Source of the DNA: a virus
Taxonomy: Duplodnaviria; Caudoviricetes
Strand: one strand, 5' to 3'
Virus record (IMG/VR): IMGVR_UViG_3300049629_001293
Coordinates: 1-64,000 of that record
DNA length: 64,000 nucleotides
Positions within the stretch are counted from its first letter, which is position 1, and every line of letters starts with the position of its first letter. A program made the position numbers and the translations under genes. The notes beneath the pieces were generated by a model. It was given only the letters and a program-made list of their open reading frames with translations. It made no database searches and had not been told where the DNA came from. This document shows positions 1 through 64,000 of the stretch, in pieces.

Positions 1-14
1 CTGTTGAAAAGTAT

Positions 15-341
15 GTGACTGAACTGCGACAAAATCAGAAACAACCAACAGGAAAAGCTGGTCATACCGCAGGGAGTATGGCAGAGAGTGTAGATAATTT
101 AGCTACCAATTTAGCCAAACAAATGGCTCCAAAGGTTGTTGAGTTGACGGTAAAGAAACTTGAGGATGAGGTTATTAAAGAGCTATCAAAAGGTTTTGAA
201 ATGTTCATTATCAATGATTGTTTTAATCAACTCGGAATCATTATTGATGCTGAAATTCGAGAGGTTGAAAAAACTGATAACTTTCAAATCACTGGAGGTG
301 AAAACATTCTCGGTTACTTTGCGTTGCCGGAGGGCAAGTAA
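15..341 (+). CDS. hypothetical protein
   Basis: 108-aa ORF co-oriented with the downstream operon; start uncertain at the window edge. Confidence 0.5.
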   Translation: MTELRQNQKQPTGKAGHTAGSMAESVDNLATNLAKQMAPKVVELTVKKLEDEVIKELSKGFEMFIINDCFNQLGIIIDAEIREVEKTDNFQITGGENILGYFALPEGK

Positions 342-364
342 ACCAATCAAAAAACAATATCCCG

Positions 365-616
365 ATGTGGTTTTTCTTATGCACGGAGGGATTTGTTAAG
401 CAAAAAAACCAGGTACAAATTATGGTGTCATCTATCGCAAAAACAGCAAACAATATTAAGAAGTCAATGATTAACACAATCATACTCCTAATAATTGGAA
501 CGGGTATTGGAGGTGGTAGTGTCATCTGGATGCTACAAGCAAATGCAAACGGTATTTGCAGTCTACTCTCTGCAAAAAACCAATTCATTAACATAGTGCA
601 AAAGGACTCAAAATAA
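365..616 (+). CDS. small membrane protein
   Basis: Hydrophobic segment IILLIIGTGIGGGSVIWML; stop overlaps the next ATG; true start may be later. Confidence 0.5.
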   Translation: MWFFLCTEGFVKQKNQVQIMVSSIAKTANNIKKSMINTIILLIIGTGIGGGSVIWMLQANANGICSLLSAKNQFINIVQKDSK

Positions 617-1002
617 TGGATACAATTCTTCTCCCGTTGGTTCACGACAACCTGTCATGCGACACGGTGATTTCTCACAAAACCTTGGCACGACTTGGCA
701 CAAGCCTTGTCTTATGCCTTGTCTCGCCCTCTATGACAGGTCACGCCTTGGCACAACTCCCGCCAGGTTATGAGTTTCAACAGGCATATTTGCAAACAGA
801 AACTATGCCACAAAGACCGTGCCAAAACCGTCGAACCATCCAAGAATACGAATACACATTACCCCAAGAAAACCAAGAATATGAGCCACGTCAGTATCAA
901 CAGAATCCAGAGATTGCAGAACGCGGATACGGTGATTCAGGATTATCGGGGTACAGATTCAACATCGGAAGTCAAAACACAATCATCTTTAAGTTCTTCT
1001 GA
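616..1002 (+). CDS. hypothetical protein, possible signal/TM segment
   Basis: LGTSLVLCLVSP..HALAQ followed by a Q/E/Y-rich polar region. Confidence 0.5.
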   Translation: MDTILLPLVHDNLSCDTVISHKTLARLGTSLVLCLVSPSMTGHALAQLPPGYEFQQAYLQTETMPQRPCQNRRTIQEYEYTLPQENQEYEPRQYQQNPEIAERGYGDSGLSGYRFNIGSQNTIIFKFF

Positions 1003-1102
1003 GCTTAGACAAATGAAAAACAGAATCTTGTCACAGGACAAATGTTCTGATAAAGACCTCGAAAAACTTTCAATAATTAACGAATTACTAGGAGAAAAAA
1101 CG

Positions 1103-1294
1103 ATGAAGGTAGATAAATTTTTTGACAAGTTAAATGGGTGGCAGTGGTTAATAGTTGGAATTGTTGCAGGTTTGATTTATCAAAATATGGTAACAAGACC
1201 ACAGCCTCAAACATTACAGCCGCAAGTTTCACCCAACACTGTGATGACTCCTAATGGTGGTGCAGTGAATATGTACAAATTTGAAAACAATTAA
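1103..1294 (+). CDS. small single-TM protein
   Basis: AGGAG RBS before ATG 1103; WQWLIVGIVAGLIY hydrophobic helix with a Q/P-rich tail. Confidence 0.6.
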   Translation: MKVDKFFDKLNGWQWLIVGIVAGLIYQNMVTRPQPQTLQPQVSPNTVMTPNGGAVNMYKFENN

Positions 1295-1299
1295 AAACA

Positions 1300-1566
1300 A
1301 TGTCAAACAGAAAGAACGGAATCCATATCAATTACTATGAAGCTCCCTGTCAAAACTATCAACAACCAAGTGATGATTGCCAACAACAACCAAACCGGAA
1401 TGCTACATCATCAGGAATGTCTTCAAATATAATGCTTTTGCCAATAGGTTTTATATTCCTGATATTTATTTCACCTATTGTTGTAGGAGGAACAAGATAC
1501 ATTGAACGTCCTAGTCAACCATCGCCCGACATAATCATCAACAACAACAATAAAATGCAGCGATGA
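1300..1566 (+). CDS. small single-TM protein
   Basis: IMLLPIGFIFLIFISPIVVGG hydrophobic helix. Confidence 0.6.
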   Translation: MSNRKNGIHINYYEAPCQNYQQPSDDCQQQPNRNATSSGMSSNIMLLPIGFIFLIFISPIVVGGTRYIERPSQPSPDIIINNNNKMQR

Positions 1567-1720
1567 CAAATTTGTACACGAAAAAGGAAATGATGTTTTG
1601 GATAGTAGTTTGGTTCTTAACTTATCTCCTTTGCTTACAAAGAGGGGGTGCTGATATTGTTGATAATCGCACCCCAGACAATACCGGAGCTTTCTGTCAA
1701 GCCTACGCTCAAGGGGATTT

Positions 1721-1855
1721 ATGATAACGATAAACCATAGATTCATTATCCAATGGATGATTTTTGGAATCATTCTTTACCTGACAATCCCCCCTTTAGT
1801 CGCAATTCACAACAACATTGTTTGTAACAGATATTATGGACTTCACAAAAAATAA
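1721..1855 (+). CDS. 44-aa membrane peptide (below the ORF-track cutoff)
   Basis: Manual translation MITINHRFIIQWMIFGIILYLTIPPLVAIH...; AAGGGG upstream. Confidence 0.45.
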   Translation: MITINHRFIIQWMIFGIILYLTIPPLVAIHNNIVCNRYYGLHKK

Positions 1856-1988
1856 ACAGAATTTGATTTGGTTAGGAATTGCAGCCGTTGCAGCAGCATT
1901 TTTCCTTTATTCAGGAAAGATTAACCTACCTAACCAACAGCAATCACAGTCACCGCAACACCAGACACCAGGAGCTTTGAAATGGTAA
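1836..1988 (+). CDS. 50-aa membrane peptide (below the ORF-track cutoff)
   Basis: Manual translation MDFTKNKQNLIWLGIAAVAAAFFLYSGK... with a Q/P-rich tail; overlaps both neighbours. Confidence 0.55.
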   Translation: MDFTKNKQNLIWLGIAAVAAAFFLYSGKINLPNQQQSQSPQHQTPGALKW

Positions 1989-2278
1989 ATGATTATCCAG
2001 AGATAGTTTCGTTATTGATTGAACAAGCAAAATCAACTTTTAAACCCAAAGATGTAATGCTTGACCCTGATTGGGTGACTAACACACTTTTCACTTATCA
2101 ACAAATGCCAGAATATTCACCCATGTCTGAAACACATCAAGATTGTGTTTGGGGTGCTGAGAGTATCAAGCCTCGCTCTGAGTGGAATATCACCAAAGAG
2201 CAAAATGAGATTTCAGTTAAAAGATGGAAAGAAAAATGGATGGCTGAACGTAAACAAAAATATGCTCAAAGATTTTAA
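1982..2278 (+). CDS. hypothetical protein, 'YPEIV' paralog family
   Basis: Aligns by eye with 6734..7006 (DYPEIV, WVT.TLF.YQ, DCV..E..PR.EW.IT). Confidence 0.7.
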   Translation: MVNDYPEIVSLLIEQAKSTFKPKDVMLDPDWVTNTLFTYQQMPEYSPMSETHQDCVWGAESIKPRSEWNITKEQNEISVKRWKEKWMAERKQKYAQRF

Positions 2279-2813
2279 ATGTGCAGCTACCTATCTGGGA
2301 ATAATGTGGGCTTTGGAAATGTTTTTCCCAGAATTTGATTATTTTGGAATCAGACCAGGAGTGGAAGGCATAGGAATGTTGGGAATTATATTCTCGCCAT
2401 TCCTACACGGAGACCCCCAACACTTGATAGGGAACACAGTCGGATATTTGCCATTGGCAACCCTGACAATTTTCAAAGCCCCTGGAAAATTTAATTACAA
2501 CTTTTGGGTGATTTCAATAATTGAAGGCTTTGGTGTTTGGTTCTTTGGTCAACCTGGTTCAAATCATATAGGAGCAAGCGGGGTGATATATGGTTTTTTT
2601 GGATTTTGTCTTCTTAGTGCTGTCTTTCGTCTTGATTTTCCTAATCTGGTATGCGCTGTCATTACCTGGATAATATTCCAAAATTTAATCGGCGGAATGC
2701 TGCCATCGGTTGCCCAAGGGATTAGTTGGGAAGGTCATCTGGCAGGGTTTATTGGTGGTGCGATAGCGGGGTATTTAGATGCAAATTCTCAAAGAAAATT
2801 GGAGGCAAATTAA
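2262..2813 (+). CDS. rhomboid-family intramembrane serine protease
   Basis: PFLHGDPQHLIGN, GASG catalytic Ser motif, EGHLAGFIGG catalytic His, multiple TM helices. Confidence 0.9.
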   Translation: MLKDFKCAATYLGIMWALEMFFPEFDYFGIRPGVEGIGMLGIIFSPFLHGDPQHLIGNTVGYLPLATLTIFKAPGKFNYNFWVISIIEGFGVWFFGQPGSNHIGASGVIYGFFGFCLLSAVFRLDFPNLVCAVITWIIFQNLIGGMLPSVAQGISWEGHLAGFIGGAIAGYLDANSQRKLEAN

Positions 2814-3080
2814 ATGTATTTGCAACAATCTGAAACCCAGACCTCCCCCCAGATAACAGGATTGATGGTATTTAATTGGTCAATGGGTTTGCTGAGTTTA
2901 TTGTTAGTTGGTTTGATAACTTCTGAAGTTGTCAGGCTAATCAATAAACCAACAGAGGAGTTTCAAAAGTTTGTAGCCGTAGCCAACCTTTCAGGTTATG
3001 AAAAATGCCTGAAAAACAAAGGTGGCGAAGGGTGCAAAGAACAGCTAATTATTGAATGGAGAAAAAGAAATGGCAACTAA
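2814..3080 (+). CDS. single-TM protein
   Basis: Hydrophobic MGLLSLLLVGLIT segment; directly adjoins the rhomboid stop. Confidence 0.6.
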   Translation: MYLQQSETQTSPQITGLMVFNWSMGLLSLLLVGLITSEVVRLINKPTEEFQKFVAVANLSGYEKCLKNKGGEGCKEQLIIEWRKRNGN

Positions 3081-3585
3081 ATTAGACGGTTTACGCAATC
3101 GTTTTTCAACTGGAAACATTATCAAAGAAGCTGGCACGGGCGCTAATTTCTCTAAAGTGATGAGTCCAACAGGAAAAGGTGATATCACCCCCTATACCCG
3201 TGAACGCTCCTATGCAGGAACCGATGAATTTGACCAACAGTTTAATATTTCTGACCGAGTTAACCCATCTGAAAATGAAGCTAAGGGAGCTAAGATTATT
3301 GCCGAAAATGCAATCAAAGCAGCATCAAATAAAAAGGTAATTGTCGAAGCTCAATTGAAAGTTGACAAAGCACGGACTGAGTGGTACGAAGCTGACCAAC
3401 AATATGTTAAAGGTGTGGCAGAAGGTTCATTGAAACGTTTTGAGGAAAAGATTCAAACTCAAAAAATGTTAGATGGTCAAGCTCCTAAATATATGCAAAT
3501 CGTTGGTAATTACGCTAACGAAAATGTAGGGGCTGTTAACGTGATGCGCCAGTTGGACAAAATTGAAAACTCGATGAAACTGTAA
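3070..3585 (+). CDS. hypothetical helical/coiled-coil protein
   Basis: GGAG RBS before ATG 3070; operon-coupled. Confidence 0.65.
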   Translation: MATKLDGLRNRFSTGNIIKEAGTGANFSKVMSPTGKGDITPYTRERSYAGTDEFDQQFNISDRVNPSENEAKGAKIIAENAIKAASNKKVIVEAQLKVDKARTEWYEADQQYVKGVAEGSLKRFEEKIQTQKMLDGQAPKYMQIVGNYANENVGAVNVMRQLDKIENSMKL

Positions 3586-3621
3586 ATTTATTTGGGGGTG
3601 AAACATTCCCCCAATCAAAAC

Positions 3622-3975
3622 ATGAAACTATGGAAAGTCAAAAAGTTTTCAATCTTTGGAACAGGTTTATCTTGTTCCTTTTTGTTATCACATTTTGCTT
3701 TGCTTTATCCTGAAGCTAGAGTATTGCTAATTTGTCTTTATCTGGGTTTGATTGTTGGTAGTGTTATTTTATATTTAATTTCTGATAATCAAGATACTGT
3801 AAACTCTGATGAATTAGTTTTTGGTGCTATAGCTTTATTGATTGGTGTTTTTTATGCTTTAGGAATAGGTCAATCTTGGATAGTTTTAAGATTATTATTA
3901 TGGATTTTATTGTTGATTGTCACTGTTTCAATTTGGATATATTTCACATTACCTCAACCTGAAAACAATGAATAA
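3622..3975 (+). CDS. multi-pass membrane protein (~4 TM)
   Basis: Four hydrophobic stretches; overlaps the ATPase start. Confidence 0.7.
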   Translation: MKLWKVKKFSIFGTGLSCSFLLSHFALLYPEARVLLICLYLGLIVGSVILYLISDNQDTVNSDELVFGAIALLIGVFYALGIGQSWIVLRLLLWILLLIVTVSIWIYFTLPQPENNE

Positions 3976-5860
3976 CACCCCTGAACATTTAAAAAATCCT
4001 CACCTGTCAGCATGGGCATTGGGATTAACAATTGCTGGTTGTAGTTTAGCGATGTTTTCACCTTTGGCAATCAACAAAAACCCACAATTAGGGATTGTTG
4101 GCACGTCTGCGGGTGCAGTGCTATCCATTGCGGGGTGGGTGATGGGGAGTCAATCAGAGAAATCAATCAAGCTACAAGCCAAGGTAGAGGAGCAAACCGA
4201 GGCTATATTCCTGCGGCGGTTGGGGATGGAATATGAGTTAGAAAAATTTAGGGATATTAGATATTTGAACGAAAGTCAGCAAGCGATCGCGCAGCCTAAA
4301 AGCCATGATCAAACATTACCACCATCGCAACAAAGAAGGTCGGATGACAATGAAGGGAATCTTCACCGGAGTCAATTGATGGTTTTAGACCGAGAGAGTC
4401 CTGTGGAATATAATCAAGAGAATCATGATATCTATTCAGATGAACTATCATTTATTCCTTGCGATATTCCCTCCAATCATATCTTAAACTTCTATAACTG
4501 GGATAAGTTAGCCGATGAGTCTTCAGGAATATTAATCGGGGGAAATTCTGGGAGCGCAAAAACATCTCTAGGTGCTGGTTTCGTGATTGGCAAACTAACT
4601 GAGCATAAACCCGCCGAGGTGATTGTTTTGGATATCCACGCTTCAAAAAACCCTATCTGGCAACAAATGGGTTTCCCTAGGGTTGAATCAGATGTTGAAA
4701 TAATTTATCAGATTTTGTGCTGGCTAATTGAAGAAGTCGAAAACCGAAAAGAAAAAGACGGGCATTCTATCATTGTCTGCTTGGATGAAATCAATGATAC
4801 GATGTCCGAGTTAGCACAATTAGACACTATCAAACCATTGCAAAACAAGGAAAAAAGAGTTAAGACTTTTACTTATGCGATTCGGAAACTTTCTAATGCT
4901 AGAAAGTTTGATATTTGTTTAATCGGTTTCATGCAAAGTCATAACACCGAAGCCATAGGAATTGATGGGAAGTTTAGAAATAATTTCCTTTTAATTCTTT
5001 GTGGTGCTAGTGCTAGGAGTGAGATTCAAAACTTGTGGAAACATGACACCCCTGAATTTCAGTACATCCAAAGTGCTGCCTATCCTGTTGTTGTTTGTGG
5101 TTCTAATCAGCATCAAATCGCAGAACACCCAACGCATAAACATCATCTTGAGTATAGAAAAAAAGGCAATGCTCCTGATGGTTTATTAAATCCTATTTTT
5201 TTAAATAAACCAATAGATGTTAAAATAGTTCCATCACCTAATATCAATCTAAAAAAAGATGATGTTCCTAAAGTGCTACAATCAATAAATCCCTTAGATT
5301 GTAATACCTGGCAATCAATAGATTATCCCAGTGGCTTGCAATGGCTACCACAACACGAGGCGGGAGTATATTGTGTATTTGTTAGCGGTTATCAAAACCC
5401 TCTTTATGTAGGTCAATCTAAAGACCTTTGGAGACGTTGGAACAATAAAGGTGACTGGGAACATCATGTTAAAAAACATCTTGAATCAATTGGTGATGTA
5501 TCGGTGAAAATAGCTTTTTACATCACAAAAAATTGGGATGAGCAAAAACGTTTAACTCTTGAGTCAGAATTACAAGCTAAATATAAACCTTCGTGGAATG
5601 GAACAGCTAACAAAACATTACCCGATAAAACACTTTCTGAATCGGCTCAAGCGGTGTTTAATTTCATCAAGGAAATATTTAAGGGTGAACCTATACCAGC
5701 CCGTGACTGTTACCGCAAATCATCACTCAGAACTCAGTTTGGATTAAATGCTGAAACTACTGAGTTGATATTTGATGAATTGCAAAATTTTGGTTTAGGT
5801 CAAAAACTAATCAAGGAAATTAATGGTTTCAGAAGTGTTAACTTTTTACCTGATATGTAG
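3968..5860 (+). CDS. membrane-anchored FtsK/HerA-like P-loop ATPase with a C-terminal GIY-YIG domain
   Basis: Two N-terminal TMs; Walker A GNSGSAKT; Walker B IIVCLDE; ARKFDICLIGFMQS; GVY..(x)..YVGQS..L..RW GIY-YIG motif. Confidence 0.75.
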   Translation: MNNTPEHLKNPHLSAWALGLTIAGCSLAMFSPLAINKNPQLGIVGTSAGAVLSIAGWVMGSQSEKSIKLQAKVEEQTEAIFLRRLGMEYELEKFRDIRYLNESQQAIAQPKSHDQTLPPSQQRRSDDNEGNLHRSQLMVLDRESPVEYNQENHDIYSDELSFIPCDIPSNHILNFYNWDKLADESSGILIGGNSGSAKTSLGAGFVIGKLTEHKPAEVIVLDIHASKNPIWQQMGFPRVESDVEIIYQILCWLIEEVENRKEKDGHSIIVCLDEINDTMSELAQLDTIKPLQNKEKRVKTFTYAIRKLSNARKFDICLIGFMQSHNTEAIGIDGKFRNNFLLILCGASARSEIQNLWKHDTPEFQYIQSAAYPVVVCGSNQHQIAEHPTHKHHLEYRKKGNAPDGLLNPIFLNKPIDVKIVPSPNINLKKDDVPKVLQSINPLDCNTWQSIDYPSGLQWLPQHEAGVYCVFVSGYQNPLYVGQSKDLWRRWNNKGDWEHHVKKHLESIGDVSVKIAFYITKNWDEQKRLTLESELQAKYKPSWNGTANKTLPDKTLSESAQAVFNFIKEIFKGEPIPARDCYRKSSLRTQFGLNAETTELIFDELQNFGLGQKLIKEINGFRSVNFLPDM

Positions 5861-6364
5861 TAGAATAATGGTAAAATTATCATAAAACAAAAACAAGAAA
5901 AAATAATGAAAAAACTGTTTTTATCACTATTGACTGTTACATTATTGAGCGTATCTTTTGCTAATTCATGTTTAGCTAATGCAAATAGAACGATATTTAA
6001 TCGTTCAGGAAATAGTTTGGCTAATGCAAATAGAACGATATTTAATCGTTCAGGAAATTATTTAGTTTTTATATCAAAAAACAAAAAAACACAACACATA
6101 ATAAAAAATCCTTTAGATATACCTCAACAATTAAACATCACTTCAGATATCCCTTTTCGTGTTATTTGTGAAAAAGATTACGGTGCAGACTATTGTTCAG
6201 GATATTTTGATAGAAGTTATCGAGTGATGAAACCAAATGAATCAATAATTGTCGAATTTTATGATTTATATGGTGGGATAAAAAATACATTAGCTATTTC
6301 TTTTTCCAATCTAAAATAATAAAAAATTAAAACTATTTTACTTTTTACCTGATATGTAGTAGAA
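5841..6364. repeat. 25-bp direct repeat flanking the 5906..6319 gene
   Basis: ACTTTTTACCTGATATGTAGTAGAA at 5841-5865 and 6340-6364. Confidence 0.9.
5906..6319 (+). CDS. putative secreted protein (AT-rich moron)
   Basis: MKK plus hydrophobic signal peptide; internal 14-aa duplication LANANRTIFNRSGN. Confidence 0.7.
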   Translation: MKKLFLSLLTVTLLSVSFANSCLANANRTIFNRSGNSLANANRTIFNRSGNYLVFISKNKKTQHIIKNPLDIPQQLNITSDIPFRVICEKDYGADYCSGYFDRSYRVMKPNESIIVEFYDLYGGIKNTLAISFSNLK

Positions 6365-6403
6365 CCTTTGATTTATCCTATAAGCAAAGCAAAACACAAG
6401 CCC

Positions 6404-6733
6404 ATGAATTATCCCGAAGTAGTCGAATCAGTCTACAGTCAAATCCTGTTAATCCCAGAACCCAATCCCATCCCCAAAAACAAAGACTTTATTTTGATGG
6501 CACTCTATCACCGGACGACAAACCCTAAAGCCAAATACCCCCGTGAAGGGGCTGTCAAAACCATTCTTGATCTTGGTTTAGAGTTTGCTCCTGTTGAGGA
6601 TTGGAACATCAGCTTAGAGGATTACAACGCCGCCAAACTAAACCAACAAACCCGATGGTTGGCGTGGCGAGAGGGGCTAACACCTGTTAACTCAGGGATG
6701 AAGAAAACTATAGATAATGAACAGGAGTTTTAA
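6404..6733 (+). CDS. hypothetical protein, distant 'YPEIV' family member
   Basis: MNYPEVVE start and P.EDWNIS motif. Confidence 0.6.
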   Translation: MNYPEVVESVYSQILLIPEPNPIPKNKDFILMALYHRTTNPKAKYPREGAVKTILDLGLEFAPVEDWNISLEDYNAAKLNQQTRWLAWREGLTPVNSGMKKTIDNEQEF

Positions 6734-7006
6734 ATGAAAAAGTCCAAACCAAAATCAGACTATCCAGAGATTGTCGAGTTAGTTGTTGATACTGCCAGAA
6801 AGCGCGGCGGGAATCAATTATTAACAGATGTCAATTGGGTAACTAAGACCTTGTTCAAATATCAGAATGGTGTGATTCCCTTGACTGATACCGACTCCGA
6901 TTGCGTCAGGATTGGAGAGGAGTTAAGACCCCGTTATGAGTGGCAGATCACCAGAGATCATGTAGCTTTTGCTAATCAGAATAGTATTAAGAAGGGATGG
7001 AAATAA
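6734..7006 (+). CDS. hypothetical protein, 'YPEIV' paralog family
   Basis: Paralog of 1982..2278; AGGAG RBS. Confidence 0.7.
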   Translation: MKKSKPKSDYPEIVELVVDTARKRGGNQLLTDVNWVTKTLFKYQNGVIPLTDTDSDCVRIGEELRPRYEWQITRDHVAFANQNSIKKGWK

Positions 7007-7578
7007 TGATCAATACTTTCATCGGAATTGACCCAGGCAAAACCGGAGCGATCGCTATCATTTCTCCATCGGGAATCAAACTCATTGATTGTCCAGTTAT
7101 TGAGATTAAAACTAAGGTTAAAAGCAAAAAGCCAAACCTCACGCTATTTGATCAGGTTGCGGACAAGGGAACAGTCAAGTCCAAGGCCAAGGCCAAACCC
7201 AAAACTAAAATCACAACGAAGTCAAGCCCTGCATTAATGGCATCGGAGTTAGCACAGTTGGCTACCTCAAACTCAATAATCGCCATAGAGAGCGTTCATT
7301 CAATGCCAGGACAGGGAGTTAGATCAACCTTTGATTTTGGGACGAATTTTGGCATTTGGTTGGGAGTGATCGCAGCGTTAAATATTCCTATGGAGTTGGT
7401 GACCCCTCAAGAATGGAAAAAACACTATGGCTTGATAGGGAAAGACAAGGACGCATCAAGGATTATTGCGGTGCAATTATTCCCCCAGATGGCCATGGAA
7501 TTAAAGCTCAAGAAATACAACGGGCGGGCCGAGGCACTTCTCCTTGCTGAATATCTGCGACGCAAAGCAGGAGGCTAG
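6997..7578 (+). CDS. RuvC-like Holliday junction resolvase
   Basis: FIGIDPGKTGAIA, IAIESVH, TPQEWKK, GRAEALLLA motifs. Confidence 0.85.
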   Translation: MEIMINTFIGIDPGKTGAIAIISPSGIKLIDCPVIEIKTKVKSKKPNLTLFDQVADKGTVKSKAKAKPKTKITTKSSPALMASELAQLATSNSIIAIESVHSMPGQGVRSTFDFGTNFGIWLGVIAALNIPMELVTPQEWKKHYGLIGKDKDASRIIAVQLFPQMAMELKLKKYNGRAEALLLAEYLRRKAGG

Positions 7579-7588
7579 GACAAAGCAA

Positions 7589-7801
7589 ATGGGAGATATT
7601 AAAATCTTTAACAAAGATGGTTTTCTAAATTTCGTGGAAGGTAATCTAGCGTCTGCCGAGGATTATAAAAAAGCAGATCGGTGTCAAGGATCTGTTTTTG
7701 AAGCACTGAAACCAGGCTATTTAGTAGAACTCCAAGATGGAATATTTGTTTTAAATAAAGACATGGATATTCGGCGCGAGGTCAGTTGTGGCGATATATG
7801 A
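7589..7801 (+). CDS. hypothetical protein
   Basis: AGGA RBS before ATG 7589; last gene before a terminator. Confidence 0.5.
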   Translation: MGDIKIFNKDGFLNFVEGNLASAEDYKKADRCQGSVFEALKPGYLVELQDGIFVLNKDMDIRREVSCGDI

Positions 7802-7816
7802 TTAATAGCTAAATAT

Positions 7817-7850
7817 AAACCCCGTCCAAAATACTGATGGACGGGGTTTT
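7817..7850. terminator. intrinsic (likely bidirectional) terminator
   Basis: AAACCCCGTCCA-loop-TGGACGGGGTTTT between convergent genes. Confidence 0.75.
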
Positions 7851-7911
7851 GTTTTTATGGATTAACTACCGACTGCGCTAGAACTGAGTACGGAATTGAT
7901 TTATCCTTTCG

Positions 7912-8217
7912 TCAAACTAATTCTAATTCGTGAATTCTTGCCGACAAATCTTTAGTCCATTTTTCCCAGTCGTGGGTTTGACCATATTTGGATCGAAAAT
8001 AATCATGCTCTGACTGAATCAGAGAAATTAGATTATTAGGGAAGCACCCATCAACCCCAAATGCTGACACGGGGAACCCTTCGGGATTGTATTCGGGGCT
8101 GTATTGATAAGTTGTCGCCATTAACGAGATGGCATCCCCAGATACTTTAAACACGGGAGTATTCCAGTTTTCTTTGAATTTTGCTCTCATTAAGTCAATT
8201 GCTGTGTAACTATCCAT
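7912..8217 (-). CDS. hypothetical protein
   Basis: 101-aa ORF with GGAG RBS. Confidence 0.6.
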   Translation of the reverse strand: MDSYTAIDLMRAKFKENWNTPVFKVSGDAISLMATTYQYSPEYNPEGFPVSAFGVDGCFPNNLISLIQSEHDYFRSKYGQTHDWEKWTKDLSARIHELELV

Positions 8218-8283
8218 GATTTTGTCTCCGAGTGTTTAACCTTGACCTGTTACTAATATCCCATAGGTCTTAAAGAATGAATG

Positions 8284-8523
8284 TCAAGCCTTTTCCAGAA
8301 ATTTTTTATAGATTTCCTGAAACTCGGACGGTGACAGCATCCCACGCCCTAACCTCTCTATGAGTTCGGCACGAGACAAGCCAAAGGACGCTGACAGGAC
8401 TTTAAGACCGTCCCACGCGACATCGGTGATGTTTATGCCCTTAGAAGTTTTGATTGTGGCGTAGTCACGGGGTTTCCCTCTGCCTCTTTTTGTGTCCATA
8501 ATTATTTTAATTTGGGTTGACAT
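8284..8523 (-). CDS. ribbon-helix-helix (CopG-like) DNA-binding protein
   Basis: GINITDVAWDGLKVLSASFGLSRAELIERLGR pattern. Confidence 0.65.
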   Translation of the reverse strand: MSTQIKIIMDTKRGRGKPRDYATIKTSKGINITDVAWDGLKVLSASFGLSRAELIERLGRGMLSPSEFQEIYKKFLEKA

Positions 8524-8571
8524 ATTTATTATAACCTGTGCTATGATTATATTATATCACGGGAGGATTAT

Positions 8572-8883
8572 ATGACCGAGCGTAAACAGTGGGCAGGGTT
8601 TTGGGAATACTCTGGAGTTGGAGGCGGTGGAGCCGACAAGGGAAACCCAAACAAATATGGATATCCGATGGAGTTAATCCGTTGGTTGTCAAATCATTAT
8701 CAACAATTCCGATCTTGGAATGTTGAAATTAAAATCGGGGCTCCCCATCATCTTGATGGAAAATTTGGGAAAAATCTCAAGGTTGGAGCCATCAAAGAAG
8801 TTTGGGAACAAGCCAAGCAGGAATTTGAATTAGCAAAAAACAAAGGAGAATCATGGGTGAAGCAAAGCGACGGAAACAGTTAA
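8572..8883 (+). CDS. hypothetical protein
   Basis: GGAGG RBS; TTGACA at about 8517 upstream. Confidence 0.6.
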   Translation: MTERKQWAGFWEYSGVGGGGADKGNPNKYGYPMELIRWLSNHYQQFRSWNVEIKIGAPHHLDGKFGKNLKVGAIKEVWEQAKQEFELAKNKGESWVKQSDGNS

Positions 8884-9278
8884 ATCCTGAAGGGTTTAGG
8901 AAAGTCTCAGCAACTATCGACGGCAAAAAGTTATTAGTTGACCATTTGAAAATTGAAAGTTATTTTACCGACCCCGATCTAATTGATTGGGTTGAAAACT
9001 TGCTGCCAGACACTTGTAAGAAAAAATTAAGGATTAGAGTACCGAATACATTGACAGGGCTTGGATCTGCCATAGTAAAAGGGAAAGATCCCAAGAAACT
9101 TTATGCAGGGTGGGAACCCAAAATATCAAGGGTTCCATACATGGGATTCCGGCTCTCAAGTGGAAGATTATGGGTCAATCCTAGTTACCCAGGACTACCC
9201 CCTGATTGTAATATTTTGGAATCATGGGTTGATCTCGAAAACCATGTCCCGATCTGGCACAAGTCCATCTGGGATTAG
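8853..9278 (+). CDS. hypothetical protein with MGEAKRRK N-terminus (DUF2839-like start)
   Basis: MGEAKRRKQL N-terminus; AAGGAG RBS. Confidence 0.6.
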   Translation: MGEAKRRKQLNPEGFRKVSATIDGKKLLVDHLKIESYFTDPDLIDWVENLLPDTCKKKLRIRVPNTLTGLGSAIVKGKDPKKLYAGWEPKISRVPYMGFRLSSGRLWVNPSYPGLPPDCNILESWVDLENHVPIWHKSIWD

Positions 9279-9630
9279 GTTACAAAATTTTATAAGCAAA
9301 TCCGTCCGATTGTGCTTATAATAGAAAAACGGTCGGGGTGAAAACTTTCTTCTGTTTTCGCCTTGTCGTGTCCCACCAGTTATAGGAAGATTGATATGAA
9401 AATTCCCAAAGAAAAACCCCGTCCTGAGAAGACGGGGGATTCAAAAACACCAAGAGAACGAGTCGAAATCTTTTTTAAAAACAGCAAGGACAAAAGCCAA
9501 TTCATTAAAGTATAACAAAGATATCTTGAAAAAACAAGAGTCTTTGCAAAATATTTTATGAATTGGCGATCGCACGGTCAACTAACTCCTTTTCAAACTT
9601 AAACCCCACGATACTAGAGGGATCAACACT

Positions 9631-12600
9631 ATGATTATTCAAAGACATCGAGACGAGTTCCTGGCTTCAGCTATTCATCCCCATATTATCGACTTAAACT
9701 TTGAGTCACTCAAGGGACAGGATGCTCTTGAAGCCGTATTATACGGGGAGATGGAAGCTCTAGGGAAAAAATCACCCCACTCGCTTCAGTACACCACAAC
9801 CCCCCTCAAGAGGCTTTTTGAACGCTTCAAGCACCTAGAGGACGGGGGGTGGAGTTTTAGGGGCATTGATCCTCTCAACTGTTCCCAATATATGAAATGG
9901 GGATGTTTTAAAGCCGATAGACCTCGCTATAGTTTCAGCGACCTATTGAAGATGATTAAATACGAGCATCCGGGGAAAGTGCCTACACGAGCATTTTTCG
10001 TGGTGCCATCCTGGGAGATTGGGGTAAAAATAGCCATCAAAGCGGGTGAGCAGTATATTGAAAGCTACAAGTCCCGATGTCCGCAAGGGGACTTTGATTG
10101 GAGTGAGGGCGATCGCTACTTTTGGGAGTGGGCAATTGAGATCAACTTGCCAATCACGATCACCGAGGGGGCTAAGAAAGCAGCGTGCTTGATATCGGCG
10201 GGATACGCTTGCATCGGATTACCTGGGATTACTGGGGGAGTGCGGACTAGCCGAGAGGACGGTAACGGATTTAAGGAGAAGTGCGCTCCTTACCTGATTC
10301 CTGAGTTAGAGATTTTTGTGACGACAGGGCGACGGGTGAATATTGTTTTTGACCATGAAACAAAAATCAAAACCATTCGCAACGTCCAAAGGGAGATAAA
10401 TAAATTAGGTGAGCTTTTTCAGAAGGACAAACGGGATGTCCGTGTGATCAGTTTTCCTGGGCCAGAGAAGGGAGTTGATGATTTTATCATGGCGCATGGA
10501 GAAGAAGAATTTGATCTTCTATATAACAAGGCTCCTGATTATCGGATTTATCAATTCAACAGAGGGTGGCAACTAACCAAGACTCCGACATTGACCCTAA
10601 ACGTTCGATATTTGGGAGATTTACCCACTCCTACTACTGGGCCTGTTTTTATCTACTCAGGCATGGGAACAGGGAAAACTAAACGGCTAGAACCTATCGC
10701 CCAGGATGCTATTGCTAGTGGGCGGAGGGTTTTGGTGATTACCCACAGGGTTGAACTTGGGCGGGCAATCTGCAATGCGGTGGGTGTGCCTTGGGTTGAG
10801 GAGTGCAAGGGAAGCATTGAGGGGAAAAACCTGGGGTACGGGTTGTGTGTAGATAGTTTACACCCACTGAGCCAAGCCAATTTTAACCCAGAGGATTGGG
10901 AGGGTGCGGTGGTGATCATAGATGAAGTTGAGCAAGTCCTTTGGCATTTGTTCAATTCAACAACCTGTGCCGAAAAACGGACAGCAATCCTTTCAAGTCT
11001 GGAAACGTTACTGAAAAGCGTTCTAACAACGGGAGGATTATTAATTGCCCAAGATGCCGACCTTTCAAATTACTCAATTGACTACCTTACGGAATTGTCG
11101 GGGATTGAAAATCTGGAACCCTACATTGTCGTCAATAAATACAAAGGAAACGGGCGCAAGGTTCGTTTCTATAGCCATAAAGTCGAAGCACTCTATAAAG
11201 AGATAGACAAGCAAATTCGTGAAGGCAAGCGAATGATAATCGTGGAGGATAGCCAAAAAGTTAAAGGCAAGTTCTCGGCAATCAATATGGAATCACACAT
11301 CCGCAAGAATCATCCCCACGTCCGTGTTATTCGGATTGACTCGGAGACTGTATCAAATCCAAATCACCCGGCTTTTTGCTGTGCAAAAAACATTGACACG
11401 GTGATTGAATCGGGTCAATATGACGTTGTGATTGCTTCCCCCACAATCGGGACAGGTGTATCTATTGACCTCAAAGGCTATTTTCACAGCGTGTTTGGGC
11501 TTTTCAAGGGAGCGATCGCCACAAACGATGTCCTCCAGATGATGTCGCGGCTTCGGGACTTGGCGGCTGAATGGCATTTATGGTGCGCTCAATACGGGTG
11601 CAGCAAGGTTGGGAATGGGTCATCTGGCGCGCACGTCCTCCTTGAATCTCAAGATCGGGTGACTCGCAAGCATATCGAAATCTTAGAGAAATACGACAGG
11701 GCAGGATTTGATATCGACACCCAAACCGACACACGGCACACAAGTGCATGGGCTAAGTATGCGGCACGAATCAACGCAGGGCAGTGGAAATACCGAGAAA
11801 CGGTTCTTTACCTATTGAAACAGGAAGGGCATGATGTTTCCAATTCGGATGATTCTCAAATGCGGTTTGACGAGGATAGATTAGCTTCTGAAGAAGCGAT
11901 CGCCCGACAAATGGGGGATTTAGAGAAAGCCGACGATATTCAATACGAACGGGGACGGATTGAAGTCATCACGGACGAGCTTGACAGTAAGATTCAGGTA
12001 ATCAAAGCCGAGGCGGAGGAGATTCGCACCCAGAATCGGGTGGCGAACGCCGAGGTAATCACGAACGCGGAGGATATTTCGTTCTCTAAATACGAGAAAC
12101 TGCAAGACAAGAAAGCCAAAACCCCAGAAGAACTGGCGGAGCAGCAAAAATACTACCTGAAGGACACATATAAAATAGATGTCACGCCAGAGCTTGTCTT
12201 AAAGGACGAGGACGGTTGGCTAAAACAGCTACGATTGCACTATTTCTATATGAATCCTGAGCAAGTTCATGATCGGGATGCCAATCACATCAAAAATGCG
12301 GTACAAAACGGGGATGGGCAAGTCCACCTGCCGGACATCAAACTTTATAGTGCCTGTGTTGAAATTCTCAAGTTGATGGAACTGGATCGATTCCTGAACG
12401 GAGAGGAATTTACTAATGAATCCGAATTGATCCAAAAACTAGGCAAAATCTTCAAGGAACAGGGGCGAGAGATTCGGGAATATTTTAAGGTAGGGCCGAC
12501 AGGCTTGACCCCGATTGCTCAGATCAACCGATTTTTCAAAGATACTATTGGACTAAGAATGTCTGGGCGGCAAATCCGTGACGAGGAAGGGAATAGAACA

Positions 12601-13203
12601 AGAGCTTATTCCTTCAAAGGCTTTGAGGATGGACGTTCTGTGGTTTTTGAAGCCTGGGATAAAAATGTAGCCCAATATACCAATAACGAGATAATGGCTG
12701 TCACACCAAAACATAATAGAAGATTAATAAAAAACACTGACACCACTAATAAAATTCAGTGTGATCAAATTCAGTGTGATCATGGAGAAGAAGGAACACC
12801 CTTTCCAGTAGATATAAAGCGGGGGGAAGAAGCCCAGCAAGTAGCGATTTCATTGACCGAGCCAGAAGAAGCTCAAAACACTCCCAAAGATTGGCAAAAT
12901 CAGGGGAGTGCGGTGGGTTCCGGTACTTTGGTAGAGGCGGTGTCGAATAGTTGGAAGGGTGTTGTGCGGCTGGTTAAGTCGGTCTTCCCTGAATGTTGGG
13001 TAGCTAAGTATGAAGTCAGCTTCCTAAAACGAAACCTCTTGCTAGAGACAGCAGGGAAGGCATTTACAATCGACTCACCCACCGCACAATGGGTTCATAA
13101 CGCATTAGACCCCGATGGTGGTGCATGGGCTTTCCAGGGCTACATAGAGGGCAGTACGCAGATGTACACAATCCCTCTGGGATGCCTGGATTTCAATCCA
13201 TAA
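9631..13203 (+). CDS. DUF3854/Toprim primase plus helicase-like replication initiator (cyanobacterial plasmid CyRepA type)
   Basis: KYEHP, ITEGAKKA, VFD, KGVDD Toprim motifs; SGMGTGKT Walker A; IIDEVEQ Walker B; SPTIGTGVSID. Confidence 0.88.
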   Translation: MIIQRHRDEFLASAIHPHIIDLNFESLKGQDALEAVLYGEMEALGKKSPHSLQYTTTPLKRLFERFKHLEDGGWSFRGIDPLNCSQYMKWGCFKADRPRYSFSDLLKMIKYEHPGKVPTRAFFVVPSWEIGVKIAIKAGEQYIESYKSRCPQGDFDWSEGDRYFWEWAIEINLPITITEGAKKAACLISAGYACIGLPGITGGVRTSREDGNGFKEKCAPYLIPELEIFVTTGRRVNIVFDHETKIKTIRNVQREINKLGELFQKDKRDVRVISFPGPEKGVDDFIMAHGEEEFDLLYNKAPDYRIYQFNRGWQLTKTPTLTLNVRYLGDLPTPTTGPVFIYSGMGTGKTKRLEPIAQDAIASGRRVLVITHRVELGRAICNAVGVPWVEECKGSIEGKNLGYGLCVDSLHPLSQANFNPEDWEGAVVIIDEVEQVLWHLFNSTTCAEKRTAILSSLETLLKSVLTTGGLLIAQDADLSNYSIDYLTELSGIENLEPYIVVNKYKGNGRKVRFYSHKVEALYKEIDKQIREGKRMIIVEDSQKVKGKFSAINMESHIRKNHPHVRVIRIDSETVSNPNHPAFCCAKNIDTVIESGQYDVVIASPTIGTGVSIDLKGYFHSVFGLFKGAIATNDVLQMMSRLRDLAAEWHLWCAQYGCSKVGNGSSGAHVLLESQDRVTRKHIEILEKYDRAGFDIDTQTDTRHTSAWAKYAARINAGQWKYRETVLYLLKQEGHDVSNSDDSQMRFDEDRLASEEAIARQMGDLEKADDIQYERGRIEVITDELDSKIQVIKAEAEEIRTQNRVANAEVITNAEDISFSKYEKLQDKKAKTPEELAEQQKYYLKDTYKIDVTPELVLKDEDGWLKQLRLHYFYMNPEQVHDRDANHIKNAVQNGDGQVHLPDIKLYSACVEILKLMELDRFLNGEEFTNESELIQKLGKIFKEQGREIREYFKVGPTGLTPIAQINRFFKDTIGLRMSGRQIRDEEGNRTRAYSFKGFEDGRSVVFEAWDKNVAQYTNNEIMAVTPKHNRRLIKNTDTTNKIQCDQIQCDHGEEGTPFPVDIKRGEEAQQVAISLTEPEEAQNTPKDWQNQGSAVGSGTLVEAVSNSWKGVVRLVKSVFPECWVAKYEVSFLKRNLLLETAGKAFTIDSPTAQWVHNALDPDGGAWAFQGYIEGSTQMYTIPLGCLDFNP

Positions 13204-13211
13204 AATAGGCA

Positions 13212-13321
13212 ATATTGTCCTGATATTGTCCTGATATTGTCCTGATATTGTCCTGATATTGTCCTGATATTGTCCTGATATTGTCCTGATATTGTCCTGA
13301 TATTGTCCTGATATTGTCCTG
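13212..13321. repeat. tandem repeat (ATATTGTCCTG)x10
   Basis: Ten perfect 11-bp units starting just after the primase stop. Confidence 0.95.
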
Positions 13322-13599
13322 CCCACAAAATCAGAATCAAAAAGGACATCGCAACACCTCAAAAAATATTTTCAGAAAACGCTTGACATATTCTGGATAT
13401 CTGTATTCGTGTGTTCCATTCTAACCTTTTTTGATTTTAACTATTGATCCACCACCCGATTTGACGATATTTGGCTATAGGATCGTTTTTGTTGAGCGGT
13501 GGCTTGCCAACTAAAAGCCTTACAAAAGCGAAGATAAAGAATAAAATAACACCAGAAGAGAATGTTTTTCCTGGTGTTATTCTTTATATTTTGTTGGTT

Positions 13600-14334
13600 C
13601 TATTTAGAAAGAATGATTATTTTCCCCCCGACGTTAGTTCCGCTTTCTTTGAATGCTCCCTGCTCAATATCTAAGACTTCCGCATCATTCTCGTCTAGGA
13701 ATTGAATAAACTGGATCTGTTTCCGTTGACTCCCGTTAAACCAGGACGTAGAACAAATCGAAACCAACCGACCACCATCATTTAAACAGTCCCACATCTT
13801 TAGGATATGGTCAATATCCTGATTTTTGGTAAATGGAGGATTGGCAATAATCCGGTCATACTTCCCCTCGCTATGATTCAGAAAATCGTCTCCTAGTAAA
13901 TTGAATTTGAGCTTGGTTTTTTTTAGGATAATGCGATTAACCTCCATCAACTCGTAGCAGTCCACCCTTACATTACAAATGGCGTTTATCGCCCGAATGA
14001 TGGCTCCTTGTCCGGCGCTCGGCTCTAATATTGAATGGTTATTATCAACCTTCGCTAGTTCAACCAAGTAGTTAGCGAGTGGGGCAGGGGTTCCAAAAAA
14101 CTGAAATTCTTTCTTGAGATTGCGATCGCCACCATTGGCAATTTCGCTTAATAATTCAGTTGGATCAGTTAAGAAAACAAATCCTTGAACTTTCCCTCCT
14201 TTCCACTTGCCACCGATTAAATTAAGGGATTTGGCAACTTCCAGATAAAGTTTTCTTTCTAACTGGTCTTCTGGGAGTTTGACGATATTCCCGTCAACGG
14301 TACATTTAGACAAAATATCTTCTTTCGTGGTCAT
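13600..14334 (-). CDS. SAM-dependent methyltransferase (probable DNA N6-adenine)
   Basis: FFGTP, ILEPSAGQGAI (motif I), IIANPPF (motif IV), GAFKESGT. Confidence 0.85.
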   Translation of the reverse strand: MTTKEDILSKCTVDGNIVKLPEDQLERKLYLEVAKSLNLIGGKWKGGKVQGFVFLTDPTELLSEIANGGDRNLKKEFQFFGTPAPLANYLVELAKVDNNHSILEPSAGQGAIIRAINAICNVRVDCYELMEVNRIILKKTKLKFNLLGDDFLNHSEGKYDRIIANPPFTKNQDIDHILKMWDCLNDGGRLVSICSTSWFNGSQRKQIQFIQFLDENDAEVLDIEQGAFKESGTNVGGKIIILSK

Positions 14335-14592
14335 AATTCCTTATGGTTCCTACTCTTTGTTGTTGGATTAGGGGTTATTCCCTATTGCTCCAATTATAAC
14401 TTAAACCCGATGAATTATCAATGACAACACCACAAGAACAAAAAGAGTGACTAGCAGGGGTTGGGTTTCGCGTGTTACGGGGTGATTAGGCTTTTTGGAT
14501 GGCAGTCCCACAAAAATCCCTTACAAGAATAAGCCCAGACACCGGACACACAGGGACTTTCAGGGATTTCTAAAAATTCTTTTAGAAATCGC

Positions 14593-14621
14593 TTGACAAT
14601 TCCTATGGTTCGAGCTATAGT
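14593..14621 (+). promoter_or_regulatory. sigma70-type early promoter, class A
   Basis: TTGACA-17bp-TATAGT; near-identical context at 29866 and 31413. Confidence 0.75.
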
Positions 14622-14711
14622 TAAAAAAGTAGAAAACAAAAGGCGAAACGGCTGGCTACCCTGCAAAAGTCACCAACCGAATCCCTCCACCTAACACAAG
14701 GCTTAAATACC

Positions 14712-15332
14712 ATGTTACACCAAACGAACCACTTAGTCAAACCCGAATACAGAAACAGAATAATTGTAGCCCAGGTTTTGACTTGGGACAATTACGGACA
14801 ACAAGAGGTGAGACCGGAAGATATCACACAGATGGCGATCAGCGATGGGATCTTAACCTACCGACTGGGGGCGAAAGCCCACCCCATAGGGGTTGATCAG
14901 TTCGACCGCTTCTGGAAAGCGATACAAGAAGCTAAAAAAGCCGAAGCCCAGAAACAAGCCCAAAAACAAGCCCAAAAACAAGCCCAGGAAGCAGCAACCG
15001 AACCCGAATGGAAAATTGAACACTCCTTTATAGACTTCGATGATACGGAAGTAGATGTAGTAAGCCGAACAATCAACGGGGTCAAAGAAACCCGGATGAT
15101 GTGGAAGGAAGACACACTTTACGACCTGGACTTTGCGATCCGCACAAGCTCAGGTGTGGTGGTCAAAGCCTCCTGGAAGTATGGACACCGCAATTCATGG
15201 TTAAACGCCTACCGAGGCCTCTGGACGGCCCGTAACCGCCAACGGAACGCGGAACGGGACGCTATTGAACAGATGGAAGCCGAACACGACGATGCCCGAT
15301 CCTACTGGGAAATGGCAGACGCAGCATATTAA
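14712..15332 (+). CDS. early protein; C-terminal half paralogous to 37816..38241
   Basis: AQKQ repeats; DFD...IRT..G.V....W......W..AY..L shared with 37816. Confidence 0.7.
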   Translation: MLHQTNHLVKPEYRNRIIVAQVLTWDNYGQQEVRPEDITQMAISDGILTYRLGAKAHPIGVDQFDRFWKAIQEAKKAEAQKQAQKQAQKQAQEAATEPEWKIEHSFIDFDDTEVDVVSRTINGVKETRMMWKEDTLYDLDFAIRTSSGVVVKASWKYGHRNSWLNAYRGLWTARNRQRNAERDAIEQMEAEHDDARSYWEMADAAY

Positions 15333-15392
15333 AATCCGAGGGGGGATTTTTGCCCCCCAAGATAGCTAACTTAGAATCTTGAAAGGAGAAAC

Positions 15393-15641
15393 ATGAACGC
15401 ATCGGAAATTAGACACGCCTTTAATAATTATGACAAAGATTATTTAACCCTCCCTGATGGCGTGGAGCTATGGGGAACAAGAGATGGTGATTGGTGGGCT
15501 ACGGGGACTAAGTGGTTCCTTCTAAAAGGCAACTCAGTTATTTCAAGCCTTTACCAACCGCCTAATGACGATATGAAAGAGGCAAAACGCCTCCGCACTA
15601 AGTGGCTTAATGAACTAATGCGGAGTGGGGAAGGACTGTAA
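15393..15641 (+). CDS. hypothetical protein
   Basis: AAGGAG RBS. Confidence 0.65.
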   Translation: MNASEIRHAFNNYDKDYLTLPDGVELWGTRDGDWWATGTKWFLLKGNSVISSLYQPPNDDMKEAKRLRTKWLNELMRSGEGL

Positions 15642-15691
15642 ACTCCCCTAGCCTTTCAAAAACAACACTACAAACGCAAGGAACTAAAACT

Positions 15692-16078
15692 ATGTCAGTA
15701 TTTATCGTTTCCGATAACCATATCAATACAATTCTGAGTTACGTTAACAACAGTCAAGGGCAAAAAAATTCATTGTTTAGTAGTTATAACTACAATGATT
15801 TGCTGAAAATTGGGAAAATGTTTATCGAAGCTAATATCGAGAGCTATGAAACTCGATACCCTAAAGAGAAAGTTGAAAGGTTTGAATATGAGCTAAAATT
15901 GTTCCCCGTCAATATCTCGGTGATGCAATTCATAAAATACATGAACTGCCTTGAATATCAATGCAATGAAGTTGAAAACTGGGAATCTACAGAAGCATCA
16001 AAACTGATAAATTGTTGGGTAAACTCGGCATACCAACATTTACCAGAATGGCAAGCCGCCAAATGGGAAATTGCTTAA
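15692..16078 (+). CDS. hypothetical phage protein
   Basis: AAGGA RBS; CLEYQCNE..W segment. Confidence 0.65.
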   Translation: MSVFIVSDNHINTILSYVNNSQGQKNSLFSSYNYNDLLKIGKMFIEANIESYETRYPKEKVERFEYELKLFPVNISVMQFIKYMNCLEYQCNEVENWESTEASKLINCWVNSAYQHLPEWQAAKWEIA

Positions 16079-16144
16079 TTGGGAAATTGCTTAATCATCA
16101 GTCATCGGTTATCAGTTAAAAACAATATAATCAACAGAGGAATC

Positions 16145-17029
16145 ATGTCATCTCAAATTGAATCAACTGAATTTTCCCCCGTTAAGTACCCCAACGGGTT
16201 AACCGTAACCAAGTCGATGACAACCCCATCAAAACCAGGCAAGAAACCCCGCGAGGTTTGGACTGTGACGGGGTTAACGCTTAACGAATACCGTGACGCA
16301 TTATATGACCTTGGTGGTCGCCCCTATCCCCGTAGCTCAAAGCATAATTTCAACTTCTGGGATGACCCCAATAGTGATATCGCAGCGTTAAACGATAGCG
16401 ATAAAACATCCTTTGCCGAACAGCAAGAGGGAATGAAAAAACGGGCGGTAGCTCGTTCAGAGCGATATAAGGAGTTAGCTCAAAAGAACTCCGATAAATC
16501 AAACGCTTATTATCAGACTTCTAGTGACGCTGTAGCAGGCATCCCCCTGGGGCAACCCATCCTAATCGGTCATCATAGCGAAGGGCGACATCGGCGCGAT
16601 ATAGCCCGTTGTCATAGTGCTATGGACAAGAGTGTAGAGCATCAAAAGAAATCGGAACACTACGAATATAAAGCAGCCGTTGCAGCCAGTAATGCCGAAA
16701 GCCACGGCATTGAGTTTATTGGCAACCGAATTGCCGACTGTGAGGCTAAAATTCGGGCTTGCGAAAAATACCCAGACACGCAGTTTTATATTCAACAAAA
16801 GAAAGAGGAAGAAGAAAAATTAGAATACTGGAAACAGAAGTTCGATGAAGCTGGCGGGTTACGGGTTGAGATTAGCAAGATAAAGAAGGGTGACTATATT
16901 AAGGTGCGGGGTCAGTGGTACACGGTAATCAGGGTTAACAAAAAGACCGTAACCCATTCATGGTTTTATGAAGGCGGAGAATGGAAAAGCCCACACCATG
17001 AAATTCAAGAGCATAAAACGGTAGTATAG
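16145..17029 (+). CDS. DUF3560 domain protein
   Basis: GIPLGQPILIGHHSEGRHRR signature. Confidence 0.8.
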   Translation: MSSQIESTEFSPVKYPNGLTVTKSMTTPSKPGKKPREVWTVTGLTLNEYRDALYDLGGRPYPRSSKHNFNFWDDPNSDIAALNDSDKTSFAEQQEGMKKRAVARSERYKELAQKNSDKSNAYYQTSSDAVAGIPLGQPILIGHHSEGRHRRDIARCHSAMDKSVEHQKKSEHYEYKAAVAASNAESHGIEFIGNRIADCEAKIRACEKYPDTQFYIQQKKEEEEKLEYWKQKFDEAGGLRVEISKIKKGDYIKVRGQWYTVIRVNKKTVTHSWFYEGGEWKSPHHEIQEHKTVV

Positions 17030-17040
17030 GGCAAAAATAA

Positions 17041-17349
17041 ATGCAACACAGACTGTACGGATTAAGAGGAGAGGCATACACCCAGGAATATAAACGGTTG
17101 TACACCGAGCTTGCTCCAGAGATCAAAACAGAAATTTTGAAACTCAAGACTTCATCGGGGAGTTTCACGATCTACGACTTTGGCAGTTTATGTATGAAGT
17201 TTGAAATCCCTGCAATAGTGATGGACGACTACCTAAACTCAATTTTCCCTCCTCCTTCTGATAGCTTCTTTTGGGGTGCAGGGACGTGGGAGAGACTTCA
17301 TAGCAATGGGGTCAAAGCCGAAGACATCGGGATAGCGTGGGGTGATTAG
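17041..17349 (+). CDS. hypothetical protein
   Basis: Operon-coupled ORF followed by a GC hairpin at about 17370-17396. Confidence 0.6.
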   Translation: MQHRLYGLRGEAYTQEYKRLYTELAPEIKTEILKLKTSSGSFTIYDFGSLCMKFEIPAIVMDDYLNSIFPPPSDSFFWGAGTWERLHSNGVKAEDIGIAWGD

Positions 17350-17449
17350 AAAGGAGATGATCATTTAGTGCCGCCCTTTTTTCGTGGAGGGCGGTGTTTC
17401 TATTTTTTGATACAATACAATTAATTAAACAAAAAGCAAGGAGAAGGCT

Positions 17450-17755
17450 GTGGAAAACAAATGTCCCAGATGTGGAAGCAAATCTTTCTATTACAATGGA
17501 ATAAGAAAGCGAAAAACAGGCGACGCACAGCAATATCGCTGCAAAAACTGCAATAAACAATGGATTGATGAACCTCTGCCAGGAGGAAGACCTCCTCTAT
17601 TGACCTCCTACGACGACGAATATTGGTGCCGGAACCATTTAGGCGTTAGAGCCAAAGCCAAGGGCTTGTGCGCGAACTGTTACGCCACTCACCGAAGAAA
17701 GGAGAGGGGAAAAGGAAAACCAGATCCCCTTGAGTCTCTATTAGTTTTAAGTTGA
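17450..17755 (+). CDS. zinc-ribbon protein (IS1 InsA N-terminal-like)
   Basis: CPRC..NG..QYRCKNC..GGRP plus a second C/H cluster. Confidence 0.65.
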   Translation: MENKCPRCGSKSFYYNGIRKRKTGDAQQYRCKNCNKQWIDEPLPGGRPPLLTSYDDEYWCRNHLGVRAKAKGLCANCYATHRRKERGKGKPDPLESLLVLS

Positions 17756-17816
17756 GGATTAGCCAATAGAAAACCCTGGTCATGCCAGGGTTAAGGTGTC
17801 TATTTTAGGCGATCGC

Positions 17817-18077
17817 TTATTTCCCGTCACCTAAAACCGCATCCTCTAATTGCTTTAGCCGCGACTCTATTGCCATGAACCTCTTGCTGTCTGGACTGGG
17901 ATTGGCAGAATTGATCGCTTCTATCCCTGCTTTTATTAAAAGTTTTAGGGTTCGCCCTTGATTGAACTCCAGCATTTTCCCAGGCGTGGGATAACTCTCT
18001 AACCCGATTTTCTCCATCTCCTCGTAGATTTCGGGAGGGCATCGGAAATTGATTGCTATAGAAGATTGTCTGTTCAT
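17817..18077 (-). CDS. putative RHH-like regulator ('INFRCP' paralog 1)
   Basis: INFRCP..I...G...YP..Q..T...L...GIE shared with 35775..36170. Confidence 0.65.
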   Translation of the reverse strand: MNRQSSIAINFRCPPEIYEEMEKIGLESYPTPGKMLEFNQGRTLKLLIKAGIEAINSANPSPDSKRFMAIESRLKQLEDAVLGDGK

Positions 18078-18482
18078 GATGGAATATGGTTTACATTATT
18101 TCCCTTATTATAGCCTATTGTTGACATTTTGCAATACATAAGTAAACCAGTAGAGTAAACTGTAATTATGTAAGAAATACTAAATGTGAATGGTTGCAAA
18201 AAAGTAAACGGATTAGGTACTATGCAAGACAGTTTTCTGAATTTTAAAAAATTAGGAGCGATCGCATGAATTATTTTATCATTAAAGCTAAAGGTGCATC
18301 TGTCTTTTGGACAGGTACTCAATGGCATCATCCAGCTAAAAGATATAAGTCAAGAAAGATAGCTGAGAATGCTATCAGAAAAACAACCAATCACTATGAG
18401 TTTAAAAGACGAGAAAAAGAAGTAATAGAAATCAATCTTCCATAAAATTCAACCCCGTAAAGTTAATTTACGGGGTCTGTTA

Positions 18483-18788
18483 TTATTTCTTTTTCTTCCA
18501 ACTTTTTCCGACTTTATTTAACAAGCCAGGAAACATTCTAGTCCAAAATATTCCCCCTATAGCAAAAGCAATCATTGTGGCTTTAGTCGGTGGATCACAA
18601 TTAAAAGGAAACCCACCAGCCCTATTGTCGAAAGTTTTATAACCAACAATATTGTCATCGTCAATATCGGCAGTTTTAGTAACTAGCCTTAACCAATTAA
18701 TAAATAATTGAGGATCGGATTCAAAAACCATTTCAACAATCCGATCCTCAATCAATCCCAACTTTTTCGCATCCATCATTTTTACCAT
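18483..18788 (-). CDS. hypothetical protein
   Basis: Overlaps the methyltransferase stop; followed by a hairpin at about 18451-18476. Confidence 0.55.
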   Translation of the reverse strand: MVKMMDAKKLGLIEDRIVEMVFESDPQLFINWLRLVTKTADIDDDNIVGYKTFDNRAGGFPFNCDPPTKATMIAFAIGGIFWTRMFPGLLNKVGKSWKKKK

Positions 18789-19333
18789 TTAGAAGTTTGA
18801 CAAACAGTTCCCCAACCCTCAAAAATTTCCTCAAATCTTTGAGGTTGTAATCCAAAATAAAACAGAGTTTGGGAGAACCTGTTTTGATTCTGTTTCTTCC
18901 CTTCCTCAGCCCGTTTAGGGGAGTAGAATGTGAGGCGAGTATGCGGGAGTATGAAGCGATCGCACTGATTCAAAGCCTTTTTATACCAGGCTGTACTGTT
19001 GTCAGTATTGGTTAACAAGAATGCTTCCGCTTCCGTCTCGTTCAGGGTTTGAATTAATTTGTCAACAACCTTCTCAACAAATCCCGCGCTGTAGGGAGGG
19101 TTTAACCAGAGTGTCTTAGCCCGTCTCCAGTTCTGTTTAAATCCATCATCTTGAATTGTGAATATCTTTTGAGCTTTTACCGTTCGGTTGGCAAGTTCAC
19201 AGCTAAAAGGGTCTAATTCAGGAAATCCATAAAACTCATGGACTAAATCAATCAAATCAGACGGGGTATAATTTTCGTTTGAATCAAGAATTACGGGTTG
19301 TGTTTCAAACAGACAAAGTTGTTGTATAATCAT
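18782..19333 (-). CDS. phage DNA N6-adenine methyltransferase (phage Dam-like family)
   Basis: ENYTP, LDPFSC, DDG...W, LWLNPPYS motifs. Confidence 0.85.
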   Translation of the reverse strand: MIIQQLCLFETQPVILDSNENYTPSDLIDLVHEFYGFPELDPFSCELANRTVKAQKIFTIQDDGFKQNWRRAKTLWLNPPYSAGFVEKVVDKLIQTLNETEAEAFLLTNTDNSTAWYKKALNQCDRFILPHTRLTFYSPKRAEEGKKQNQNRFSQTLFYFGLQPQRFEEIFEGWGTVCQTSKW

Positions 19334-19792
19334 TGTTGTTTACTCCTTTTGTGTTTAAAAGTATCTGAGATGCTCTACAAACTCAGATACTTTTTCTTTA
19401 TTATAAAGTATTAGAGATTTTTTGGTGGTTTTGCTATGTTTATTTTATCATTATTAGTGATAAAATAGTTTTTAAAATTGAGGAAATAAAAGTGACAACA
19501 GAAACAGCACCAACGGAAATAGCTACGCCGTCGATTGTAGGGTATTTACTCGACAATCAAGGGAAGACAATTAAGTGCAAAGCAACGATAAACTCAAAGG
19601 GATATATAGTTTTTTATCCCGTGGACGAGGAGTGCGATCGCAATACCAACAACGACTGATTATGTTAATGTTTTCGTGTTATAATAATATTGGTGGAAAG
19701 ATTCTCTCTTAAAGTTACCCGGCATCCGCTTGGTGGCTTTTTGTTTTATGGGTTTAGGTGTTAGAATATTATTGGAGAGATCAGAGGGAGAA

Positions 19793-20638
19793 ATGCCAAC
19801 GACGACTGATTATGTTAGTTCGGTTTCGTTACTGCCAACACTGGAATTTCTGGAGCTAGTAGGCAAGAAACAATGGGACTCAACCGTTAGTTATGGCTTA
19901 GGAATATCAACTATTGTCCCGATGTTTCACTCCACAACCAACTCGGAATGGCTATGCCTAAACTCTGAAGCCGAGTTTTTGAACTCACCCATAGGGACAG
20001 TATCAATCAAGAATCCTTTTGCCTACACCCGACCGGAATCGTCCCCAGTTTATATTGGCTATAAGGATATTTCCATCCCATCTACTAAGGTAAATAAAGC
20101 CAAATCACTCTATTTGTTCAGGATAGATGAAGATGGGATAAACGAAGTTATTATGGTTTCTAATTATGACAAGAAACCTGACAATGTTACCACCGCACCG
20201 CCATTGGATTGCTTCTCTAGGGAGTGTCTGACGTGGTTTAGTAGCGATGTTGATTGGTTTACGGGGTTCGGCGTTACCTCTCAGTCTCTGGCTTCGTTTG
20301 TGGTAGATGACAATGGGATTATATTAACTAAGTCTAGCGATATTTTAGCGGGGGTAATTCCTGAATCGGTGACAACGGTTGACTATACTAATATTCAAGT
20401 TTTAAATACAGTCTCAGAGTTGACCCCGTGGGTTTCTATTCAGTTATCAACAGGGGTTCAGTACATGGGTTCGGAAGATGATAAAGCTAATATCTTATTT
20501 TTGTTTTCGGTAGACAAAGACGATGATTCATTAGTGGCTTTTGCTCACGGATATACAGCACCAGGAAAACAAGGTTTTCTTTATGATATTATTGAAACAC
20601 AAATCTATTTTGATACTAGCGAGATTATAATTATATGA
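19793..20638 (+). CDS. hypothetical protein (possibly structural)
   Basis: GAGGGAG RBS; beta-strand-like composition; ATGA overlap with the next gene. Confidence 0.6.
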   Translation: MPTTTDYVSSVSLLPTLEFLELVGKKQWDSTVSYGLGISTIVPMFHSTTNSEWLCLNSEAEFLNSPIGTVSIKNPFAYTRPESSPVYIGYKDISIPSTKVNKAKSLYLFRIDEDGINEVIMVSNYDKKPDNVTTAPPLDCFSRECLTWFSSDVDWFTGFGVTSQSLASFVVDDNGIILTKSSDILAGVIPESVTTVDYTNIQVLNTVSELTPWVSIQLSTGVQYMGSEDDKANILFLFSVDKDDDSLVAFAHGYTAPGKQGFLYDIIETQIYFDTSEIIII

Positions 20639-22089
20639 AAGTTAATGGTGCTTACAAGTTTAGAACTAAAGCAATACAAGATAATTTTGTTTCTTTATAT
20701 ATCAAAGTGGAGTTTGGAGGAGAGAATAAAATATCTCATGATGATTTTGCATCCATCGTTTCAAGGGGACTTGTATCAGATTTTTTTAGTCTTCCTCAGT
20801 ACATTGAGGGAGAGGAACTAAACCCAGATTTGAGCACAGATGTCAAGGTGACGCTGTTTGCAAGTAACGGAAAAGGAAGGGTTTTTTATAAACGAGAATT
20901 TCCTAATTATCTTCAATATTCAGGTATATCATCAGGTAGACTTAGTGTTTTTTCTACAGCCTTCGGTCGCCCTAGAGGGACTGATTGGTGGGGTGTTCAT
21001 TGGGGAAATGACTATCACTATTGTTTGGCAGGATTGAAAGCGTATATTGAAATAAACGAAGATGGACTGTATTCTGTCTATGGGGTTATTAATCCAAATT
21101 CCTCTCTTGATGTTTTTACGGGTCTTTATGAACTTGGGGAATATGAATTTTGGGAAAGTGGTATACATAAAAGTTGGGTCAATCCATTCTACTATCACAC
21201 TAGGCGTGGGCATACTTGCCATAATTTGTTTTGGATTAATAGTCAAAAACTTTACTATCCGATCCTGTCATTTAAGGATAATGAACCCTTGGTTGAAATT
21301 GGGAGTTTATCGCATACTGTAGCCCCTGAAAACCCAGCGTACAATCCAATAACAGTATATAACGGAAATTCATTTATAGCGGACTTTTTCTATGTCGGGG
21401 CTGGGGTGTGGACTTCGCCTATAAACGAAGCCGCTTCTTTTGTTCATAAATATCCAAATACGAGTATATTCCCTTTCTCGTCTCCTCGTTTACCTGGTCA
21501 AACAATGGTCTGGAGTTATTATACAGATATGGATGTTAGTTATTCTACTACTCTTAGTGGTGCCGGGTATTCATATCCTCTTTACGCATCAATCATTAAA
21601 GATTCAAAAACAGGGGTTTTATTAGAGTCTAGACAGTCTTCTTCTGGTCTCATAGAGACATTGAGAGATGGGATATTACTGCCTTTTGATTATAGCAGCT
21701 ATTCAAACAGAGAATCATTTGGATTAGGCGGAGTCGCTTATTGGGAGAGACCTGCTTTCTTTCTCTACGATGATAATATTTATAGTTGCAAAAATGCTGT
21801 TTATGATAGCGAAAAAGGCAAGTGGAATATAACAATAGAAAAAAATGTTAGCGTTTCATACAACAATTACCTAGGTGCTATTGACCCTTTTCTGGTTGAT
21901 AAAACGCCTCAAGAATTTACACTTGAACATTCAGGACTTGACCCTGAGTTTACGAAAGCACTCCTTGAAAACGGAAATCCTTTCGTTGCTTCTGGAACTA
22001 GGTGTTTTTCTTCAGAGACTAAAACCTTATGGAGATATTGCAATTCGGCTTTTATTCCTGAATTTGTTGCGTGGGAAGATAAAGTTTAA
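20635..22089 (+). CDS. hypothetical aromatic-rich protein (possibly structural)
   Basis: 484-aa ORF rich in Y/W/F/S. Confidence 0.65.
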   Translation: MKVNGAYKFRTKAIQDNFVSLYIKVEFGGENKISHDDFASIVSRGLVSDFFSLPQYIEGEELNPDLSTDVKVTLFASNGKGRVFYKREFPNYLQYSGISSGRLSVFSTAFGRPRGTDWWGVHWGNDYHYCLAGLKAYIEINEDGLYSVYGVINPNSSLDVFTGLYELGEYEFWESGIHKSWVNPFYYHTRRGHTCHNLFWINSQKLYYPILSFKDNEPLVEIGSLSHTVAPENPAYNPITVYNGNSFIADFFYVGAGVWTSPINEAASFVHKYPNTSIFPFSSPRLPGQTMVWSYYTDMDVSYSTTLSGAGYSYPLYASIIKDSKTGVLLESRQSSSGLIETLRDGILLPFDYSSYSNRESFGLGGVAYWERPAFFLYDDNIYSCKNAVYDSEKGKWNITIEKNVSVSYNNYLGAIDPFLVDKTPQEFTLEHSGLDPEFTKALLENGNPFVASGTRCFSSETKTLWRYCNSAFIPEFVAWEDKV

Positions 22090-22813
22090 GATTTTCAAAG
22101 GTGGGCATCCGTCGCCCGACTTCTGTATCCTCAGAGTATAACCACCAATTGCAAAACGATTGGACTTGATGCTGTTCGGCTATTGATATCAACTCCGACC
22201 ATAGCCCATTACAAATCGCTTTATCGGCAACGGATTTATACCAAAGACTCGCCTCAATAAAATGCACGGGAACATCAAACATCTCAATAATTTTAGGTAA
22301 TCTGGTTAGGATCACCGGAGCATTGTAGGTTTTCAAATGAGTTTGAATCCCTACCTCTACCGGAAAATCCTTAGCTAATTCGTGGCAGATGTTGGCGATC
22401 GCATCCCATTTATTGAATAGGTGGGGTTTGAAATCTCCCAAAATTAATCGGGCTTTGGGGTTGGCAATATGCGCGGCTTCACAATATCGCTTTAAGTCAT
22501 CGAGCTTGTAATTAGGATATGGAACCCCAATGTCATCGGTGAACTCATTTGTTAATACCCATTCATTAATCTTAGGGAATTTTGCAACTCGTTTTTTAAT
22601 CCATTGTTCTATCGTTTCACAACCGGAAAATGGACAGGGCTTATGATGTTTATGCCCATAAAGGAATTGCGCTCGGATAATTTTATCTGGGAAGTCCAGA
22701 GGGTTTTTAGTCCCGTTCCGGTCAACAAATAACTGCCAATGGTAGCCAATCACAACCCCGTCAAATAGCGTTAAGTCCAAAGGTTGTGAACTTCCACAGG
22801 TAAATTGAATCAT
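22052..22813 (-). CDS. glycoside hydrolase family 10-like protein
   Basis: WVLTNE (cf. WDVVNE), AHIANPKARLILGDF, VGIQTH, PVHFIE. Confidence 0.7.
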   Translation of the reverse strand: MIQFTCGSSQPLDLTLFDGVVIGYHWQLFVDRNGTKNPLDFPDKIIRAQFLYGHKHHKPCPFSGCETIEQWIKKRVAKFPKINEWVLTNEFTDDIGVPYPNYKLDDLKRYCEAAHIANPKARLILGDFKPHLFNKWDAIANICHELAKDFPVEVGIQTHLKTYNAPVILTRLPKIIEMFDVPVHFIEASLWYKSVADKAICNGLWSELISIAEQHQVQSFCNWWLYSEDTEVGRRMPTFENLKLYLPTQQIQE

Positions 22814-23295
22814 TAAGTAGCTCCCTCTCCTGCTACCCACCCCCCGTTAAAGGGACGATATAAAATCCCTGTCGAGGTATCTCGCCAGGTCTCTCTCGCA
22901 CTATTGGGGGTCTTAGAAACACTTGCCGGGGTGTTAGTGTGTACGCGCATTCTGGCATCTGTCTCAACCCACGCCGTGCCGTTGTAGACATAGGTTAGGA
23001 CTGAATCATAGTTATTGACCGCCCCATTCTCTTGATATATCCAACGGGTTCCAATCGCAGCCGCCCCCGTTGGCGTGGTAGTGGCGACAACCGTAGAATC
23101 TCTGGATATAAACCATCTACCTCCGCCCGTGGCAGTGTAGCAACTTTTACTATTTGCTGTTGAGGTAGTGTCTGTTTTAACCAATGCTAACCAGGTTTTT
23201 TCTGTAATAGCCCAGAAAGTTATACCATCCTGCAAAGTTGTCACATCTAAAGCCACAATCGCGGCTATATTGGCTTTACTTCCCATCCAAGGCAT
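22813..23295 (-). CDS. putative tail fibre/virion accessory protein
   Basis: T/A/G-rich; GGGRW, YVYNGTAWV, W.DTSTG.LY...GGW repeats typical of fibres. Confidence 0.5.
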   Translation of the reverse strand: MPWMGSKANIAAIVALDVTTLQDGITFWAITEKTWLALVKTDTTSTANSKSCYTATGGGRWFISRDSTVVATTTPTGAAAIGTRWIYQENGAVNNYDSVLTYVYNGTAWVETDARMRVHTNTPASVSKTPNSARETWRDTSTGILYRPFNGGWVAGEGAT

Positions 23296-23299
23296 TATC

Positions 23300-23656
23300 T
23301 TAAATCTCCGCTATAGTTATATTCGATAATACAGGAATAAAGTTAGGGATTGCCCCGTTCCAATCTTCTAAAACTTCAGAGTTCCAACCATCGCTAGAAT
23401 CCCAAAATAAATTAACAGGGGTATCGGTAGCAAAAGCCTTAACCTCTGTTAATGCAGGAGCGAGTAACTTGGTTTGAAGTTGGAATGGAAAACCCCGATC
23501 TATCTTAGCATTAACCATAAAAGGTTTTAAGCTAAAGTAGGCATCCGTTACAGAAAGATTGCTAACCATTCCCCCGATAATCATAGTATCAGTGGCAGCC
23601 GTGAATAGAAGTTTTTGCCCTTCTATTCTTTGGTTTAGGTTTGTTGCGATCGCCAT
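23300..23656 (-). CDS. hypothetical protein
   Basis: AGGAG RBS; operon-coupled. Confidence 0.6.
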   Translation of the reverse strand: MAIATNLNQRIEGQKLLFTAATDTMIIGGMVSNLSVTDAYFSLKPFMVNAKIDRGFPFQLQTKLLAPALTEVKAFATDTPVNLFWDSSDGWNSEVLEDWNGAIPNFIPVLSNITIAEI

Positions 23657-23908
23657 TTAGTCTCCTGTTGTGAGCTTACCTAAAGTTATTCCATCAATTG
23701 TCCAACCTTCTCTATCAACTATCGCCACAATCTTTGACATGATCTCCAATTTTTCAGTCAAGGAAATATCATCTAAGTCCATTGTTGTTAACAATTTCTG
23801 GATCTCCTTGTAAGCATAGCTCGGCATATCTGAATCTTTGTGAAGTTCTATCTTTACAGTCGTTGCAATTGCCATTGTCTTCTCCCCTAGCTTTTCTGAT
23901 TGCCACAC
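23657..23908 (-). CDS. hypothetical protein
   Basis: Likely starts at the internal MAIATTVK with a GGGGAG RBS. Confidence 0.5.
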   Translation of the reverse strand: MWQSEKLGEKTMAIATTVKIELHKDSDMPSYAYKEIQKLLTTMDLDDISLTEKLEIMSKIVAIVDREGWTIDGITLGKLTTGD

Positions 23909-24060
23909 CCGTCAATCGGTAGATTTCTTTACTACACATTCTCACTATGTCATTAAGGATACCTTTCTTTTCGTCATCGTTTACACCCCACCCTTTAAGC
24001 TCAACAACTAATCTTTCTAGTTGTTCAATATTTAAAGGGGGATTTTCTTGATATTGTCCT

Positions 24061-24342
24061 CTATTTTCCACTCCCCACTACCTCCTTGAAGTTTTTCCCT
24101 GCCGAAAACACGGGGACAGTAACCGCAGGGATAATCATTGTTTCACCTGTTTTTGGGTTTCTTCCTTCTCTTTCCTTTCGTTCCCGTGACTGAAAAGAAC
24201 CAAAACCAACCAATGTTACCTTATCTTGATTAGAAACCGCTTCCATAATCGTATCTAAAGCCGCTGTCAACACAGTGCCAGCTTGTTTTTTAGATACGCC
24301 AGCGCGTTCTGCCACGGCATCCACTAATTCACATTTATTCAT
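24061..24342 (-). CDS. hup: histone-like DNA-binding protein HU
   Basis: MNK.EL...VA, VTLVGFGSF, REGRNPKTGE..IPA..VP.F.AGK. Confidence 0.95.
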   Translation of the reverse strand: MNKCELVDAVAERAGVSKKQAGTVLTAALDTIMEAVSNQDKVTLVGFGSFQSRERKEREGRNPKTGETMIIPAVTVPVFSAGKNFKEVVGSGK

Positions 24343-24387
24343 TGATCCACCTTCAGCTTAGTAATTAAGTTAATAATATCACAAAAC

Positions 24388-24606
24388 CTAAAGGACATGG
24401 GAGTTTTCTGTGATTCCAATTATTTTTATTCTTTCCCGCAAAACTTCTTTATATTTTTTCATCGCACTTAATTGGCAAAGTTGCCTCTGTCTTTCCCCAT
24501 TTGAGACGCGATTCAGTGCAGGGTTGGAACCGATAAAACTTGCTAGTTTTTGAATCCTAGAATCAAGTTCCTCTTGCTCTAGGTATATATCACTCGACTT
24601 ATTCAT
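24388..24606 (-). CDS. crAss001_48-like small helical phage protein
   Basis: E..ELD.RI.KL..FI...Q..AM..Y..VL.ERI pattern. Confidence 0.6.
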   Translation of the reverse strand: MNKSSDIYLEQEELDSRIQKLASFIGSNPALNRVSNGERQRQLCQLSAMKKYKEVLRERIKIIGITENSHVL

Positions 24607-24928
24607 TGTAAACTAATAATTTGAACGAGACAATGGTGGGCTAGGTCAAGGATTACCCAGGTCAGGGATTACCCAGACACACAGCATGAAGCAGACGTTC
24701 ACCCACCACTATTATTTTAACATTTTACTTGATTTTTGACCGATTGAGAGAGGCGGAGGATCTGGATCTCGGCGATCGCCCTGGGCAATACAAAACTTCA
24801 AACACACCCCACGCCCCTATCTTACCGATGAAGAATTAAAACAGGGATTGTTTGGAGTATTAGAGGAGGGTTGACGAGATAAACAGATAGAATCCAAATC
24901 AGGAGGGTGGTCTATTCAACCATCAGCA

Positions 24929-25144
24929 TTAAAAGCAATGCGGCTTCATTGCTCTTAATAAATTTGTCCGTATCATATCATTTTGGGTTACTTGCAGGAT
25001 AAAATCTCGCATCTCATCAAACCCTTCCCGTATTCTCCCTGAATCTATTGCGAATTGGATTTTCATATCGACTTCGGCCTTGATTGAGGCTAACTGAAAT
25101 TGCTGTTCTAAAGACAATGCTCCGGGTTCTTGCTTTGCTTGCAT
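24929..25144 (-). CDS. nblA: NblA-like phycobilisome degradation adaptor
   Basis: LSLEQQF N-terminal signature and a ..DF...M.R.N...M C-terminal helix, with an insertion. Confidence 0.6.
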   Translation of the reverse strand: MQAKQEPGALSLEQQFQLASIKAEVDMKIQFAIDSGRIREGFDEMRDFILQVTQNDMIRTNLLRAMKPHCF

Positions 25145-25502
25145 GGTTTATCCCTTTCAATAGATAGTGAATTTACCCTATCTTATCCTGTGGATCGCTA
25201 AGAGAAAGATGTTATTGATACATTTAGGTGTTGCCCTAACGAATACCGTGTAACACGCTAACCTTTGTCGGGAGGGTAGGGGGGTCTTTTGGGGATTATG
25301 TGTTATAGTGAATATGGCTTAGGCTAGAACTGCTCTCGCACCACACGCAGTTTAGTTCAGTCCTTGGCTCCTTAACTCTTTGTTTTTCGATTTATTGTCC
25401 CAGGAGAAATCTTGGGACACTTTTTTGTTTATAGGGGTTGAGTTTTCCCTGGTGTTTGAGTTATAGTTAAAGCAGGAAACAAGGAGTAAAGAGCAAGGAC
25501 AC

Positions 25503-25853
25503 ATGAATTGTTTAGACTGGATTAATTGGCGGAGCAATGGCTTCCGCGACTACACCGTTAATTTCCGGCTATGGCGTAACATTATCAGTCGCACTCGCCC
25601 CTGTGATTACCAGATCATTGCTTTTTGGTATTGGTTGAATTATCCTAGCTCAGATGGGGGCGGTTTCGGAATCAGGGAACATTCCCCCTACAAGATATGG
25701 CTTGAGGAACTGCGATTAATTGAGAAATTCGTGGGATTTGGTTTTCCTTTTAGAAATTACCCTCACTGGCGAAATTGTGTAAACTCTAGGGGGGAGTCGT
25801 GGAACAATCCCAAAAGTAAAACGGTTAGTGAAGGTCAATTAAGTTTGTTTTAG
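25503..25853 (+). CDS. hypothetical Trp-rich protein
   Basis: AAGGA RBS; ends in QLSLF (clamp-binding-like motif). Confidence 0.6.
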   Translation: MNCLDWINWRSNGFRDYTVNFRLWRNIISRTRPCDYQIIAFWYWLNYPSSDGGGFGIREHSPYKIWLEELRLIEKFVGFGFPFRNYPHWRNCVNSRGESWNNPKSKTVSEGQLSLF

Positions 25854-25894
25854 CTAAGTTTGTTTTAGCAATCACCAAGGGAGACAAGTCAAAA

Positions 25895-26203
25895 ATGGAA
25901 TTATTAACTTTCAAATCATTCAAAGAACAAATCAAGAAACTGTTTCCCCATTTCCACGAAGAAGTGGAGATTCACGCCGCAAACTTAACGGAATCAGCAT
26001 GGGAATCCATAACGATATTGTATATTGCGAAGTTTGGCTACGATGATCCGAATGAGCATATTGTTGAATACGAAACAAGCGGGTGTTTTTATTACCACTC
26101 CCAGAAAATTATTGGGGTTGGCAAAACACTCTCGGATGCCATAGAAGATCATCGGGTAAAAGCTAAATCTAATCTTTCTTTCCTTTCAATGTCCAAAAGT
26201 TAA
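25895..26203 (+). CDS. hypothetical protein
   Basis: 102-aa co-oriented ORF. Confidence 0.6.
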   Translation: MELLTFKSFKEQIKKLFPHFHEEVEIHAANLTESAWESITILYIAKFGYDDPNEHIVEYETSGCFYYHSQKIIGVGKTLSDAIEDHRVKAKSNLSFLSMSKS

Positions 26204-26324
26204 GCCAGATTACCGTGTAACACAGCAATTATGGCTTGACGAATCCAAGAAAGTGAGTTATGTTTAAAGATAGGAAGTCGCAAAACCAACAACAGCGAGT
26301 CCTATCTTTTTTATATCAAAAACA

Positions 26325-28601
26325 ATGGCAAATCCAACCCCAAGGCAACTAGATCATTTTTTTAAAGGGAAGTGGAATAACCTCCCCACTAAAGTAATTC
26401 GACTCCCTGAAGTCTTCCATAATAAAGCATACGAGATATGCAAACTTCTTGACAATGGAGTAGATCCACTCGCAAGAGTAGATCCACTCGCAAGAGTAGA
26501 TCCACTCGCAAGAGTAGAATCCGTGCCACAAACCTCTCCCTGGACAATGGAGGCGGTTCGGGACTGGATGGTTCACGAAGATCGGGAACTGCCTGAACTC
26601 CTGCCGTTAGAGCAAATATTAACAAAAGCGATCGCCGATGCCAGGGAACGGAAGATTGACCGCAGACTGGAACGAGCCGTTTGTTTTTTGGCTGACCGAT
26701 GCGACGGAGCCAGGGAACATGATGGGTGCGGTTTTAATACCTGCGATTCCCAGTTTGGGAAATGGATTGCGGAACGAGTGCGGAGTGGTAAGCATCTATC
26801 GGGAAATATGGCAAAAGCCACACTCAAGATGCTGCAAAAGTATGTCCGGCAGTTAGAGAATAGCGGGTTAGTTCTACCGGAGTGGGAAGCGATCGCCCAC
26901 CAATATCAAGCTACACCCGAACCCTCACAAGAGGAAAAGCCACCAAAACGGATTGAGGTTATCGGACATCGGCTCTGTGTTTTCCATCCCTTTGACGGGA
27001 CGGGAGCATTCCAACAGAAAGCTAAAACCGTCCGAGGCTATAAATTTAACGAGTTGAATAACAAAGGATGGTGTTATCCCCACAGCGTATTAGAGGACTT
27101 AATTAAGGTGTTTCCCCAATCAGACTTTTACTATGACGACGAGATTCAGACCATGATCCATTTAATTGAAATCAAGAAAGCCGAAGCCGAGGCGGAACTC
27201 CATGCCGAAGCATTAGGAAAAGCAACCCGAATTATGGGGTTAGTCGAGAAGGCAAAAATAGACCAACCTCTCTCAAATGGTTGGATATTGCGAGACTATC
27301 AACAGAAAGGGGTTGAGTGGCTCCTGGCTCACAGCGAGGGCGGGATTTATAAAGGAGGCATCCTAGCCGACGATATGGGACTAGGGAAAACCTTAGAATC
27401 CCTAGTGGCAGCAAAAGCCCTGCAACGGACTCACAACTGCCCTGTGTTTGTGGTTTGCCCTGTATCTTTGATGGAGGGTTGGCGACGGGCAGCTACAATG
27501 GTAGAGGTTGAGGTAGAGTTGTTCTCTAATCACTTTAGTCAAATCCCTGCACCCTTAGAAAGCGGGGGTTTTGTGGTAATCTTTGACGAGGCACATAGCT
27601 TTCAAGATCCCACATCAAAGCGGACAAAAAAATTCTTGAATTTATGCCTTGCCGAGAATTGCATCGCCGCATGGCTTCTGACCGGAACGCCAATGAAAAA
27701 CGGACGACCAATTAACCTGATGCCCCTTTTGATGGCGGTTGAACATCCCCTCGTGCAGAACAAACATAAATTTCAGGAGCGATACTGCAACGGGCATCGG
27801 AAGGTCATTAACTCCTACGGAAAGACTGTCTGGGACGTGACCGGAGCCGCATTCTTGGACGAACTTAGCCAGAAAACCCATGACGTTATCCTGCGGCGGA
27901 CTAAAAAAGAATGCCTCCCTGAACTGCCACCAAAGACCCGAATCTTTAAGCAAGCGGAATTAGAGAAAACTCGTGCATCTGAATACCATGCCGAGATTAA
28001 AGCCTTAGTTCAAAACTACAAAGACCGTGCCGATGCAGGGGAGGTTGACCCCTCTGCCGAGGCCCTTGTTACCCTGAATATACTGCGAGGAGTGGGGAGT
28101 CGTTACAAGGCTGACAGCGCCATCACACTCGCCCAAGAACTGCTAGAACAAGGGCAGCAGGTGGTGATTTTCACCGAATTTATTGAGAGTGCCAAGGCTA
28201 TCAATGCGGCGCTTGGGGGTGAGCTACTTATTGGGGGAGTAGATCCATTACTCCGACAGGATATGGTAGATCGGTTCCAAGCTGGGAAAAGTAAGGTGTT
28301 TGTCGGGACAATTAAATCCGGTGGGGTAGGTTTGACACTGACCGCGGCATCAAACGTAATCCTAGTGGATCGGGCATGGACTCCAGGTGACTGTGAACAA
28401 GCCGAGGATCGGTGTTATCGCCTCGGACAACTAAATGCAGTCTTCTGCCACTGGCTGAAATTTGGGACGGTTGACGAGGCGATTGACTCGTTGGTTGGCG
28501 AGAAGCAAGAGCGAATTGAGATTGTCTTAAAGGGCAAAACCCACACTATCAAAGCATCCTCCCCGATGGAATTAGCTAAGCAATTACTACGGATTTTATA
28601 G
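26325..28601 (+). CDS. SNF2-family helicase
   Basis: LRDYQ, LADDMGLGKT, DEAH, LTGTP..N, RRTK, GVGLTLT, QAEDRCYRLGQ; N-terminal CDGA..DG.GFN domain. Confidence 0.92.
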   Translation: MANPTPRQLDHFFKGKWNNLPTKVIRLPEVFHNKAYEICKLLDNGVDPLARVDPLARVDPLARVESVPQTSPWTMEAVRDWMVHEDRELPELLPLEQILTKAIADARERKIDRRLERAVCFLADRCDGAREHDGCGFNTCDSQFGKWIAERVRSGKHLSGNMAKATLKMLQKYVRQLENSGLVLPEWEAIAHQYQATPEPSQEEKPPKRIEVIGHRLCVFHPFDGTGAFQQKAKTVRGYKFNELNNKGWCYPHSVLEDLIKVFPQSDFYYDDEIQTMIHLIEIKKAEAEAELHAEALGKATRIMGLVEKAKIDQPLSNGWILRDYQQKGVEWLLAHSEGGIYKGGILADDMGLGKTLESLVAAKALQRTHNCPVFVVCPVSLMEGWRRAATMVEVEVELFSNHFSQIPAPLESGGFVVIFDEAHSFQDPTSKRTKKFLNLCLAENCIAAWLLTGTPMKNGRPINLMPLLMAVEHPLVQNKHKFQERYCNGHRKVINSYGKTVWDVTGAAFLDELSQKTHDVILRRTKKECLPELPPKTRIFKQAELEKTRASEYHAEIKALVQNYKDRADAGEVDPSAEALVTLNILRGVGSRYKADSAITLAQELLEQGQQVVIFTEFIESAKAINAALGGELLIGGVDPLLRQDMVDRFQAGKSKVFVGTIKSGGVGLTLTAASNVILVDRAWTPGDCEQAEDRCYRLGQLNAVFCHWLKFGTVDEAIDSLVGEKQERIEIVLKGKTHTIKASSPMELAKQLLRIL

Positions 28602-28648
28602 GAAAAGATTAAACCCGCCATCCTAGTTAGGGAACGGCAGGTTAATTT

Positions 28649-29020
28649 TCAGTTCTTTTTGCTTTTAGCTGTTCTCTTTTCTTTAACTTTTGCAACCCTT
28701 TCTGGTATTTTTCGAGGGATAATCTCAACGTTTCCCCATAACCACTGGGAATCGTTAATCTCCTTGAAAACCAAGTAATAGCGCGGAGGTTTTCCTTCTT
28801 GTAAAACGTGCAGTGTCGTTTCCTCACGATCTGCTTCTGGGTTGTACCGAGTAGGAGAAATCTTACAATAGTATGAAGGACATCCAATCCCCTCCTCTAC
28901 TCCCTCTCCAAACTCTACCGTGGGGTTGGCAAAAACATAAGAAACTTGTTTATACATAACTTGCAACTTATACTTGTAACACGCGAAACCTAGGCATTTA
29001 ACTCCCTGTCCAGAAAGCAA
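28649..29020 (-). CDS. hypothetical protein
   Basis: ORF downstream of thyX; start uncertain. Confidence 0.45.
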   Translation of the reverse strand: MLSGQGVKCLGFACYKYKLQVMYKQVSYVFANPTVEFGEGVEEGIGCPSYYCKISPTRYNPEADREETTLHVLQEGKPPRYYLVFKEINDSQWLWGNVEIIPRKIPERVAKVKEKRTAKSKKN

Positions 29021-29023
29021 AAA

Positions 29024-29743
29024 TTAGGGAGCAAGCCGAGCTTTCCCTAATCTATTTTTTTCATACCAAGCTGAAATCTCAGGAACCCATTCTTGAGTAT
29101 GGGCCCACATCATTTCAGAGAGTTTTTGAATCTCTAATTGAGCATCTTTTTTGAATCTTAAATCGAGAAAATGTAACAGTGAACGCAGGTTACAAGACAT
29201 AACAAAATGCTGTCTGAAATCGAACGGGATTAAACCCCTGGCGTGTTCTTCACTCATCCCAGACTCAATGTTTTGTTTATACAAACCACAAGCATCTACA
29301 CAGTGTTGTAAATGGATTTCTCTTAATTCAGGTGAATAATAATATTTTTTCCCTTGGCGATCGCTGTAATTCCCCACCGGACGGAGGTAAAAAACATCTT
29401 CTAAACTTCTCTTGAAGTTGATTACATCAACAATCCTCTGCCCTGAGTAGCGCCCAGACTGAACATCGAAACTAGCTATTCTATGCCGGGTTGCCTGTTG
29501 CATCACACTATGGGGGAAATATCCTACACTAAAAACGATGTGGCAGTGCTCTAACACTCCAAAGTGTCCTCTATTTCCCTCTAGTAATCGTTTAACGGCT
29601 ATCTCCCCACACTTAATTTCAGAAGGGGTTTTATCAAGGCTTTCATATATATAATCCTCACTATAATCCTGATGGAGAGCCAGATACATTATTGTCTGGG
29701 GATTAGCTGTTTTCGATAAAACATCAACCTTGAATCTGTCCAT
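29024..29743 (-). CDS. thyX: FAD-dependent thymidylate synthase
   Basis: GHFGVLEH, QATRHR...VQSGRY, EHARG, NLRSL.HFLDLR...AQ.EI. Confidence 0.93.
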   Translation of the reverse strand: MDRFKVDVLSKTANPQTIMYLALHQDYSEDYIYESLDKTPSEIKCGEIAVKRLLEGNRGHFGVLEHCHIVFSVGYFPHSVMQQATRHRIASFDVQSGRYSGQRIVDVINFKRSLEDVFYLRPVGNYSDRQGKKYYYSPELREIHLQHCVDACGLYKQNIESGMSEEHARGLIPFDFRQHFVMSCNLRSLLHFLDLRFKKDAQLEIQKLSEMMWAHTQEWVPEISAWYEKNRLGKARLAP

Positions 29744-29865
29744 TAATCTCCTGCTCTTTTGTGCATCGTAATCATACCATTATATCATTTAATCACCCAT
29801 CCCAAAATGGCCCACTTCCTAAAATGGCCATAATTTGTCCCCAAAAAAAAAGTTTTAAAAACCCC

Positions 29866-29894
29866 TTGACATTTCCTAGGGTATCAGTTATAGT
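29866..29894 (+). promoter_or_regulatory. sigma70-type early promoter, class A
   Basis: TTGACA-17bp-TATAGT followed by TAGGAAAGTAGAGAACAAAGAGC. Confidence 0.75.
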
Positions 29895-29927
29895 TAGGAA
29901 AGTAGAGAACAAAGAGCTAAAACGACC

Positions 29928-30098
29928 ATGAACTATAGAGAACTTCAACAATCCTTAAAAGTTTACCGTGCATTGGGTTTGACCATAGTCAAGCTCAATC
30001 AAAAAACGGCCGTTCTTCAGGCCGAATATAACCGGATTCAAGCCCAACAACAAGCCAGGATGCGATCGCACAAGCCCTACAAGTTGAAAACCAGATGA
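29928..30098 (+). CDS. 56-aa early protein (below the ORF-track cutoff)
   Basis: Manual translation MNYRELQQSLKVYRALGLTIVKLNQKTAVLQAEYNRIQ..., directly after the promoter. Confidence 0.55.
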   Translation: MNYRELQQSLKVYRALGLTIVKLNQKTAVLQAEYNRIQAQQQARMRSHKPYKLKTR

Positions 30099-30178
30099 AT
30101 GACGCTATAGGGATCGCGTTGACGAAAATCTAGTAAGCACACCCTATAGCACACCTAAAATAGTATGAGGACGATAAA

Positions 30179-30415
30179 ATGATGTCATCAACAAAGTTTC
30201 AAATTGATTATTTCTTAACAACATCAAACTATATTCCTATTACCGAAGCAGGGTATCCCAACGGCTGTCAACTAGGACTAGGGGAGACCATTGCCTTCTT
30301 TTCAGGGATAGACTCCCGTGGATACACCATCCAAGCTGTCTACCGAGTCTCTGGGGTCGCAGATGACCCCGAACGGGGAGTGGTTGCCCAATTGCACTAT
30401 ATCGGGCAAAGTTGA
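30179..30415 (+). CDS. hypothetical protein
   Basis: GAGG RBS; followed by a hairpin. Confidence 0.55.
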   Translation: MMSSTKFQIDYFLTTSNYIPITEAGYPNGCQLGLGETIAFFSGIDSRGYTIQAVYRVSGVADDPERGVVAQLHYIGQS

Positions 30416-30448
30416 CCCCATACCCTATAAACCCTCTACAGCCTCCTT

Positions 30449-30529
30449 AAACCTAGGGAGGTTTTGTTTTGCCAAAAACCTAGGGAGGTTTTGTTTTGCC
30501 AAAAACCTAGGGAGGTTTTGTTTTGCCAA
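30449..30529. repeat. 27-bp tandem repeat x3 overlapping a terminator-like hairpin
   Basis: AAACCTAGGGAGGTTTTGTTTTGCCAA x3; CCTCC..GGAGG-TTTT stem. Confidence 0.9.
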
Positions 30530-30725
30530 AGTAAAGGATAACCCCATTCGTCAGTTTAGAGGCCAATAATAGGGAATTTGAGGAGGGTTGACACTGGTTT
30601 TAGTAGATTCCCATTGTGACCATCCCCTCAAGCCCTCAAACCCCGTCATCCCCGTGTGGTTTTCAGCCCTCCCATTAGATCTAATGGAGGGGGGATCTTT
30701 ATCCTTCTGTGTCACACCAAAAAAT

Positions 30726-30840
30726 TTGTCACAGTGAATTCTGTCACACTGAATTCTGTCACACTGAATTTTTATCACAGTGTTTTTTATTAATCTTCTA
30801 TTATGTTTTAGTGTGACAGCGATTATCTCGTTGTTTGTAT
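30726..30840 (-). repeat. inverted copy of primase-internal segment 12677-12780
   Basis: Reverse complement matches, including GCTGTCACAC.AAAACATAATAGAAGATTAATAAAAAACACTG and AATTCAGTGTGA. Confidence 0.9.
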
Positions 30841-31030
30841 CATAACCTGATACCATTTTAAGGATTTCTTAACTATCTCCAGAAGCCACACCCCATAAAG
30901 GTTAGAGCCATTTTACTGCTGTTGAAGAAAAAATCATATTATTTAAGAGTCCAACACCTTCTCCTCTGTCACACTGAATGCCATTGGGTTAAGGTTACGG
31001 GAAATAATAGCTTTTCCCCCACTTTACCCC

Positions 31031-31093
31031 CATGACACACTGAATAACTTAAACCCTATGAAACATGACACACTGAATAACTTAAACCCTATG
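31031..31093. repeat. 30-bp direct repeat x2
   Basis: CATGACACACTGAATAACTTAAACCCTATG at 31031 and 31064. Confidence 0.9.
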
Positions 31094-31412
31094 GCACTCG
31101 TTCAATTTCTTAGATTTTGATCTATGTGGACATCCTTAGAAAAAAATGTCCATCTTGTCTTCTTTATTATTAGGGAAAAACACAAAAAGGGTGTTATCCC
31201 CGCACTGTATAGCCTGTAGCCCGCTTGATGTCACGGTCTGGTATTGTCCCCGTCGATTTAGGGCGATCGCCTCCGGTGTTGACGCGAAAATAGCGGGAGA
31301 CATCCTATAAAACCCATTTAACAATTCCCGAAAAACGGAAGGTGATAAGGTTAAAATAAGGGCAATTAGTAGCACACCCAACTCCCGAAAAAAAAATTCT
31401 TTTCAAAACCCA

Positions 31413-31441
31413 TTGACAATTCCTAGGGAATCGGTTACAGT
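31413..31441 (+). promoter_or_regulatory. sigma70-type early promoter, class A
   Basis: TTGACA-17bp-TACAGT followed by TAGGAAAGTAGAGAACAAAGAGC. Confidence 0.72.
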
Positions 31442-31485
31442 TAGGAAAGTAGAGAACAAAGAGCAAAAAAAGGAGCCAAACAACA

Positions 31486-31737
31486 ATGAATCAAGAATCA
31501 TACTTTGTGATCATGGGACTATTGCAAGATGGAGTCCCTGTCTATAAGACAGCCCGACCCCGCCCGAACGCATGGAGTTCGGAGTCTATAGATGCAAAAA
31601 AATACAATCACAGAAAAACCGCCGAGAATTCTCTAAACTCCAAGGGAGTAACGCTCTATTCTATTGGGATTAAGGATATTAAAGTTGAAGAAATCCCACC
31701 AAACGATCCTCGGCACATTCGAGCAGGTTATTCATAA
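31486..31737 (+). CDS. hypothetical early protein
   Basis: AAGGAG RBS after the promoter. Confidence 0.65.
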   Translation: MNQESYFVIMGLLQDGVPVYKTARPRPNAWSSESIDAKKYNHRKTAENSLNSKGVTLYSIGIKDIKVEEIPPNDPRHIRAGYS

Positions 31738-31920
31738 CAATCTATAGGGACAACCAAGCCAGACTCCGGTGCGATCGCCACAAGAAAAATCACCCTACCA
31801 CTCCCGACTCGTTTGATGATTGACTAACGGCGATCGCAATCGCAAATCAATTTAAGGCATGACTTTGGTTGGTATTGTGGTAAAATCAATGGGTTAAATA
31901 AAATCTCGTTATGTCTTTCA

Positions 31921-32127
31921 ATGAAAAACAATAACACCTACCTGATCGCGTTTATTATAGCCATTTCGGTCTTGACCCTCTGGATTAATGCCATAAATCT
32001 CGCCCATCACTTCTCTTTTCAAGGGAAGAAGGTTCAGGCTCTTGAATTGGTGGCAAATGGCGAAACTGGCGAAACCCCTAAAACAGAAACGAGTCCGAAG
32101 CGTGGCGATGGGAGACGTGAAGCATAA
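31921..32127 (+). CDS. PatX-like secreted peptide (RGDGRR variant)
   Basis: N-terminal hydrophobic signal/TM, polar linker, C-terminal P-K-RGDGRR-EA. Confidence 0.5.
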   Translation: MKNNNTYLIAFIIAISVLTLWINAINLAHHFSFQGKKVQALELVANGETGETPKTETSPKRGDGRREA

Positions 32128-32337
32128 ATGGAAAAGTTAAAAGCCTTTCTCAAAGCCCGAATCATGGGGAAAAGGCTGTTAACCATAAACCCTAGATCGG
32201 TGCAGTCCGAGTTACAGCTTACCCCGTTAGAATTTTGGGAGTCTATGGATCAATTAAAAGCCGATCAACAGATTAATTTCTACCAAACTAAAGGTAGTAG
32301 CGTAACCATCTATCCCGCAGCTATTCTCCTCGAATGA
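32128..32337 (+). CDS. small putative winged-helix protein
   Basis: Translationally coupled to neighbours; helix-helix-strand pattern. Confidence 0.5.
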   Translation: MEKLKAFLKARIMGKRLLTINPRSVQSELQLTPLEFWESMDQLKADQQINFYQTKGSSVTIYPAAILLE

Positions 32338-32600
32338 ATAACTGCCTAAAATGCCAGATCCCTCTCAAAAAGAATGGGATGGCTTCTGGGAATAGACAAA
32401 AATGGAGATGCCGAGACTGTGGGTTTAGTTTTACCGAGAATCCACAGCTAGGGGGAAGACCTCGGATATTTGAAGATCACGTCTTGACCACTGCCGAACA
32501 AACAGCCCGACACCGGAAAAAGAAAAAGCTCAAGTTAACGGGATTATTGGTGGAGACATTAAAAGACAAGGGAACTATGTCAATAATGCAGATAAAGTAA
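32334..32600 (+). CDS. zinc-ribbon protein (IS1 InsA N-terminal-like)
   Basis: CLKC..KNG...G.QKWRCRDCG..FT...GGRP. Confidence 0.65.
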   Translation: MNNCLKCQIPLKKNGMASGNRQKWRCRDCGFSFTENPQLGGRPRIFEDHVLTTAEQTARHRKKKKLKLTGLLVETLKDKGTMSIMQIK

Positions 32601-32830
32601 TTTGACATCCGCCCCGCCGTAAAACGGGCGGGGATTGATAAGTTTAAATAGTGAATTAATGCAAACTATCCCATTAACAAAGTTTAGAAATGAGCTACCC
32701 AAGTTTAAAAGGCAAGCTCAATAGGGGTTTAATCCTAGGCTTTTTAATATTCAGATTATTTTAAATGTTATAATTAATTAGTCCCCAAGATGTTCTCTCA
32801 TCTGGGGACTATTCAAATTTAAGGAATTAT

Positions 32831-33334
32831 ATGAATTATAACATCATTCCGTTCGACTACAACGGGGTCAAGATTCAAGTTCGGGAATCTGACGGATGGA
32901 TAAACCTGACCGAGATGTGCAAAGCCTATGATGTGAGGCTCGACAACTGGATGCGGTTGAAAAGCTCAAAAGCTGAACTAGAAAGCCTCGTAAACTCCCC
33001 CAATCTTAACTACCTCAGATGTGAGGGAGTTAGCTCAAACCCTTACGGTGCAATCCTTGAAACAAAAGAAGGGAAGAAAGGTGGAACATGGGGTCATCCG
33101 TTACTCGCAGTCAAAGTTGCCCGATGGATTAATTCTGATTTTGCCAACTGGCTCGATGCTCATAGTCTCGTTCTACTAAGAGACGGTAAAACTTCCTTAG
33201 ACACCGACCCGTTTGCTCGGATGCTGGAAATCAGGGGAGAAAACTATGGCGATCTTGATAATCAGATTTTAATTGATGACCGCTTCTATGATGTGGACAC
33301 TTATTCTACTTGGACTCTTGACTCAGGGGAGTAG
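32831..33334 (+). CDS. KilA-N domain DNA-binding protein
   Basis: DGWINLTEMCK, W.RL, GGTWGHP.LA..VARWI..DF. Confidence 0.88.
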   Translation: MNYNIIPFDYNGVKIQVRESDGWINLTEMCKAYDVRLDNWMRLKSSKAELESLVNSPNLNYLRCEGVSSNPYGAILETKEGKKGGTWGHPLLAVKVARWINSDFANWLDAHSLVLLRDGKTSLDTDPFARMLEIRGENYGDLDNQILIDDRFYDVDTYSTWTLDSGE

Positions 33335-33491
33335 ATAGCGATCGCACCCTCTGGCATTCAATCCAGAGGGTGCTATTAACCATTAAGACTCCCGTTGGCT
33401 TTAAGTAGGCGATCAGCAACCCATCTATATATTCAGTTAATCAAATACTCAACACCCCTTTATCCGCAAGATGATAAAAGGGTTTATCTTG

Positions 33492-34757
33492 TCAATCAAG
33501 CCGACCGATAAGTTTTGGTTCTATACCAGAGAATGCTTTGAACCGATCTAAAATTACAGTGCAGTATTGTGGCGATAACTCAAATCCGTAAACTGTGCGA
33601 TCGCCTTCCATCTTTTGCGCTGCTATTATTGACGGTGCAGAGCCAAGGAACGGATCAAAGATTAGGTCATCGGAATCACCGTATTTTTCAAAAGCCCATT
33701 CACATAACGCTACGGGCTTCTGTGTGGGGTGAACTCTTTTTTCTCCATGTTCTGATGCTTTAATCATCCCGTTCCAGGTATGAGTAAAAACGCGAACGGC
33801 ACTTTTATCATTACACCATGCCAATTCAGCATCAGCGAGGTTTCCGTTTGTCTCTTTATTCCACACAACCCAGCAGGTAGAAGGTGGTAGCACGTCTGTG
33901 TAATTATTCGCTCCCCACCATATTTGAATAGCATCAAAATTGGAAGCAACAGTAAAAGATTTTTTAGCGGTTTCTCCTGATGAATCGCCAATTATAGGTG
34001 CATATTTATTTTTAGCGATAGGCTTACCTTTTCCGTTTACCCCACCAAATGCGTAAGGTTTTAGACTCGTTGCACTTCCACCGTCCTTGCTTACTGCATT
34101 TATCCCATAAGGCGGATCAGCCCAAACCATCCCCACATCGTCAAATCTATCACCCAACAATGCCCGAACATTCCCCTCAATAGTAGAATCACCCGCGCAT
34201 ATTTTATGTCGTCCTAAGCTCCAAATTTCACCAGGTTTAACACGGCTTTCAATTTCATCAACCTTATCTAAAAGCTCGGCAATTTCTTCCTCATCTTCCT
34301 CTTTCGGTTCAGTATCGCCAAACCCTTCACCCTTGCCAAACGATTCCAATAATTCATTTAATTTATAATCAGGGAAGAACTCACTAAAATCTACCTCTTG
34401 AGCTAAATCATTCAATAGATCAAAATCCCATGTTGAGAAATCAGAAGCCGTATTATCAGCGATCGCATATTGTTTCCAATCCGACTCTGACAACCCTTTA
34501 CGCTTAACAGCAACAATCGTATTACCATCGGCTTCTACAACCAAAACCTTCTCAATCCCTAATTGACCCGCTTCCTCAAAGGTTCCATTCCCCGCACGGA
34601 TAACGTCATTTTCATCAATAACAATGGAACGGCAAGCCCCAAACTGTTCTAAGGATTTGGAAATCACCTTAGCTGATAACGGCGTTCTTTTCCGTGCGTT
34701 ATTAGGATCGGGTGTCAGACTTGAGATATTTGTTTCAGTAATTTTAGGTTTAGTCAT
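33492..34757 (-). CDS. ParB-N domain fused DNA methyltransferase (N6/N4)
   Basis: LTPDPNNAR, IVID....AGNG, ADN; ADPPYG; HPTQKP; DPFLGS. Confidence 0.88.
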   Translation of the reverse strand: MTKPKITETNISSLTPDPNNARKRTPLSAKVISKSLEQFGACRSIVIDENDVIRAGNGTFEEAGQLGIEKVLVVEADGNTIVAVKRKGLSESDWKQYAIADNTASDFSTWDFDLLNDLAQEVDFSEFFPDYKLNELLESFGKGEGFGDTEPKEEDEEEIAELLDKVDEIESRVKPGEIWSLGRHKICAGDSTIEGNVRALLGDRFDDVGMVWADPPYGINAVSKDGGSATSLKPYAFGGVNGKGKPIAKNKYAPIIGDSSGETAKKSFTVASNFDAIQIWWGANNYTDVLPPSTCWVVWNKETNGNLADAELAWCNDKSAVRVFTHTWNGMIKASEHGEKRVHPTQKPVALCEWAFEKYGDSDDLIFDPFLGSAPSIIAAQKMEGDRTVYGFELSPQYCTVILDRFKAFSGIEPKLIGRLD

Positions 34758-34930
34758 GAGTTTTTGTGATGATGTTTAATTTGTTAATTCTAATCTGGAA
34801 TTATACTTGGATCAAGTTAATAACAGAAGCGGATTCAGGGGTTCGCTTCCGAGGATTCCGAGGTGTCAATTTTAGGTCGGCAATATCAACTTGTTCGATT
34901 TTGGGTTTCGTCATAAATCAATAATATCTT

Positions 34931-35677
34931 ATGGTTGATTATGGTGTTCTGTCTATGTTAGCATCTAATTGTCCATTTCGGCACGACTCGGAAGGAGTTC
35001 GGAATACTTTGAACAAACCTGATAATACAAGACTAGACCTTTTGATCAAAGCTGTCGAAATTTTAGTCGAGAATCCATACTTGTCCAACGTAAAAGTTGC
35101 CAAGTTAGTGGGGTGTGACGAAGGCTCTATTCGGCGATGGAAGAAGTTGGATATATGGAAAGAAGAAGAGCAAAAAATATTAAAAATAAGAATGGAGGTA
35201 GCAGGAAATATATTATCAAATATCGTAAAAGGTAATCAGAGTGAGCAAAGAAACCAAAGTCATCAGGATACTCAAAGTCATCAAAATACTCAAAGATATC
35301 AGAATACTCAAGGTGTTCGGGAGCAAAACGAGGATGTTAAAGATTTTGATCGGACTGACGTATTTGAAACAAAGAGACGGATTCAGTATCAAGCCAACCT
35401 AGAGAAACAGCAAGACGACTTAAAGTTATTCCTAGAGGCAATCAAGGCAACGGGTGTCCAATCGCTAAAGTTAGCAAATAAAACTTATACCGAGTTAGGG
35501 AAAATGGATAACCCTGTCAAGGCTTGCCAGCAGGGGACAAAGGCAGGGGTTCATTTTCACGTCCGTACGGGGATGGACGCAGTAAAGGAAGTAGACCGAC
35601 TCATTGAACGAATCTATCAAATAGATCGGGTTCTTGAGTATATGGAACAACAAATTGGGACAGATGATTATGATTAA
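34931..35677 (+). CDS. HTH protein, possibly terminase small subunit-like
   Basis: SNVKVAKLVGCDEGSIRRWKK HTH followed by helical regions; start uncertain. Confidence 0.5.
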   Translation: MVDYGVLSMLASNCPFRHDSEGVRNTLNKPDNTRLDLLIKAVEILVENPYLSNVKVAKLVGCDEGSIRRWKKLDIWKEEEQKILKIRMEVAGNILSNIVKGNQSEQRNQSHQDTQSHQNTQRYQNTQGVREQNEDVKDFDRTDVFETKRRIQYQANLEKQQDDLKLFLEAIKATGVQSLKLANKTYTELGKMDNPVKACQQGTKAGVHFHVRTGMDAVKEVDRLIERIYQIDRVLEYMEQQIGTDDYD

Positions 35678-35774
35678 CTTATATGGGACTACGTGTAACA
35701 GGCGAATCTACGGGAATGACAATACAAAAAAACACCCAATTAATACAGGGTGTTTTTGATTGATAAGATAACTC

Positions 35775-36170
35775 TTAACTATCGGCGTTAAAACCATCTA
35801 CAATCCCCATCAAATCAGGAATCAAAGATTGAATCTTTAAATATTTTTCCGATAAAGCCGCCTCCATTGCCTCCAGCCGTGCCTCTATGTCAGGGTCAAT
35901 TGTCGGGGTTTGTCGTGCCTCTAGTTTGGCAATTCTGTCCAGCAGTTCAGCGTAGCTTGATTTGGGCTTTTCAACCTTCCTCTCTAGTTTTACCTCGCCA
36001 TCGGTTAAGGTTTCAATCCCACTAATCAGGATATCTCTGATCGTTTTTGATTGGTCATAGTTAACGCTCCCCCTGTTGTTAGGGGCTGTGGGGTAATGTT
36101 CCCGTCCGTAGGCTTCTATTGCAGTCAGAAGGTCGTCGGGACATCGGAAGTTAATCAGTCTGTTAGCCAT
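35775..36170 (-). CDS. putative RHH-like regulator ('INFRCP' paralog 2)
   Basis: LINFRCPDDL; divergent from the early promoters; coiled-coil C-terminus. Confidence 0.65.
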   Translation of the reverse strand: MANRLINFRCPDDLLTAIEAYGREHYPTAPNNRGSVNYDQSKTIRDILISGIETLTDGEVKLERKVEKPKSSYAELLDRIAKLEARQTPTIDPDIEARLEAMEAALSEKYLKIQSLIPDLMGIVDGFNADS

Positions 36171-36229
36171 AGGTTCTCTGTTTTACTTTGTGGGTTAAGT
36201 ATAACACAACAATTGGGAATATAGGACAA

Positions 36230-36313
36230 ATAACAGGACACATAACAGGACACATAACAGGACATATAACAGGACATATAACAGGACATATAACAGGACA
36301 CATAACAGGACAT
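36230..36313. repeat. tandem repeat (ATAACAGGACAY)x7
   Basis: Seven 12-bp units in the divergent intergenic region. Confidence 0.93.
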
Positions 36314-36370
36314 ATAAGTAAAACATTATGTTTTATATCTTACCTATAGAAAAGTCTGATGTAAAACACC

Positions 36371-36399
36371 TTGACAAAGTAAAACAAATCGGTTATAGT
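36371..36399 (+). promoter_or_regulatory. sigma70-type promoter, class B (GTAAAAC boxes)
   Basis: TTGACA-17bp-TATAGT. Confidence 0.75.
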
Positions 36400-36457
36400 G
36401 TTATACATAGGGTAAAAAAAACCCTTAAACCACTACGGAACACGGAACCTTGAAATT

Positions 36458-36724
36458 ATGAATAACCAAACAGAACGCTTCTTAACGTTTGCATCAGAAA
36501 AAATGGTGACAGTAGAAGGCTTCTACTACTGTTTCAACGATACCGGAATCGAGTTTATGCCCTCTGATAGTGAGTTATGGTTAACACTCACCTTTGAAGG
36601 GCAACTGGAAACCACCTATATCCAATACGAGGGGACTAAATCAATAGTCGAAGTCACTGAAAGATTCCCAGAAGATGTAAAGGTTACTGAAATCATCAAA
36701 TGGTTAAAATCGAAAATTAAATAA
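36458..36724 (+). CDS. hypothetical early protein
   Basis: First ORF after the promoter. Confidence 0.6.
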   Translation: MNNQTERFLTFASEKMVTVEGFYYCFNDTGIEFMPSDSELWLTLTFEGQLETTYIQYEGTKSIVEVTERFPEDVKVTEIIKWLKSKIK

Positions 36725-36821
36725 ATCCTAAAACCCCTCCCTAGAGGGGAGTTTCACCCACCTATAACTCAACTGTCTTGCTTTTAAGTAAAACCTATAA
36801 GTAAGACTAATCTAAAACTAC

Positions 36822-36850
36822 TTGACATCTGTAAAGCATAGCTGTAAGAT
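36822..36850 (+). promoter_or_regulatory. sigma70-type promoter, class B
   Basis: TTGACA-17bp-TAAGAT flanked by GTAARAC boxes. Confidence 0.65.
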
Positions 36851-36938
36851 GTAAGACATCAGAGTAAAACAACCAATACAGTTTAACTCTGATAACGCAA
36901 CACAACACAACACAGTCACTACATATAAGGACAACACA

Positions 36939-37592
<654 letters not shown>

Positions 37593-37675
37593 GGACTTCT
37601 AACCTATCTGTAAGACTTATAAGTAAAACATATAGTAAAGTGTTTTGCTTATAAGTAAGACAAATGTAAAACTAC

Positions 37676-37704
37676 TTGACAAAGTAAAACAAATTAGTTA
37701 TACT
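37676..37704 (+). promoter_or_regulatory. sigma70-type promoter, class B
   Basis: TTGACA-17bp-TATACT; near-identical to the 36371 promoter. Confidence 0.75.
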
Positions 37705-37815
37705 GTTTTACATAGGGGTCAAGAAAACACCTCTTAAACACAACAGAGTCAGAAGGGCTACTTTCTCAGGGACGCCCAACCGACTCACCAAACCCTAGTT
37801 AAAGGATTCAATATC

Positions 37816-38241
37816 ATGGTAGCTCAAATTCAAGTCACAACGACAACCGAGATCATCTCAAGCTATTACTCCGATTTTGACGGAATCACAATCGACACAA
37901 TTTTAATGGCCCACCCAGACGGGTCAACAGAAATCCGATACGGTTGGACTGAATTAATGGAAAACGGTGGCACAGTCCACTTTATCCGTACCGAGAAGGG
38001 GAGCGTCCTTAACGGGAATTGGGCAACGGTTCGCTCCAACAAATGGATGACAGCTTACAAAACTTTAAAACCCAAAACAACCCAAGCCCGACCCCAACCC
38101 GTGCAAATCCCCGTTATTCGTAGCTACGCAGGAAAAGCCTTTAGCTCAGGGCGAATCAAACCAAACACGCCCGATTTTGATATTACAGAAGCACAAATGA
38201 ATAAAATTTTGAGTGATGCCCGTCAATCACTCGGCTGGTAA
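37816..38241 (+). CDS. early protein paralogous to the C-terminal half of 14712..15332
   Basis: SDFDG..ID, FIRTEKGSVL.GNW, KWMTAYKTL. Confidence 0.7.
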   Translation: MVAQIQVTTTTEIISSYYSDFDGITIDTILMAHPDGSTEIRYGWTELMENGGTVHFIRTEKGSVLNGNWATVRSNKWMTAYKTLKPKTTQARPQPVQIPVIRSYAGKAFSSGRIKPNTPDFDITEAQMNKILSDARQSLGW

Positions 38242-38309
38242 AAAACAATGGGGGTGAAATTCCCCCGACTTCCACAACTTAACCTTTATTCCCCTAGAAC
38301 AAACAAACA

Positions 38310-38864
38310 ATGGACACTTTAGAGAAAATATTGAAATCTTTCGGCCAAACCTTTGATCAATACATTGAACAGAAGCCTGTGTTCTCCAAAGGTTCAAAAT
38401 CGGGAACCGTTGAGTATATTCCTTGGTTTAGCTTGTGCGATATTCTCGACACCTACGCCCCCGGCTGGGAATGGGAACTAAGCTGTGATTATCACGGGGA
38501 TAGAACCGTTGTTATAGGAAAGCTCACAATTCATGGAAGCGATCGCAGTATCTCACGATCAGCAACTGGAAACGAAGACAGCAATTGCGGGAGTTTTGGC
38601 GACCCATGCTCCAATGCTGAAGCCATGGCACTTCGCCGAGCTTGCGCTAAGTTTGGGATTGCTCGATATTTATGGGCAAAAGATGAAAAGCCTAAATCTA
38701 ATCAGCAACCATCTAGCACTTTTAAGACCACACCACCACGCGAAAAAGGAACTATCAGCCGAGAGGAATGGTTAGCACGGCAGAAAAGATCGGAAGGGAT
38801 TGATACGATGATTCATCAAACAATGCTAGATGAGCAACCGCGCTCAGATATGTTTGGCGATTAA
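38310..38864 (+). CDS. Rad52/Rad22-family single-strand annealing protein
   Basis: YIPW...LD...PGW.W, R.ATG.E, GDP.SNAE.MALRRACAKFG..RYLW. Confidence 0.85.
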   Translation: MDTLEKILKSFGQTFDQYIEQKPVFSKGSKSGTVEYIPWFSLCDILDTYAPGWEWELSCDYHGDRTVVIGKLTIHGSDRSISRSATGNEDSNCGSFGDPCSNAEAMALRRACAKFGIARYLWAKDEKPKSNQQPSSTFKTTPPREKGTISREEWLARQKRSEGIDTMIHQTMLDEQPRSDMFGD

Positions 38865-38940
38865 TTCCCCTAGAACAACCGAGACCTGAGCAAGTCTTTA
38901 AAAGGCTCAACAAACCATTATTTATTTAAGGTAAAAAAAA

Positions 38941-39171
38941 ATGAACAATAACTACATCGCCAGCGTCGAACCCTTAATCTTTGACACCTACGAAGAATTT
39001 AAAACCTGGATAGGGGAAGAGAGCAAAAGCCCTAGTTTTATTGCCCCAGCTATGATCGGATTTCCTTCTAAAAAGGAGAGCGATAAATTTATCTTAAATT
39101 ACAAACCAGTCATAAGTTATGACTGTGGATCAGTCAAATACAACAAAATCTGGGGGAATCAATTCCTCTAG
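38941..39171 (+). CDS. hypothetical protein
   Basis: Co-oriented early-region ORF. Confidence 0.55.
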   Translation: MNNNYIASVEPLIFDTYEEFKTWIGEESKSPSFIAPAMIGFPSKKESDKFILNYKPVISYDCGSVKYNKIWGNQFL

Positions 39172-39236
39172 CCAATATCTGGGGGTGAAATTCCCCCAAT
39201 TCAAACAATCAACCAAATCAACTAAAAGATTAAATC

Positions 39237-39593
39237 ATGGCAACAAATTCTCCCGCATCAAAAATTAAATCTAAACTAAAAAAAATATTTCCTAATACTA
39301 AGTTTAGTGTAACAACACCAGATTATCGCTATACCAAAGTTCGTGTTAAATGGGATATGGAAATCGGTAGCAGTCTAACTTGGAATGCAATCAAAGCTGT
39401 TACAGATAAATACAACACTCATCCAACAATTAATAATTCTGGTGTTGAGTTATTACCTAATTTCAGTAAAGAACGAAAAGATTGGACGTTAGAGTGTATC
39501 AAAAATCTTCCCGTTGAAGGTGAAGAAAAATATGATGAAATAAAAAGATACAACCACTACATCAAAAATGGTGTATGTAACAATTTAGATTAA
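39237..39593 (+). CDS. LPD29-like (large polyvalent protein-associated) domain protein
   Basis: A.KIK..LKK.FP.TKFSV...V.W pattern. Confidence 0.55.
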   Translation: MATNSPASKIKSKLKKIFPNTKFSVTTPDYRYTKVRVKWDMEIGSSLTWNAIKAVTDKYNTHPTINNSGVELLPNFSKERKDWTLECIKNLPVEGEEKYDEIKRYNHYIKNGVCNNLD

Positions 39594-39623
39594 TAAACAA
39601 ATCAACCAAAGGAAAAAAATATC

Positions 39624-39959
39624 ATGTTAGATAATTTAATTGTCGGTGGCAAATACACAATTCATTTCATTTATGAACAGTTTTATAAAAAAACTGAAAC
39701 GTTAGTTTTAAACTCGTTTCATTATGAAATATTTGAGATTAAAAAAACCGATTCAGGATTGCTAATCAAATGCAAACGTAAAGGTCAATTTTACGAAACA
39801 GAGCTTAGTACCATCGGTCATTTCATAATTACAGAAAATTGGGTTAAGAATCCAAAGATTAATTGTGAAAAGCTCAGAGGTTTACCACTCAACGAGATTC
39901 TAAAAATCAAAATGAAAGAGATAGGTATTGAAGAATCTGATTTCTTGTACCAACAATAA
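39624..39959 (+). CDS. hypothetical protein
   Basis: AAGGA RBS. Confidence 0.55.
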   Translation: MLDNLIVGGKYTIHFIYEQFYKKTETLVLNSFHYEIFEIKKTDSGLLIKCKRKGQFYETELSTIGHFIITENWVKNPKINCEKLRGLPLNEILKIKMKEIGIEESDFLYQQ

Positions 39960-40120
39960 ACCTTTATGGGAATTGGCGATCGCATAACTTCAACTCAACA
40001 GAAAGGAGGTGATGTTTAGACGAGGATCATCGGTCATCTGGTGTTTGTGTAAGTAAGACGAATCCGGGGTAGGAAAGACCCTTGAACTACCCTTTTTTTT
40101 AACAAATTAACAGGAGGATA

Positions 40121-40306
40121 ATGAGCGAATTTAAAGGATTTGTAGTCAAGAATAGTTTAGGTCAAGTTGTATTTTCAAGTTCAAGACACAGCGAAGCACG
40201 GAAGGAATGTGAAAGGTTAAACCTTCTAGGCAATGACAAGTTTTTTATTGAGGAAAACTGGAAAGGTACACCAGTTTCGGTTATTACAAGGACAAGGAGA
40301 ACATGA
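40121..40306 (+). CDS. hypothetical protein
   Basis: AGGAGG RBS. Confidence 0.6.
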   Translation: MSEFKGFVVKNSLGQVVFSSSRHSEARKECERLNLLGNDKFFIEENWKGTPVSVITRTRRT

Positions 40307-40593
40307 GAAAAACAATTACAACACAGACAATTTATGGACTAGGAAAAGCTCAAGCCACGGCTAGAAAATGGTTGGCAGTTAACCGACTTGATGATGATTA
40401 TTGGGGGATAACTTATATTCCGTTTGGGGTACGTTTTCCTGGTTGGTTTGCTACAAAAAGAGATGCGATCGCAGCGTCAAAAATAGCAAGGAGAATATTC
40501 CCTTATCCATTCAAAAATAACGAACACCTGATGCCAACAGAAGCGCAGTGGTTTGAATCCCTAGAAGACAATCAAATCAATTTTTATAGATAG
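40303..40593 (+). CDS. hypothetical protein
   Basis: ATGA overlap; AAGGAG RBS. Confidence 0.6.
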   Translation: MRKTITTQTIYGLGKAQATARKWLAVNRLDDDYWGITYIPFGVRFPGWFATKRDAIAASKIARRIFPYPFKNNEHLMPTEAQWFESLEDNQINFYR

Positions 40594-40655
40594 GAGAAAT
40601 CAATTGAGAGGGTTTAAACTCCCTCTCCTAAACTTCACCAATAGGACTAAAAACA

Positions 40656-41027
40656 ATGCAAAAATCTACTTTTAAGATTGCCACAAAATTTTCGGATGCT
40701 ACTCGCACCGAACCCAGAAAACCTATCGAATACACAGAAGTAAGTGGGTACGTCATCGGGAATTGGGGAATTACTAATCATGGGGCCGGGGATGGTTGGG
40801 TCGTCTACCATATTGTTAAGGGTTTGCGATTGTCCTATCTATGTTTTGAGTGGGATAACGCCGTCGTTGTTTTGCAGATGACCGTTAAATTATTTGGGGA
40901 AAACAACGACGGCGAACCGACCTCCGATAATTATAAAAAATCCTGTGATTGGGAGCGCGAAGCACGCCTAATAGCGGCCCGCGATTGTCTTTATTTTGAT
41001 GATGATTGCGATAGTGACGATGATTAA
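40656..41027 (+). CDS. hypothetical protein
   Basis: AGGA RBS; acidic tail; followed by a hairpin at about 41057-41087. Confidence 0.6.
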   Translation: MQKSTFKIATKFSDATRTEPRKPIEYTEVSGYVIGNWGITNHGAGDGWVVYHIVKGLRLSYLCFEWDNAVVVLQMTVKLFGENNDGEPTSDNYKKSCDWEREARLIAARDCLYFDDDCDSDDD

Positions 41028-41146
41028 TTGATTTGATTGTCAAGAATAACCAATAATCCCTAGGGGTCAAGCTAACCTCTAGGGATTAGTTTTATTTTAC
41101 GCTTGTAGCGATCGCATTCCCTACACTTCCCAGTAAGATAGCTCCA

Positions 41147-44100
41147 CTAATTACGGGAGAGATTAACCATTTGCTGAATAACATTTTCTAATCTTGGCTC
41201 CACTTGTTTCTTAATTGATTCCCCCACTTTTTGATCGCCGTTTACGGTAATTGGGATATTTATTGTTGGAGAGATTGTCGTCTGCCCTTTCTCTGTGGCT
41301 TGTTGCAACGCCCGTAAGAAGTCTGGGGGAATACTAGGGGATAAAACGGGAGACAGGGCAGAGGGAAGTTTGAGAGGATCTGTTAATTGAGGAGAAGGTG
41401 CTGATCCCCCTCCAAGTCCGCCAGTGAGTTTGTAGATTTCAGAAGATGCGCTACCTGTTGCACCAGAGAACTCCCCATCCCCTCTTATGCTCCGCATTGT
41501 TCCCTCTGCGGACATCCCTCCTGGCAATCTTCTGCTCCCTTTTAATCCACTTTCTCTGAGGGCTTGCTCTCCCGTCGCTGCGGCTCGACCCGTTAGATCG
41601 CTTACACTGTCCACTCCAAAACCATCAAGCACGCTGGCAGTAATATCTGTAAAACGCTGCCGTTTTAATGATCTGTTACTGGTGTTGTTGGCCAAGTCTA
41701 CCTGTGCCGAGCGAATAGCCCCTTGACTACGGAATTCCAACGCTTCTCTCTGGAGTTTGAAAACTTTTGACTGGTTAATGTCTTGTCTCCGTAATAAATC
41801 CAAGTTTTGCTCTTGGTAGCCAACGTTCTCTCCTGCTATATCTGCCGCTGTTTGCAGGTCGTCTAACTCTTCTGGGGTTGTTCTAGGATCTTTCTTGGCT
41901 GATTTAAGAGCATTATCAGCTTTTCTTTTTTCAACTTTCGCATCATTCAACGCCCTTCTAGCAGCTAGTTTGTCCCGTTCTATTTCAATATCTTTCATTA
42001 ATTGTTGGGATATCAGGCTTTGTCTATCAAATTCAGCTTGTTGCATAGCTGATTTTAATTTAATAGCCGAGATTAATTCAGCGAGTTGTTTTTTCTTCCG
42101 TTCAGAGCGTTCTCCTTGGACTAAAGCATCTAATTCCCCTGAGTAAAAGCTACTAGCCGCGTCAAACACCCCTTTTTGTGCGTCCTGTAATTCCGAACGC
42201 ATTTGAAGGGCTTTATTGAGAATATCGAATTTCCGACTCTGATTATCTAGTTCGTTATTCTGGCGTTTAATAGTGTTCTCATAGGCCTGTGCTTCCTTGT
42301 TTAACCCTGCTTCGTATTTCCTTACGATTGCATCAATCAACTGCCCCTGAGCCTCAACCAACTGCAACTGGAGCTTAATTTTCTCGCTAGCATCCGTCTC
42401 TAAACTAATTTTGGTTTGTAATGTTCTAATGGCTTGCTGTGCTATTGTTAGATCATATTCTTCCCCGAAAATCTTCCCTTGGTTTAGCAGGGTTTTTAAG
42501 GCAATTATTTCCTTAGTATTCTTAATCTCGGTTTCGGCAATCTCTAATGCTGCCCAGGCTTCTCGTTCTTCCCTGGTAGCTTCCTCTAGGGACAGCCTTA
42601 ATTTGGCTTGCTTATTGACATCTTTTTCTCGGCTAAGTTGAAATTCCAACTCCTGAACTTTATCGGTAGCACTTGAAGCCCCTTCTAGCTCCCTGAGTGC
42701 GTTACCACTACTAATCTGCTTTTCTATGCTTAATAATTGAGCATCATTCTCTTTGGCGATGTTCCCTAAAACGGTTTGAGTGTGGGCATCCCAGGCTTCC
42801 TTCTCGGTTTTCAACATCCCCAGGGATTGTTGGAGTTGTTCTTGTCTTAGCTTTCTGATTTCAGTTTGTCTATTAGCCTCTAGTCGTGGGTCTGAGAGTG
42901 CGGGTTGAGCTTTTTTTGCCTCTAGTTTTTTAAATGTGTTATTGTATTCAGACTCAAGAGTTTTGAGGTTGTTTTTAATATTTTCCTCGTCAACTAAGTT
43001 CCGATCACCTCCAAATTCATTAAACGACCTCTGAACTTCATTTTGTCTAATTAATTCAGCTTCTTTAACTAAATCAACAGTTTTTTTAAGTTGTTTTTCT
43101 AGTGTAGAAAGTTCTTGGTCGTAGCCATCCTTGATTGTTTTTTGACGCTGAACCTGGAGTTTTCCGATTTCGGCGTTGACAGCTTCTCGACCTTCTTTGT
43201 CAGTATCCGCTAACTTCTTTAATTTGTTCTGTTGTTGCCTGATTTGTTCATCTAACCCCTTGATTTGTAATTGTGATTTTTGGCTATTGTAGTTTTCCTC
43301 CGTGGATAGTCCTTGAGCAAGATATCCCTCGATGATTGACTGTTGCTCCTGAAAGTTTTTAACCAGTTCCTCGTTTCGTTTAGATCGTTCCTCTGCAATG
43401 GCTTTAGTGATATCCGATTCTATTTTCTTAATTTCTTCCCCTGCTTTTCGGACTGCTTCAAGATTTCCAAAGGATTGTTGTTCAGACTGAATCCGTTGTT
43501 GTGCTGCCTTGCGTTCCTCTAATTCCTTAATTGTTAGTTCGGTGGTTAATCTCTCTGATTCTCTAATTCCTATCTCCCCATTCTTTTGTTGAGACTCTAT
43601 TTCGGCTTTTTGTTTTGCGATAGTATCGGATCGCTTTTTGCTTTCCTGCTCAATGACTTTAGTAATTGTTTCCTGTGCTTTGCGTTGAACCTCTTGATCT
43701 AACCTTGTATCATGGGCTAATTGACGGAGTTTGCTAGTAACATCCCTATCAATCGTTTGCCCCATTTCTAATAGAGCCATGTTAAACTCAATAACCTCGG
43801 ACGCTTTTTTCTTGAATACCTCCTGATCTCCAGATGGTTTTAGAATTGCATCCATAGCTTCATTTGCTTTTTTCTTTAACTGTTCTAACGCTGTTCCTAA
43901 TACCGTTAAATCTTTTGGGGCAATAACCACGTTAGAGGAGGCTTGGGCTAATGCCGTTTTTAACTTTTCTAACTCGCCTATTTGAGATTGAATATTAGAC
44001 TTGTTAGCATCCCCTTTAACCGTTCTTTCTTGTTCTTTTAATGCAGCTATCTGATCCTCGATAAGTCCAATTCTTAGCCGTGCCTGTGTTTGCAATTGCC

Positions 44101-46192
44101 GATTTTTCCTGTATTCTCCATCCGTTAATCTAATACCTAATTTATCAGCTTCCTGTTGCTTTTTCTGAGCCACAGACAGTTTCTCAAGGGATTCAATAGC
44201 CAAATCCCCGTATTCCTCTGTTCGGGTTGCTAGTTCGGTTGTTGCCTTCGTAGAATCGTTTAAGGATTGACTATAAAGAACGAGTCCAACCCCTCCCAAA
44301 ACCGCAGCCACAGCCAATAAAGGTGCTAATAGTGCTGCGGTTGATAGTACCAATCCTTTTATTGCAACACCCAATCCTCCGACCGTCAAAGTCCCCGCAG
44401 CCGCAGCCGATGACAATCCCAACAATGAACTCGCGGCACTCCCAGCACTTGCAGCCATCCCAGCCAAACCAAGGGAACTTAATACCCCCGACAAAACAAA
44501 AAATGCCGTGGTGGCACTACTTACAACACCAGCCAATTGAATTTTAATGAAGGACAATATCGCAGGGATTAATTGGGCGCGGAAGGCGATCGCTAAACCA
44601 GTAACAACAACTGTTGAGGTAATTAAAGCGGACTGCCACGATCCAACCAGAATGTTGATAACCTCACCCAAACCCCCTGCAACCCCTCCGAGAACCTCCA
44701 TCAAGGCTTTATTCTGAAGAATAAATGTGTCAATTGCCTTAAACGCAGCAAAGGCGACAACCGCAACCCCGACACTCTTGAGGACATTCCCCAGTGCGGC
44801 GGTTGCAGCCGTGATTAGGGTCACAGATCCGGGTATCAGTCGGAGATTGGCGAATAATCGCGCCGCTCCTGTTGCACTAAAAACAGAAGCTCCCCCTAAA
44901 CTTGTGAATGCTGCTGCCAATCCCCACGCGTTCCTTGCTAATAACAGCAGTAGCTGTCCCACGCCCGGAAGGAGAATATTCCCCAAAACCCCGAAAGCGG
45001 AGGTAAGTAACTTGACCCCAAAAACGAGAGATTTAACCTGTAGAGCAACTACTAAAAACCCACCAGCTAGAGGTGCTATAGCCCCTGACAAAGCCGAAAA
45101 TAGATTCAGTGCTGGACGCAATACCGCCATTGTGAATCCCAGCCCTTGATTCAGTGCCTCCAATGCGTTCGCCAGAGAGGTAAACAAGAATAGGGGGACA
45201 TCTTTAAAAACCGTCACTACATCCCCCAAGACGGTTTTAAAAATAGATTGAAAAGCTAGACCCGCGCGAAGGATCTGATCTGTAACCTTCCCTGATTCAC
45301 CCACCAACATCTCAAGGTTCGTTTGTAAAAACTTATAGACTTCGTTTAGGGATTGAGTCAAAGGTGCTAATAGTTTTTCCCCCGATCTTTGTCCTATTAA
45401 TTCAAACATTTCTTGAATGTTTGACGTTACTCCAGAAAAACTCTGTGCGGCTAATTTATTTCCAGCCCTAAACGCAGACAATCGTGTGGTTAATTCCTGA
45501 ACTAAAGTCCCTTGAGCCTTCCACTTGGCAACCATCGTGTTAGTTATTCCTAACGATTTAGCCAAGATAGAATTCATGTCAATTGTTCCTAGGAAAATTG
45601 ATTGAATCTCTTGTCTACTTTGATATAAAGGAACCTGTAATGTCCCCAAAGCAGCTGCAAAGTCAATGGTTAGACTCCGTGCATCGCTTAGGGTAGCCCC
45701 GATAGGTGTAGCTCCTTGTGCGACCTGTTGAAATATTGGGATTAATTCCTTTGACGTGACCCCAACTAGATCAATAGAATCAATCCTTAACTGTCTAATC
45801 TGATCATTTATAGGTTGATTGAGAGCTAAGATAGCCTGGGTGGGATCTTTAATCTCAAACCCATTACTAATAATTTTTGAAGTTGCTGCCATCGTTGATG
45901 CGACCGATAGCAACTGCCCTTGTAGTTCGACAGTTTGTCCAATCAACAATTTAAACGGGCCGTTAGAAACCAACCCTCGAAGCGTTGACATCCCCTGCCC
46001 AAAGAATCCAATAACTGAGGTCGTCTGAACAATTGAGCTTGTCACTCCCCCAAAAGATTCACGGAATAAATCAAAAACCTGCAAAGGCTGACGCAGACCG
46101 AGGAGGCTTTCCCCTAGATCCCTGATTACATCGACAGCCTGGCTGGCGTTTGCTGTAATCGTAATAGTAGTCCCGCCAAATCCTGCCACCAT
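41147..46192 (-). CDS. tail tape measure protein
   Basis: 1681 aa; N-terminal TMP-like helical domain, hydrophobic A/G/L/V middle, long coiled coils, INI.V.G C-terminus. Confidence 0.85.
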   Translation of the reverse strand: MVAGFGGTTITITANASQAVDVIRDLGESLLGLRQPLQVFDLFRESFGGVTSSIVQTTSVIGFFGQGMSTLRGLVSNGPFKLLIGQTVELQGQLLSVASTMAATSKIISNGFEIKDPTQAILALNQPINDQIRQLRIDSIDLVGVTSKELIPIFQQVAQGATPIGATLSDARSLTIDFAAALGTLQVPLYQSRQEIQSIFLGTIDMNSILAKSLGITNTMVAKWKAQGTLVQELTTRLSAFRAGNKLAAQSFSGVTSNIQEMFELIGQRSGEKLLAPLTQSLNEVYKFLQTNLEMLVGESGKVTDQILRAGLAFQSIFKTVLGDVVTVFKDVPLFLFTSLANALEALNQGLGFTMAVLRPALNLFSALSGAIAPLAGGFLVVALQVKSLVFGVKLLTSAFGVLGNILLPGVGQLLLLLARNAWGLAAAFTSLGGASVFSATGAARLFANLRLIPGSVTLITAATAALGNVLKSVGVAVVAFAAFKAIDTFILQNKALMEVLGGVAGGLGEVINILVGSWQSALITSTVVVTGLAIAFRAQLIPAILSFIKIQLAGVVSSATTAFFVLSGVLSSLGLAGMAASAGSAASSLLGLSSAAAAGTLTVGGLGVAIKGLVLSTAALLAPLLAVAAVLGGVGLVLYSQSLNDSTKATTELATRTEEYGDLAIESLEKLSVAQKKQQEADKLGIRLTDGEYRKNRQLQTQARLRIGLIEDQIAALKEQERTVKGDANKSNIQSQIGELEKLKTALAQASSNVVIAPKDLTVLGTALEQLKKKANEAMDAILKPSGDQEVFKKKASEVIEFNMALLEMGQTIDRDVTSKLRQLAHDTRLDQEVQRKAQETITKVIEQESKKRSDTIAKQKAEIESQQKNGEIGIRESERLTTELTIKELEERKAAQQRIQSEQQSFGNLEAVRKAGEEIKKIESDITKAIAEERSKRNEELVKNFQEQQSIIEGYLAQGLSTEENYNSQKSQLQIKGLDEQIRQQQNKLKKLADTDKEGREAVNAEIGKLQVQRQKTIKDGYDQELSTLEKQLKKTVDLVKEAELIRQNEVQRSFNEFGGDRNLVDEENIKNNLKTLESEYNNTFKKLEAKKAQPALSDPRLEANRQTEIRKLRQEQLQQSLGMLKTEKEAWDAHTQTVLGNIAKENDAQLLSIEKQISSGNALRELEGASSATDKVQELEFQLSREKDVNKQAKLRLSLEEATREEREAWAALEIAETEIKNTKEIIALKTLLNQGKIFGEEYDLTIAQQAIRTLQTKISLETDASEKIKLQLQLVEAQGQLIDAIVRKYEAGLNKEAQAYENTIKRQNNELDNQSRKFDILNKALQMRSELQDAQKGVFDAASSFYSGELDALVQGERSERKKKQLAELISAIKLKSAMQQAEFDRQSLISQQLMKDIEIERDKLAARRALNDAKVEKRKADNALKSAKKDPRTTPEELDDLQTAADIAGENVGYQEQNLDLLRRQDINQSKVFKLQREALEFRSQGAIRSAQVDLANNTSNRSLKRQRFTDITASVLDGFGVDSVSDLTGRAAATGEQALRESGLKGSRRLPGGMSAEGTMRSIRGDGEFSGATGSASSEIYKLTGGLGGGSAPSPQLTDPLKLPSALSPVLSPSIPPDFLRALQQATEKGQTTISPTINIPITVNGDQKVGESIKKQVEPRLENVIQQMVNLSRN

Positions 46193-46341
46193 CTAAAAAT
46201 CCCCCTTTTCCTTGCTATGATTAAGAGACAGTTTTAATTAAATACTACGCATTGGTTTAATTGCATTGGTTTAATTGAATTGTAACAATAAAACCCCAAG
46301 AATACCTGGGGCTTTATTGTTCTCCCTACTTGTTAGGGAAA

Positions 46342-46866
46342 TTAATTGATTGGAAACGAAGACATCTCAGCGTTTAATTGCTCTATCTGCTGTTTGATTT
46401 CCCGAAACCGTGATTCATTCAAGGACGAGGCGTTATGGACATTCCCCTTAACAGACACTTGAATCCCCCCTAATAGTAAAGCAATCTTCTGATCTCCAAA
46501 TTGCTTCCCAATCTGGTCTGCGGCTTGTTTCAATAGGGCAATCTTTTCTAGGATTTCAGTGGAGGATCTTTCTTCTGAAGGGAGAGCTTCAACTGCGGCA
46601 ATCCGTTTGTCAATAACCGCCACTACTAATTTTGCCACAAAATCGACAATTTGATAGGTGTCAATCAATGGGTAAACATATCCCTCTGAGGAGTAGAAGA
46701 AATGTTCGGGGATTGAGGGACAGACAGCTTTTAAGGTGTTGCTAATTTTATTAAGCGACTCCGCGCTAGTGAATCCATCTTTTGTGCCTTCTATAGCCCA
46801 ATTCAACATAAAATCCACAGGTTTTTCCAGGGGATACTCAACACCGTCCAATACAATAGAAGCCAT
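46342..46866 (-). CDS. putative tail assembly chaperone
   Basis: I.LDG.EY.L N-terminus; lies immediately upstream of the tape measure gene. Confidence 0.45.
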   Translation of the reverse strand: MASIVLDGVEYPLEKPVDFMLNWAIEGTKDGFTSAESLNKISNTLKAVCPSIPEHFFYSSEGYVYPLIDTYQIVDFVAKLVVAVIDKRIAAVEALPSEERSSTEILEKIALLKQAADQIGKQFGDQKIALLLGGIQVSVKGNVHNASSLNESRFREIKQQIEQLNAEMSSFPIN

Positions 46867-46989
46867 ACATTTTAATCCTATAATTTCTTAACTATTCTAT
46901 CAAAAAATTAGTATTATTGGAAAATTCAAACAATTCACCAGAGAGGATGTGAAATTAGTGGGGCGTTTATTCTGATTGACCTATTAATT

Positions 46990-48549
46990 TCAGTTCCCTT
47001 GCCTAACTACAGAATAGATAAAATCAAACATTTCTGGATCGTTCTTAGCTAGGTAAATAGGGTTCCTGTGCATTAATTCTAATCCCATTGATAAAACCTC
47101 TGTATTATACATATTACTCCCGTACACTTTCCCCATGTAAGGATGTATCCATTTATCAACCTTGGTAACTTCGTAATCTTCGTAATTAAGTGGATGTACA
47201 TCTTTTAATTTTACTATCTCCTCTCCGGCAGTTCTTCTATTATAAAAATTAAGCACCTCTTTGTGTATTAAAGGGGAACGATCCTCTATCCAATGCCCAG
47301 CTTCATGTATTAATGTTGCTTTCTCCGTGGTTCCCATGTCAATAGTCCCCGTTGGCCAGCAACAGCTTCTTTGTCCTTGTTTTATTTCACGGATAGACAA
47401 TGTACTGGTTAACCCTGGAATTTCAATCATTCGAGAAAGTTCTTCTATCCCATCCTGATATTCTTTTTTTCTCTTTTTATCTAAAACTGTATTGTTAGTA
47501 TTGATTTTTGTGGGATTATCCACATAGATTAATTTTCTGGCTTCTTGAAGAATTGCCTTAATTCTTTCGTTCGTCTTGGCTCCAGTGTAGTATTCAATGT
47601 TTTCATTTGTTAAAAATTGAGCTATAACCTTTTTAGGTAAAAATCGGGGTACGGGAGGGGAATTGTTTAAGTCTTCCTGTAATTTTAATAACTGCGCTCT
47701 TTTCCCTTGTGCTTCGATCATCAATGCGTCTCGTCTTCCCTTCCGTTGTTCCAATAAAATATCTAATTCTGCATCTTTAGCCTCTTTCTCCTTTCTTTCT
47801 TTCTCCCATTTCGCTCTAATCTGATCTGCTTTTATTCTAAGTTGTTCTGATATTGTTCTGAACTTCTCATCTACCTCATTAGCTTTTTTGAGACGTTCTT
47901 GTTCCTCTAGCATTACCTGTTTCTGTTTTTCTGATTTCTTTACTTCATATTCTTTCCTTTTTCTTTGTACTTCCTCCCAGTCCTTTATTAACAAGGGTTC
48001 TGTTATTTTCTTGAGTTCATCAGCTTTTTTAAGAAATTCTTTTTCTTCTTCGGGTAAAATACCTGGTTTCGTTGATCGTCTTAAATATTTTGCTCGTAAT
48101 TCGTTTAATTTAAAAAGCCTTTCCTGAGAAAAATCGTCCTGAGCATTGGCTCTGCAACTTTTCTTGATATTGATACAAATACTTCCACAATTATAGGAAG
48201 TTGGCTTTACACACTGGGCTTTCTCCCTTTTCGCTCCCCCTGCATCAATTCGGTAAGAATAACCTGCTGAGAAGTCTTCCCAATTCTTTAAATCAACACC
48301 CCGACTATCAATTCTAGGGGTGAATGGTTTATAAACAACCGACTTCCTGTTTATCTCAAAGGAAAACACACGAGATCTGGTTAAGTCCTTAAACCGCCCT
48401 GTTATCTTTTCATTCTCCAGGGTTCCAGGATCGAAATCTAGCACAATGACCGGAGCATTATAGGCAAATGACATTGACAGAATTTGACCTATTGCCAATC
48501 TCATCTGAGCTTCGGAAGGTGCCATGTTAGGGGCAAAAGATTGAACCAT
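46990..48549 (-). CDS. array member: leader + Cys motif + coiled coil + HExxH peptidase-like domain
   Basis: FAYNAPV leader; CVKPTSYNCGSICINIKKSC; LIHEAGHWIE; EVLSMGLE. Confidence 0.8.
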   Translation of the reverse strand: MVQSFAPNMAPSEAQMRLAIGQILSMSFAYNAPVIVLDFDPGTLENEKITGRFKDLTRSRVFSFEINRKSVVYKPFTPRIDSRGVDLKNWEDFSAGYSYRIDAGGAKREKAQCVKPTSYNCGSICINIKKSCRANAQDDFSQERLFKLNELRAKYLRRSTKPGILPEEEKEFLKKADELKKITEPLLIKDWEEVQRKRKEYEVKKSEKQKQVMLEEQERLKKANEVDEKFRTISEQLRIKADQIRAKWEKERKEKEAKDAELDILLEQRKGRRDALMIEAQGKRAQLLKLQEDLNNSPPVPRFLPKKVIAQFLTNENIEYYTGAKTNERIKAILQEARKLIYVDNPTKINTNNTVLDKKRKKEYQDGIEELSRMIEIPGLTSTLSIREIKQGQRSCCWPTGTIDMGTTEKATLIHEAGHWIEDRSPLIHKEVLNFYNRRTAGEEIVKLKDVHPLNYEDYEVTKVDKWIHPYMGKVYGSNMYNTEVLSMGLELMHRNPIYLAKNDPEMFDFIYSVVRQGN

Positions 48550-48557
48550 GATTCTAC

Positions 48558-48857
48558 TTAATAAACAATTTCAGACTCATCAACCACTTTCCCGTTAATT
48601 ACCAAAGGAGGAGGAGCAATAGGTTGATCCATCACTGTCCCGTCAAAAGTCTTCGCCAGTTCTGTTGCAATCAACCAATCGGGGTCGGGAGTTGCAGGGG
48701 AATTAAGCCAGAAGAAAGGCGAGTCAGGGTCTATGGCTGCCAATTTCTCCATTGCTAATACATTGTTCAGGATCGAGGCATAATGGGGCGTTGAGGATGT
48801 CCAAACTCCATTCTCAATAACTGCCACTACACCGTTGATTTTGACGCGATAAGCCAT
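48558..48857 (-). CDS. small acidic protein within the array
   Basis: 99 aa; coupled between two peptidase-like genes; lacks the shared motifs. Confidence 0.65.
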   Translation of the reverse strand: MAYRVKINGVVAVIENGVWTSSTPHYASILNNVLAMEKLAAIDPDSPFFWLNSPATPDPDWLIATELAKTFDGTVMDQPIAPPPLVINGKVVDESEIVY

Positions 48858-48858
48858 G

Positions 48859-50025
48859 TTAACCTCTTCTAACTACCGAATAAATAAAATCAAACATATC
48901 GGGGTCTTGTTTAGCGAGTGCGACTGGATTCCTATACATTAATTCTAAACCCATTGAGAGAATTTCCGTTGACTCGTCAGGATAAACTTTTCCCATATAA
49001 GGACGCATCCATTTATCAACCTTTGTTATTTCAGTATCTCTATACGATTTGATTCCGGTTGCGTCTCGCATTTTGACCGCTTTTTCTCCCTTTGTCCTGC
49101 GATTGTAAAATTCTACAACTTCTTTCTTTATTTCTGGGACGGAGTATTCTATCCAGTGACTTAATTCGTGAATAACTGTACCAGGGTCATCATTCCCCAT
49201 TGACACGGTTTTATCTGCATTATTATAATAACTTCTCTTATCTCCCTCTGGCAAGCCTTTGACATTAACCTTACTCGTTAAACCAGGAATTGACACCATT
49301 AAAGACAGTGATTGAATCCCCTCATCCCATCGGGATTTATTCTTTTTATCTTTTACTTTAACATTAAGATTTGTAGGTAAGTTGACTTGAACTAATTTCC
49401 TGACTTCACTTGAAAACCTTTTGAAGTCTTCTGATGCAGCCTCTAATTCTCTTAATTTACCTTCACTTAAAATATCAGCCAATGGCGGATTCGTTTTTAA
49501 TAGTTTATCAATTTCTTTCTTTGTTCTTTTTATTAATTTAGCTAAGTATTTCTCTGGCTTTCCATCGTCAATAGCCTTTATAATAGCACTACCTTTGTGT
49601 TTAGAAGGATCAAATTTAGATATAAAATCCTCTGACATTTTATCTAATCGTCCCCTAACTTCTTTCGCTTCTTCTAATAACCTAACTTTTCTTTGTTCTG
49701 GGGTTTCTGGTTTATTTATTGGTTTCTCTTTAGCAAGCAAGGGAATGTCGGGGGTGAAATCATTGATTGACTTTAAGTTGTCGACACCAGGAGGAATAAT
49801 AGGATTGGATTTAATAGCCTTTTCTTTTGCAGACCTTCTACTAACGGCGGTAACGTAATCAATTCCTATCGCTTTTAGCTTCTCAAGCCTATCCTTTGAC
49901 CTAGAATCATTCGGAACTATCCTGCAATTTTTCTTAACATTAATGCAAGATAGACCACAATTATAGGAAGTAGTCTTTACACATTGAGCTTTCTTTTCCC
50001 TCTTGTCTTCTCTATATTTAATCAT
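48859..50025 (-). CDS. array member: Cys motif + HExxH peptidase-like domain
   Basis: CVKTTSYNCGLSCINVKKNC; VIHELSHWIE; EILSMGLE. Confidence 0.8.
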   Translation of the reverse strand: MIKYREDKREKKAQCVKTTSYNCGLSCINVKKNCRIVPNDSRSKDRLEKLKAIGIDYVTAVSRRSAKEKAIKSNPIIPPGVDNLKSINDFTPDIPLLAKEKPINKPETPEQRKVRLLEEAKEVRGRLDKMSEDFISKFDPSKHKGSAIIKAIDDGKPEKYLAKLIKRTKKEIDKLLKTNPPLADILSEGKLRELEAASEDFKRFSSEVRKLVQVNLPTNLNVKVKDKKNKSRWDEGIQSLSLMVSIPGLTSKVNVKGLPEGDKRSYYNNADKTVSMGNDDPGTVIHELSHWIEYSVPEIKKEVVEFYNRRTKGEKAVKMRDATGIKSYRDTEITKVDKWMRPYMGKVYPDESTEILSMGLELMYRNPVALAKQDPDMFDFIYSVVRRG

Positions 50026-51122
50026 TTTCTCCTCACAACACTATAAATAAAATCAAACATTTCAGGATCATTCTTGGCTAGATATACCGGATTCCTATAC
50101 ATTAATTCCATCCCCATTGATAATATTTCAGAAGCATTTTTATATTCTTTGCCCATATAAGGATTTAACCATTTATCAACTTTTGTAACCTCATCATCTC
50201 TATAGTTCTTGTTTCCTGTAACTTCGCTCATCTTAACGGTTTTTTCCCCTGCCGTTCGCTTTTCGTAAAAAGATTCAACTTCTTCTCTAATCCCTGGCAC
50301 TTTCTCCTCTAGCCAATGACTCATCTCGTGAACTACAACAGCAGGGTCAGGATTCCCCATATAAACATTATTTGTTTTCGGTTTGTAATAGCTTCTCCCT
50401 TTTCTTTCTGGCGGAGCATTAACTATATTAACTGGAGCATCCAGCCCTGGAATTGAGATCATTTTTTGGAATACCTCAACACCTTTTTGATGGGATCTAG
50501 GATTTCCGGTTTTGACGGATGAATTCAACTTAGTTGGACTATCCACTTCTACCAATTTTCTAGCCTTCTCTAAAAAAGCCTGAGCTTCTTTGTTCGAGGT
50601 ATTAAACACTCTCTCCGCCCTTGCTGATAGCCTCTCAGCCTCTTGTGGGTCTTCTTGCGACAAACCCTTGATTTTCTTACTGTAAAGAAGTTTATTCTTT
50701 TTAAGTTGCCGAACGGGGTTCTCCGATTCAAGTAACGAGGCAGTCCCTTTCTTCGTAACAGATGTTTCGCTAACGCCCTCGTATAATTTCAGCAGTTCCT
50801 CTCGCTTGCTTGCAGCCTCCGCTTTTAGTCGTGCTTTCCTGCGAGCTTGATTGATAATCTTCCTGTCCACTGCCAACTCGGACGCTTCTGTTTTTCTGGC
50901 TTTTTCTACCACGCCAACCAATTCATCGGCCGCGGCTTTTTGCCTTAAAGACCTTGCTGACTTCGATTTTGATTGAGCATAGAATTGAGAGATTTGTTTT
51001 AACCTCTGAAGACGCGATCGCCCAAAAGATTCAGAAGGGACTTGCCGGCAATTTTTAGAGACGTTAATACAGGCGTTGCCACAGTTATAGGATGTTGGCT
51101 TTTCGCATTTGGGCTTCTTCAT
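50022..51122 (-). CDS. array member: Cys motif + HExxH peptidase-like domain
   Basis: CEKPTSYNCGNACINVSKNC; VVHEMSHWLE; EILSMGME. Confidence 0.8.
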   Translation of the reverse strand: MKKPKCEKPTSYNCGNACINVSKNCRQVPSESFGRSRLQRLKQISQFYAQSKSKSARSLRQKAAADELVGVVEKARKTEASELAVDRKIINQARRKARLKAEAASKREELLKLYEGVSETSVTKKGTASLLESENPVRQLKKNKLLYSKKIKGLSQEDPQEAERLSARAERVFNTSNKEAQAFLEKARKLVEVDSPTKLNSSVKTGNPRSHQKGVEVFQKMISIPGLDAPVNIVNAPPERKGRSYYKPKTNNVYMGNPDPAVVVHEMSHWLEEKVPGIREEVESFYEKRTAGEKTVKMSEVTGNKNYRDDEVTKVDKWLNPYMGKEYKNASEILSMGMELMYRNPVYLAKNDPEMFDFIYSVVRRK

Positions 51123-51237
51123 TTCAGAACATCACCATTAAGTTTATTGGGTTACTTTTTTGTATTGATTTTTCTTCGAGATAAAGCATAATTAATAGTA
51201 GGAATTAACTATGTTTTATTTGGGATTGAGTCGTCGC

Positions 51238-52653
51238 TTAAATTTCTTCTACTTCGACATATATTGTGCCATCTTTTTTTGTGACATTCTTAACCTTATG
51301 TTTTGCACTTTTTGGTACAACAACTTCGGACACCCACTCATAACCCTCTGGGGTAAGGTTTTGAATAGATGCACCCGTTTTATTTATCGCCTTAAGCACA
51401 ACACGTTGTCCAGCATCACCGGCTCCTCTAAAACCAGCAAATTTTTCGGCAGTCTTGGGATCGGTAGTCCATGAAGCATGGGCACCTTGATTGTCTAATA
51501 CCCCATCTTTGTCCCCTTTTAGCCAATTCATAGCTTCATCTTCTGAATCAAAATTCATCCCCCTCTGTATCTCTCCCTTGTATGGGGTCGAATTTGCAAG
51601 ATATTTAGAAATTAAATTTGCTCCTACGTTTGGTCTATTTTCTTTTTGTGATCTTCTAATTGCTTCGGAATTATAAACCCACGATCTGACATATTTAACA
51701 GTCGCCTTAGCCTCGCCTTCTGTTATTTCAATTCCTTTCTTCCTGGCCATCTCATAGTATTCTTGTGGGTTTTTAGGTGTACTTTCATGAGTCCCATCAC
51801 CAATCAAATTTGTTGGCTCAGGCTTCTTGGTCTCTGGTTCAGGTTTTTTAGTTTCTTCCTTTGGTTTAGATGCTTCTTTCTTTGGTTTAGATGCTTCTTT
51901 CTCTGGAGATTGAGTGGAACTTGGCGCTGTCGTTTTTTGGGATTTTATGTAGTTAGCAACACCATCTTTTATTTTTGATAATTGAGTGCCACTAACCCCG
52001 GCTTTCGTTGCAGCTTCTTCTAGTTTAAGAACACTAACTCCTGCTTTCTTTGCCAAACCTTCTATCTGAGCAATGGAAAGAGTTTTTGCTTTTTCTTTCG
52101 TCTGTTTTTCTGCTGGTTTTTTCGTTTCAGCATTAGGATCTGTTTTAGCTGTTTTAGTTACTTCTGATGCCTTGGGTTTTTCTGTTACTTTGGTTGTTTT
52201 TGCATAATCCTTCCCTACTTCCTTTAATTTACTAAGCCTCTCCTGTGAATTACTATCTTCCGTGCTGGATTTGCAGTTATTCTTAATATTGATACAGGCT
52301 TTCCCACAATTATACGCTGTCGGTTTAACACACTGTGGCTTCTTATTACCTCCTATCCCCGCATCTACCCGATAGGAGTAGCCACTAGAGAATTCCTCCC
52401 AGTCATCTACGCTATCCATCCGTCCTGGGGTGTAAGGTTTAAAAGTGACTGATTGCCCTTTGATATTAAATGAAAAAATACGGGGACGGGTTGCATCCTT
52501 GAATTTGCCTTCAAACTCCCCTTGATCATTTACCGAAAAATCCAATATCACCACCGGAGCATTATAGGCAAATGGTTGAGACAGAGTTTGGGCGATCGCC
52601 AACTTCATCTGTGGCTCGGTTGGCGTGGCATCTTTTCTAGTCGTTGAACTCAT
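51238..52653 (-). CDS. array member: leader + Cys motif + ADP-ribosyltransferase-like domain
   Basis: FAYNAPV; Cys motif; YKGEIQRG / HASWTTD / VSEVVV (R-S-E pattern). Confidence 0.75.
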   Translation of the reverse strand: MSSTTRKDATPTEPQMKLAIAQTLSQPFAYNAPVVILDFSVNDQGEFEGKFKDATRPRIFSFNIKGQSVTFKPYTPGRMDSVDDWEEFSSGYSYRVDAGIGGNKKPQCVKPTAYNCGKACINIKNNCKSSTEDSNSQERLSKLKEVGKDYAKTTKVTEKPKASEVTKTAKTDPNAETKKPAEKQTKEKAKTLSIAQIEGLAKKAGVSVLKLEEAATKAGVSGTQLSKIKDGVANYIKSQKTTAPSSTQSPEKEASKPKKEASKPKEETKKPEPETKKPEPTNLIGDGTHESTPKNPQEYYEMARKKGIEITEGEAKATVKYVRSWVYNSEAIRRSQKENRPNVGANLISKYLANSTPYKGEIQRGMNFDSEDEAMNWLKGDKDGVLDNQGAHASWTTDPKTAEKFAGFRGAGDAGQRVVLKAINKTGASIQNLTPEGYEWVSEVVVPKSAKHKVKNVTKKDGTIYVEVEEI

Positions 52654-52664
52654 GGTTAAATCTC

Positions 52665-54614
52665 CTATACTTCCTCAGCTTCAACAATAATCCGTCCGTT
52701 TTCTTCCTTGACACTTTTAACTCGATGGCGAGTGTCTTTTAGCACCATAACTTCGTCTTCTTCTTTGATCCTGCTCAAATTCCTAATAGACACACCTGAT
52801 TTATTAATGGTTTTAATGACGACGGGATACCTTTTTTCCTCAATAAAGAAATCGTCCGAAAAATTCTTTGCTGTTTTAAGGCTAGATGACCAAGAGGCGT
52901 GAGCACCTTGATTATCTAGCACCCCATCCTTGTCGCCTTTAGTCCAGTTTAAAGCCTCCTCTTTGGTTGCAAAATGAATCCCTCGGTAAACTTCGCCTTC
53001 GTATGGGGTTGAGTTCCTGACATAATTAGAAATCCGATTGGCATCCTCGTTTTCTTCCCCTGCTTTTTGATCGACTCGGATGTCAGTGGCATCCCTTGTC
53101 CATTTATAGATGGCTGTAGTGGTGGCTGCTGCCTCCTTCTTAGAAATATTTACTCCTGCTTTTTCCAGTGCTTCACGATACTCATCGGGGGTTGAGGGCA
53201 TGGATTCGTGGTCGCCCTTCCCTACTAAATTAAGGTTTTTAGGTTTTTCTTCGGGTTGTTTAACCGCCTTTTCCTCGGATTCTTTTTGGGTTTTAGTTAT
53301 TTCTGGTGATGGTTCAGGCATTTTCTTTTCCTTGTTAGGAGAAACTTCTTCTGTCTCAACGATCAAAACACCATCTTCGTACACAACCTTTTTAACCCGA
53401 TGGCGAGTGTCTTTGATGACCACTACCTCATCTTCCGTATCAAAGGTGCTTAAATTTTTGATAGAGGCACCTGACTTATTAATTGTTTTGATAATGATAG
53501 GTTGTGATGTCTCATCGAACGCATTGTCAACAGCAAATTCTCTCGCTTTATCCCAATTAGAAGTCCAAGATGCGTGGGCATTTTGATTGTCCAATATTCC
53601 GTCTTTGTCTCCTTTTGCCCACTCCAGTGCTTCTTCTGTTGATTCAAGGGAGATACCTCGGTAGATTTCACCTTTGAATGGCGTTGAACTCTTGACGTAA
53701 TCAGTGATCCGGTCGGCAACGAGGCTGTATTTCCCTGCTTTTTGAGATTCTCTAATATAAGAGGCATCTTCTGTCCACTCTTTAACGGCTCCGGTAATCT
53801 TTATAGCATCGTCATAAGAGATGGGATTACCCGATGCTTTCATTGCTTCAAAGTACCCGTATGCGTCGCCAGGAACGGACTCATGATCCCCCTTCCCTAC
53901 TAAATTAAGAGGCTTGGGTTCGTTTTCAGGTTCTTTAAGGGTTTCTGTTTGATCTTCACTCTTTACAGCTATTTTAGCAGCTTTCTTCCCTTCTTCAAAG
54001 TCAGATTCTTTCCCTTTTTTGCTAGGGGGAATTTCCTTTATTGTTTCTGGGATTTTATCTATTTCTGGTGGTTTTTCTACCTCTTTCTTGGTTTTTGTAG
54101 TTGATTTAGGATTGGATTTCTTGGCTTCTTTAGCGTAATCAATACCAGCAGCTTTCAATTTCTCTAAACGATCCTTTGACTGAGCGTCATCGGGGTTTGA
54201 TTTACAATTATTATTAATATTTATACAGGCTTTCCCGCAATTATATGCGGTGGGTTTAACGCATTGGGGTTTCTTTTTGTCTCCTGCCTTGCCTTTTGCT
54301 TTAGCCGTTTTAGCCTTGGCATCAAAACGGAAGGAATAGCCTAATGAGAACTCCTCCCATTGTTCTACTGCATCGCCCGAATCCATCCGTCCTGGGGTAT
54401 AAGGTTTGAAGTTAACGGTATTTCCATCTAACTCAAAATCAAACACCCTCGGACGGGCAGAATCCTTAAATCTCCCAGATATTTTACCCGTGTCATCTAC
54501 CTTAAAGTCCAGCACGTCCACTGGGGCGTTATAGGCAAAAGGAAGAGCAAGAGTCTGGGCGATCGCTGCTTGCATTTGTACTTTTGTTGGGGCTGTTTTA
54601 GTCTCTATGCTCAT
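52665..54614 (-). CDS. array member: leader + Cys motif + two tandem ADP-ribosyltransferase-like domains
   Basis: IYRG/HASWTS/TEDEVVV and VYRG/HASWSS/EEDEVMV. Confidence 0.8.
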   Translation of the reverse strand: MSIETKTAPTKVQMQAAIAQTLALPFAYNAPVDVLDFKVDDTGKISGRFKDSARPRVFDFELDGNTVNFKPYTPGRMDSGDAVEQWEEFSLGYSFRFDAKAKTAKAKGKAGDKKKPQCVKPTAYNCGKACININNNCKSNPDDAQSKDRLEKLKAAGIDYAKEAKKSNPKSTTKTKKEVEKPPEIDKIPETIKEIPPSKKGKESDFEEGKKAAKIAVKSEDQTETLKEPENEPKPLNLVGKGDHESVPGDAYGYFEAMKASGNPISYDDAIKITGAVKEWTEDASYIRESQKAGKYSLVADRITDYVKSSTPFKGEIYRGISLESTEEALEWAKGDKDGILDNQNAHASWTSNWDKAREFAVDNAFDETSQPIIIKTINKSGASIKNLSTFDTEDEVVVIKDTRHRVKKVVYEDGVLIVETEEVSPNKEKKMPEPSPEITKTQKESEEKAVKQPEEKPKNLNLVGKGDHESMPSTPDEYREALEKAGVNISKKEAAATTTAIYKWTRDATDIRVDQKAGEENEDANRISNYVRNSTPYEGEVYRGIHFATKEEALNWTKGDKDGVLDNQGAHASWSSSLKTAKNFSDDFFIEEKRYPVVIKTINKSGVSIRNLSRIKEEDEVMVLKDTRHRVKSVKEENGRIIVEAEEV

Positions 54615-54715
54615 GTTTTTGCTCTTCCTTTTGCTTTAGAAGTATTTATACAAGAATTGCCGCAATCGCAAGAAGTGGGTTTAACACATTTAGGTTTTTC
54701 GCTTTTGACCCACAT
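54611..54715 (-). CDS. 34-aa Cys-motif-only mini ORF (below the ORF-track cutoff)
   Basis: MWVKSEKPKCVKPTSCDCGNSCINTSKAKGRAKT*; starts 1 nt after the upstream stop and overlaps the next start (ATGA). Confidence 0.6.
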   Translation of the reverse strand: MWVKSEKPKCVKPTSCDCGNSCINTSKAKGRAKT

Positions 54716-54716
54716 A

Positions 54717-56075
54717 CTATTTAGTTACTTGAGCAAAAGACCTCATTTTGCCCGCCGCGTTTTGGATTCCGTCGCCATATCTTTTATTGATATCAGAACC
54801 AGGAGGATATTCCCCTCTGCCTACGCCATTAAGAGTAAACAAATCATTCTCGTGTAAGTCAAGCATGGCTCTATTAAAATCACCCCGACCAACCTTATCC
54901 CCCATTGCGTCACGGATCTTGTATATAGGGACAAGACCTCCATGATTCCCTTCTTTGTCTATGTCTTTCAATAGTGTAGATATCTCTTTCTGTATTTCTT
55001 TTTGATCAGACATCTGCCCTGGTTTGCGCTTAAATTCTTGTTTTGCTTTTTCAATAGCTTTTGTGTCTTTTATAACAAAAGATTGACGATTCCTGTTGAA
55101 CATATCGGTAATTCCGTCCGAAGGATCAAATTGTCCGTCTGGATTCATATCCTCTTTTTTTAACGTTCCAGTTTCTAGTTCGATTCCCTCGTCATCTGTA
55201 CCTGCCTTTAGTGTCCATTTATCAAAGTCTTCTTTACTCACCCTGTCTTTTAATTCATGTCTCATTTGTGCTATGTTTACTCGATCTCCTTGTCCTAACT
55301 CAAACGCAACCCTAGCTGCTTCTTTGACAATCTCCTTTTTAAAGGTGTCATAATCCTTTATTGGTTCGTCACTATAAAAGGGATTTGCCTTGGATTTAGG
55401 ACTAGATTTAGCTTTGGGTTTAACTTCGGGCTTTGGCTCGATCTTGGCTTCTGGTTCTGCCGTTTTCTTTGTTGCCAATTTTTGACCAGTAGGCTTTTTA
55501 CTCTCTGCTTTAGGCTTGGTTTGGGGCTTTTCTACAGTCGTTTTTGCTGTTTTCGCGTAATCTTTCCCAATTCCTTCTAACTTTTTAAGCCTGTCTTTTA
55601 TTGTGGGATCATTGGTTTTGATTTTGCAGGTTTTCATGATGTTGATGCAAGCTGCACCACAATTGTAAGCTGTCGGCTTAACGCATTGAGGCTTTTTTTT
55701 GCCACCTACTCCCGCATCAACACGGAAGCCATACCCTGCTGAAAATGCCTCCCATTCTTGGACATCTTCCTCTGATTCTAAGCTGTCCATTTTGCCAGGT
55801 TTATAAGGCTTATAGGCTACGGACTCCCCATCTAGGGTAAAGGAAAACACCCGTGGACGTGCCGCATCTTTAAATACTCCGGTAATATTGCCATTCTCGG
55901 CAACATCAAATTTAAGCACAACAACTGGGGCGTTATAAACAAAATCCATTGACAAGGTTTGGGCAATAAGTAACCTCATTTGAGCTTCGGTTGGTGCAGT
56001 ACCTCCGCCACCATCCCCAACTAATACTTCATCTTCGTCAACACGGAACAAAGAACTTGGTTTTGTTTTTAACAT
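54717..56075 (-). CDS. array member: leader + Cys motif + duplicated unknown (possibly winged-helix) domain
   Basis: FVYNAPV; Cys motif; V.I..[MI]R....D[RK]V...DF repeated twice. Confidence 0.75.
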   Translation of the reverse strand: MLKTKPSSLFRVDEDEVLVGDGGGGTAPTEAQMRLLIAQTLSMDFVYNAPVVVLKFDVAENGNITGVFKDAARPRVFSFTLDGESVAYKPYKPGKMDSLESEEDVQEWEAFSAGYGFRVDAGVGGKKKPQCVKPTAYNCGAACINIMKTCKIKTNDPTIKDRLKKLEGIGKDYAKTAKTTVEKPQTKPKAESKKPTGQKLATKKTAEPEAKIEPKPEVKPKAKSSPKSKANPFYSDEPIKDYDTFKKEIVKEAARVAFELGQGDRVNIAQMRHELKDRVSKEDFDKWTLKAGTDDEGIELETGTLKKEDMNPDGQFDPSDGITDMFNRNRQSFVIKDTKAIEKAKQEFKRKPGQMSDQKEIQKEISTLLKDIDKEGNHGGLVPIYKIRDAMGDKVGRGDFNRAMLDLHENDLFTLNGVGRGEYPPGSDINKRYGDGIQNAAGKMRSFAQVTK

Positions 56076-56096
56076 GATTTTACCTTTTATAAATAG

Positions 56097-56166
56097 AAAC
56101 CTTGTGAGTTAATCACAAGTAAAAACCTTGTGAGTCAATCACAAGTAAAAACCTTGTGAGCTAATC
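56097..56166. repeat. 26-bp tandem repeat (~2.7 units) with internal palindrome
   Basis: AAACCTTGTGAGTYAATCACAAGTAA; CTTGTGA/TCACAAG stem. Confidence 0.85.
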
Positions 56167-56558
56167 TTCTCAACTAACTCCATGTCCCACGTTACGATAT
56201 TTTTAGTTAGTGAGACTAAGTTACAAACAACTCCATCGGGAGGGTAAAATGTGGTGTCTGCTCCGACAATATAGTCAACCCCCTCACCCTTCAATTGTTC
56301 TTCTAAATAACGCCGTGAAATCCCTTTGACGGAATAGGATTTAGTTATTCCCTCCACTGAGCTTAGATTTTCAATCCCTTCCTTACTTGGGAATTGATCT
56401 TGAATAACCGGAGATGGGGTAATCTCCAGATACTCGTAATCATTGCCCAATCTTGTGCGAACGACAAGGCTTCGAATATTGGGATTGCCAAATCCCCCCG
56501 CGAGAGGGGAGATCCGGTCTCTTAGGGCTATCATTTGCTCAACAAAGGATTGACTCAT
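56139..56558 (-). CDS. putative head-tail joining/neck protein
   Basis: Position downstream of the adaptor gene in the virion operon. Confidence 0.5.
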   Translation of the reverse strand: MSQSFVEQMIALRDRISPLAGGFGNPNIRSLVVRTRLGNDYEYLEITPSPVIQDQFPSKEGIENLSSVEGITKSYSVKGISRRYLEEQLKGEGVDYIVGADTTFYPPDGVVCNLVSLTKNIVTWDMELVEKISSQGFYL

Positions 56559-56736
56559 TTCTTCTCTTTGGGAGTATAAGCAGCCTGTGGGTGGTCTGGC
56601 TTGTCTAACTTCTTATTGATTTCCTGTAACTCAACATAAATTGCTGCCATTGCTTGCAGTTCTGGCGAGGCGGGAGCCGCTATTCCAGCAGAAGTAACTC
56701 GACCATTATCAACGGTGAAATCAGGGAACTGTACTT

Positions 56737-57072
56737 TCATAAAACTAAAATAGGGGGAGTGAAGATAGTATTGCGGAGGTGGATATATTGCCTCCCGTAA
56801 GTTGTCAAAGACCAATCGTTCTCGGAGCCAGAAGGGGTAGAACTTCCTGGCCCGGATGCGATTCCCGTGACACTAGAGGCAATATCCGCCTGTTGAAACC
56901 AATCAATGCTGATTCGATGGGCAGCAATCAACATAATTCCATCCGTTCTCTTGGGATCAGCCCAACCAGCACAGTAATTATTCTCGGCAAAGTTTAAACT
57001 GTATTGAATCACAGAAGATTCGACTACAGCGAACTGAGGATAAACCGCTAAAAAATCGGAAGGGAGAACCAT
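56737..57072 (-). CDS. DUF4054 head-tail adaptor
   Basis: F...YPQF, L.AAH, W.LT.YGRQY. Confidence 0.75.
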   Translation of the reverse strand: MVLPSDFLAVYPQFAVVESSVIQYSLNFAENNYCAGWADPKRTDGIMLIAAHRISIDWFQQADIASSVTGIASGPGSSTPSGSENDWSLTTYGRQYIHLRNTIFTPPILVL

Positions 57073-57075
57073 TTA

Positions 57076-57555
57076 TTACCCACGGATGTTCATAGTATTA
57101 ACCGATTTGATATTCTTGACTTGCTCCGCTATTGCCTTAGAAATAGCGGGACGATCTTCTCTTTTCTCGGATCGTTCTAGCCAATCAATATCACTAGAAT
57201 TGCGAATTAGATCTAGGGCATCTTTTTCAATATAATCAAGGGTTGTTTCAGTAGGAAACTTCCCTTCCTCTAGGGTGGGAGAGATTACTCTGAATGCTCC
57301 GCAATTAACAAGTTGCAATCCGAGGGGATGCCGAACAATATAGTCATAGTCCTCGTCGGGAAGCTCCAAATTAGTCCCAGGCAGAATCCAACTCCCCCGT
57401 GTTTCCACCGCATCCAACGAGGTTTTTTTGGTTCCCCCACGAGTAATAGGACGGGAGAAACGGATCGGCGAAGTGATAGCCTCCACTGATATTCCATAGG
57501 GAATGCGTGGATTATGAGGATTTAGCTTTGGGTCAAAGATGATAGTTTTAGACAT
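57076..57555 (-). CDS. hypothetical virion-module protein
   Basis: Directly after the major capsid gene; C-terminal E.R..I..AI helix. Confidence 0.6.
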   Translation of the reverse strand: MSKTIIFDPKLNPHNPRIPYGISVEAITSPIRFSRPITRGGTKKTSLDAVETRGSWILPGTNLELPDEDYDYIVRHPLGLQLVNCGAFRVISPTLEEGKFPTETTLDYIEKDALDLIRNSSDIDWLERSEKREDRPAISKAIAEQVKNIKSVNTMNIRG

Positions 57556-57557
57556 TT

Positions 57558-58511
57558 TTATTCGGGTAATACTACAATGTGCATGGAGAATGGGCGTTTG
57601 AGGTCAATTCCCCCAAACTTAAACTTGGCACCACGCCAGAAAGAATCAACACCAATGGGACGAGTATCAGTCCACTTTAATGGTTGATAAATCTTAGCAG
57701 AGACTTTTTTGGGATCTCGACGGAAAGCCTGAATAAAGCGGGTAGGAGCCAAACCAATCGACTCTAAATATTCGGGAGCCATCTCGGACACCACACCGAC
57801 TTCTTTGATGTTGGAGTTGACTTTTAAGAAGTGTTCTAACACCGTGCGATCTAAGGCAGATGTACCAATTTGAATGATATCCGAGGAGAGGTGTTCGTAA
57901 GTTTCCGAATCCATCAGCAAAGTGTCAGGCTTCTCTCGGTTATTGGTCAACCGAGTCGGGGCATTCACACAATCATTCAACACACTCAGCTTTTGTTGAG
58001 ATGTTGCAGACCCGTTTAAAGGGAAGGGAGCATAAGACCGCAGGGCTTGGGGGTGATTCAAAAAACCTGGCATCCCTGTTTCTAAATCTCCGTTTGCCAC
58101 CAACTGATTGATTTTTTGTTGTGCGGCTTCTTGAATTGTCCAGATTTTGTCCTCCTCAATGCTCTCGCCCATTCGACTGACAGCCGCGATATCATCCTCG
58201 GAAACGCTATAACCTTGTCCCCATTTATGGATCGGCATCTTCATCTCGCCATAGACCAGTTCCACTTCGGGAAGGTCTGTGGTGTAGTTTCGGATTAATT
58301 TGAACTGCCCGACGTGACGGAGCCACCGATATCCCCAGGTTTTTGCCCAGGGCTTGTTTTGGATGTTGAGAGGGCAAATGACTCCAGCAGCGAAAGGATA
58401 GTCCGCAAGATCGAACTCCTTATCTACTTGAGCTTCTAAGTCCATCAGGGTGCCAAAGAACGTCCCGATTTCATCAGCATCCAACCTTGTAGTCCCGGAA
58501 AAGTTCATCAT
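57558..58511 (-). CDS. major capsid protein (DUF2184 family)
   Basis: RLDA N-terminus, G.FK.I.NY..DLP, GD...G..G.LNHP, PDTLL, GG....P; follows the DUF2213 and decoration genes. Confidence 0.85.
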   Translation of the reverse strand: MMNFSGTTRLDADEIGTFFGTLMDLEAQVDKEFDLADYPFAAGVICPLNIQNKPWAKTWGYRWLRHVGQFKLIRNYTTDLPEVELVYGEMKMPIHKWGQGYSVSEDDIAAVSRMGESIEEDKIWTIQEAAQQKINQLVANGDLETGMPGFLNHPQALRSYAPFPLNGSATSQQKLSVLNDCVNAPTRLTNNREKPDTLLMDSETYEHLSSDIIQIGTSALDRTVLEHFLKVNSNIKEVGVVSEMAPEYLESIGLAPTRFIQAFRRDPKKVSAKIYQPLKWTDTRPIGVDSFWRGAKFKFGGIDLKRPFSMHIVVLPE

Positions 58512-58530
58512 AGTTTAAGTTCTTTCTATA

Positions 58531-59361
58531 TTAAGGAACATTGAAGCCGATTAAAACGCACACCGCGCCAGTGCTAGTGACCACAGGGGAACATTTGAAC
58601 TCAGCCTTCGCGGAGATATTAATTGTACCACTTGTCACTTTTGTTGCTTTCCCCTCGTGTCCCGCAGCAACAGAGACGTAGACGGCATCATTGATTGTGA
58701 TATCCGTCTCAACACATTCAACCCAGATCCCTGACGATTCCCCTGTCCGGTCAACCACGTCCATCACATCCTGATAGGGGTAAGTTGTCCCACTATAGTT
58801 TGCACCTTGATAAATCAAAGGTTGCATTTCGATGTCTTTGACGATTCGAGTAATCCCTAAGATTACGTCAGTGGTAGCAGTAGGAAGTCCTGCAACTTTG
58901 GGGTCGGTTTCGGTGTTTGCTCTGGCAACAAACCGACCGAATGGTACGGGGAGAGGAATAATCATCGCCGTGGTTACAGTTGCCGTTAAACTAGCACCAG
59001 TAACTACCAGGATGTTCTCGATACCATATTCCAGTGCCGTGAATAGCACGTTATTCCCACTAACACTTGCAATCCCCCGTCGCCCAAAAGCAGGGTTTAC
59101 TCGGATTGCATTCAATAAACCAGCTTGCAGTTCCGCTTGAGTGGCACTAGCATCGGTTGTAAAACGTGCCGTGCCTAGTCCGTTGTTTAACCTGACGGTA
59201 TATACAGTGCTAGAAGCAGGGGAGGCAGGAATCGCCAGAGTCCAGACCTCTTTAACAGCATTCTTTATAGAAACAAGGGCTTTGACTCTCGGAAAATTAA
59301 TAGATCCCTCGCCCATGCCAGGAGTCGCCCGATCAAATTGAAGATTGTAGTTGTACCGCAT
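58531..59361 (-). CDS. capsid decoration/cement protein
   Basis: PFGRFV, ILGI, G.IWV, D.VYV; located between scaffold and capsid. Confidence 0.7.
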   Translation of the reverse strand: MRYNYNLQFDRATPGMGEGSINFPRVKALVSIKNAVKEVWTLAIPASPASSTVYTVRLNNGLGTARFTTDASATQAELQAGLLNAIRVNPAFGRRGIASVSGNNVLFTALEYGIENILVVTGASLTATVTTAMIIPLPVPFGRFVARANTETDPKVAGLPTATTDVILGITRIVKDIEMQPLIYQGANYSGTTYPYQDVMDVVDRTGESSGIWVECVETDITINDAVYVSVAAGHEGKATKVTSGTINISAKAEFKCSPVVTSTGAVCVLIGFNVP

Positions 59362-60896
59362 TATCTAGTAACCCCCATGCGTGTTTTTCCTATCGTTAAA
59401 GGCTGCTTATAGGCGTGCACCCGTCGTCTTTCCCCTTCGGTGAGTTCATCTCCGTAGGTAGATTGAGCAGGTCTTTTGAGCATCGAATCAAGGCGATGGG
59501 AGAACTCCTCTGAGTCTCCATCGTCTCCATCGTCTCTATCTTCTTCCTCCTCGTCATCCCCTTCTTCTTTATCACCTGGATCGGTGGGGGAAGAATCGTA
59601 ATTCTCCTGAACGTAGGCAAAAACCCCGTCTACATAAGAATCGGATCGGAACGTCAAGTCCATATTGGGTTCGATTTCAGCTAACAAAGTGCGTTTGATG
59701 TCGCTAGTAGAGAAGCTACTATCAAACCGAGCGTCAGAGAACCCTGGCAACAAACTGTCGGCTTCCTTCCATATCGCCAAAAGATCCCCGACCGAATCAC
59801 CCCGACAAGCACTCTCATCTTCGTCGTTGCTATCAACACGAGGCTTGGACTTTTTTTTCTTTTTGGAAGTCGTAGTTTCTTCTTCCTCTGCAACATCCCA
59901 TTCTTCCATCATTTCTTCTTCTTCATTGTCCTCCTCTTCCATCATTTCTTCATCTTCGGGAACGGGAGGCATCATTTTCTTTTTGCCTCCATCAACGCGG
60001 ACGTACTGCCCCATGTCATTCCGGTAATAACCTAATTCACCAAGGACATTATCGGCATTGTCTACGATGATCTCTAGGTTATCTAACCGGAACTGGTAAT
60101 TTTCCCGTGCGGCTTCTAGCTTCCGGTTCTCCCGACTCGTAGTATCAAACCGTGTAACAAGCGAATCGTGGCGTTCCTTTAATTCTTTCAATTCACGGAA
60201 TCGAGTACCGCTAATGGAAGCGAAAGATTCAGGGATTCCTGAATACTCAACTCCATCGCATCTAACTATTGCCATACGCTGTTCATTATCTCCATTATCA
60301 TTGGTTTTGTTAGGGTTACTAGGGTTTTCGATGACTTGCCCTGCGACAGCTTGTCCAATCCCCGCAGCACTATCTAATCGGAGGCGAACATCTCCCCCTG
60401 CCCTTCCTCGGCTCGTCAAAGCCAAATGGTTGGCACGGACATTAATCTGTTCCCTGTCATAGTGTTGCCCATTCCACACCCCTTCCCCTTGCTTGATGTC
60501 GCAGGTATATCCAGCAGATAGTTGTTCCTTTTCCCTTGCATCAATTAGGGCGATCGCCTTAGCATCAAAAAACGACACCAAGCCTTTGATCACCCCTTCA
60601 GTCTTGTCATAATAAGCAGAAGAATCAGTCATCCCTACCGTGTAATCCTTGTAGCTTTCGCTATTAAGAAGTCCAACATAGGGATGTTCTATCACCAGGG
60701 GGAGGAGTTTGAAACTCTCTACTGTGGCCAGTTCTGCATTGGTTTCCGGTCTCCTGAGTTCGTGGACTATGGAGCCATCAGGCTGACGATACTCCAACAC
60801 CCCGTCACAACAAAAAGACCCCTCACAATGGAGACGACCATCCTCAGTTCTTATTACCCTAAATTTAGTTGGAGCATCGAGCCTGATTTCAACCAT
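59361..60896 (-). CDS. DUF2213 prohead protease/scaffold
   Basis: T.DG.L, GVLEY, P...EHP, QLSAGY.CD, NHLAL..RGRAG...RLD; acidic scaffold C-terminus. Confidence 0.88.
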   Translation of the reverse strand: MVEIRLDAPTKFRVIRTEDGRLHCEGSFCCDGVLEYRQPDGSIVHELRRPETNAELATVESFKLLPLVIEHPYVGLLNSESYKDYTVGMTDSSAYYDKTEGVIKGLVSFFDAKAIALIDAREKEQLSAGYTCDIKQGEGVWNGQHYDREQINVRANHLALTSRGRAGGDVRLRLDSAAGIGQAVAGQVIENPSNPNKTNDNGDNEQRMAIVRCDGVEYSGIPESFASISGTRFRELKELKERHDSLVTRFDTTSRENRKLEAARENYQFRLDNLEIIVDNADNVLGELGYYRNDMGQYVRVDGGKKKMMPPVPEDEEMMEEEDNEEEEMMEEWDVAEEEETTTSKKKKKSKPRVDSNDEDESACRGDSVGDLLAIWKEADSLLPGFSDARFDSSFSTSDIKRTLLAEIEPNMDLTFRSDSYVDGVFAYVQENYDSSPTDPGDKEEGDDEEEEDRDDGDDGDSEEFSHRLDSMLKRPAQSTYGDELTEGERRRVHAYKQPLTIGKTRMGVTR

Positions 60897-61028
60897 TTCT
60901 CAATACAAAAAACAAATAATTCTTTTTAAAGAATAACGCACCCTATCAGTCATTTAAAGAGGGTGCAAAAAAATAATTTCTATACAAGAAAATAGACTAA
61001 AATTAAATCAATGATTTAGATATAAATA

Positions 61029-61403
61029 ATGACTATTACAAAAAGAGAGTATCCTTCTAAGAAAACGTTAGGATCTGGTGCATTGGCTCCCTATCGCGCT
61101 CTCGGTCGGTCAATTCGACGAGATCTTATAAATGCAAATCTTGGAATGATGGAATTTAGCGAGAAAAGTGGGTGGGATTGGCAGACAATTCGACGGATTT
61201 TAATGGGGGAGCGGCGGACGGATTTTATAGAACTGTTGATTATCGCTTCGTTAATTTCTGAGGATCAATCGGAAACGGAAAGACTGATCCTCACCTGGAC
61301 GAAGGAAACTTTGAAAATCATCGAGGAAGGAATCCCCCAAGAAATTAACCCAGGTCTTGTTGATAATCTTGTCGAGATTAACGAAGAGATCCCTTTAGAA
61401 TAG
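61029..61403 (+). CDS. XRE-like HTH transcriptional regulator
   Basis: LG..IR......L....FSEKSG....TI.RI..GERR.DF.EL..IA. Confidence 0.75.
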   Translation: MTITKREYPSKKTLGSGALAPYRALGRSIRRDLINANLGMMEFSEKSGWDWQTIRRILMGERRTDFIELLIIASLISEDQSETERLILTWTKETLKIIEEGIPQEINPGLVDNLVEINEEIPLE

Positions 61404-61797
61404 CAATAATCTCCTGACGATTCCGTTGGCTTACTCCTAAAAATTGACGTTTAGGCATTTTCTTAGTGCCTTTTTGTAAATAGGAGCCATAGGGCAATGG
61501 AGTCCCTACCTCAACCCTTCCTTTTTCAATCCGATATCGAATAGAAGATCGCAACAATCCTTGGCGTTGTAGTATTTGCATAATAAAACCCCGACTAGCC
61601 TTGTATTTAAGGGTTGATGGGGCTAGGTGTTCCCATTTCTCCCCATAAGGACTCTGTTCCTTCTGGAAGTTCTCATCGGTTGATGCCACCATGAACTGCC
61701 CAACTTTATGCAGTTCAGGTGTGAGGTTCTGAAACTTTCTGATTAATTTATTGAGGTAATTTTGGACTTGGTTAGCAACGAATTTTAGGGATAGCAT
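61378..61797 (-). CDS. phage virion morphogenesis protein (Mu gpG-like)
   Basis: F..E.SP.G..W..L.PST, IL...G.L.SSI, VGT...Y...Q.G..KMP.R.FLG.S. Confidence 0.85.
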   Translation of the reverse strand: MLSLKFVANQVQNYLNKLIRKFQNLTPELHKVGQFMVASTDENFQKEQSPYGEKWEHLAPSTLKYKASRGFIMQILQRQGLLRSSIRYRIEKGRVEVGTPLPYGSYLQKGTKKMPKRQFLGVSQRNRQEIIAILKGSLR

Positions 61798-61994
61798 AGG
61801 GTTAAAAGTAAAATATATCCTAATTTTAATATAAAAAAGGAAGGCTTTAACACCTCCTCCATCTTACCGTTTCAGTTACCCTCTGCACCCTCAAAACCCT
61901 CTTTTAATATTGTTTTGACTTTTGACTGTTTTCTGTCTTTTGGGTAGCTAACCGATTCTTGTCTTCAAGTAGACGATTATACGCTACAACCTCA

Positions 61995-63632
61995 TCAAGA
62001 ACTCGGTTTTTTTCCAAATCGGTAAGTTTTTTGTAGTTCATCTAGTACCTGTTCATATACTTCTTTTATTATTTTAGCAGAACCTTTTTGATTATTGGCT
62101 AATTTTTCTGCTGCTTGATTCAAAAGTGTCGAAACTTTTCCTGTTAGCATTTTTTCTTGATCAAATGCCCCTAGTGCTTTTTCTGCAATATCAGCAATTT
62201 CACTTGACTCCTCTACGTTGATTTTATTTCCTGCTTTGGCTAAATCTGAGGCAGCTTTTGACTTCCCAACAGTTGAGAATAAACGCTTTTCCCTTTGCAA
62301 CTGTCTTTTTATAGCAGATTGAATCTGGGCTTTTTCAATAGCCAAAGAGCGAGATTCAGGGGAAAATCCCAACAAATCAAATAAGCCACCCTGAGATTCG
62401 GTTATTGTTGGGGCATTTGTTACCATATCGGACAATTCCTCTATAGTGTCATTAGTGATCTTTTTACCTTTTTTCTCTTCTTTCTCCACTAACTCTAGTA
62501 AGTCTTGTTGTTGGCGGTGATCTTTTATTTTAGAACCAATTACAACAGCCCTTTGTTCGGGGATTTGACCCTGTACCACTCTATTAAATAGAGAGTCACT
62601 TAGACTAGCTAAAGCCAGCCCGTCCTCAGCTATTTTCTCCCTCATGGGTACGCCTTTTTTCTCTAGGTCTTGTTTTGTTAAACCAGAATCTCTAAAGAAT
62701 TTAGCTGCATCCTGAGCATTGCCTCGACCTTCTGCGATATTTGTTAATGCACCAATAGCACGGGCTTCTTCTGGAGATTTAGCATCAATTAATTTTACGG
62801 TGACGGATTCAGCATTTAGTTTTTTAGCTAATGCAAGTCGGTTGTGACCGTTCACGACATAAACACCGCCATCTTTGGGATCTTGCCAAACTTGAAGGAT
62901 GCCACCCAGGTTAGAATCCCACGTTTTAACTCCCGACAAACTCCCGACTTCTCCCGACTTGGTTTGCTCTCCAATGATCTTGTATTGAAATCTTTTAGGG
63001 TCAACCTGGATTTTACTGGGGTCGGCTTCTGCTATTCCTGAAGACAAGACTTGATCCGCCCCCAACCGAGAAGCAGCATCATCCCACTTTCCTGCTGGTT
63101 TCGGTGTCAGCTTGTTATTCTCCTGCCTCTTAGCCGGATCATCCTGAGCCTCCTTAAACCCTCCCGCCATAGCTTTAACTTTGTCCAGCTTTTCCTGGGA
63201 AGGTTTATCAGGGGGGTCTGACTTGCAGTTCTTATTTAAGCTAATACAAGCCTTCCCGCAGTTATAGGAAGTATTGCCACACTTAGGTTTTTCCTTCCTA
63301 ACGGTCTTAGCTACATCGAATCGGTAGCAATACCCCTTTGAGTAGTCTTCCCACGCCACGGGGTCAACGTCGAGGCTGTCGGTTCGTTTCCAGGTAAACG
63401 GTTTGAAGGCAATGGAATCCCCAATCTCAAACTCAAAAACACGGGATCTAATGGCGTCCTTAAACCGTCCTTTGATGATGTTTTTGTTGCCTACTTCAAA
63501 ATCCAGAACGATAACCGGAGAGTTGTAGGCAAATGGCATCGACAAGACTTGAGAAATACCAAGTTTCATCTGCACTTCTGTTGGGGCAGCATCAAAGCTA
63601 GGGGGATTTTGACGGTTTAAGGTAGTGACCAT
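61995..63632 (-). CDS. array-family member: leader + Cys motif + ParB-like domain
   Basis: FAYNSPV; CGNTSYNCGKACISLNKNC; IQVDPKRFQYK, VW.D..G..YVVNGHNRL.LA. Confidence 0.78.
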   Translation of the reverse strand: MVTTLNRQNPPSFDAAPTEVQMKLGISQVLSMPFAYNSPVIVLDFEVGNKNIIKGRFKDAIRSRVFEFEIGDSIAFKPFTWKRTDSLDVDPVAWEDYSKGYCYRFDVAKTVRKEKPKCGNTSYNCGKACISLNKNCKSDPPDKPSQEKLDKVKAMAGGFKEAQDDPAKRQENNKLTPKPAGKWDDAASRLGADQVLSSGIAEADPSKIQVDPKRFQYKIIGEQTKSGEVGSLSGVKTWDSNLGGILQVWQDPKDGGVYVVNGHNRLALAKKLNAESVTVKLIDAKSPEEARAIGALTNIAEGRGNAQDAAKFFRDSGLTKQDLEKKGVPMREKIAEDGLALASLSDSLFNRVVQGQIPEQRAVVIGSKIKDHRQQQDLLELVEKEEKKGKKITNDTIEELSDMVTNAPTITESQGGLFDLLGFSPESRSLAIEKAQIQSAIKRQLQREKRLFSTVGKSKAASDLAKAGNKINVEESSEIADIAEKALGAFDQEKMLTGKVSTLLNQAAEKLANNQKGSAKIIKEVYEQVLDELQKTYRFGKKPSS

Positions 63633-63684
63633 TGTTTTTGAGAATAGATTTACCGAGTCTTTCTGTACGGGTGCAGGTCGGGGT

Positions 63685-63909
63685 TTACCAGTCTTCCGGC
63701 CCTTGAGCTACAAAACGTTTGGCACGTTCGCGTTTTTCATCTTCTGTCAAATCGTCATAGCTTTTTTTTGGATATTTCTTAGCCATTCTTTTATCAAATT
63801 CCTGCAATGTCTCCCCTTCCCCTAAAGCATCCTCATCTTCGGATACAACAGCAGGAGGAACGGTTTTAATTTTCTTTTGTCCTTCAACAGCAGTTTTTTT
63901 GGCTTTCAT
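63685..63909 (-). CDS. hypothetical charged protein
   Basis: 74-aa co-oriented ORF. Confidence 0.5.
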   Translation of the reverse strand: MKAKKTAVEGQKKIKTVPPAVVSEDEDALGEGETLQEFDKRMAKKYPKKSYDDLTEDEKRERAKRFVAQGPEDW

Positions 63910-64000
63910 AATTGATTTTCGTTTTTAATGCTAATAGGTCTATTATACTTTGTTTTTGCTTAATTAAGTTTACTTCTACCAATATCAAAATGTGCTTGGG

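Follow-up and report, generated by a model that had tools for sequence, protein, structure and literature searches.

A family of putative virion-delivered effectors built on an unnamed four-cysteine module in a Planktothrix-type cyanophage

Introduction

Alt and the other internal proteins of phage T4, and the Dar proteins of phage P1, are loaded into the phage head via an N-terminal element and are injected with the DNA. The capsid targeting sequence of T4 is about ten residues long and is removed by the prohead protease. In the MuF toxins a variable C-terminal enzyme follows an N-terminal part that is constant. Phage-type polyvalent proteins were described by Iyer, Burroughs, Anand, de Souza and Aravind (2017; PMC5512222). 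The main text of that paper associates them with phages of the portal-terminase type, discusses Alt, an ADP-ribosyltransferase (ART), and DdrB, which has a ParB-like domain, and presents ART and ParB cargo as themes of MuF proteins too. The effector concept is therefore already known from MuF toxins and polyvalent proteins. Here we describe a putative phage effector family with a constant part that is so far unnamed, the leader-Cys module.

Results and Discussion

The eight genes and their neighbourhood

The window analysed here is a 64-kb stretch of DNA that forms part of a complete genome of 98,464 bp. The genome is related to Planktothrix phage PaV-LD; its source is a Planktothrix-type cyanophage. 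An earlier note on the window had described eight ORFs that share a cysteine motif. All eight were confirmed (Table 1), they are co-oriented within the head and tail gene block, and a six-frame search of the whole 98-kb genome found exactly eight family sites and none beyond these.

Seven of the members form an array that adjoins the tape-measure gene, not the portal gene. On its other side are the head-tail connector genes, DUF4054 among them, and no tail tube gene was recognised between these and the tape measure. The acidic 99-aa ORF is conserved in PaV-LD as ORF082R, and the 174-aa ORF has no family match. Member 8 sits between the portal gene and the Mu G-like gene, a place taken in Mu by gene F. 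The order portal, leader-ParB, gpG-like, DUF2213 and capsid mirrors the Mu order portal, F, G, I, T. The portal of this genome carries a fused InPase domain, and its gene falls beyond the window. Read on the minus strand, the 26-nt repeats contain two 7-bp palindromes with a T-run after each, and they may be terminator-like or operator-like.

Table 1. Coordinates of the family members and neighbouring features in the window
Feature	Position	Strand	Description
Tape-measure-like protein	41147..46192	-	1681 aa; PaV-LD homologue annotated 'tail tape measure protein'
174-aa ORF	46342..46866	-	Ahead of tape-measure gene; homologue of PaV-LD ORF084R
Member 1	46990..48549	-	519 aa; leader (1-103), Cys unit (108-163), charged coiled region, predicted zincin HExxH peptidase
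99-aa ORF	48558..48857	-	Acidic (pI 4.2), motif-free; ninth co-oriented ORF of the interval
Member 2	48859..50025	-	Cys unit (11-60), helical region, predicted zincin HExxH peptidase
Member 3	50022..51122	-	Cys unit (2-56), long helical region, predicted zincin HExxH peptidase domain (198-366)
Member 4	51238..52653	-	471 aa; leader (1-98), Cys unit (103-159), Lys-rich linker, one ART-like unit
Member 5	52665..54614	-	649 aa; leader (4-99), Cys unit (113-170), two predicted ART units
Member 6	54611..54715	-	34-aa mini ORF; Cys unit alone, without the last Cys
Member 7	54717..56075	-	Leader (25-121), Cys unit (126-183), Lys/Pro-rich linker, unknown C-terminal domain with weak internal repeat
Tandem repeats	56091..56168		Three 26-nt repeats immediately upstream of the first array gene
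Major capsid protein	57558..58511	-	PF09950
DUF2213 head maturation protease	59361..60896	-	Long acidic C-terminal region (pI 4.6)
Mu gpG-like virion morphogenesis protein	61378..61797	-	Phage_tail_S, PF05069 (E = 9.2e-22)
Member 8	61995..63632	-	Leader (1-107), Cys unit (113-169), ParB-like C-terminal region

The leader and the Cys unit

A four-Cys unit of about 50 aa is common to all eight genes, and an N-terminal domain of about 100 aa, the leader, is present in five. The motif proposed for the whole family, C-x7-C-G-x2-C-I-x5-C, is matched exactly by six ORFs (members 1 to 5 and 7). Member 6 has C-x7-C-G-x2-C-I and lacks the last Cys, as had been noted, but member 8 is a variant that is one residue shorter, C-x6-C-G-x2-C-I-x5-C. 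In the alignment of the eight sequences the K, C, T, C, G, C and I columns are invariant. The proteins contain only four to six cysteines each, at least four of these being inside the motif, and the four may bind a metal. The DNA coding for the motif forms a direct-repeat family of seven copies with 68-84% identity to its reference copy. The module is rare, with 185 cluster representatives among 1.84 billion proteins; these representatives and the seven-copy repeat family show that the shared motif is not due to chance. Member 6 is probably a recombination remnant, and the mini ORF is also found in the relatives L012, L013 and L018.

A local HMM found the leader in exactly the five ORFs to which it had been assigned (members 1, 4, 5, 7 and 8), within residues 1-121, and in no other ORF of the window. 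The five N-terminal modules have 46 invariant columns and a mean column identity of 60%. The leader-Cys module has no Pfam or NCBIfam family match and no clear PDB fold, in agreement with the earlier note, in which the leader was not recognised as a described family. Its structure model, made from a 5-row alignment, is of moderate confidence (pLDDT 70.8), and a structure search with it gave no informative fold match.

The module is predicted to have two parts. The first, of about 75 aa, is a helix and a four-strand beta-meander; the second, of about 70 aa, comprises DS...RxDA, a K/R run, C-x6/7-C-G-x2-C-I-x5-C and then a helix. Large proteins contain the 70-aa unit two to three times, about 370-720 residues apart and without the N-terminal meander. 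R-x-D occurs at most 35 residues upstream of 24/24 internal motifs and 116/122 first motifs, compared with 141/740 random positions, and a basic run directly precedes 23/24 internal and 100/122 first motifs. In polyproteins this unit of DS...RxDA, basic run and Cys knuckle precedes each cargo. The architecture is modular, as the earlier note had suggested; the note took leader and Cys tag together as a single signal, but it is the shorter unit that recurs.

All but one of the eight members have a basic pI (8.8-9.7), and their most basic stretch of 60 aa is found at or after the Cys unit. T4 internal proteins are likewise basic. The exception is the double-ART member, which is acidic overall (pI 5.7) and counts against packaging.

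The cargo domains

HExxH is present in members 1, 2 and 3. Residues H265, E266, H269, E332 and E339 are invariant across 17 peptidase sequences. The model of the peptidase domain has a pLDDT of 84.9; residues 202-366 of member 3 superpose on the lethal-factor catalytic domain (Z 9.1, rmsd 3.1 Å, 136 residues), and the comparison with thermolysin gives Z 5.8. Foldseek alone was not significant on this model, the best lethal-factor row having an E-value of 1.2. By its motif, downstream Glu ligand and predicted fold the HExxH domain is classed as a zincin-like metallopeptidase. It matches 38 phage records, in genes annotated as minor head or head morphogenesis protein. In both of the records checked, Bacillus phages vB_BpsS-36 and vB_BboS-125, the HExxH gene follows the portal gene and carries Phage_Mu_F (E = 1.4e-17 and 1.1e-13, respectively). 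BFVD also yields a fold match, to a protein named for a 'Phage head morphogenesis domain' (E = 4.3e-6).

In the 649-aa protein it is the second unit that matches the Pfam ART domain (PF01129, E = 6.4e-6), its 26.1 bits lying above the cut-off of 22.3, and the best score of the first unit is only E = 0.029, with ADPrib_exo_Tox. The YRG, SWT/SWS and EDE motifs are readable in both, and we regard the protein as an R-S-E ADP-ribosyltransferase of the Arg type with two predicted units. The 471-aa protein has no Pfam match; it aligns with the ART units of the 649-aa protein and matches phrog_16619 (E = 7e-104). It has VSE at the E-x-E position, so not every cargo need be active.

There was no Pfam match to ParB_N in member 8 at E<=0.1. 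Its C-terminal region matches positions 1025-1324 of the phrog_21 profile (E = 1.9e-56), a GHNR motif can be read in it, and proteins 54-55% identical to this member are named 'ParB-like' by JGI. Member 7 has no match in Pfam, NCBIfam or PDB sequences. The three HExxH domains and the double ART listed in the earlier note have thus held up, but the duplication it saw in the C-terminal domain of member 7 is weak (27% identity over 51 aa, E = 4e-4 in a single comparison).

Close relatives and PaV-LD

The slot after the double-ART gene holds one ART unit in the window, three in L012, and ART with GNAT in L011 and L013. The modules in this slot are 85-86% identical, compared with 44-58% for the ART units. 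Cargo is swapped between close relatives at one slot.

Among 50,697 records, PaV-LD is the only isolated phage in which the module was found. Its genes ORF078R-ORF085R and ORF061R are the direct homologue of the array, with 85.9% nucleotide identity over 41% of the region. The order leader-Cys-unknown, double ART and two HExxH genes is shared. The gene set differs: PaV-LD does not have the middle single-ART gene, an ART gene whose leader is truncated (ORF085R) comes after its ORF084R homologue, and the 519-aa peptidase gene of the window is represented there only by a leader fragment of 103 aa (ORF083R). The records call the PaV-LD members hypothetical, 'virion structural protein' or 'minor head protein' and describe no family. 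ORF081R, which is 49.7% identical to member 2 with 100% covered, carries the label 'virion structural protein' in the two PaV-LD records, and this label is the sole direct hint at packaging. The name 'minor head protein', as used by PHROGs and by the records, may have been passed on from MuF-ART fusions.

Distribution and linkage to head genes

The C-termini are swappable across homologues, as predicted earlier, and make up a broad range of conflict-type enzymes. The module's fusion partners elsewhere are InPase, GNAT, ART, ParB, kinase, lipase and LPD1 domains and, in one case, a DUF2213 prohead protease. The domains among 150 representatives include InPase (9), which is also fused to the window phage's own portal, GNAT (5), ADPrib_exo_Tox (5), ART (4; 9 of ART type in all), DUF676 (3), LPD1 (2), Pkinase (2), LRAT (2) and PARP (2). 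ParB_N is found in three (3/150; 3/90 in the comparison made for member 8). Lipase/esterase-like, LRAT/NlpC-like and polysaccharide deacetylase domains are among the cargo of the representatives. The larger relatives are true multi-effector polyproteins.

Synteny with head genes, also predicted earlier, extends to distant homologues. A homologue of a window head gene was found within the fetched flanks (<=10 kb) of a member at 71 of 77 distant IMG/VR loci (portal core 53, DUF2213 28, capsid 24, DUF4054 5, tape measure 2), counts that come from a collection of viral contigs, where the phage setting is true by construction, and from loci that are not independent because several share a contig. 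In many loci the member starts directly after the portal gene; in L116, for example, the portal spans 7992-9962 and the start of the member is at 10001. Linkage to portal and DUF2213 is kept in distant subfamilies that are 16-30% identical to the window proteins. In representative P0149 a DUF2213 protease is followed by the leader and then the Cys unit, so that the module is borne by a protein for which entry into the procapsid is obligatory. P0149 stands for one metagenomic cluster only, and its fusion could be an artefact of gene calling.

A probable MuF-independent effector family

The architecture of the family is modular, its module is rare and nameless, and its linkage to portal, DUF2213 protease and capsid genes is conserved. 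The cargo domains are identical in kind to those fused to MuF or portal in other phages, which bears out the likeness to MuF-borne effectors drawn at the outset. By domain assignment, their range is typical of virion-delivered polyvalent proteins as presented in the main text of PMC5512222. By analogy with these systems, we think it probable that the array is a MuF-independent version of the virion-delivered polymorphic effector, or polyvalent protein, theme. The eight genes would then encode an effector family with an N-terminal delivery module and exchangeable enzymatic cargo, made late together with the structural proteins. The module would bring the effectors into the procapsid, playing the role of the MuF domain or portal fusion in other phages, and the effectors would be ejected with the DNA and would modify host proteins or DNA, or counter defence. 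Packaging, ejection and the choice of the module part that acts as signal are all proposed by analogy.

A more specific version of this reading, which we put forward tentatively, is that the 70-aa unit, with or without the beta-meander, is a portable metal-dependent signal for capsid loading and release, recognised in the procapsid via the protease/scaffold or the portal, with a cut made beside it. Such a signal would be confined to phages that have DUF2213 protease and PF09950 capsid genes, and the cut next to the unit would fall to the prohead protease or to co-packaged zincin peptidases. One signal would load any cargo behind it and then, after injection, free it; the polyproteins would be strings of cassettes. 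If true, this pathway for cargo would be independent of MuF, and it would offer a ready means of loading chosen proteins into cyanophage heads.

The recurring shorter unit might just as well serve as a joint for processing or metal binding. The conserved unit would then not be a targeting signal and capsid entry would be via, for example, the beta-meander or the basic linkers; we consider this rather unlikely. The joint might be a polyprotein cut site, for the DUF2213 protease or the zincins, or a Zn or Fe-S knuckle that holds the cargo on DNA. Its repetition two to three times inside large proteins without the meander, with R-x-D and the basic run constant, would suit such a joint. The Cys spacing of x7/x3/x6 resembles that of endonuclease III-type Fe-S loops, which is x6/x2/x5. 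Three array members are themselves zincin peptidases that bear the unit, and such peptidases are proposed in the main text of PMC5512222 to process polyvalent proteins. However, the window cargoes are already separate genes and separators are therefore not needed there, and three members consist of Cys unit and cargo without a leader, so that the Cys unit is the sole shared element, as expected of a signal. A joint is also compatible with packaging and may simply refine that reading.

It is improbable that these are unpackaged late enzymes that act in the cytoplasm (in host shut-off, anti-defence, superinfection exclusion or abortive-infection countermeasures), with the module as an oligomerisation, regulatory or localisation domain. 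ART, GNAT, kinase and ParB-like enzymes are also known as non-virion phage proteins, and T4 ModA and ModB are named in the main text of PMC5512222 as non-injected paralogues of Alt. Takeover enzymes acting from within are, however, normally early genes, not part of a head and tail operon, and the conserved portal and DUF2213 linkage in distant subfamilies, the P0149 fusion and the presence of the same cargo on MuF or portal elsewhere argue against this explanation.

Very improbable is an anchoring of the enzymes to the tail, neck or capsid exterior for action on the envelope during adsorption or penetration, as by hydrolases associated with the tape measure or the tail: the position of seven members on the tape-measure side, with no tail tube gene recognised there, would also fit tail association, as would the lipase/esterase-like, LRAT/NlpC-like and deacetylase cargo, but ART, ParB-like, GNAT, kinase and InPase domains need cytoplasmic substrates, members of distant subfamilies lie between portal and prohead protease and not near tail genes, and the peptidase is predicted to be a lethal-factor-like zincin as in polyvalent proteins and not a wall hydrolase of M23 or lysozyme type.

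Comparison with known systems

As a probable family of virion-delivered effectors, the eight genes are most readily compared with the MuF proteins (SPP1 gp7, Mu gp30). Like these, members are found in the head morphogenesis block, typically straight after the portal gene, and a constant N-terminal part is combined with a variable C-terminal enzyme. The MuF proteins of the two Bacillus phages have the same HExxH domain as the window proteins, C-terminal to Phage_Mu_F. The constant part is different, being a four-Cys module without a MuF domain. MuF (PF04233) had no six-frame matches at E<=1 in the complete genome or in 4/4 related records, control genomes being positive; it matched 0/8 window proteins at E<=0.1 and 0/150 representatives at E<=1e-3, and hhalign against Mu gp30 gave a probability of 0.2%. 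MuF is also a single gene, whereas the window phage has eight paralogues; only member 8 has the portal-adjacent position in the head module, and the other seven are arrayed by the tape-measure gene.

The T4 and P1 systems share enzyme types with the window cargo, ART in Alt and a ParB-like domain in DdrB. In sequence, no similarity was seen between the window module and T4 Alt, T4 internal proteins or P1 Dar proteins. In contrast to the short T4 signal, the shared part in the window is 50-170 residues long, with a predicted fold and four conserved Cys.

The main text of PMC5512222, to which the search was confined, has no occurrence of 'cysteine', 'cyanophage' or 'Planktothrix', and Pfam LPD families gave no match on the eight window proteins. 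Unlike the polyvalent proteins, the window effectors are encoded by individual genes, and each of these has a module copy of its own. At least two unrelated effector domains in one polypeptide are found only in relatives, as ART with GNAT (L011, L013) and in multi-unit polyproteins; the window proteins have one kind of cargo each, the 649-aa protein repeating ART. The repertoire of the family, comprising zincin metallopeptidase, ART, ParB, InPase, GNAT and LPD1, matches that of the polyvalent proteins in that text, and the portal-InPase fusion of BcepF1 described there has its counterpart in the portal of the window phage.

Genome organisation and the eight paralogues

The virus record is 98,464 bp long, the window being bases 1-64000, and is 100% complete according to CheckV. 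Its nearest isolated relative is the Planktothrix phage PaV-LD; the two are 85.9% identical in nucleotide sequence over 41% of the region in question. The structural block lies on the minus strand from 41147 to 63632 (see table). A fusion of portal and InPase like the one in this genome is described for Burkholderia phage BcepF1 in passages of Iyer et al. (PMC5512222). Passages of papers citing PaV-LD call that phage tail-less or a podovirus, whereas this genome has a tape-measure-like gene; in the stretch from the connector genes to that gene, nothing was recognised as a tail tube gene.

Features of the structural block in transcription order, with further features in or beside the array
Feature	Position	Strand	Family match
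Portal + InPase fusion, first	L010:3091-5085 (this genome beyond the window) = genome 66091-68085	-	PF06381, E 3.7e-46; C-terminal PF18823, E 3.2e-26
Leader-Cys-ParB-like gene, second	61995-63632	-	
Mu-G-like Phage_tail_S gene, third		-	
DUF2213 head maturation protease, fourth		-	
XM1-gp53-like minor capsid gene, fifth		-	
Major capsid gene, sixth		-	PF09950
DUF4054 and two small genes, after major capsid and before array		-	
Three tandem 26-nt repeats	56091-56168		
Array of members	56075 down to 46990	-	
34-aa mini ORF	54611-54715	-	
99-aa ORF	48558-48857	-	
174-aa ORF between array and tape-measure-like gene		-	
Tape-measure-like gene, 1681 aa	41147-46192	-	

The array contains seven paralogues, the eighth being the ParB-like gene. 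They share a Cys unit, a stretch of about 50 residues built round four cysteines, and some begin with a leader of about 100 residues. Leader and Cys unit together are referred to as the module, and the exchangeable C-terminal enzyme domain as the cargo. The earlier note gave the cysteine motif as C-x7-C-G-x2-C-I-x5-C. This is exact in six ORFs, and the 34-aa ORF lacks the last Cys as claimed; the eighth member has the motif as well, with the small correction that it begins C-x6-C and not C-x7-C. A six-frame search of the complete genome found these eight motif sites and no others. Each member has only four to six cysteines, at least four of them within the motif. The leader is present in the five members for which it was proposed; over their first ~165 residues, 46 columns are invariant and mean column identity is 60%.

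The C-termini are largely as described, with three HExxH domains, one double ADP-ribosyltransferase (ART) domain (Pfam ART E 6.4e-6 for the second unit) and one single ART-like unit without a Pfam match of its own. The region read as ParB-like contains a GHNR motif and has no direct Pfam match, and the internal duplication reported for an unknown domain is present as a weakly supported repeat (E 4e-4). Seven of the eight members are basic (pI 8.8-9.7), the exception being the double-ART protein, and the basic pI of the seven is compatible with DNA-associated internal proteins.

A ninth co-oriented ORF in the array, of 99 aa and pI 4.2, is without the motif; it is conserved in PaV-LD (ORF082R) and no family match was found for it. 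Its neighbours on both sides are HExxH peptidase genes, whose products it could inhibit or assist as a chaperone. The 34-aa mini ORF, with its truncated Cys unit, is kept in several related phages (L012:970-1074, L013:9912-10004 and L018:3039-3131) and shares 4 bases with the start of the next gene. Its end, KAKGRAKT, is similar to that gene's spacer (KAKGKAG, repeat D11), a likeness suggestive of a recombination scar. The 26-nt repeats cover the stop of ORF 56139-56558 and the spacer that precedes the first array gene. Read on the minus strand, they give a 7-bp palindrome twice (CTTGTGA-N5-TCACAAG), with a T-run after each; to judge by the sequence, array expression could be set here by tandem weak terminators or by operator sites.

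Sequence and predicted fold of the module

Neither the leader nor the Cys unit has a match in Pfam, an NCBIfam search of the members gave nothing meaningful, and PDB sequence searches with four full-length members returned chance-level rows only (E 0.26-0.96). PHROGs has the module within phrog_16619, named 'minor head protein', and within phrog_33618, named 'unknown function'. The phrog_16619 profile has 1440 positions, with the leader at about 577-680, the Cys unit at about 673-769 and ART at 767-1028, and the PHROGs names covering the module look like transitive annotations. The leader as a diverged MuF or LPD domain was ruled out by Pfam scans of members and cluster representatives, by MuF searches of genomes and by hhalign against Mu gp30, which gave the module a probability of 0.2%.

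In an AlphaFold model of residues 1-170 (5-row alignment, pLDDT 70.8) the predicted order is a helix, a meander of four strands (residues 11-71), a disordered part, small hairpins round the four cysteines and a long helix. With this model Foldseek found nothing in the PDB at E<=1e-3 (best E 0.2), an ESM Atlas search gave no usable match, and a wide VIA structure search had none at Z>=5. The best match of the last, the VirB8-like domain of TrwG (rmsd 4.0 A over 70 residues), was not assigned as the fold of the module, as it reached only Z 4.7. Prediction of a complex between the portal core (residues 1-505, 11-row alignment) and the module scored 0.00, 'no answer', which speaks neither for nor against binding.

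The module family is real but small. A profile search of 1,835,955,588 proteins gave 185 cluster representatives at E<=1e-3, 100 of these at E<=1e-10. Among 50,697 records of isolated phages only PaV-LD has the module, and tblastn found no leader module in cyanophage CL131, for which passages of the genome paper report 23 virion proteins by LC-MS/MS, 13 with PaV-LD homologues. Some family members come from Planktothrix MAG records. The public names of family members are 'hypothetical protein' or 'ParB-like'.

Local HMMs, run on 150 of the 185 representatives, detected a leader in 126 and a Cys unit in 138, with 114 having the two together. In these 114 the leader stands before the Cys unit, separated from it by a short spacer. 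Large proteins contain the Cys unit two or three times. R-x-D occurs within 35 residues upstream of the Cys unit in all 24 internal copies and in 116 of 122 first copies, compared with 141 of 740 random positions, the usual form being ...DS...ARLDAxKRK-C. The smallest recurrent unit is thus longer than the Cys motif first noticed and takes in the leader's C-terminal end; the beta-meander lies outside this unit as an additional N-terminal element.

Associated enzyme domains

Pfam domains were tallied on the 150 representatives (90 + 60). The most frequent cargo is InPase (nine), followed by GNAT (Acetyltransf_10) and ADPrib_exo_Tox (five each), ART (four), and ParB_N and DUF676 (three each). 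LPD1, Pkinase, LRAT, PARP and DnaJ were found twice each, and pentapeptide repeats, polysaccharide deacetylase, DUF2213 and others once. Neither Phage_Mu_F nor a portal family matched any of the 150. Single-linkage clustering of the C-termini was set aside, having lumped 72 of 87 sequences through low-complexity linkers.

The make-up of the array varies among 38 loci of close relatives. The slot behind the double-ART gene codes for a 471-aa protein with one ART unit in the window, a 941-aa protein with three in L012, ART+GNAT proteins of 621 aa in L011 and 610 aa in L013, and a 152-aa stump in L014 and in L016. Modules in this slot are 85-90% identical and the ART units only 44-58%. In PaV-LD, a leader-only fragment of 103 aa (ORF083R, L001:11655-11966) stands in place of the window's full peptidase gene, and an ART gene has a truncated leader (ORF085R, L001:9920-11002). 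Array members have thus decayed and been reshuffled between these two close phages. The window's paralogous DNA is only 60-84% identical, which rules out recent tandem duplication as the origin of the array and indicates that the copies are old. Larger phages at a greater distance, represented by two IMG/VR contigs of 151.7 and 109.8 kb (L050-L053), have several members as well; these belong to two different subfamilies, lie around the portal and after DUF4054, and include InPase-leader-Cys-X proteins. Multiple copies are therefore found beyond the PaV-LD-like phages too.

Several cargo domains are shared with known virion proteins. The InPase domain on this phage's portal is, in the nine representatives, fused to the module, with an HExxH peptidase after it in some. 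Matches to the HExxH domain occur in 38 phage records, where the genes are named minor head, minor capsid, head morphogenesis or structural protein. The two genes checked, from Bacillus phages vB_BpsS-36 and vB_BboS-125, both lie after the portal and have Phage_Mu_F at the N-terminal side. In the model of the 366-aa HExxH member (pLDDT 84.9), residues 202-366 are predicted to resemble the anthrax lethal factor catalytic domain (136 residues aligned, with Z 9.1 and rmsd 3.1 A), with thermolysin weaker; Foldseek E-values alone were not significant. H265, E266, H269, E332 and E339 are invariant in 17 sequences. Passages of Iyer et al. (PMC5512222) make the same link to lethal factor for the polyvalent-protein MPTase.

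Gene neighbourhood and proposed function

Three distant subfamilies were followed in IMG/VR, giving 77 loci with flanks of 10 kb or less, several on a shared contig. All 77 have a member, and 71 have a homologue of a head or tail gene of the window in the flanks; the other six look to have been ended early by contig ends. The flanks contain the portal core in 53 loci, DUF2213 in 28, capsid in 24, DUF4054 in five and the tape measure in two. In P0149 (397 aa), a metagenomic representative, a DUF2213 prohead protease domain (9-224) is followed by a leader-like meander and then by a Cys unit (337-376), which places the module on a protein that must be inside the procapsid; this is one case only and may be a fusion made by assembly or gene calling. 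Both records of PaV-LD label its ORF081R 'virion structural protein', and no list of PaV-LD virion proteins was found in the covered passages of papers citing that phage.

By analogy, the most economical reading is that the members are probably packaged effectors, the theme of MuF toxins and polyvalent proteins on a different, undescribed N-terminal module. They would be made late, taken into the head and delivered to the host by injection. A role of the Cys unit as a processing or metal joint and not as a signal seems unlikely, and would be largely compatible with packaging; as a processing joint it would explain how giant polyvalent proteins are cut into working parts. It is improbable, beside the linkage to head genes, that the members are not packaged, and display on the tail is slightly less probable again.

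The first weapons of a phage to reach its host are the proteins that it injects with its DNA. To our knowledge loading signals for such proteins are known in a few model phages only (T4, P1, MuF/SPP1). The family described here occurs in phages that infect bloom-forming cyanobacteria, for which we know of almost nothing on anti-defence or the early takeover of the host. It offers a second, sequence-defined putative loading module, with a natural library of ART, GNAT, kinase, peptidase, ParB, InPase and lipase domains as cargo. If the module is sufficient for packaging, it would provide a testable rule for finding injected effectors in metagenomes and a tool for putting reporters or enzymes into capsids. 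The present annotations of the genes are hypothetical or, misleadingly, 'minor head protein' or 'portal protein'.

The concept of virion-delivered effectors is already known. What is new is the module itself, the DS-RxDA-basic-Cys repeat logic in polyproteins, a lineage without MuF, and an eight-gene set with cassette exchange among close relatives. A literature search of main texts found no description of the leader or Cys unit, and 'cysteine', 'cyanophage' and 'Planktothrix' do not occur in the main text of PMC5512222. Phage_Mu_F had no match in this genome, PaV-LD or three related contigs, while control genomes matched. The commonest order in the distant loci is portal, member(s), DUF2213 and capsid, and in many no more than tens of bases lie between the portal stop and the start of the member. 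In Mu the order is portal gp29, F gp30, G gp31, I and T, and members in this position hold the slot of Mu gene F.

Follow-up and report, generated by a model that had tools for sequence, protein, structure and literature searches.

The R-x-D motif that recurs in a DUF2213 protein, in the major capsid protein and in the leaders of a set of putative cargo proteins is strongly supported, on comparative grounds, as a prohead-protease cleavage code with the cut after Asp. The window (the whole stretch of 64,000 nucleotides analysed here) is the head module of a relative of the Planktothrix phage PaV-LD; its protease-scaffold gene is followed by that of a decoration-like protein and then by the capsid gene, so that the protease gene lies upstream of the capsid gene. 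The initial annotation had proposed R-x-D as the code. Enrichment, conservation, fold and published capsid termini bear out the motif and the cut after Asp, but Arg at P3 proved not to be universal: in the refined code the constant part is Asp at P1 with a small residue at P1', a hydrophobic residue is preferred at P2, and P3, which is basic here, may be K, H, N or A elsewhere in the family. From these data we infer catalysis by the DUF2213 domain and cleavage in this phage, and we consider it likely that the whole scheme holds, that is, an Asp-directed DUF2213 protease that processes itself, its scaffold, the capsid protein and the leaders of the cargo.

A prohead protease fold with a scaffold tail

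The 511-residue DUF2213 protein (Table 1) is 87% identical to PaV-LD ORF071R and matches Pfam family PF09979 over residues 16-173 (E 6.1e-29; 101.6 bits, gathering score 22) and PHROG 530, 'head maturation protease' (E 3.4e-71). The AF2 model of its protease domain (pLDDT 92.4) aligns with T4 gp21 (5jbl_A; VIA Z 11.1, rmsd 2.9, 131 residues aligned) and with the herpesvirus proteases of VZV and PRV (VIA Z 9.5-9.0), and Foldseek returned probabilities of 0.97-1.00 with E values of 2e-3 to 6e-2. The model thus supports assignment of the domain as a prohead serine protease of the T4 gp21/assemblin fold. Among 91 DUF2213 sequences, H71, S127 and H157 are invariant, in the order His-Ser-His, and D147 is kept in at least 90%. 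His71 and Ser127 are probably catalytic, and either His157 or Asp147 would complete the triad; this assignment is based on which residues are invariant and on their order, not on superposing them on an active site of known structure.

R5, D7 and D175 are also kept in at least 90% of the 91 sequences, and in the AF2 model the protease domain is flanked on either side by an R-x-D within a flexible segment. The protein would be a serine prohead protease fused to a C-terminal scaffold, releasing itself in the procapsid at R5-L-D7↓A and R173-L-D175↓S (the arrow marks the predicted cut) and cutting its own tail at some 11 other sites, which would leave peptides 7-53 residues long, able to exit the shell.

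Table 1. Features of the head module, with their positions in the window
Feature	Position	Strand	Remarks
DUF2213 protease-scaffold fusion, 511 aa	59361..60896	-	PF09979; PHROG 530; PaV-LD ORF071R
Protease domain, aa 8-175	60372..60875	-	Flanked by R5-L-D7↓A and R173-L-D175↓S; AF2, fold comparison
Scaffold tail, aa 176-511	59364..60371	-	11 further R-x-D-[SGTN] sites; predicted cut pieces 7-53 aa
RLDA, aa 5-8	60873..60884	-	
RLDS, aa 173-176	60369..60380	-	Protease/scaffold junction
RCDG, aa 212-215	60252..60263	-	
RHDS, aa 242-245	60162..60173	-	
RFDT, aa 249-252	60141..60152	-	
RLDN, aa 270-273	60078..60089	-	R270 and D272 present in all of 18 clade members
RVDG, aa 300-303	59988..59999	-	
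RVDS, aa 353-356	59829..59840	-	
RGDS, aa 365-368	59793..59804	-	
RFDS, aa 390-393	59718..59729	-	
RSDS, aa 417-420	59637..59648	-	
RDDG, aa 454-457	59526..59537	-	Aligned to R-x-D-S of relatives
RLDS, aa 468-471	59484..59495	-	
Major capsid protein, 317 aa	57558..58511	-	PF09950, E 8.9e-27; PHROG 264
Capsid site R9-L-D11↓A12	58476..58487	-	Predicted mature N-terminus ADEIGTF
Leader aa 1-106, 545-aa ParB-like cargo	63315..63632	-	RTDS 63375-63386; RFDV 63312-63323
Leader aa 1-120, 452-aa cargo	55716..56075	-	KMDS 55782-55793; RVDA 55713-55724; FRVDE at aa 11
Leader aa 1-98, 649-aa cargo	54321..54614	-	Two ART-like repeats; RMDS 54378-54389; RFDA 54318-54329
Leader aa 1-97, 471-aa cargo	52363..52653	-	RKDA 52627-52638; RMDS 52411-52422; RVDA 52360-52371
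Leader aa 1-102, 519-aa HExxH cargo	48244..48549	-	RIDS 48304-48315; RIDA 48241-48252; further RRDA 47725-47736
Cys4 motif C-x7-C-x3-C-x6-C, 471-aa cargo	52273..52332	-	
Cys4 motif, other paralogues	63225-63281, 55626-55685, 54204-54263, 48154-48213, 51048-51107, 49924-49983		
Leaderless paralogue, 366 aa	50022..51122	-	Start MKKPKC, at Cys motif; HExxH C-terminal domain
Leaderless paralogue, 388 aa	48859..50025	-	Start MIKYREDKREKKAQC, a site 2 remnant with unfavoured P1' Lys

Enrichment of R-x-D and a probable family-wide code

All twelve R-x-D sites ascribed to the DUF2213 protein in the initial annotation are present, and two more were found (YRNDM at residue 292 and DRDDG at 454). The resulting 14 R-x-D compare with 3.9 expected, and the 13 R-x-D-[SGATN] with 1.16; neither count was reached in any of 5000 composition-preserving shuffles. 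Twelve of the 14 fall within residues 174-511, where control patterns show no enrichment (K.D 0, R.E 0, R..D 0, RD 1, D.R 1). Over the entire virus record of 98,464 bases, R.D[SGA] occurs 22 times in the nine named head and cargo ORFs against 3.0 expected (5.2 per 1000 residues), and is not enriched in the remaining non-overlapping ORFs of at least 100 residues, 87 in number (10 against 10.9 expected; 0.46 per 1000), an excess in the named ORFs that the cleavage proposal had foreseen. Some R-x-D in the window carry an unfavoured P1' residue (RNDM, RFDV, RVDE and RLDK), so cutting at every occurrence is not required.

The same motif stands out across the family. In 150 cluster representatives of DUF2213 we counted 1140 R.D against 388.5 expected, and among 400 gapped dipeptides the most enriched was R.D in 69 representatives, K.D in 16 and H.D in 2. 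A logo built around their 5914 Asp residues shows R (2.9-fold), H (2.5-fold) and K (1.7-fold) at P3, C/F/Y/L (1.5-2.8-fold) at P2, and S (2.3-fold), G (1.8-fold) and A (1.6-fold) at P1', which reads [R/H/K]-[F/Y/L/C]-D↓[S/G/A]; the surroundings of Glu in these representatives show no comparable pattern. In the window phage, the cut would most likely fall after the Asp of [R, less often K/H]-[hydrophobic]-Asp↓[Ser/Gly/Ala]. A readable cutting rule would in this way be obtained for an entire phage protease family.

Two other origins of the motif can be weighed on these data. The scaffold tail contains much D and E, besides low-complexity stretches, and an acidic, Arg-containing tail of this kind might yield R-x-D without selection. 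Such a compositional origin, to which we attach practically no probability, is refuted by the shuffles and by the behaviour of R.E, R..D, RD and D.R, by the enrichment in the 150 representatives and by the difference between Asp and Glu in the logo. The Arg of R-x-D-S might instead be the target of an arginine ADP-ribosyltransferase-like cargo of the phage itself, as one of the cargo proteins has a match to the Pfam family ART (NAD:arginine ADP-ribosyltransferase, E 6.4e-06). This is very remote, given that the motif is enriched as K-x-D in the T1-like DUF2213 proteins and that Asp, not Arg, is the constant residue across clades.

On the reading as a cleavage code, we suggest, tentatively and with doubt slightly ahead of confidence, that DUF2213 represents a large and previously unread class of Asp-specific serine proteases in which the P3 preference (R, K, H, A or N) drifts with the substrates, and that a modular capsid-loading system of PaV-LD-type cyanophages makes use of the code. 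If this is true, sequence alone would suffice to predict virion cargo, and foreign proteins could be loaded by means of the leader.

The capsid N-terminus and published mature termini

As the initial annotation had it, the major capsid protein carries R-x-D near its start (MMNFSGTTRLD↓ADE), and it would be trimmed by 11 N-terminal residues at R-L-D11↓A. D11 is one of only three invariant columns among 22 divergent capsid proteins (12-78% identical to that of the window) and directly precedes the first conserved helix, while the sites of some clades read N-L-D, H-L-D, A-L-D or K-I-D. Capsid P3 agrees with scaffold P3 of the same phage more often than under shuffled pairing (sum 7.3, attained in 1 of 5000 shuffles; shuffled mean 5.08), a match that is only suggestive because the sequences are related; in 5 of 25 phage pairs the two match little or not at all.

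A cut after Asp agrees with what has been published on mature capsid N-termini for two other groups of DUF2213 phages. By Edman degradation, the mature capsid protein of TLS begins with ASDMGIW (PMC11447400); in gp36 this sequence starts at residue 33, with K30-N31-D32 immediately before it, and the DUF2213 protein of TLS (gp33) has 15 [RKH].D sites. The capsid models of the PB1-like phages E217 and Pa193 begin at residue 66, the first 65 residues being invisible, which their authors note may be disordered, not cleaved. The capsid homologue of 14-1 reads A62-M-D64-S65-N66, and its scaffold contains AADSA, AMDSA and AQDSA.

These termini bear on whether R-x-D could be a repeated contact motif, joining scaffold to capsid interior or docking proteins without any cutting. 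Scaffold-shell contacts do persist in this family, as Pa193 keeps a gp24 fragment bound under the five-fold vertices. However, the TLS terminus starts exactly after K-N-D and the PB1-like capsid models just after A-M-D-S, the DUF2213 domain folds as a protease and its His and Ser are invariant, and the motif occupies the flexible segments at both of its ends, all of which makes a pure contact motif quite improbable.

Leaders of the putative cargo proteins

All five leader-bearing proteins have two sites in aligned columns, as had been claimed: one in mid-leader (RTDS, KMDS, RMDS, RMDS and RIDS in the proteins of 545, 452, 649, 471 and 519 residues, respectively) and one just before the Cys4 motif (YRFDV, FRVDA, FRFDA, YRVDA and YRIDA, in the same order). 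Because these leaders are paralogous, their ten sites amount to two conserved columns and not to ten independent events. In 71 distinct leader sequences D80, R95 and D97 are found in all 71, S81 in 69 and A98 in 67, but the leader is well conserved throughout, and invariance of the R and D columns alone is therefore no proof of cleavage. The four Cys of the Cys4 motif are invariant both in the seven paralogues and in these 71 sequences, and the leader is N-terminal in seven of seven longer homologues among those listed. Its folded core (residues 9-75, pLDDT 81-88) is predicted as a helix and a four-stranded sheet; both sites lie within residues 76-108 (pLDDT <50), a linker predicted to be disordered between core and Cys4. 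Pfam returned no family for four of the five leader proteins and only ART for the fifth. In PaV-LD, the GenBank label is 'virion structural protein' for ORF081R and 'minor virion protein' for ORF085R.

The code might be limited to scaffold and capsid, with the leader sites serving folding or binding and the leader staying attached, whether the cargo is packaged or not. The segment WEEFSxGYxYRxD varies little or not at all along its whole length, as expected of a binding motif, the leaders are paralogous so that only two columns count, and the existence of leaderless paralogues means that the leader is dispensable for some family members. Against this, both sites fit the full family logo, including the hydrophobic P2 and S or A at P1'; both lie in the predicted disordered linker; about 0.05 sites are expected per 100-residue leader, from 0.46 per 1000 residues, where two are seen; and the starts of the leaderless paralogues, MKKPKC and MIKYREDKREKKAQC, fall on the second site or directly behind it, where the initial annotation had placed them. 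We regard a permanently attached leader as unlikely.

Maturation of the cargo in the head by leader removal agrees with all of the sequence evidence and is plausible. The protease would cut the common leader of the five proteins at mid-leader, at [R/K]-x-D↓S, and at the terminal R-x-D↓A immediately ahead of the Cys4 motif, which would free the cargo (ADP-ribosyltransferase-like, HExxH-metalloprotease-like, ParB-nuclease-like and others) from a targeting domain that is folded and about 75 residues long. The folded leader fragment, of about 80 residues, may be too large for exit, so part of it may stay in the capsid. In the loading system of PaV-LD type that we tentatively suggest, a targeting domain of about 100 residues, folded and cleavable, would together with a Cys4 knuckle bring interchangeable enzymes into the head, among them an ADP-ribosyltransferase, a GNAT protein, a ParB-type nuclease and an HExxH protease, for injection into Planktothrix. 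It is reasonable, though short of proof, to take R-x-D in the leaders as independent support for packaging.

Relation to known systems

The proposed DUF2213 code is a variation on known prohead protease processing. As with T4 gp21, a single protease of the same fold would cut scaffold, capsid propeptide and the N-terminal targeting leaders of packaged proteins, all at a single short motif with an acidic P1. The available part of one source (PMC5694885) describes T4 Alt as a packaged ADP-ribosyltransferase trimmed by gp21 and gp21 as cutting after Glu, whereas the predicted cut in the window phage follows Asp, with a basic P3. Protease and scaffold (gp22) are separate genes in T4 and fused here. 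The T4 capsid targeting sequence, of 10-19 residues, is short and unstructured, unlike the leaders of the window, with their roughly 100 residues, folded core and two or three sites; as in the targeted internal proteins of T4 type, the N-terminal leader ends in a predicted protease consensus, R-x-D↓A, nearly invariant in the 71 sequences. The proteases phiKZ gp175 and SPN3US gp245 (MEROPS S80), as far as the available parts of the sources describe them, likewise involve one motif shared by many head and ejection proteins, multi-site propeptides and self-cleavage, but their motif is A/S/G-x-Glu, they lack the scaffold fusion and they belong to another Pfam family.

In the T1-like phages (Drexlerviridae: TLS gp33, Rogue1 gp19, Bas13), the corresponding protein belongs to the same Pfam family and is described, in the available part of the source, as a scaffolding prohead protease with N-terminal protease and C-terminal scaffold (10.1101/2023.05.21.541620). 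Their scaffolds have 15-16 [RK]-x-D sites with mostly Lys at P3, compared with Arg in the window phage. The available portions of the T1-like protease literature do not state the cleavage motif itself, and the T1-like phage stretches examined showed no array of leader-bearing cargo. In PB1-like phages (Pbunavirus), gp24, a 'putative scaffolding protein', is a DUF2213 homologue (PDB 9b40_G, E 5.6e-10), which the Pa193 authors do not term a protease and whose cleavage they leave open; the capsid there has Ala at P3 and a putative propeptide of 64 residues, against a basic P3 and 11 residues here.

Herpesvirus assemblins (pUL26 and relatives) share the fold of the DUF2213 domain (Z 9.5-7) and the invariant order His, Ser, His. 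In them the protease is fused upstream of the scaffold and releases itself by self-cleavage, and the cut is Ala↓Ser; they belong to eukaryotic viruses, the DUF2213 protease to phage. Temperate phages reportedly encode MuF-fused polymorphic toxins (Jamet et al., 2017), which resemble the array in joining a common N-terminal, head-associated module to varied C-terminal enzyme or toxin domains. Unlike these, none of the seven paralogues has a Pfam match to Phage_Mu_F, and their shared module ends in predicted protease sites.

The R-x-D motif in the DUF2213 protein and its family

The virus record (98,464 bases, rated complete, the window being its bases 1-64000) carries a head and cargo module on the minus strand at 41-64 kb of the window. 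This module is a close relative of that of Planktothrix phage PaV-LD, which has Planktothrix agardhii HAB637 as host and whose ORF071R is 87% identical to the DUF2213 protein, a fusion of a protease domain and a scaffold tail (residues 176-511).

Features of the head and cargo module, in order down the minus strand, with other features discussed in the text
Order	Feature	Position (window unless stated; strand)	Description
1	545-aa protein		Leader, Cys motif and ParB-like part
2	511-aa DUF2213 protein	59361-60896 (-)	Pfam PF09979, E 6.1e-29
3	276-aa protein		Resembles XM1 gp53 decoration protein
4	317-aa major capsid protein	57558-58511 (-)	PF09950
5	Four small head-tail genes
6	Six further cargo-family paralogues		C-terminal parts: 649 aa, two tandem ART-like repeats; 471 aa, one ART-like; 366, 388 and 519 aa, HExxH metalloprotease-like; 452 aa, unknown
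7	1681-aa tape measure protein
	Cargo array with tape measure gene	41147-56075
	Seven paralogues with Cys4 motif	46990-56075 and 61995-63632 (-)	C-x7-C-x3-C-x6-C and following helix in common
	Low-complexity stretch, DUF2213 aa 303-355	59800-60000 (-)
	Scaffold C-terminus	59364-59400	AYKxPLTxxK
	Leader segment before site 1, aa 70-80	e.g. 52411-52445	FKPYTPGR
	124-aa ORF	61029-61403 (+)	PaV-LD parallel, ORF070L
	Portal of this phage	66091-68085 of the record	Beyond the window
	PaV-LD portal ORF057R, 662 aa	L001 3917-5905	YRED/S, aa 22-25; YRQD/A, aa 630-633
	TLS gp36	L079 15072-16061	Capsid protein

The initial annotation had listed about a dozen R-x-D sites in the DUF2213 protein, all of which we recovered together with two more; the capsid and leader sites that it named are present too. 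These 14 sites compare with 3.9 expected, and 13 sites with 1.16 expected when a small residue must follow the Asp, counts reached in 0/5000 shuffles in either case; 12 of the 14 fall in the scaffold part, C-terminal to residue 173. Charge composition or helical salt bridges do not account for this excess, because in the same part of the protein the control patterns K-x-D, R-x-E and R-x-x-D do not occur and there is a single copy each of RD and D-x-R. The proposed enrichment over background was likewise borne out when the virus record was taken in full: the nine ORFs for the DUF2213 protein, the capsid protein and the cargo family contain 22 copies of R-x-D-[SGA] against 3.0 expected, and the other 87 ORFs of at least 100 aa contain 10 against 10.9 expected. 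Within the scaffold tail we also observed an acidic, Met-rich stretch of low complexity (EDEEMMEEEDNEEEEMMEEW) followed by a Lys run, the length of which differs between close relatives (proteins of 505-546 aa).

The motif is a property of the DUF2213 family and extends beyond this phage. Among 1.84 billion cluster representatives searched, 7992 were relatives at E up to 0.001; DUF2213 occurs in 636 phage records, and the family takes in T1-like, PB1-like and Acinetobacter phages. Among the best 150 of the 7992 relatives, R-x-D occurs 1140 times against 388.5 expected and is the most enriched of 400 gapped dipeptides in 69/150 proteins, K-x-D being so in 16/150 and H-x-D in 2/150. A position profile built around all 5914 Asp residues of these 150 proteins, with Asp as P1, favours R (2.9-fold), H (2.5-fold) and K (1.7-fold) at P3, C, F, Y or L (1.5 to 2.8-fold) at P2, and S (2.3-fold), G (1.8-fold) and A (1.6-fold) at P1', and a Glu-centred profile of the same 150 gave nothing comparable. 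Across 18 proteins of the cyanophage clade, five residues (R5, D7, D175, R270 and D272) never vary, and the other sites shift along the tail with a total that stays near 10-15. Many metagenomic DUF2213 proteins (P0046, P0052, P0058-P0119) carry a fused NUDIX domain (PF00293), which replaces the scaffold tail or stands beside it; R-x-D enrichment is absent in these NUDIX-fused proteins.

Predicted position of the cut and the capsid site

The mature capsid protein of the T1-like phage TLS is reported to have the N-terminus ASDMGIW by Edman degradation (PMC11447400), a sequence that begins at residue 33 of RefSeq TLS gp36, right after K30-N31-D32. The TLS DUF2213 protein, gp33, has 15 [RKH]-x-D sites (expected, 3.3 for K-x-D and 1.0 for R-x-D); that of Rogue1, gp19, has 16, and the Rogue1 capsid protein contains MTIKLD/A and DKAD/A (slash, predicted cut). 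The capsid models of the PB1-like phages E217 and Pa193 start at residue 66, and the E217 authors suggest cleavage or disorder of the first 65 residues (PMC10329688, PMC11456595). Phage 14-1 has a homologous capsid protein of equal length that reads A62-M63-D64-S65-N66, and the DUF2213 protein of this phage contains AADSA, AMDSA and AQDSA; the mature N-terminus predicted for PB1-like phages is SNFTAPV. Taken together, these published data put the cut after the Asp and agree with a small residue at P1'. A DUF2213 homologue is also seen in Pa193 gp24, which was deposited as 'scaffolding protein' and whose cleavage its authors left undecided. The TLS paper surmises the removal of 45 capsid residues (PMC11447400), and the mismatch with the Edman start (residue 33 in RefSeq gp36) may come from a re-annotated start. 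Record PP580404, named XM1, was discarded as a test case, as its protease is of the Clp type, its capsid is gpE-like and it is not the XM1 of the cryo-EM paper; that paper reports 30 N-terminal capsid residues missing and names no DUF2213 protease.

Capsid genes were taken from IMG/VR contigs in which they adjoin DUF2213 genes. In nearly every clade, [R/K/H/N/A]-x-D-[A/S] stands directly before the first conserved helix of the capsid protein, and an alignment of 22 capsid proteins, 12-78% identical to that of the window, has three invariant columns only, one of which is D11 of the site R9-L-D11/A12, where a cut would give the predicted mature N-terminus ADEIGTF. P3 of the capsid site tends to equal P3 of the phage's own scaffold sites (PaV-LD group, R; T1-like phages, K; PB1-like phages, A), with summed matching fractions of 7.3 against 5.08 in shuffled pairings, a value reached in 1/5000 shuffles. 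Given the relatedness of the phages and the mismatch in several clades, we hold it as suggestive only that capsid P3 may track scaffold P3; the covariation is only partial, several clades having N, H or A at P3 of the capsid site but R at that of the scaffold sites, and we propose no one-to-one code.

The protease domain

An AlphaFold2 model of DUF2213 residues 1-180, made with 91 sequences, reached a mean pLDDT of 92.4, and its first and last 10 residues, where both flanking R-x-D sites lie, are predicted to be flexible. Structurally it is closest to T4 gp21, with Z 11.1 and an rmsd of 2.9 over 131 residues, and next to proteases of herpesviruses (Z 9.5 to about 6). H71, S127, H157, N156 and R165 are invariant in the domain, and D147 has a conservation of at least 90%. 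R165 is a candidate for the residue of the S1 pocket that would recognise Asp. A preprint on T1-like phages already names the homologue a scaffolding prohead protease and ascribes a catalytic Ser to it (10.1101/2023.05.21.541620). If all 13 consensus sites were cut, the products would be a protease domain of 168 residues and pieces of the tail 7 to 53 residues long. NCBIfam gave no meaningful match for the protease, the capsid protein or the cargo.

Leaders of the putative cargo proteins

Five proteins (545, 452, 649, 471 and 519 aa) have a common N-terminal module, the leader; behind it come a Cys4 motif, which is invariant, and C-terminal parts that are unrelated to each other. Two sites are conserved among 71 distinct database leaders: site 1, in mid-leader (D80 in 71/71, S81 in 69/71, R78 in 43/71), and site 2, just before the Cys4 motif (R95 and D97 each in 71/71, A98 in 67/71); about half of the leaders have an R-x-D near residue 6-8 as well. 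In the leader model, residues 9-75 form a helix and four strands (pLDDT 81-88), and residues 76-108, at pLDDT under 50, contain both sites and the invariant W-E-E-F-S-x-G-Y-x-Y-R-x-D. The leader is N-terminal in 7/7 of the longer homologues listed. It was seen in PaV-LD-type sequences only, joined to ART, GNAT (PF13673), ParB (PF02195) and other domains, and PaV-LD's own leader proteins keep both sites. The initial annotation had the leaderless members starting around site 2, and indeed both of these paralogues (366 and 388 aa) begin at or just past it. Such an anatomy would be expected of a targeting propeptide that is taken off by a head protease. Packaging of the cargo is putative, the sole hints being the GenBank labels of PaV-LD ORF081R ('virion structural protein') and ORF085R ('minor virion protein'). 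The seven paralogues look like a polymorphic effector array.

A predicted complex of leader residues 1-100, capsid protein and scaffold tail scored 0.00 against a mark of 0.32, which has no bearing either way. Fold searches with the leader core gave VirB8-like and cystatin-like helix-on-sheet arrangements at best (Z 6.2), too low to exceed a common arrangement, so that we assign the core to no family, and an ESM Atlas search with the leader gave no usable match. The scaffold C-terminus is loosely like the leader segment before site 1, both following the pattern aromatic-K-(x)-P-x-T-x-x-basic; this could be a common shell-binding motif or a coincidence.

Comparison with known prohead proteases

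That a prohead protease cuts the scaffold, the capsid protein and internal proteins at a single motif is textbook knowledge for T4 and phiKZ-type phages. The internal proteins and Alt of T4 lose a targeting propeptide to the head protease, and the ejection proteins of SPN3US have several sites in each propeptide (PMC5694885). The DUF2213 system would work like that of T4, where gp21 acts on the scaffold, on the propeptide of the capsid protein and on targeted internal proteins, and like those of phiKZ and SPN3US, but differs from all three in having Asp instead of Glu at P1, a basic P3, a protease fused to the scaffold as in herpesvirus assemblin, and a long, partly folded cargo leader with a Cys4 knuckle next to it. 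The motif statistics and the comparative anchors are solid; we infer that cleavage occurs in this phage, that the DUF2213 domain catalyses it, and that the cargo is packaged and matured in this way.

Our literature searches found no cleavage rule for DUF2213, the papers on this domain, judged by title and abstract, having other topics. The rule is absent from the available passages of the TLS, Pa193, E217 and CBASS papers, and searches for Asp-directed prohead proteases or their motifs returned only work on T4, phiKZ, SPN3US and P1 and the TLS paper, besides unrelated proteases. A rule of the form basic-hydrophobic-Asp/small would allow the N-termini of mature capsid proteins, the fragments of the scaffold and the cargo that is packaged to be predicted from sequence. 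It would account for the PB1-like capsid models starting at residue 66 and for the nature of Pa193 gp24, and would mark the cyanophage enzyme array as effectors that are probably injected and directed against a bloom-forming cyanobacterium. A serine protease that combines an assemblin fold with specificity for Asp would also be of enzymological interest.

Further observations concern the surroundings of the module. The tape measure gene lies directly downstream of the cargo array, although PaV-LD is described as tail-less in the abstract of PMC10343443, and the 124-aa ORF lies on the opposite strand within the minus-strand head module. Finally, consensus-like sites lie close to either end of the PaV-LD portal, which may therefore be trimmed too.
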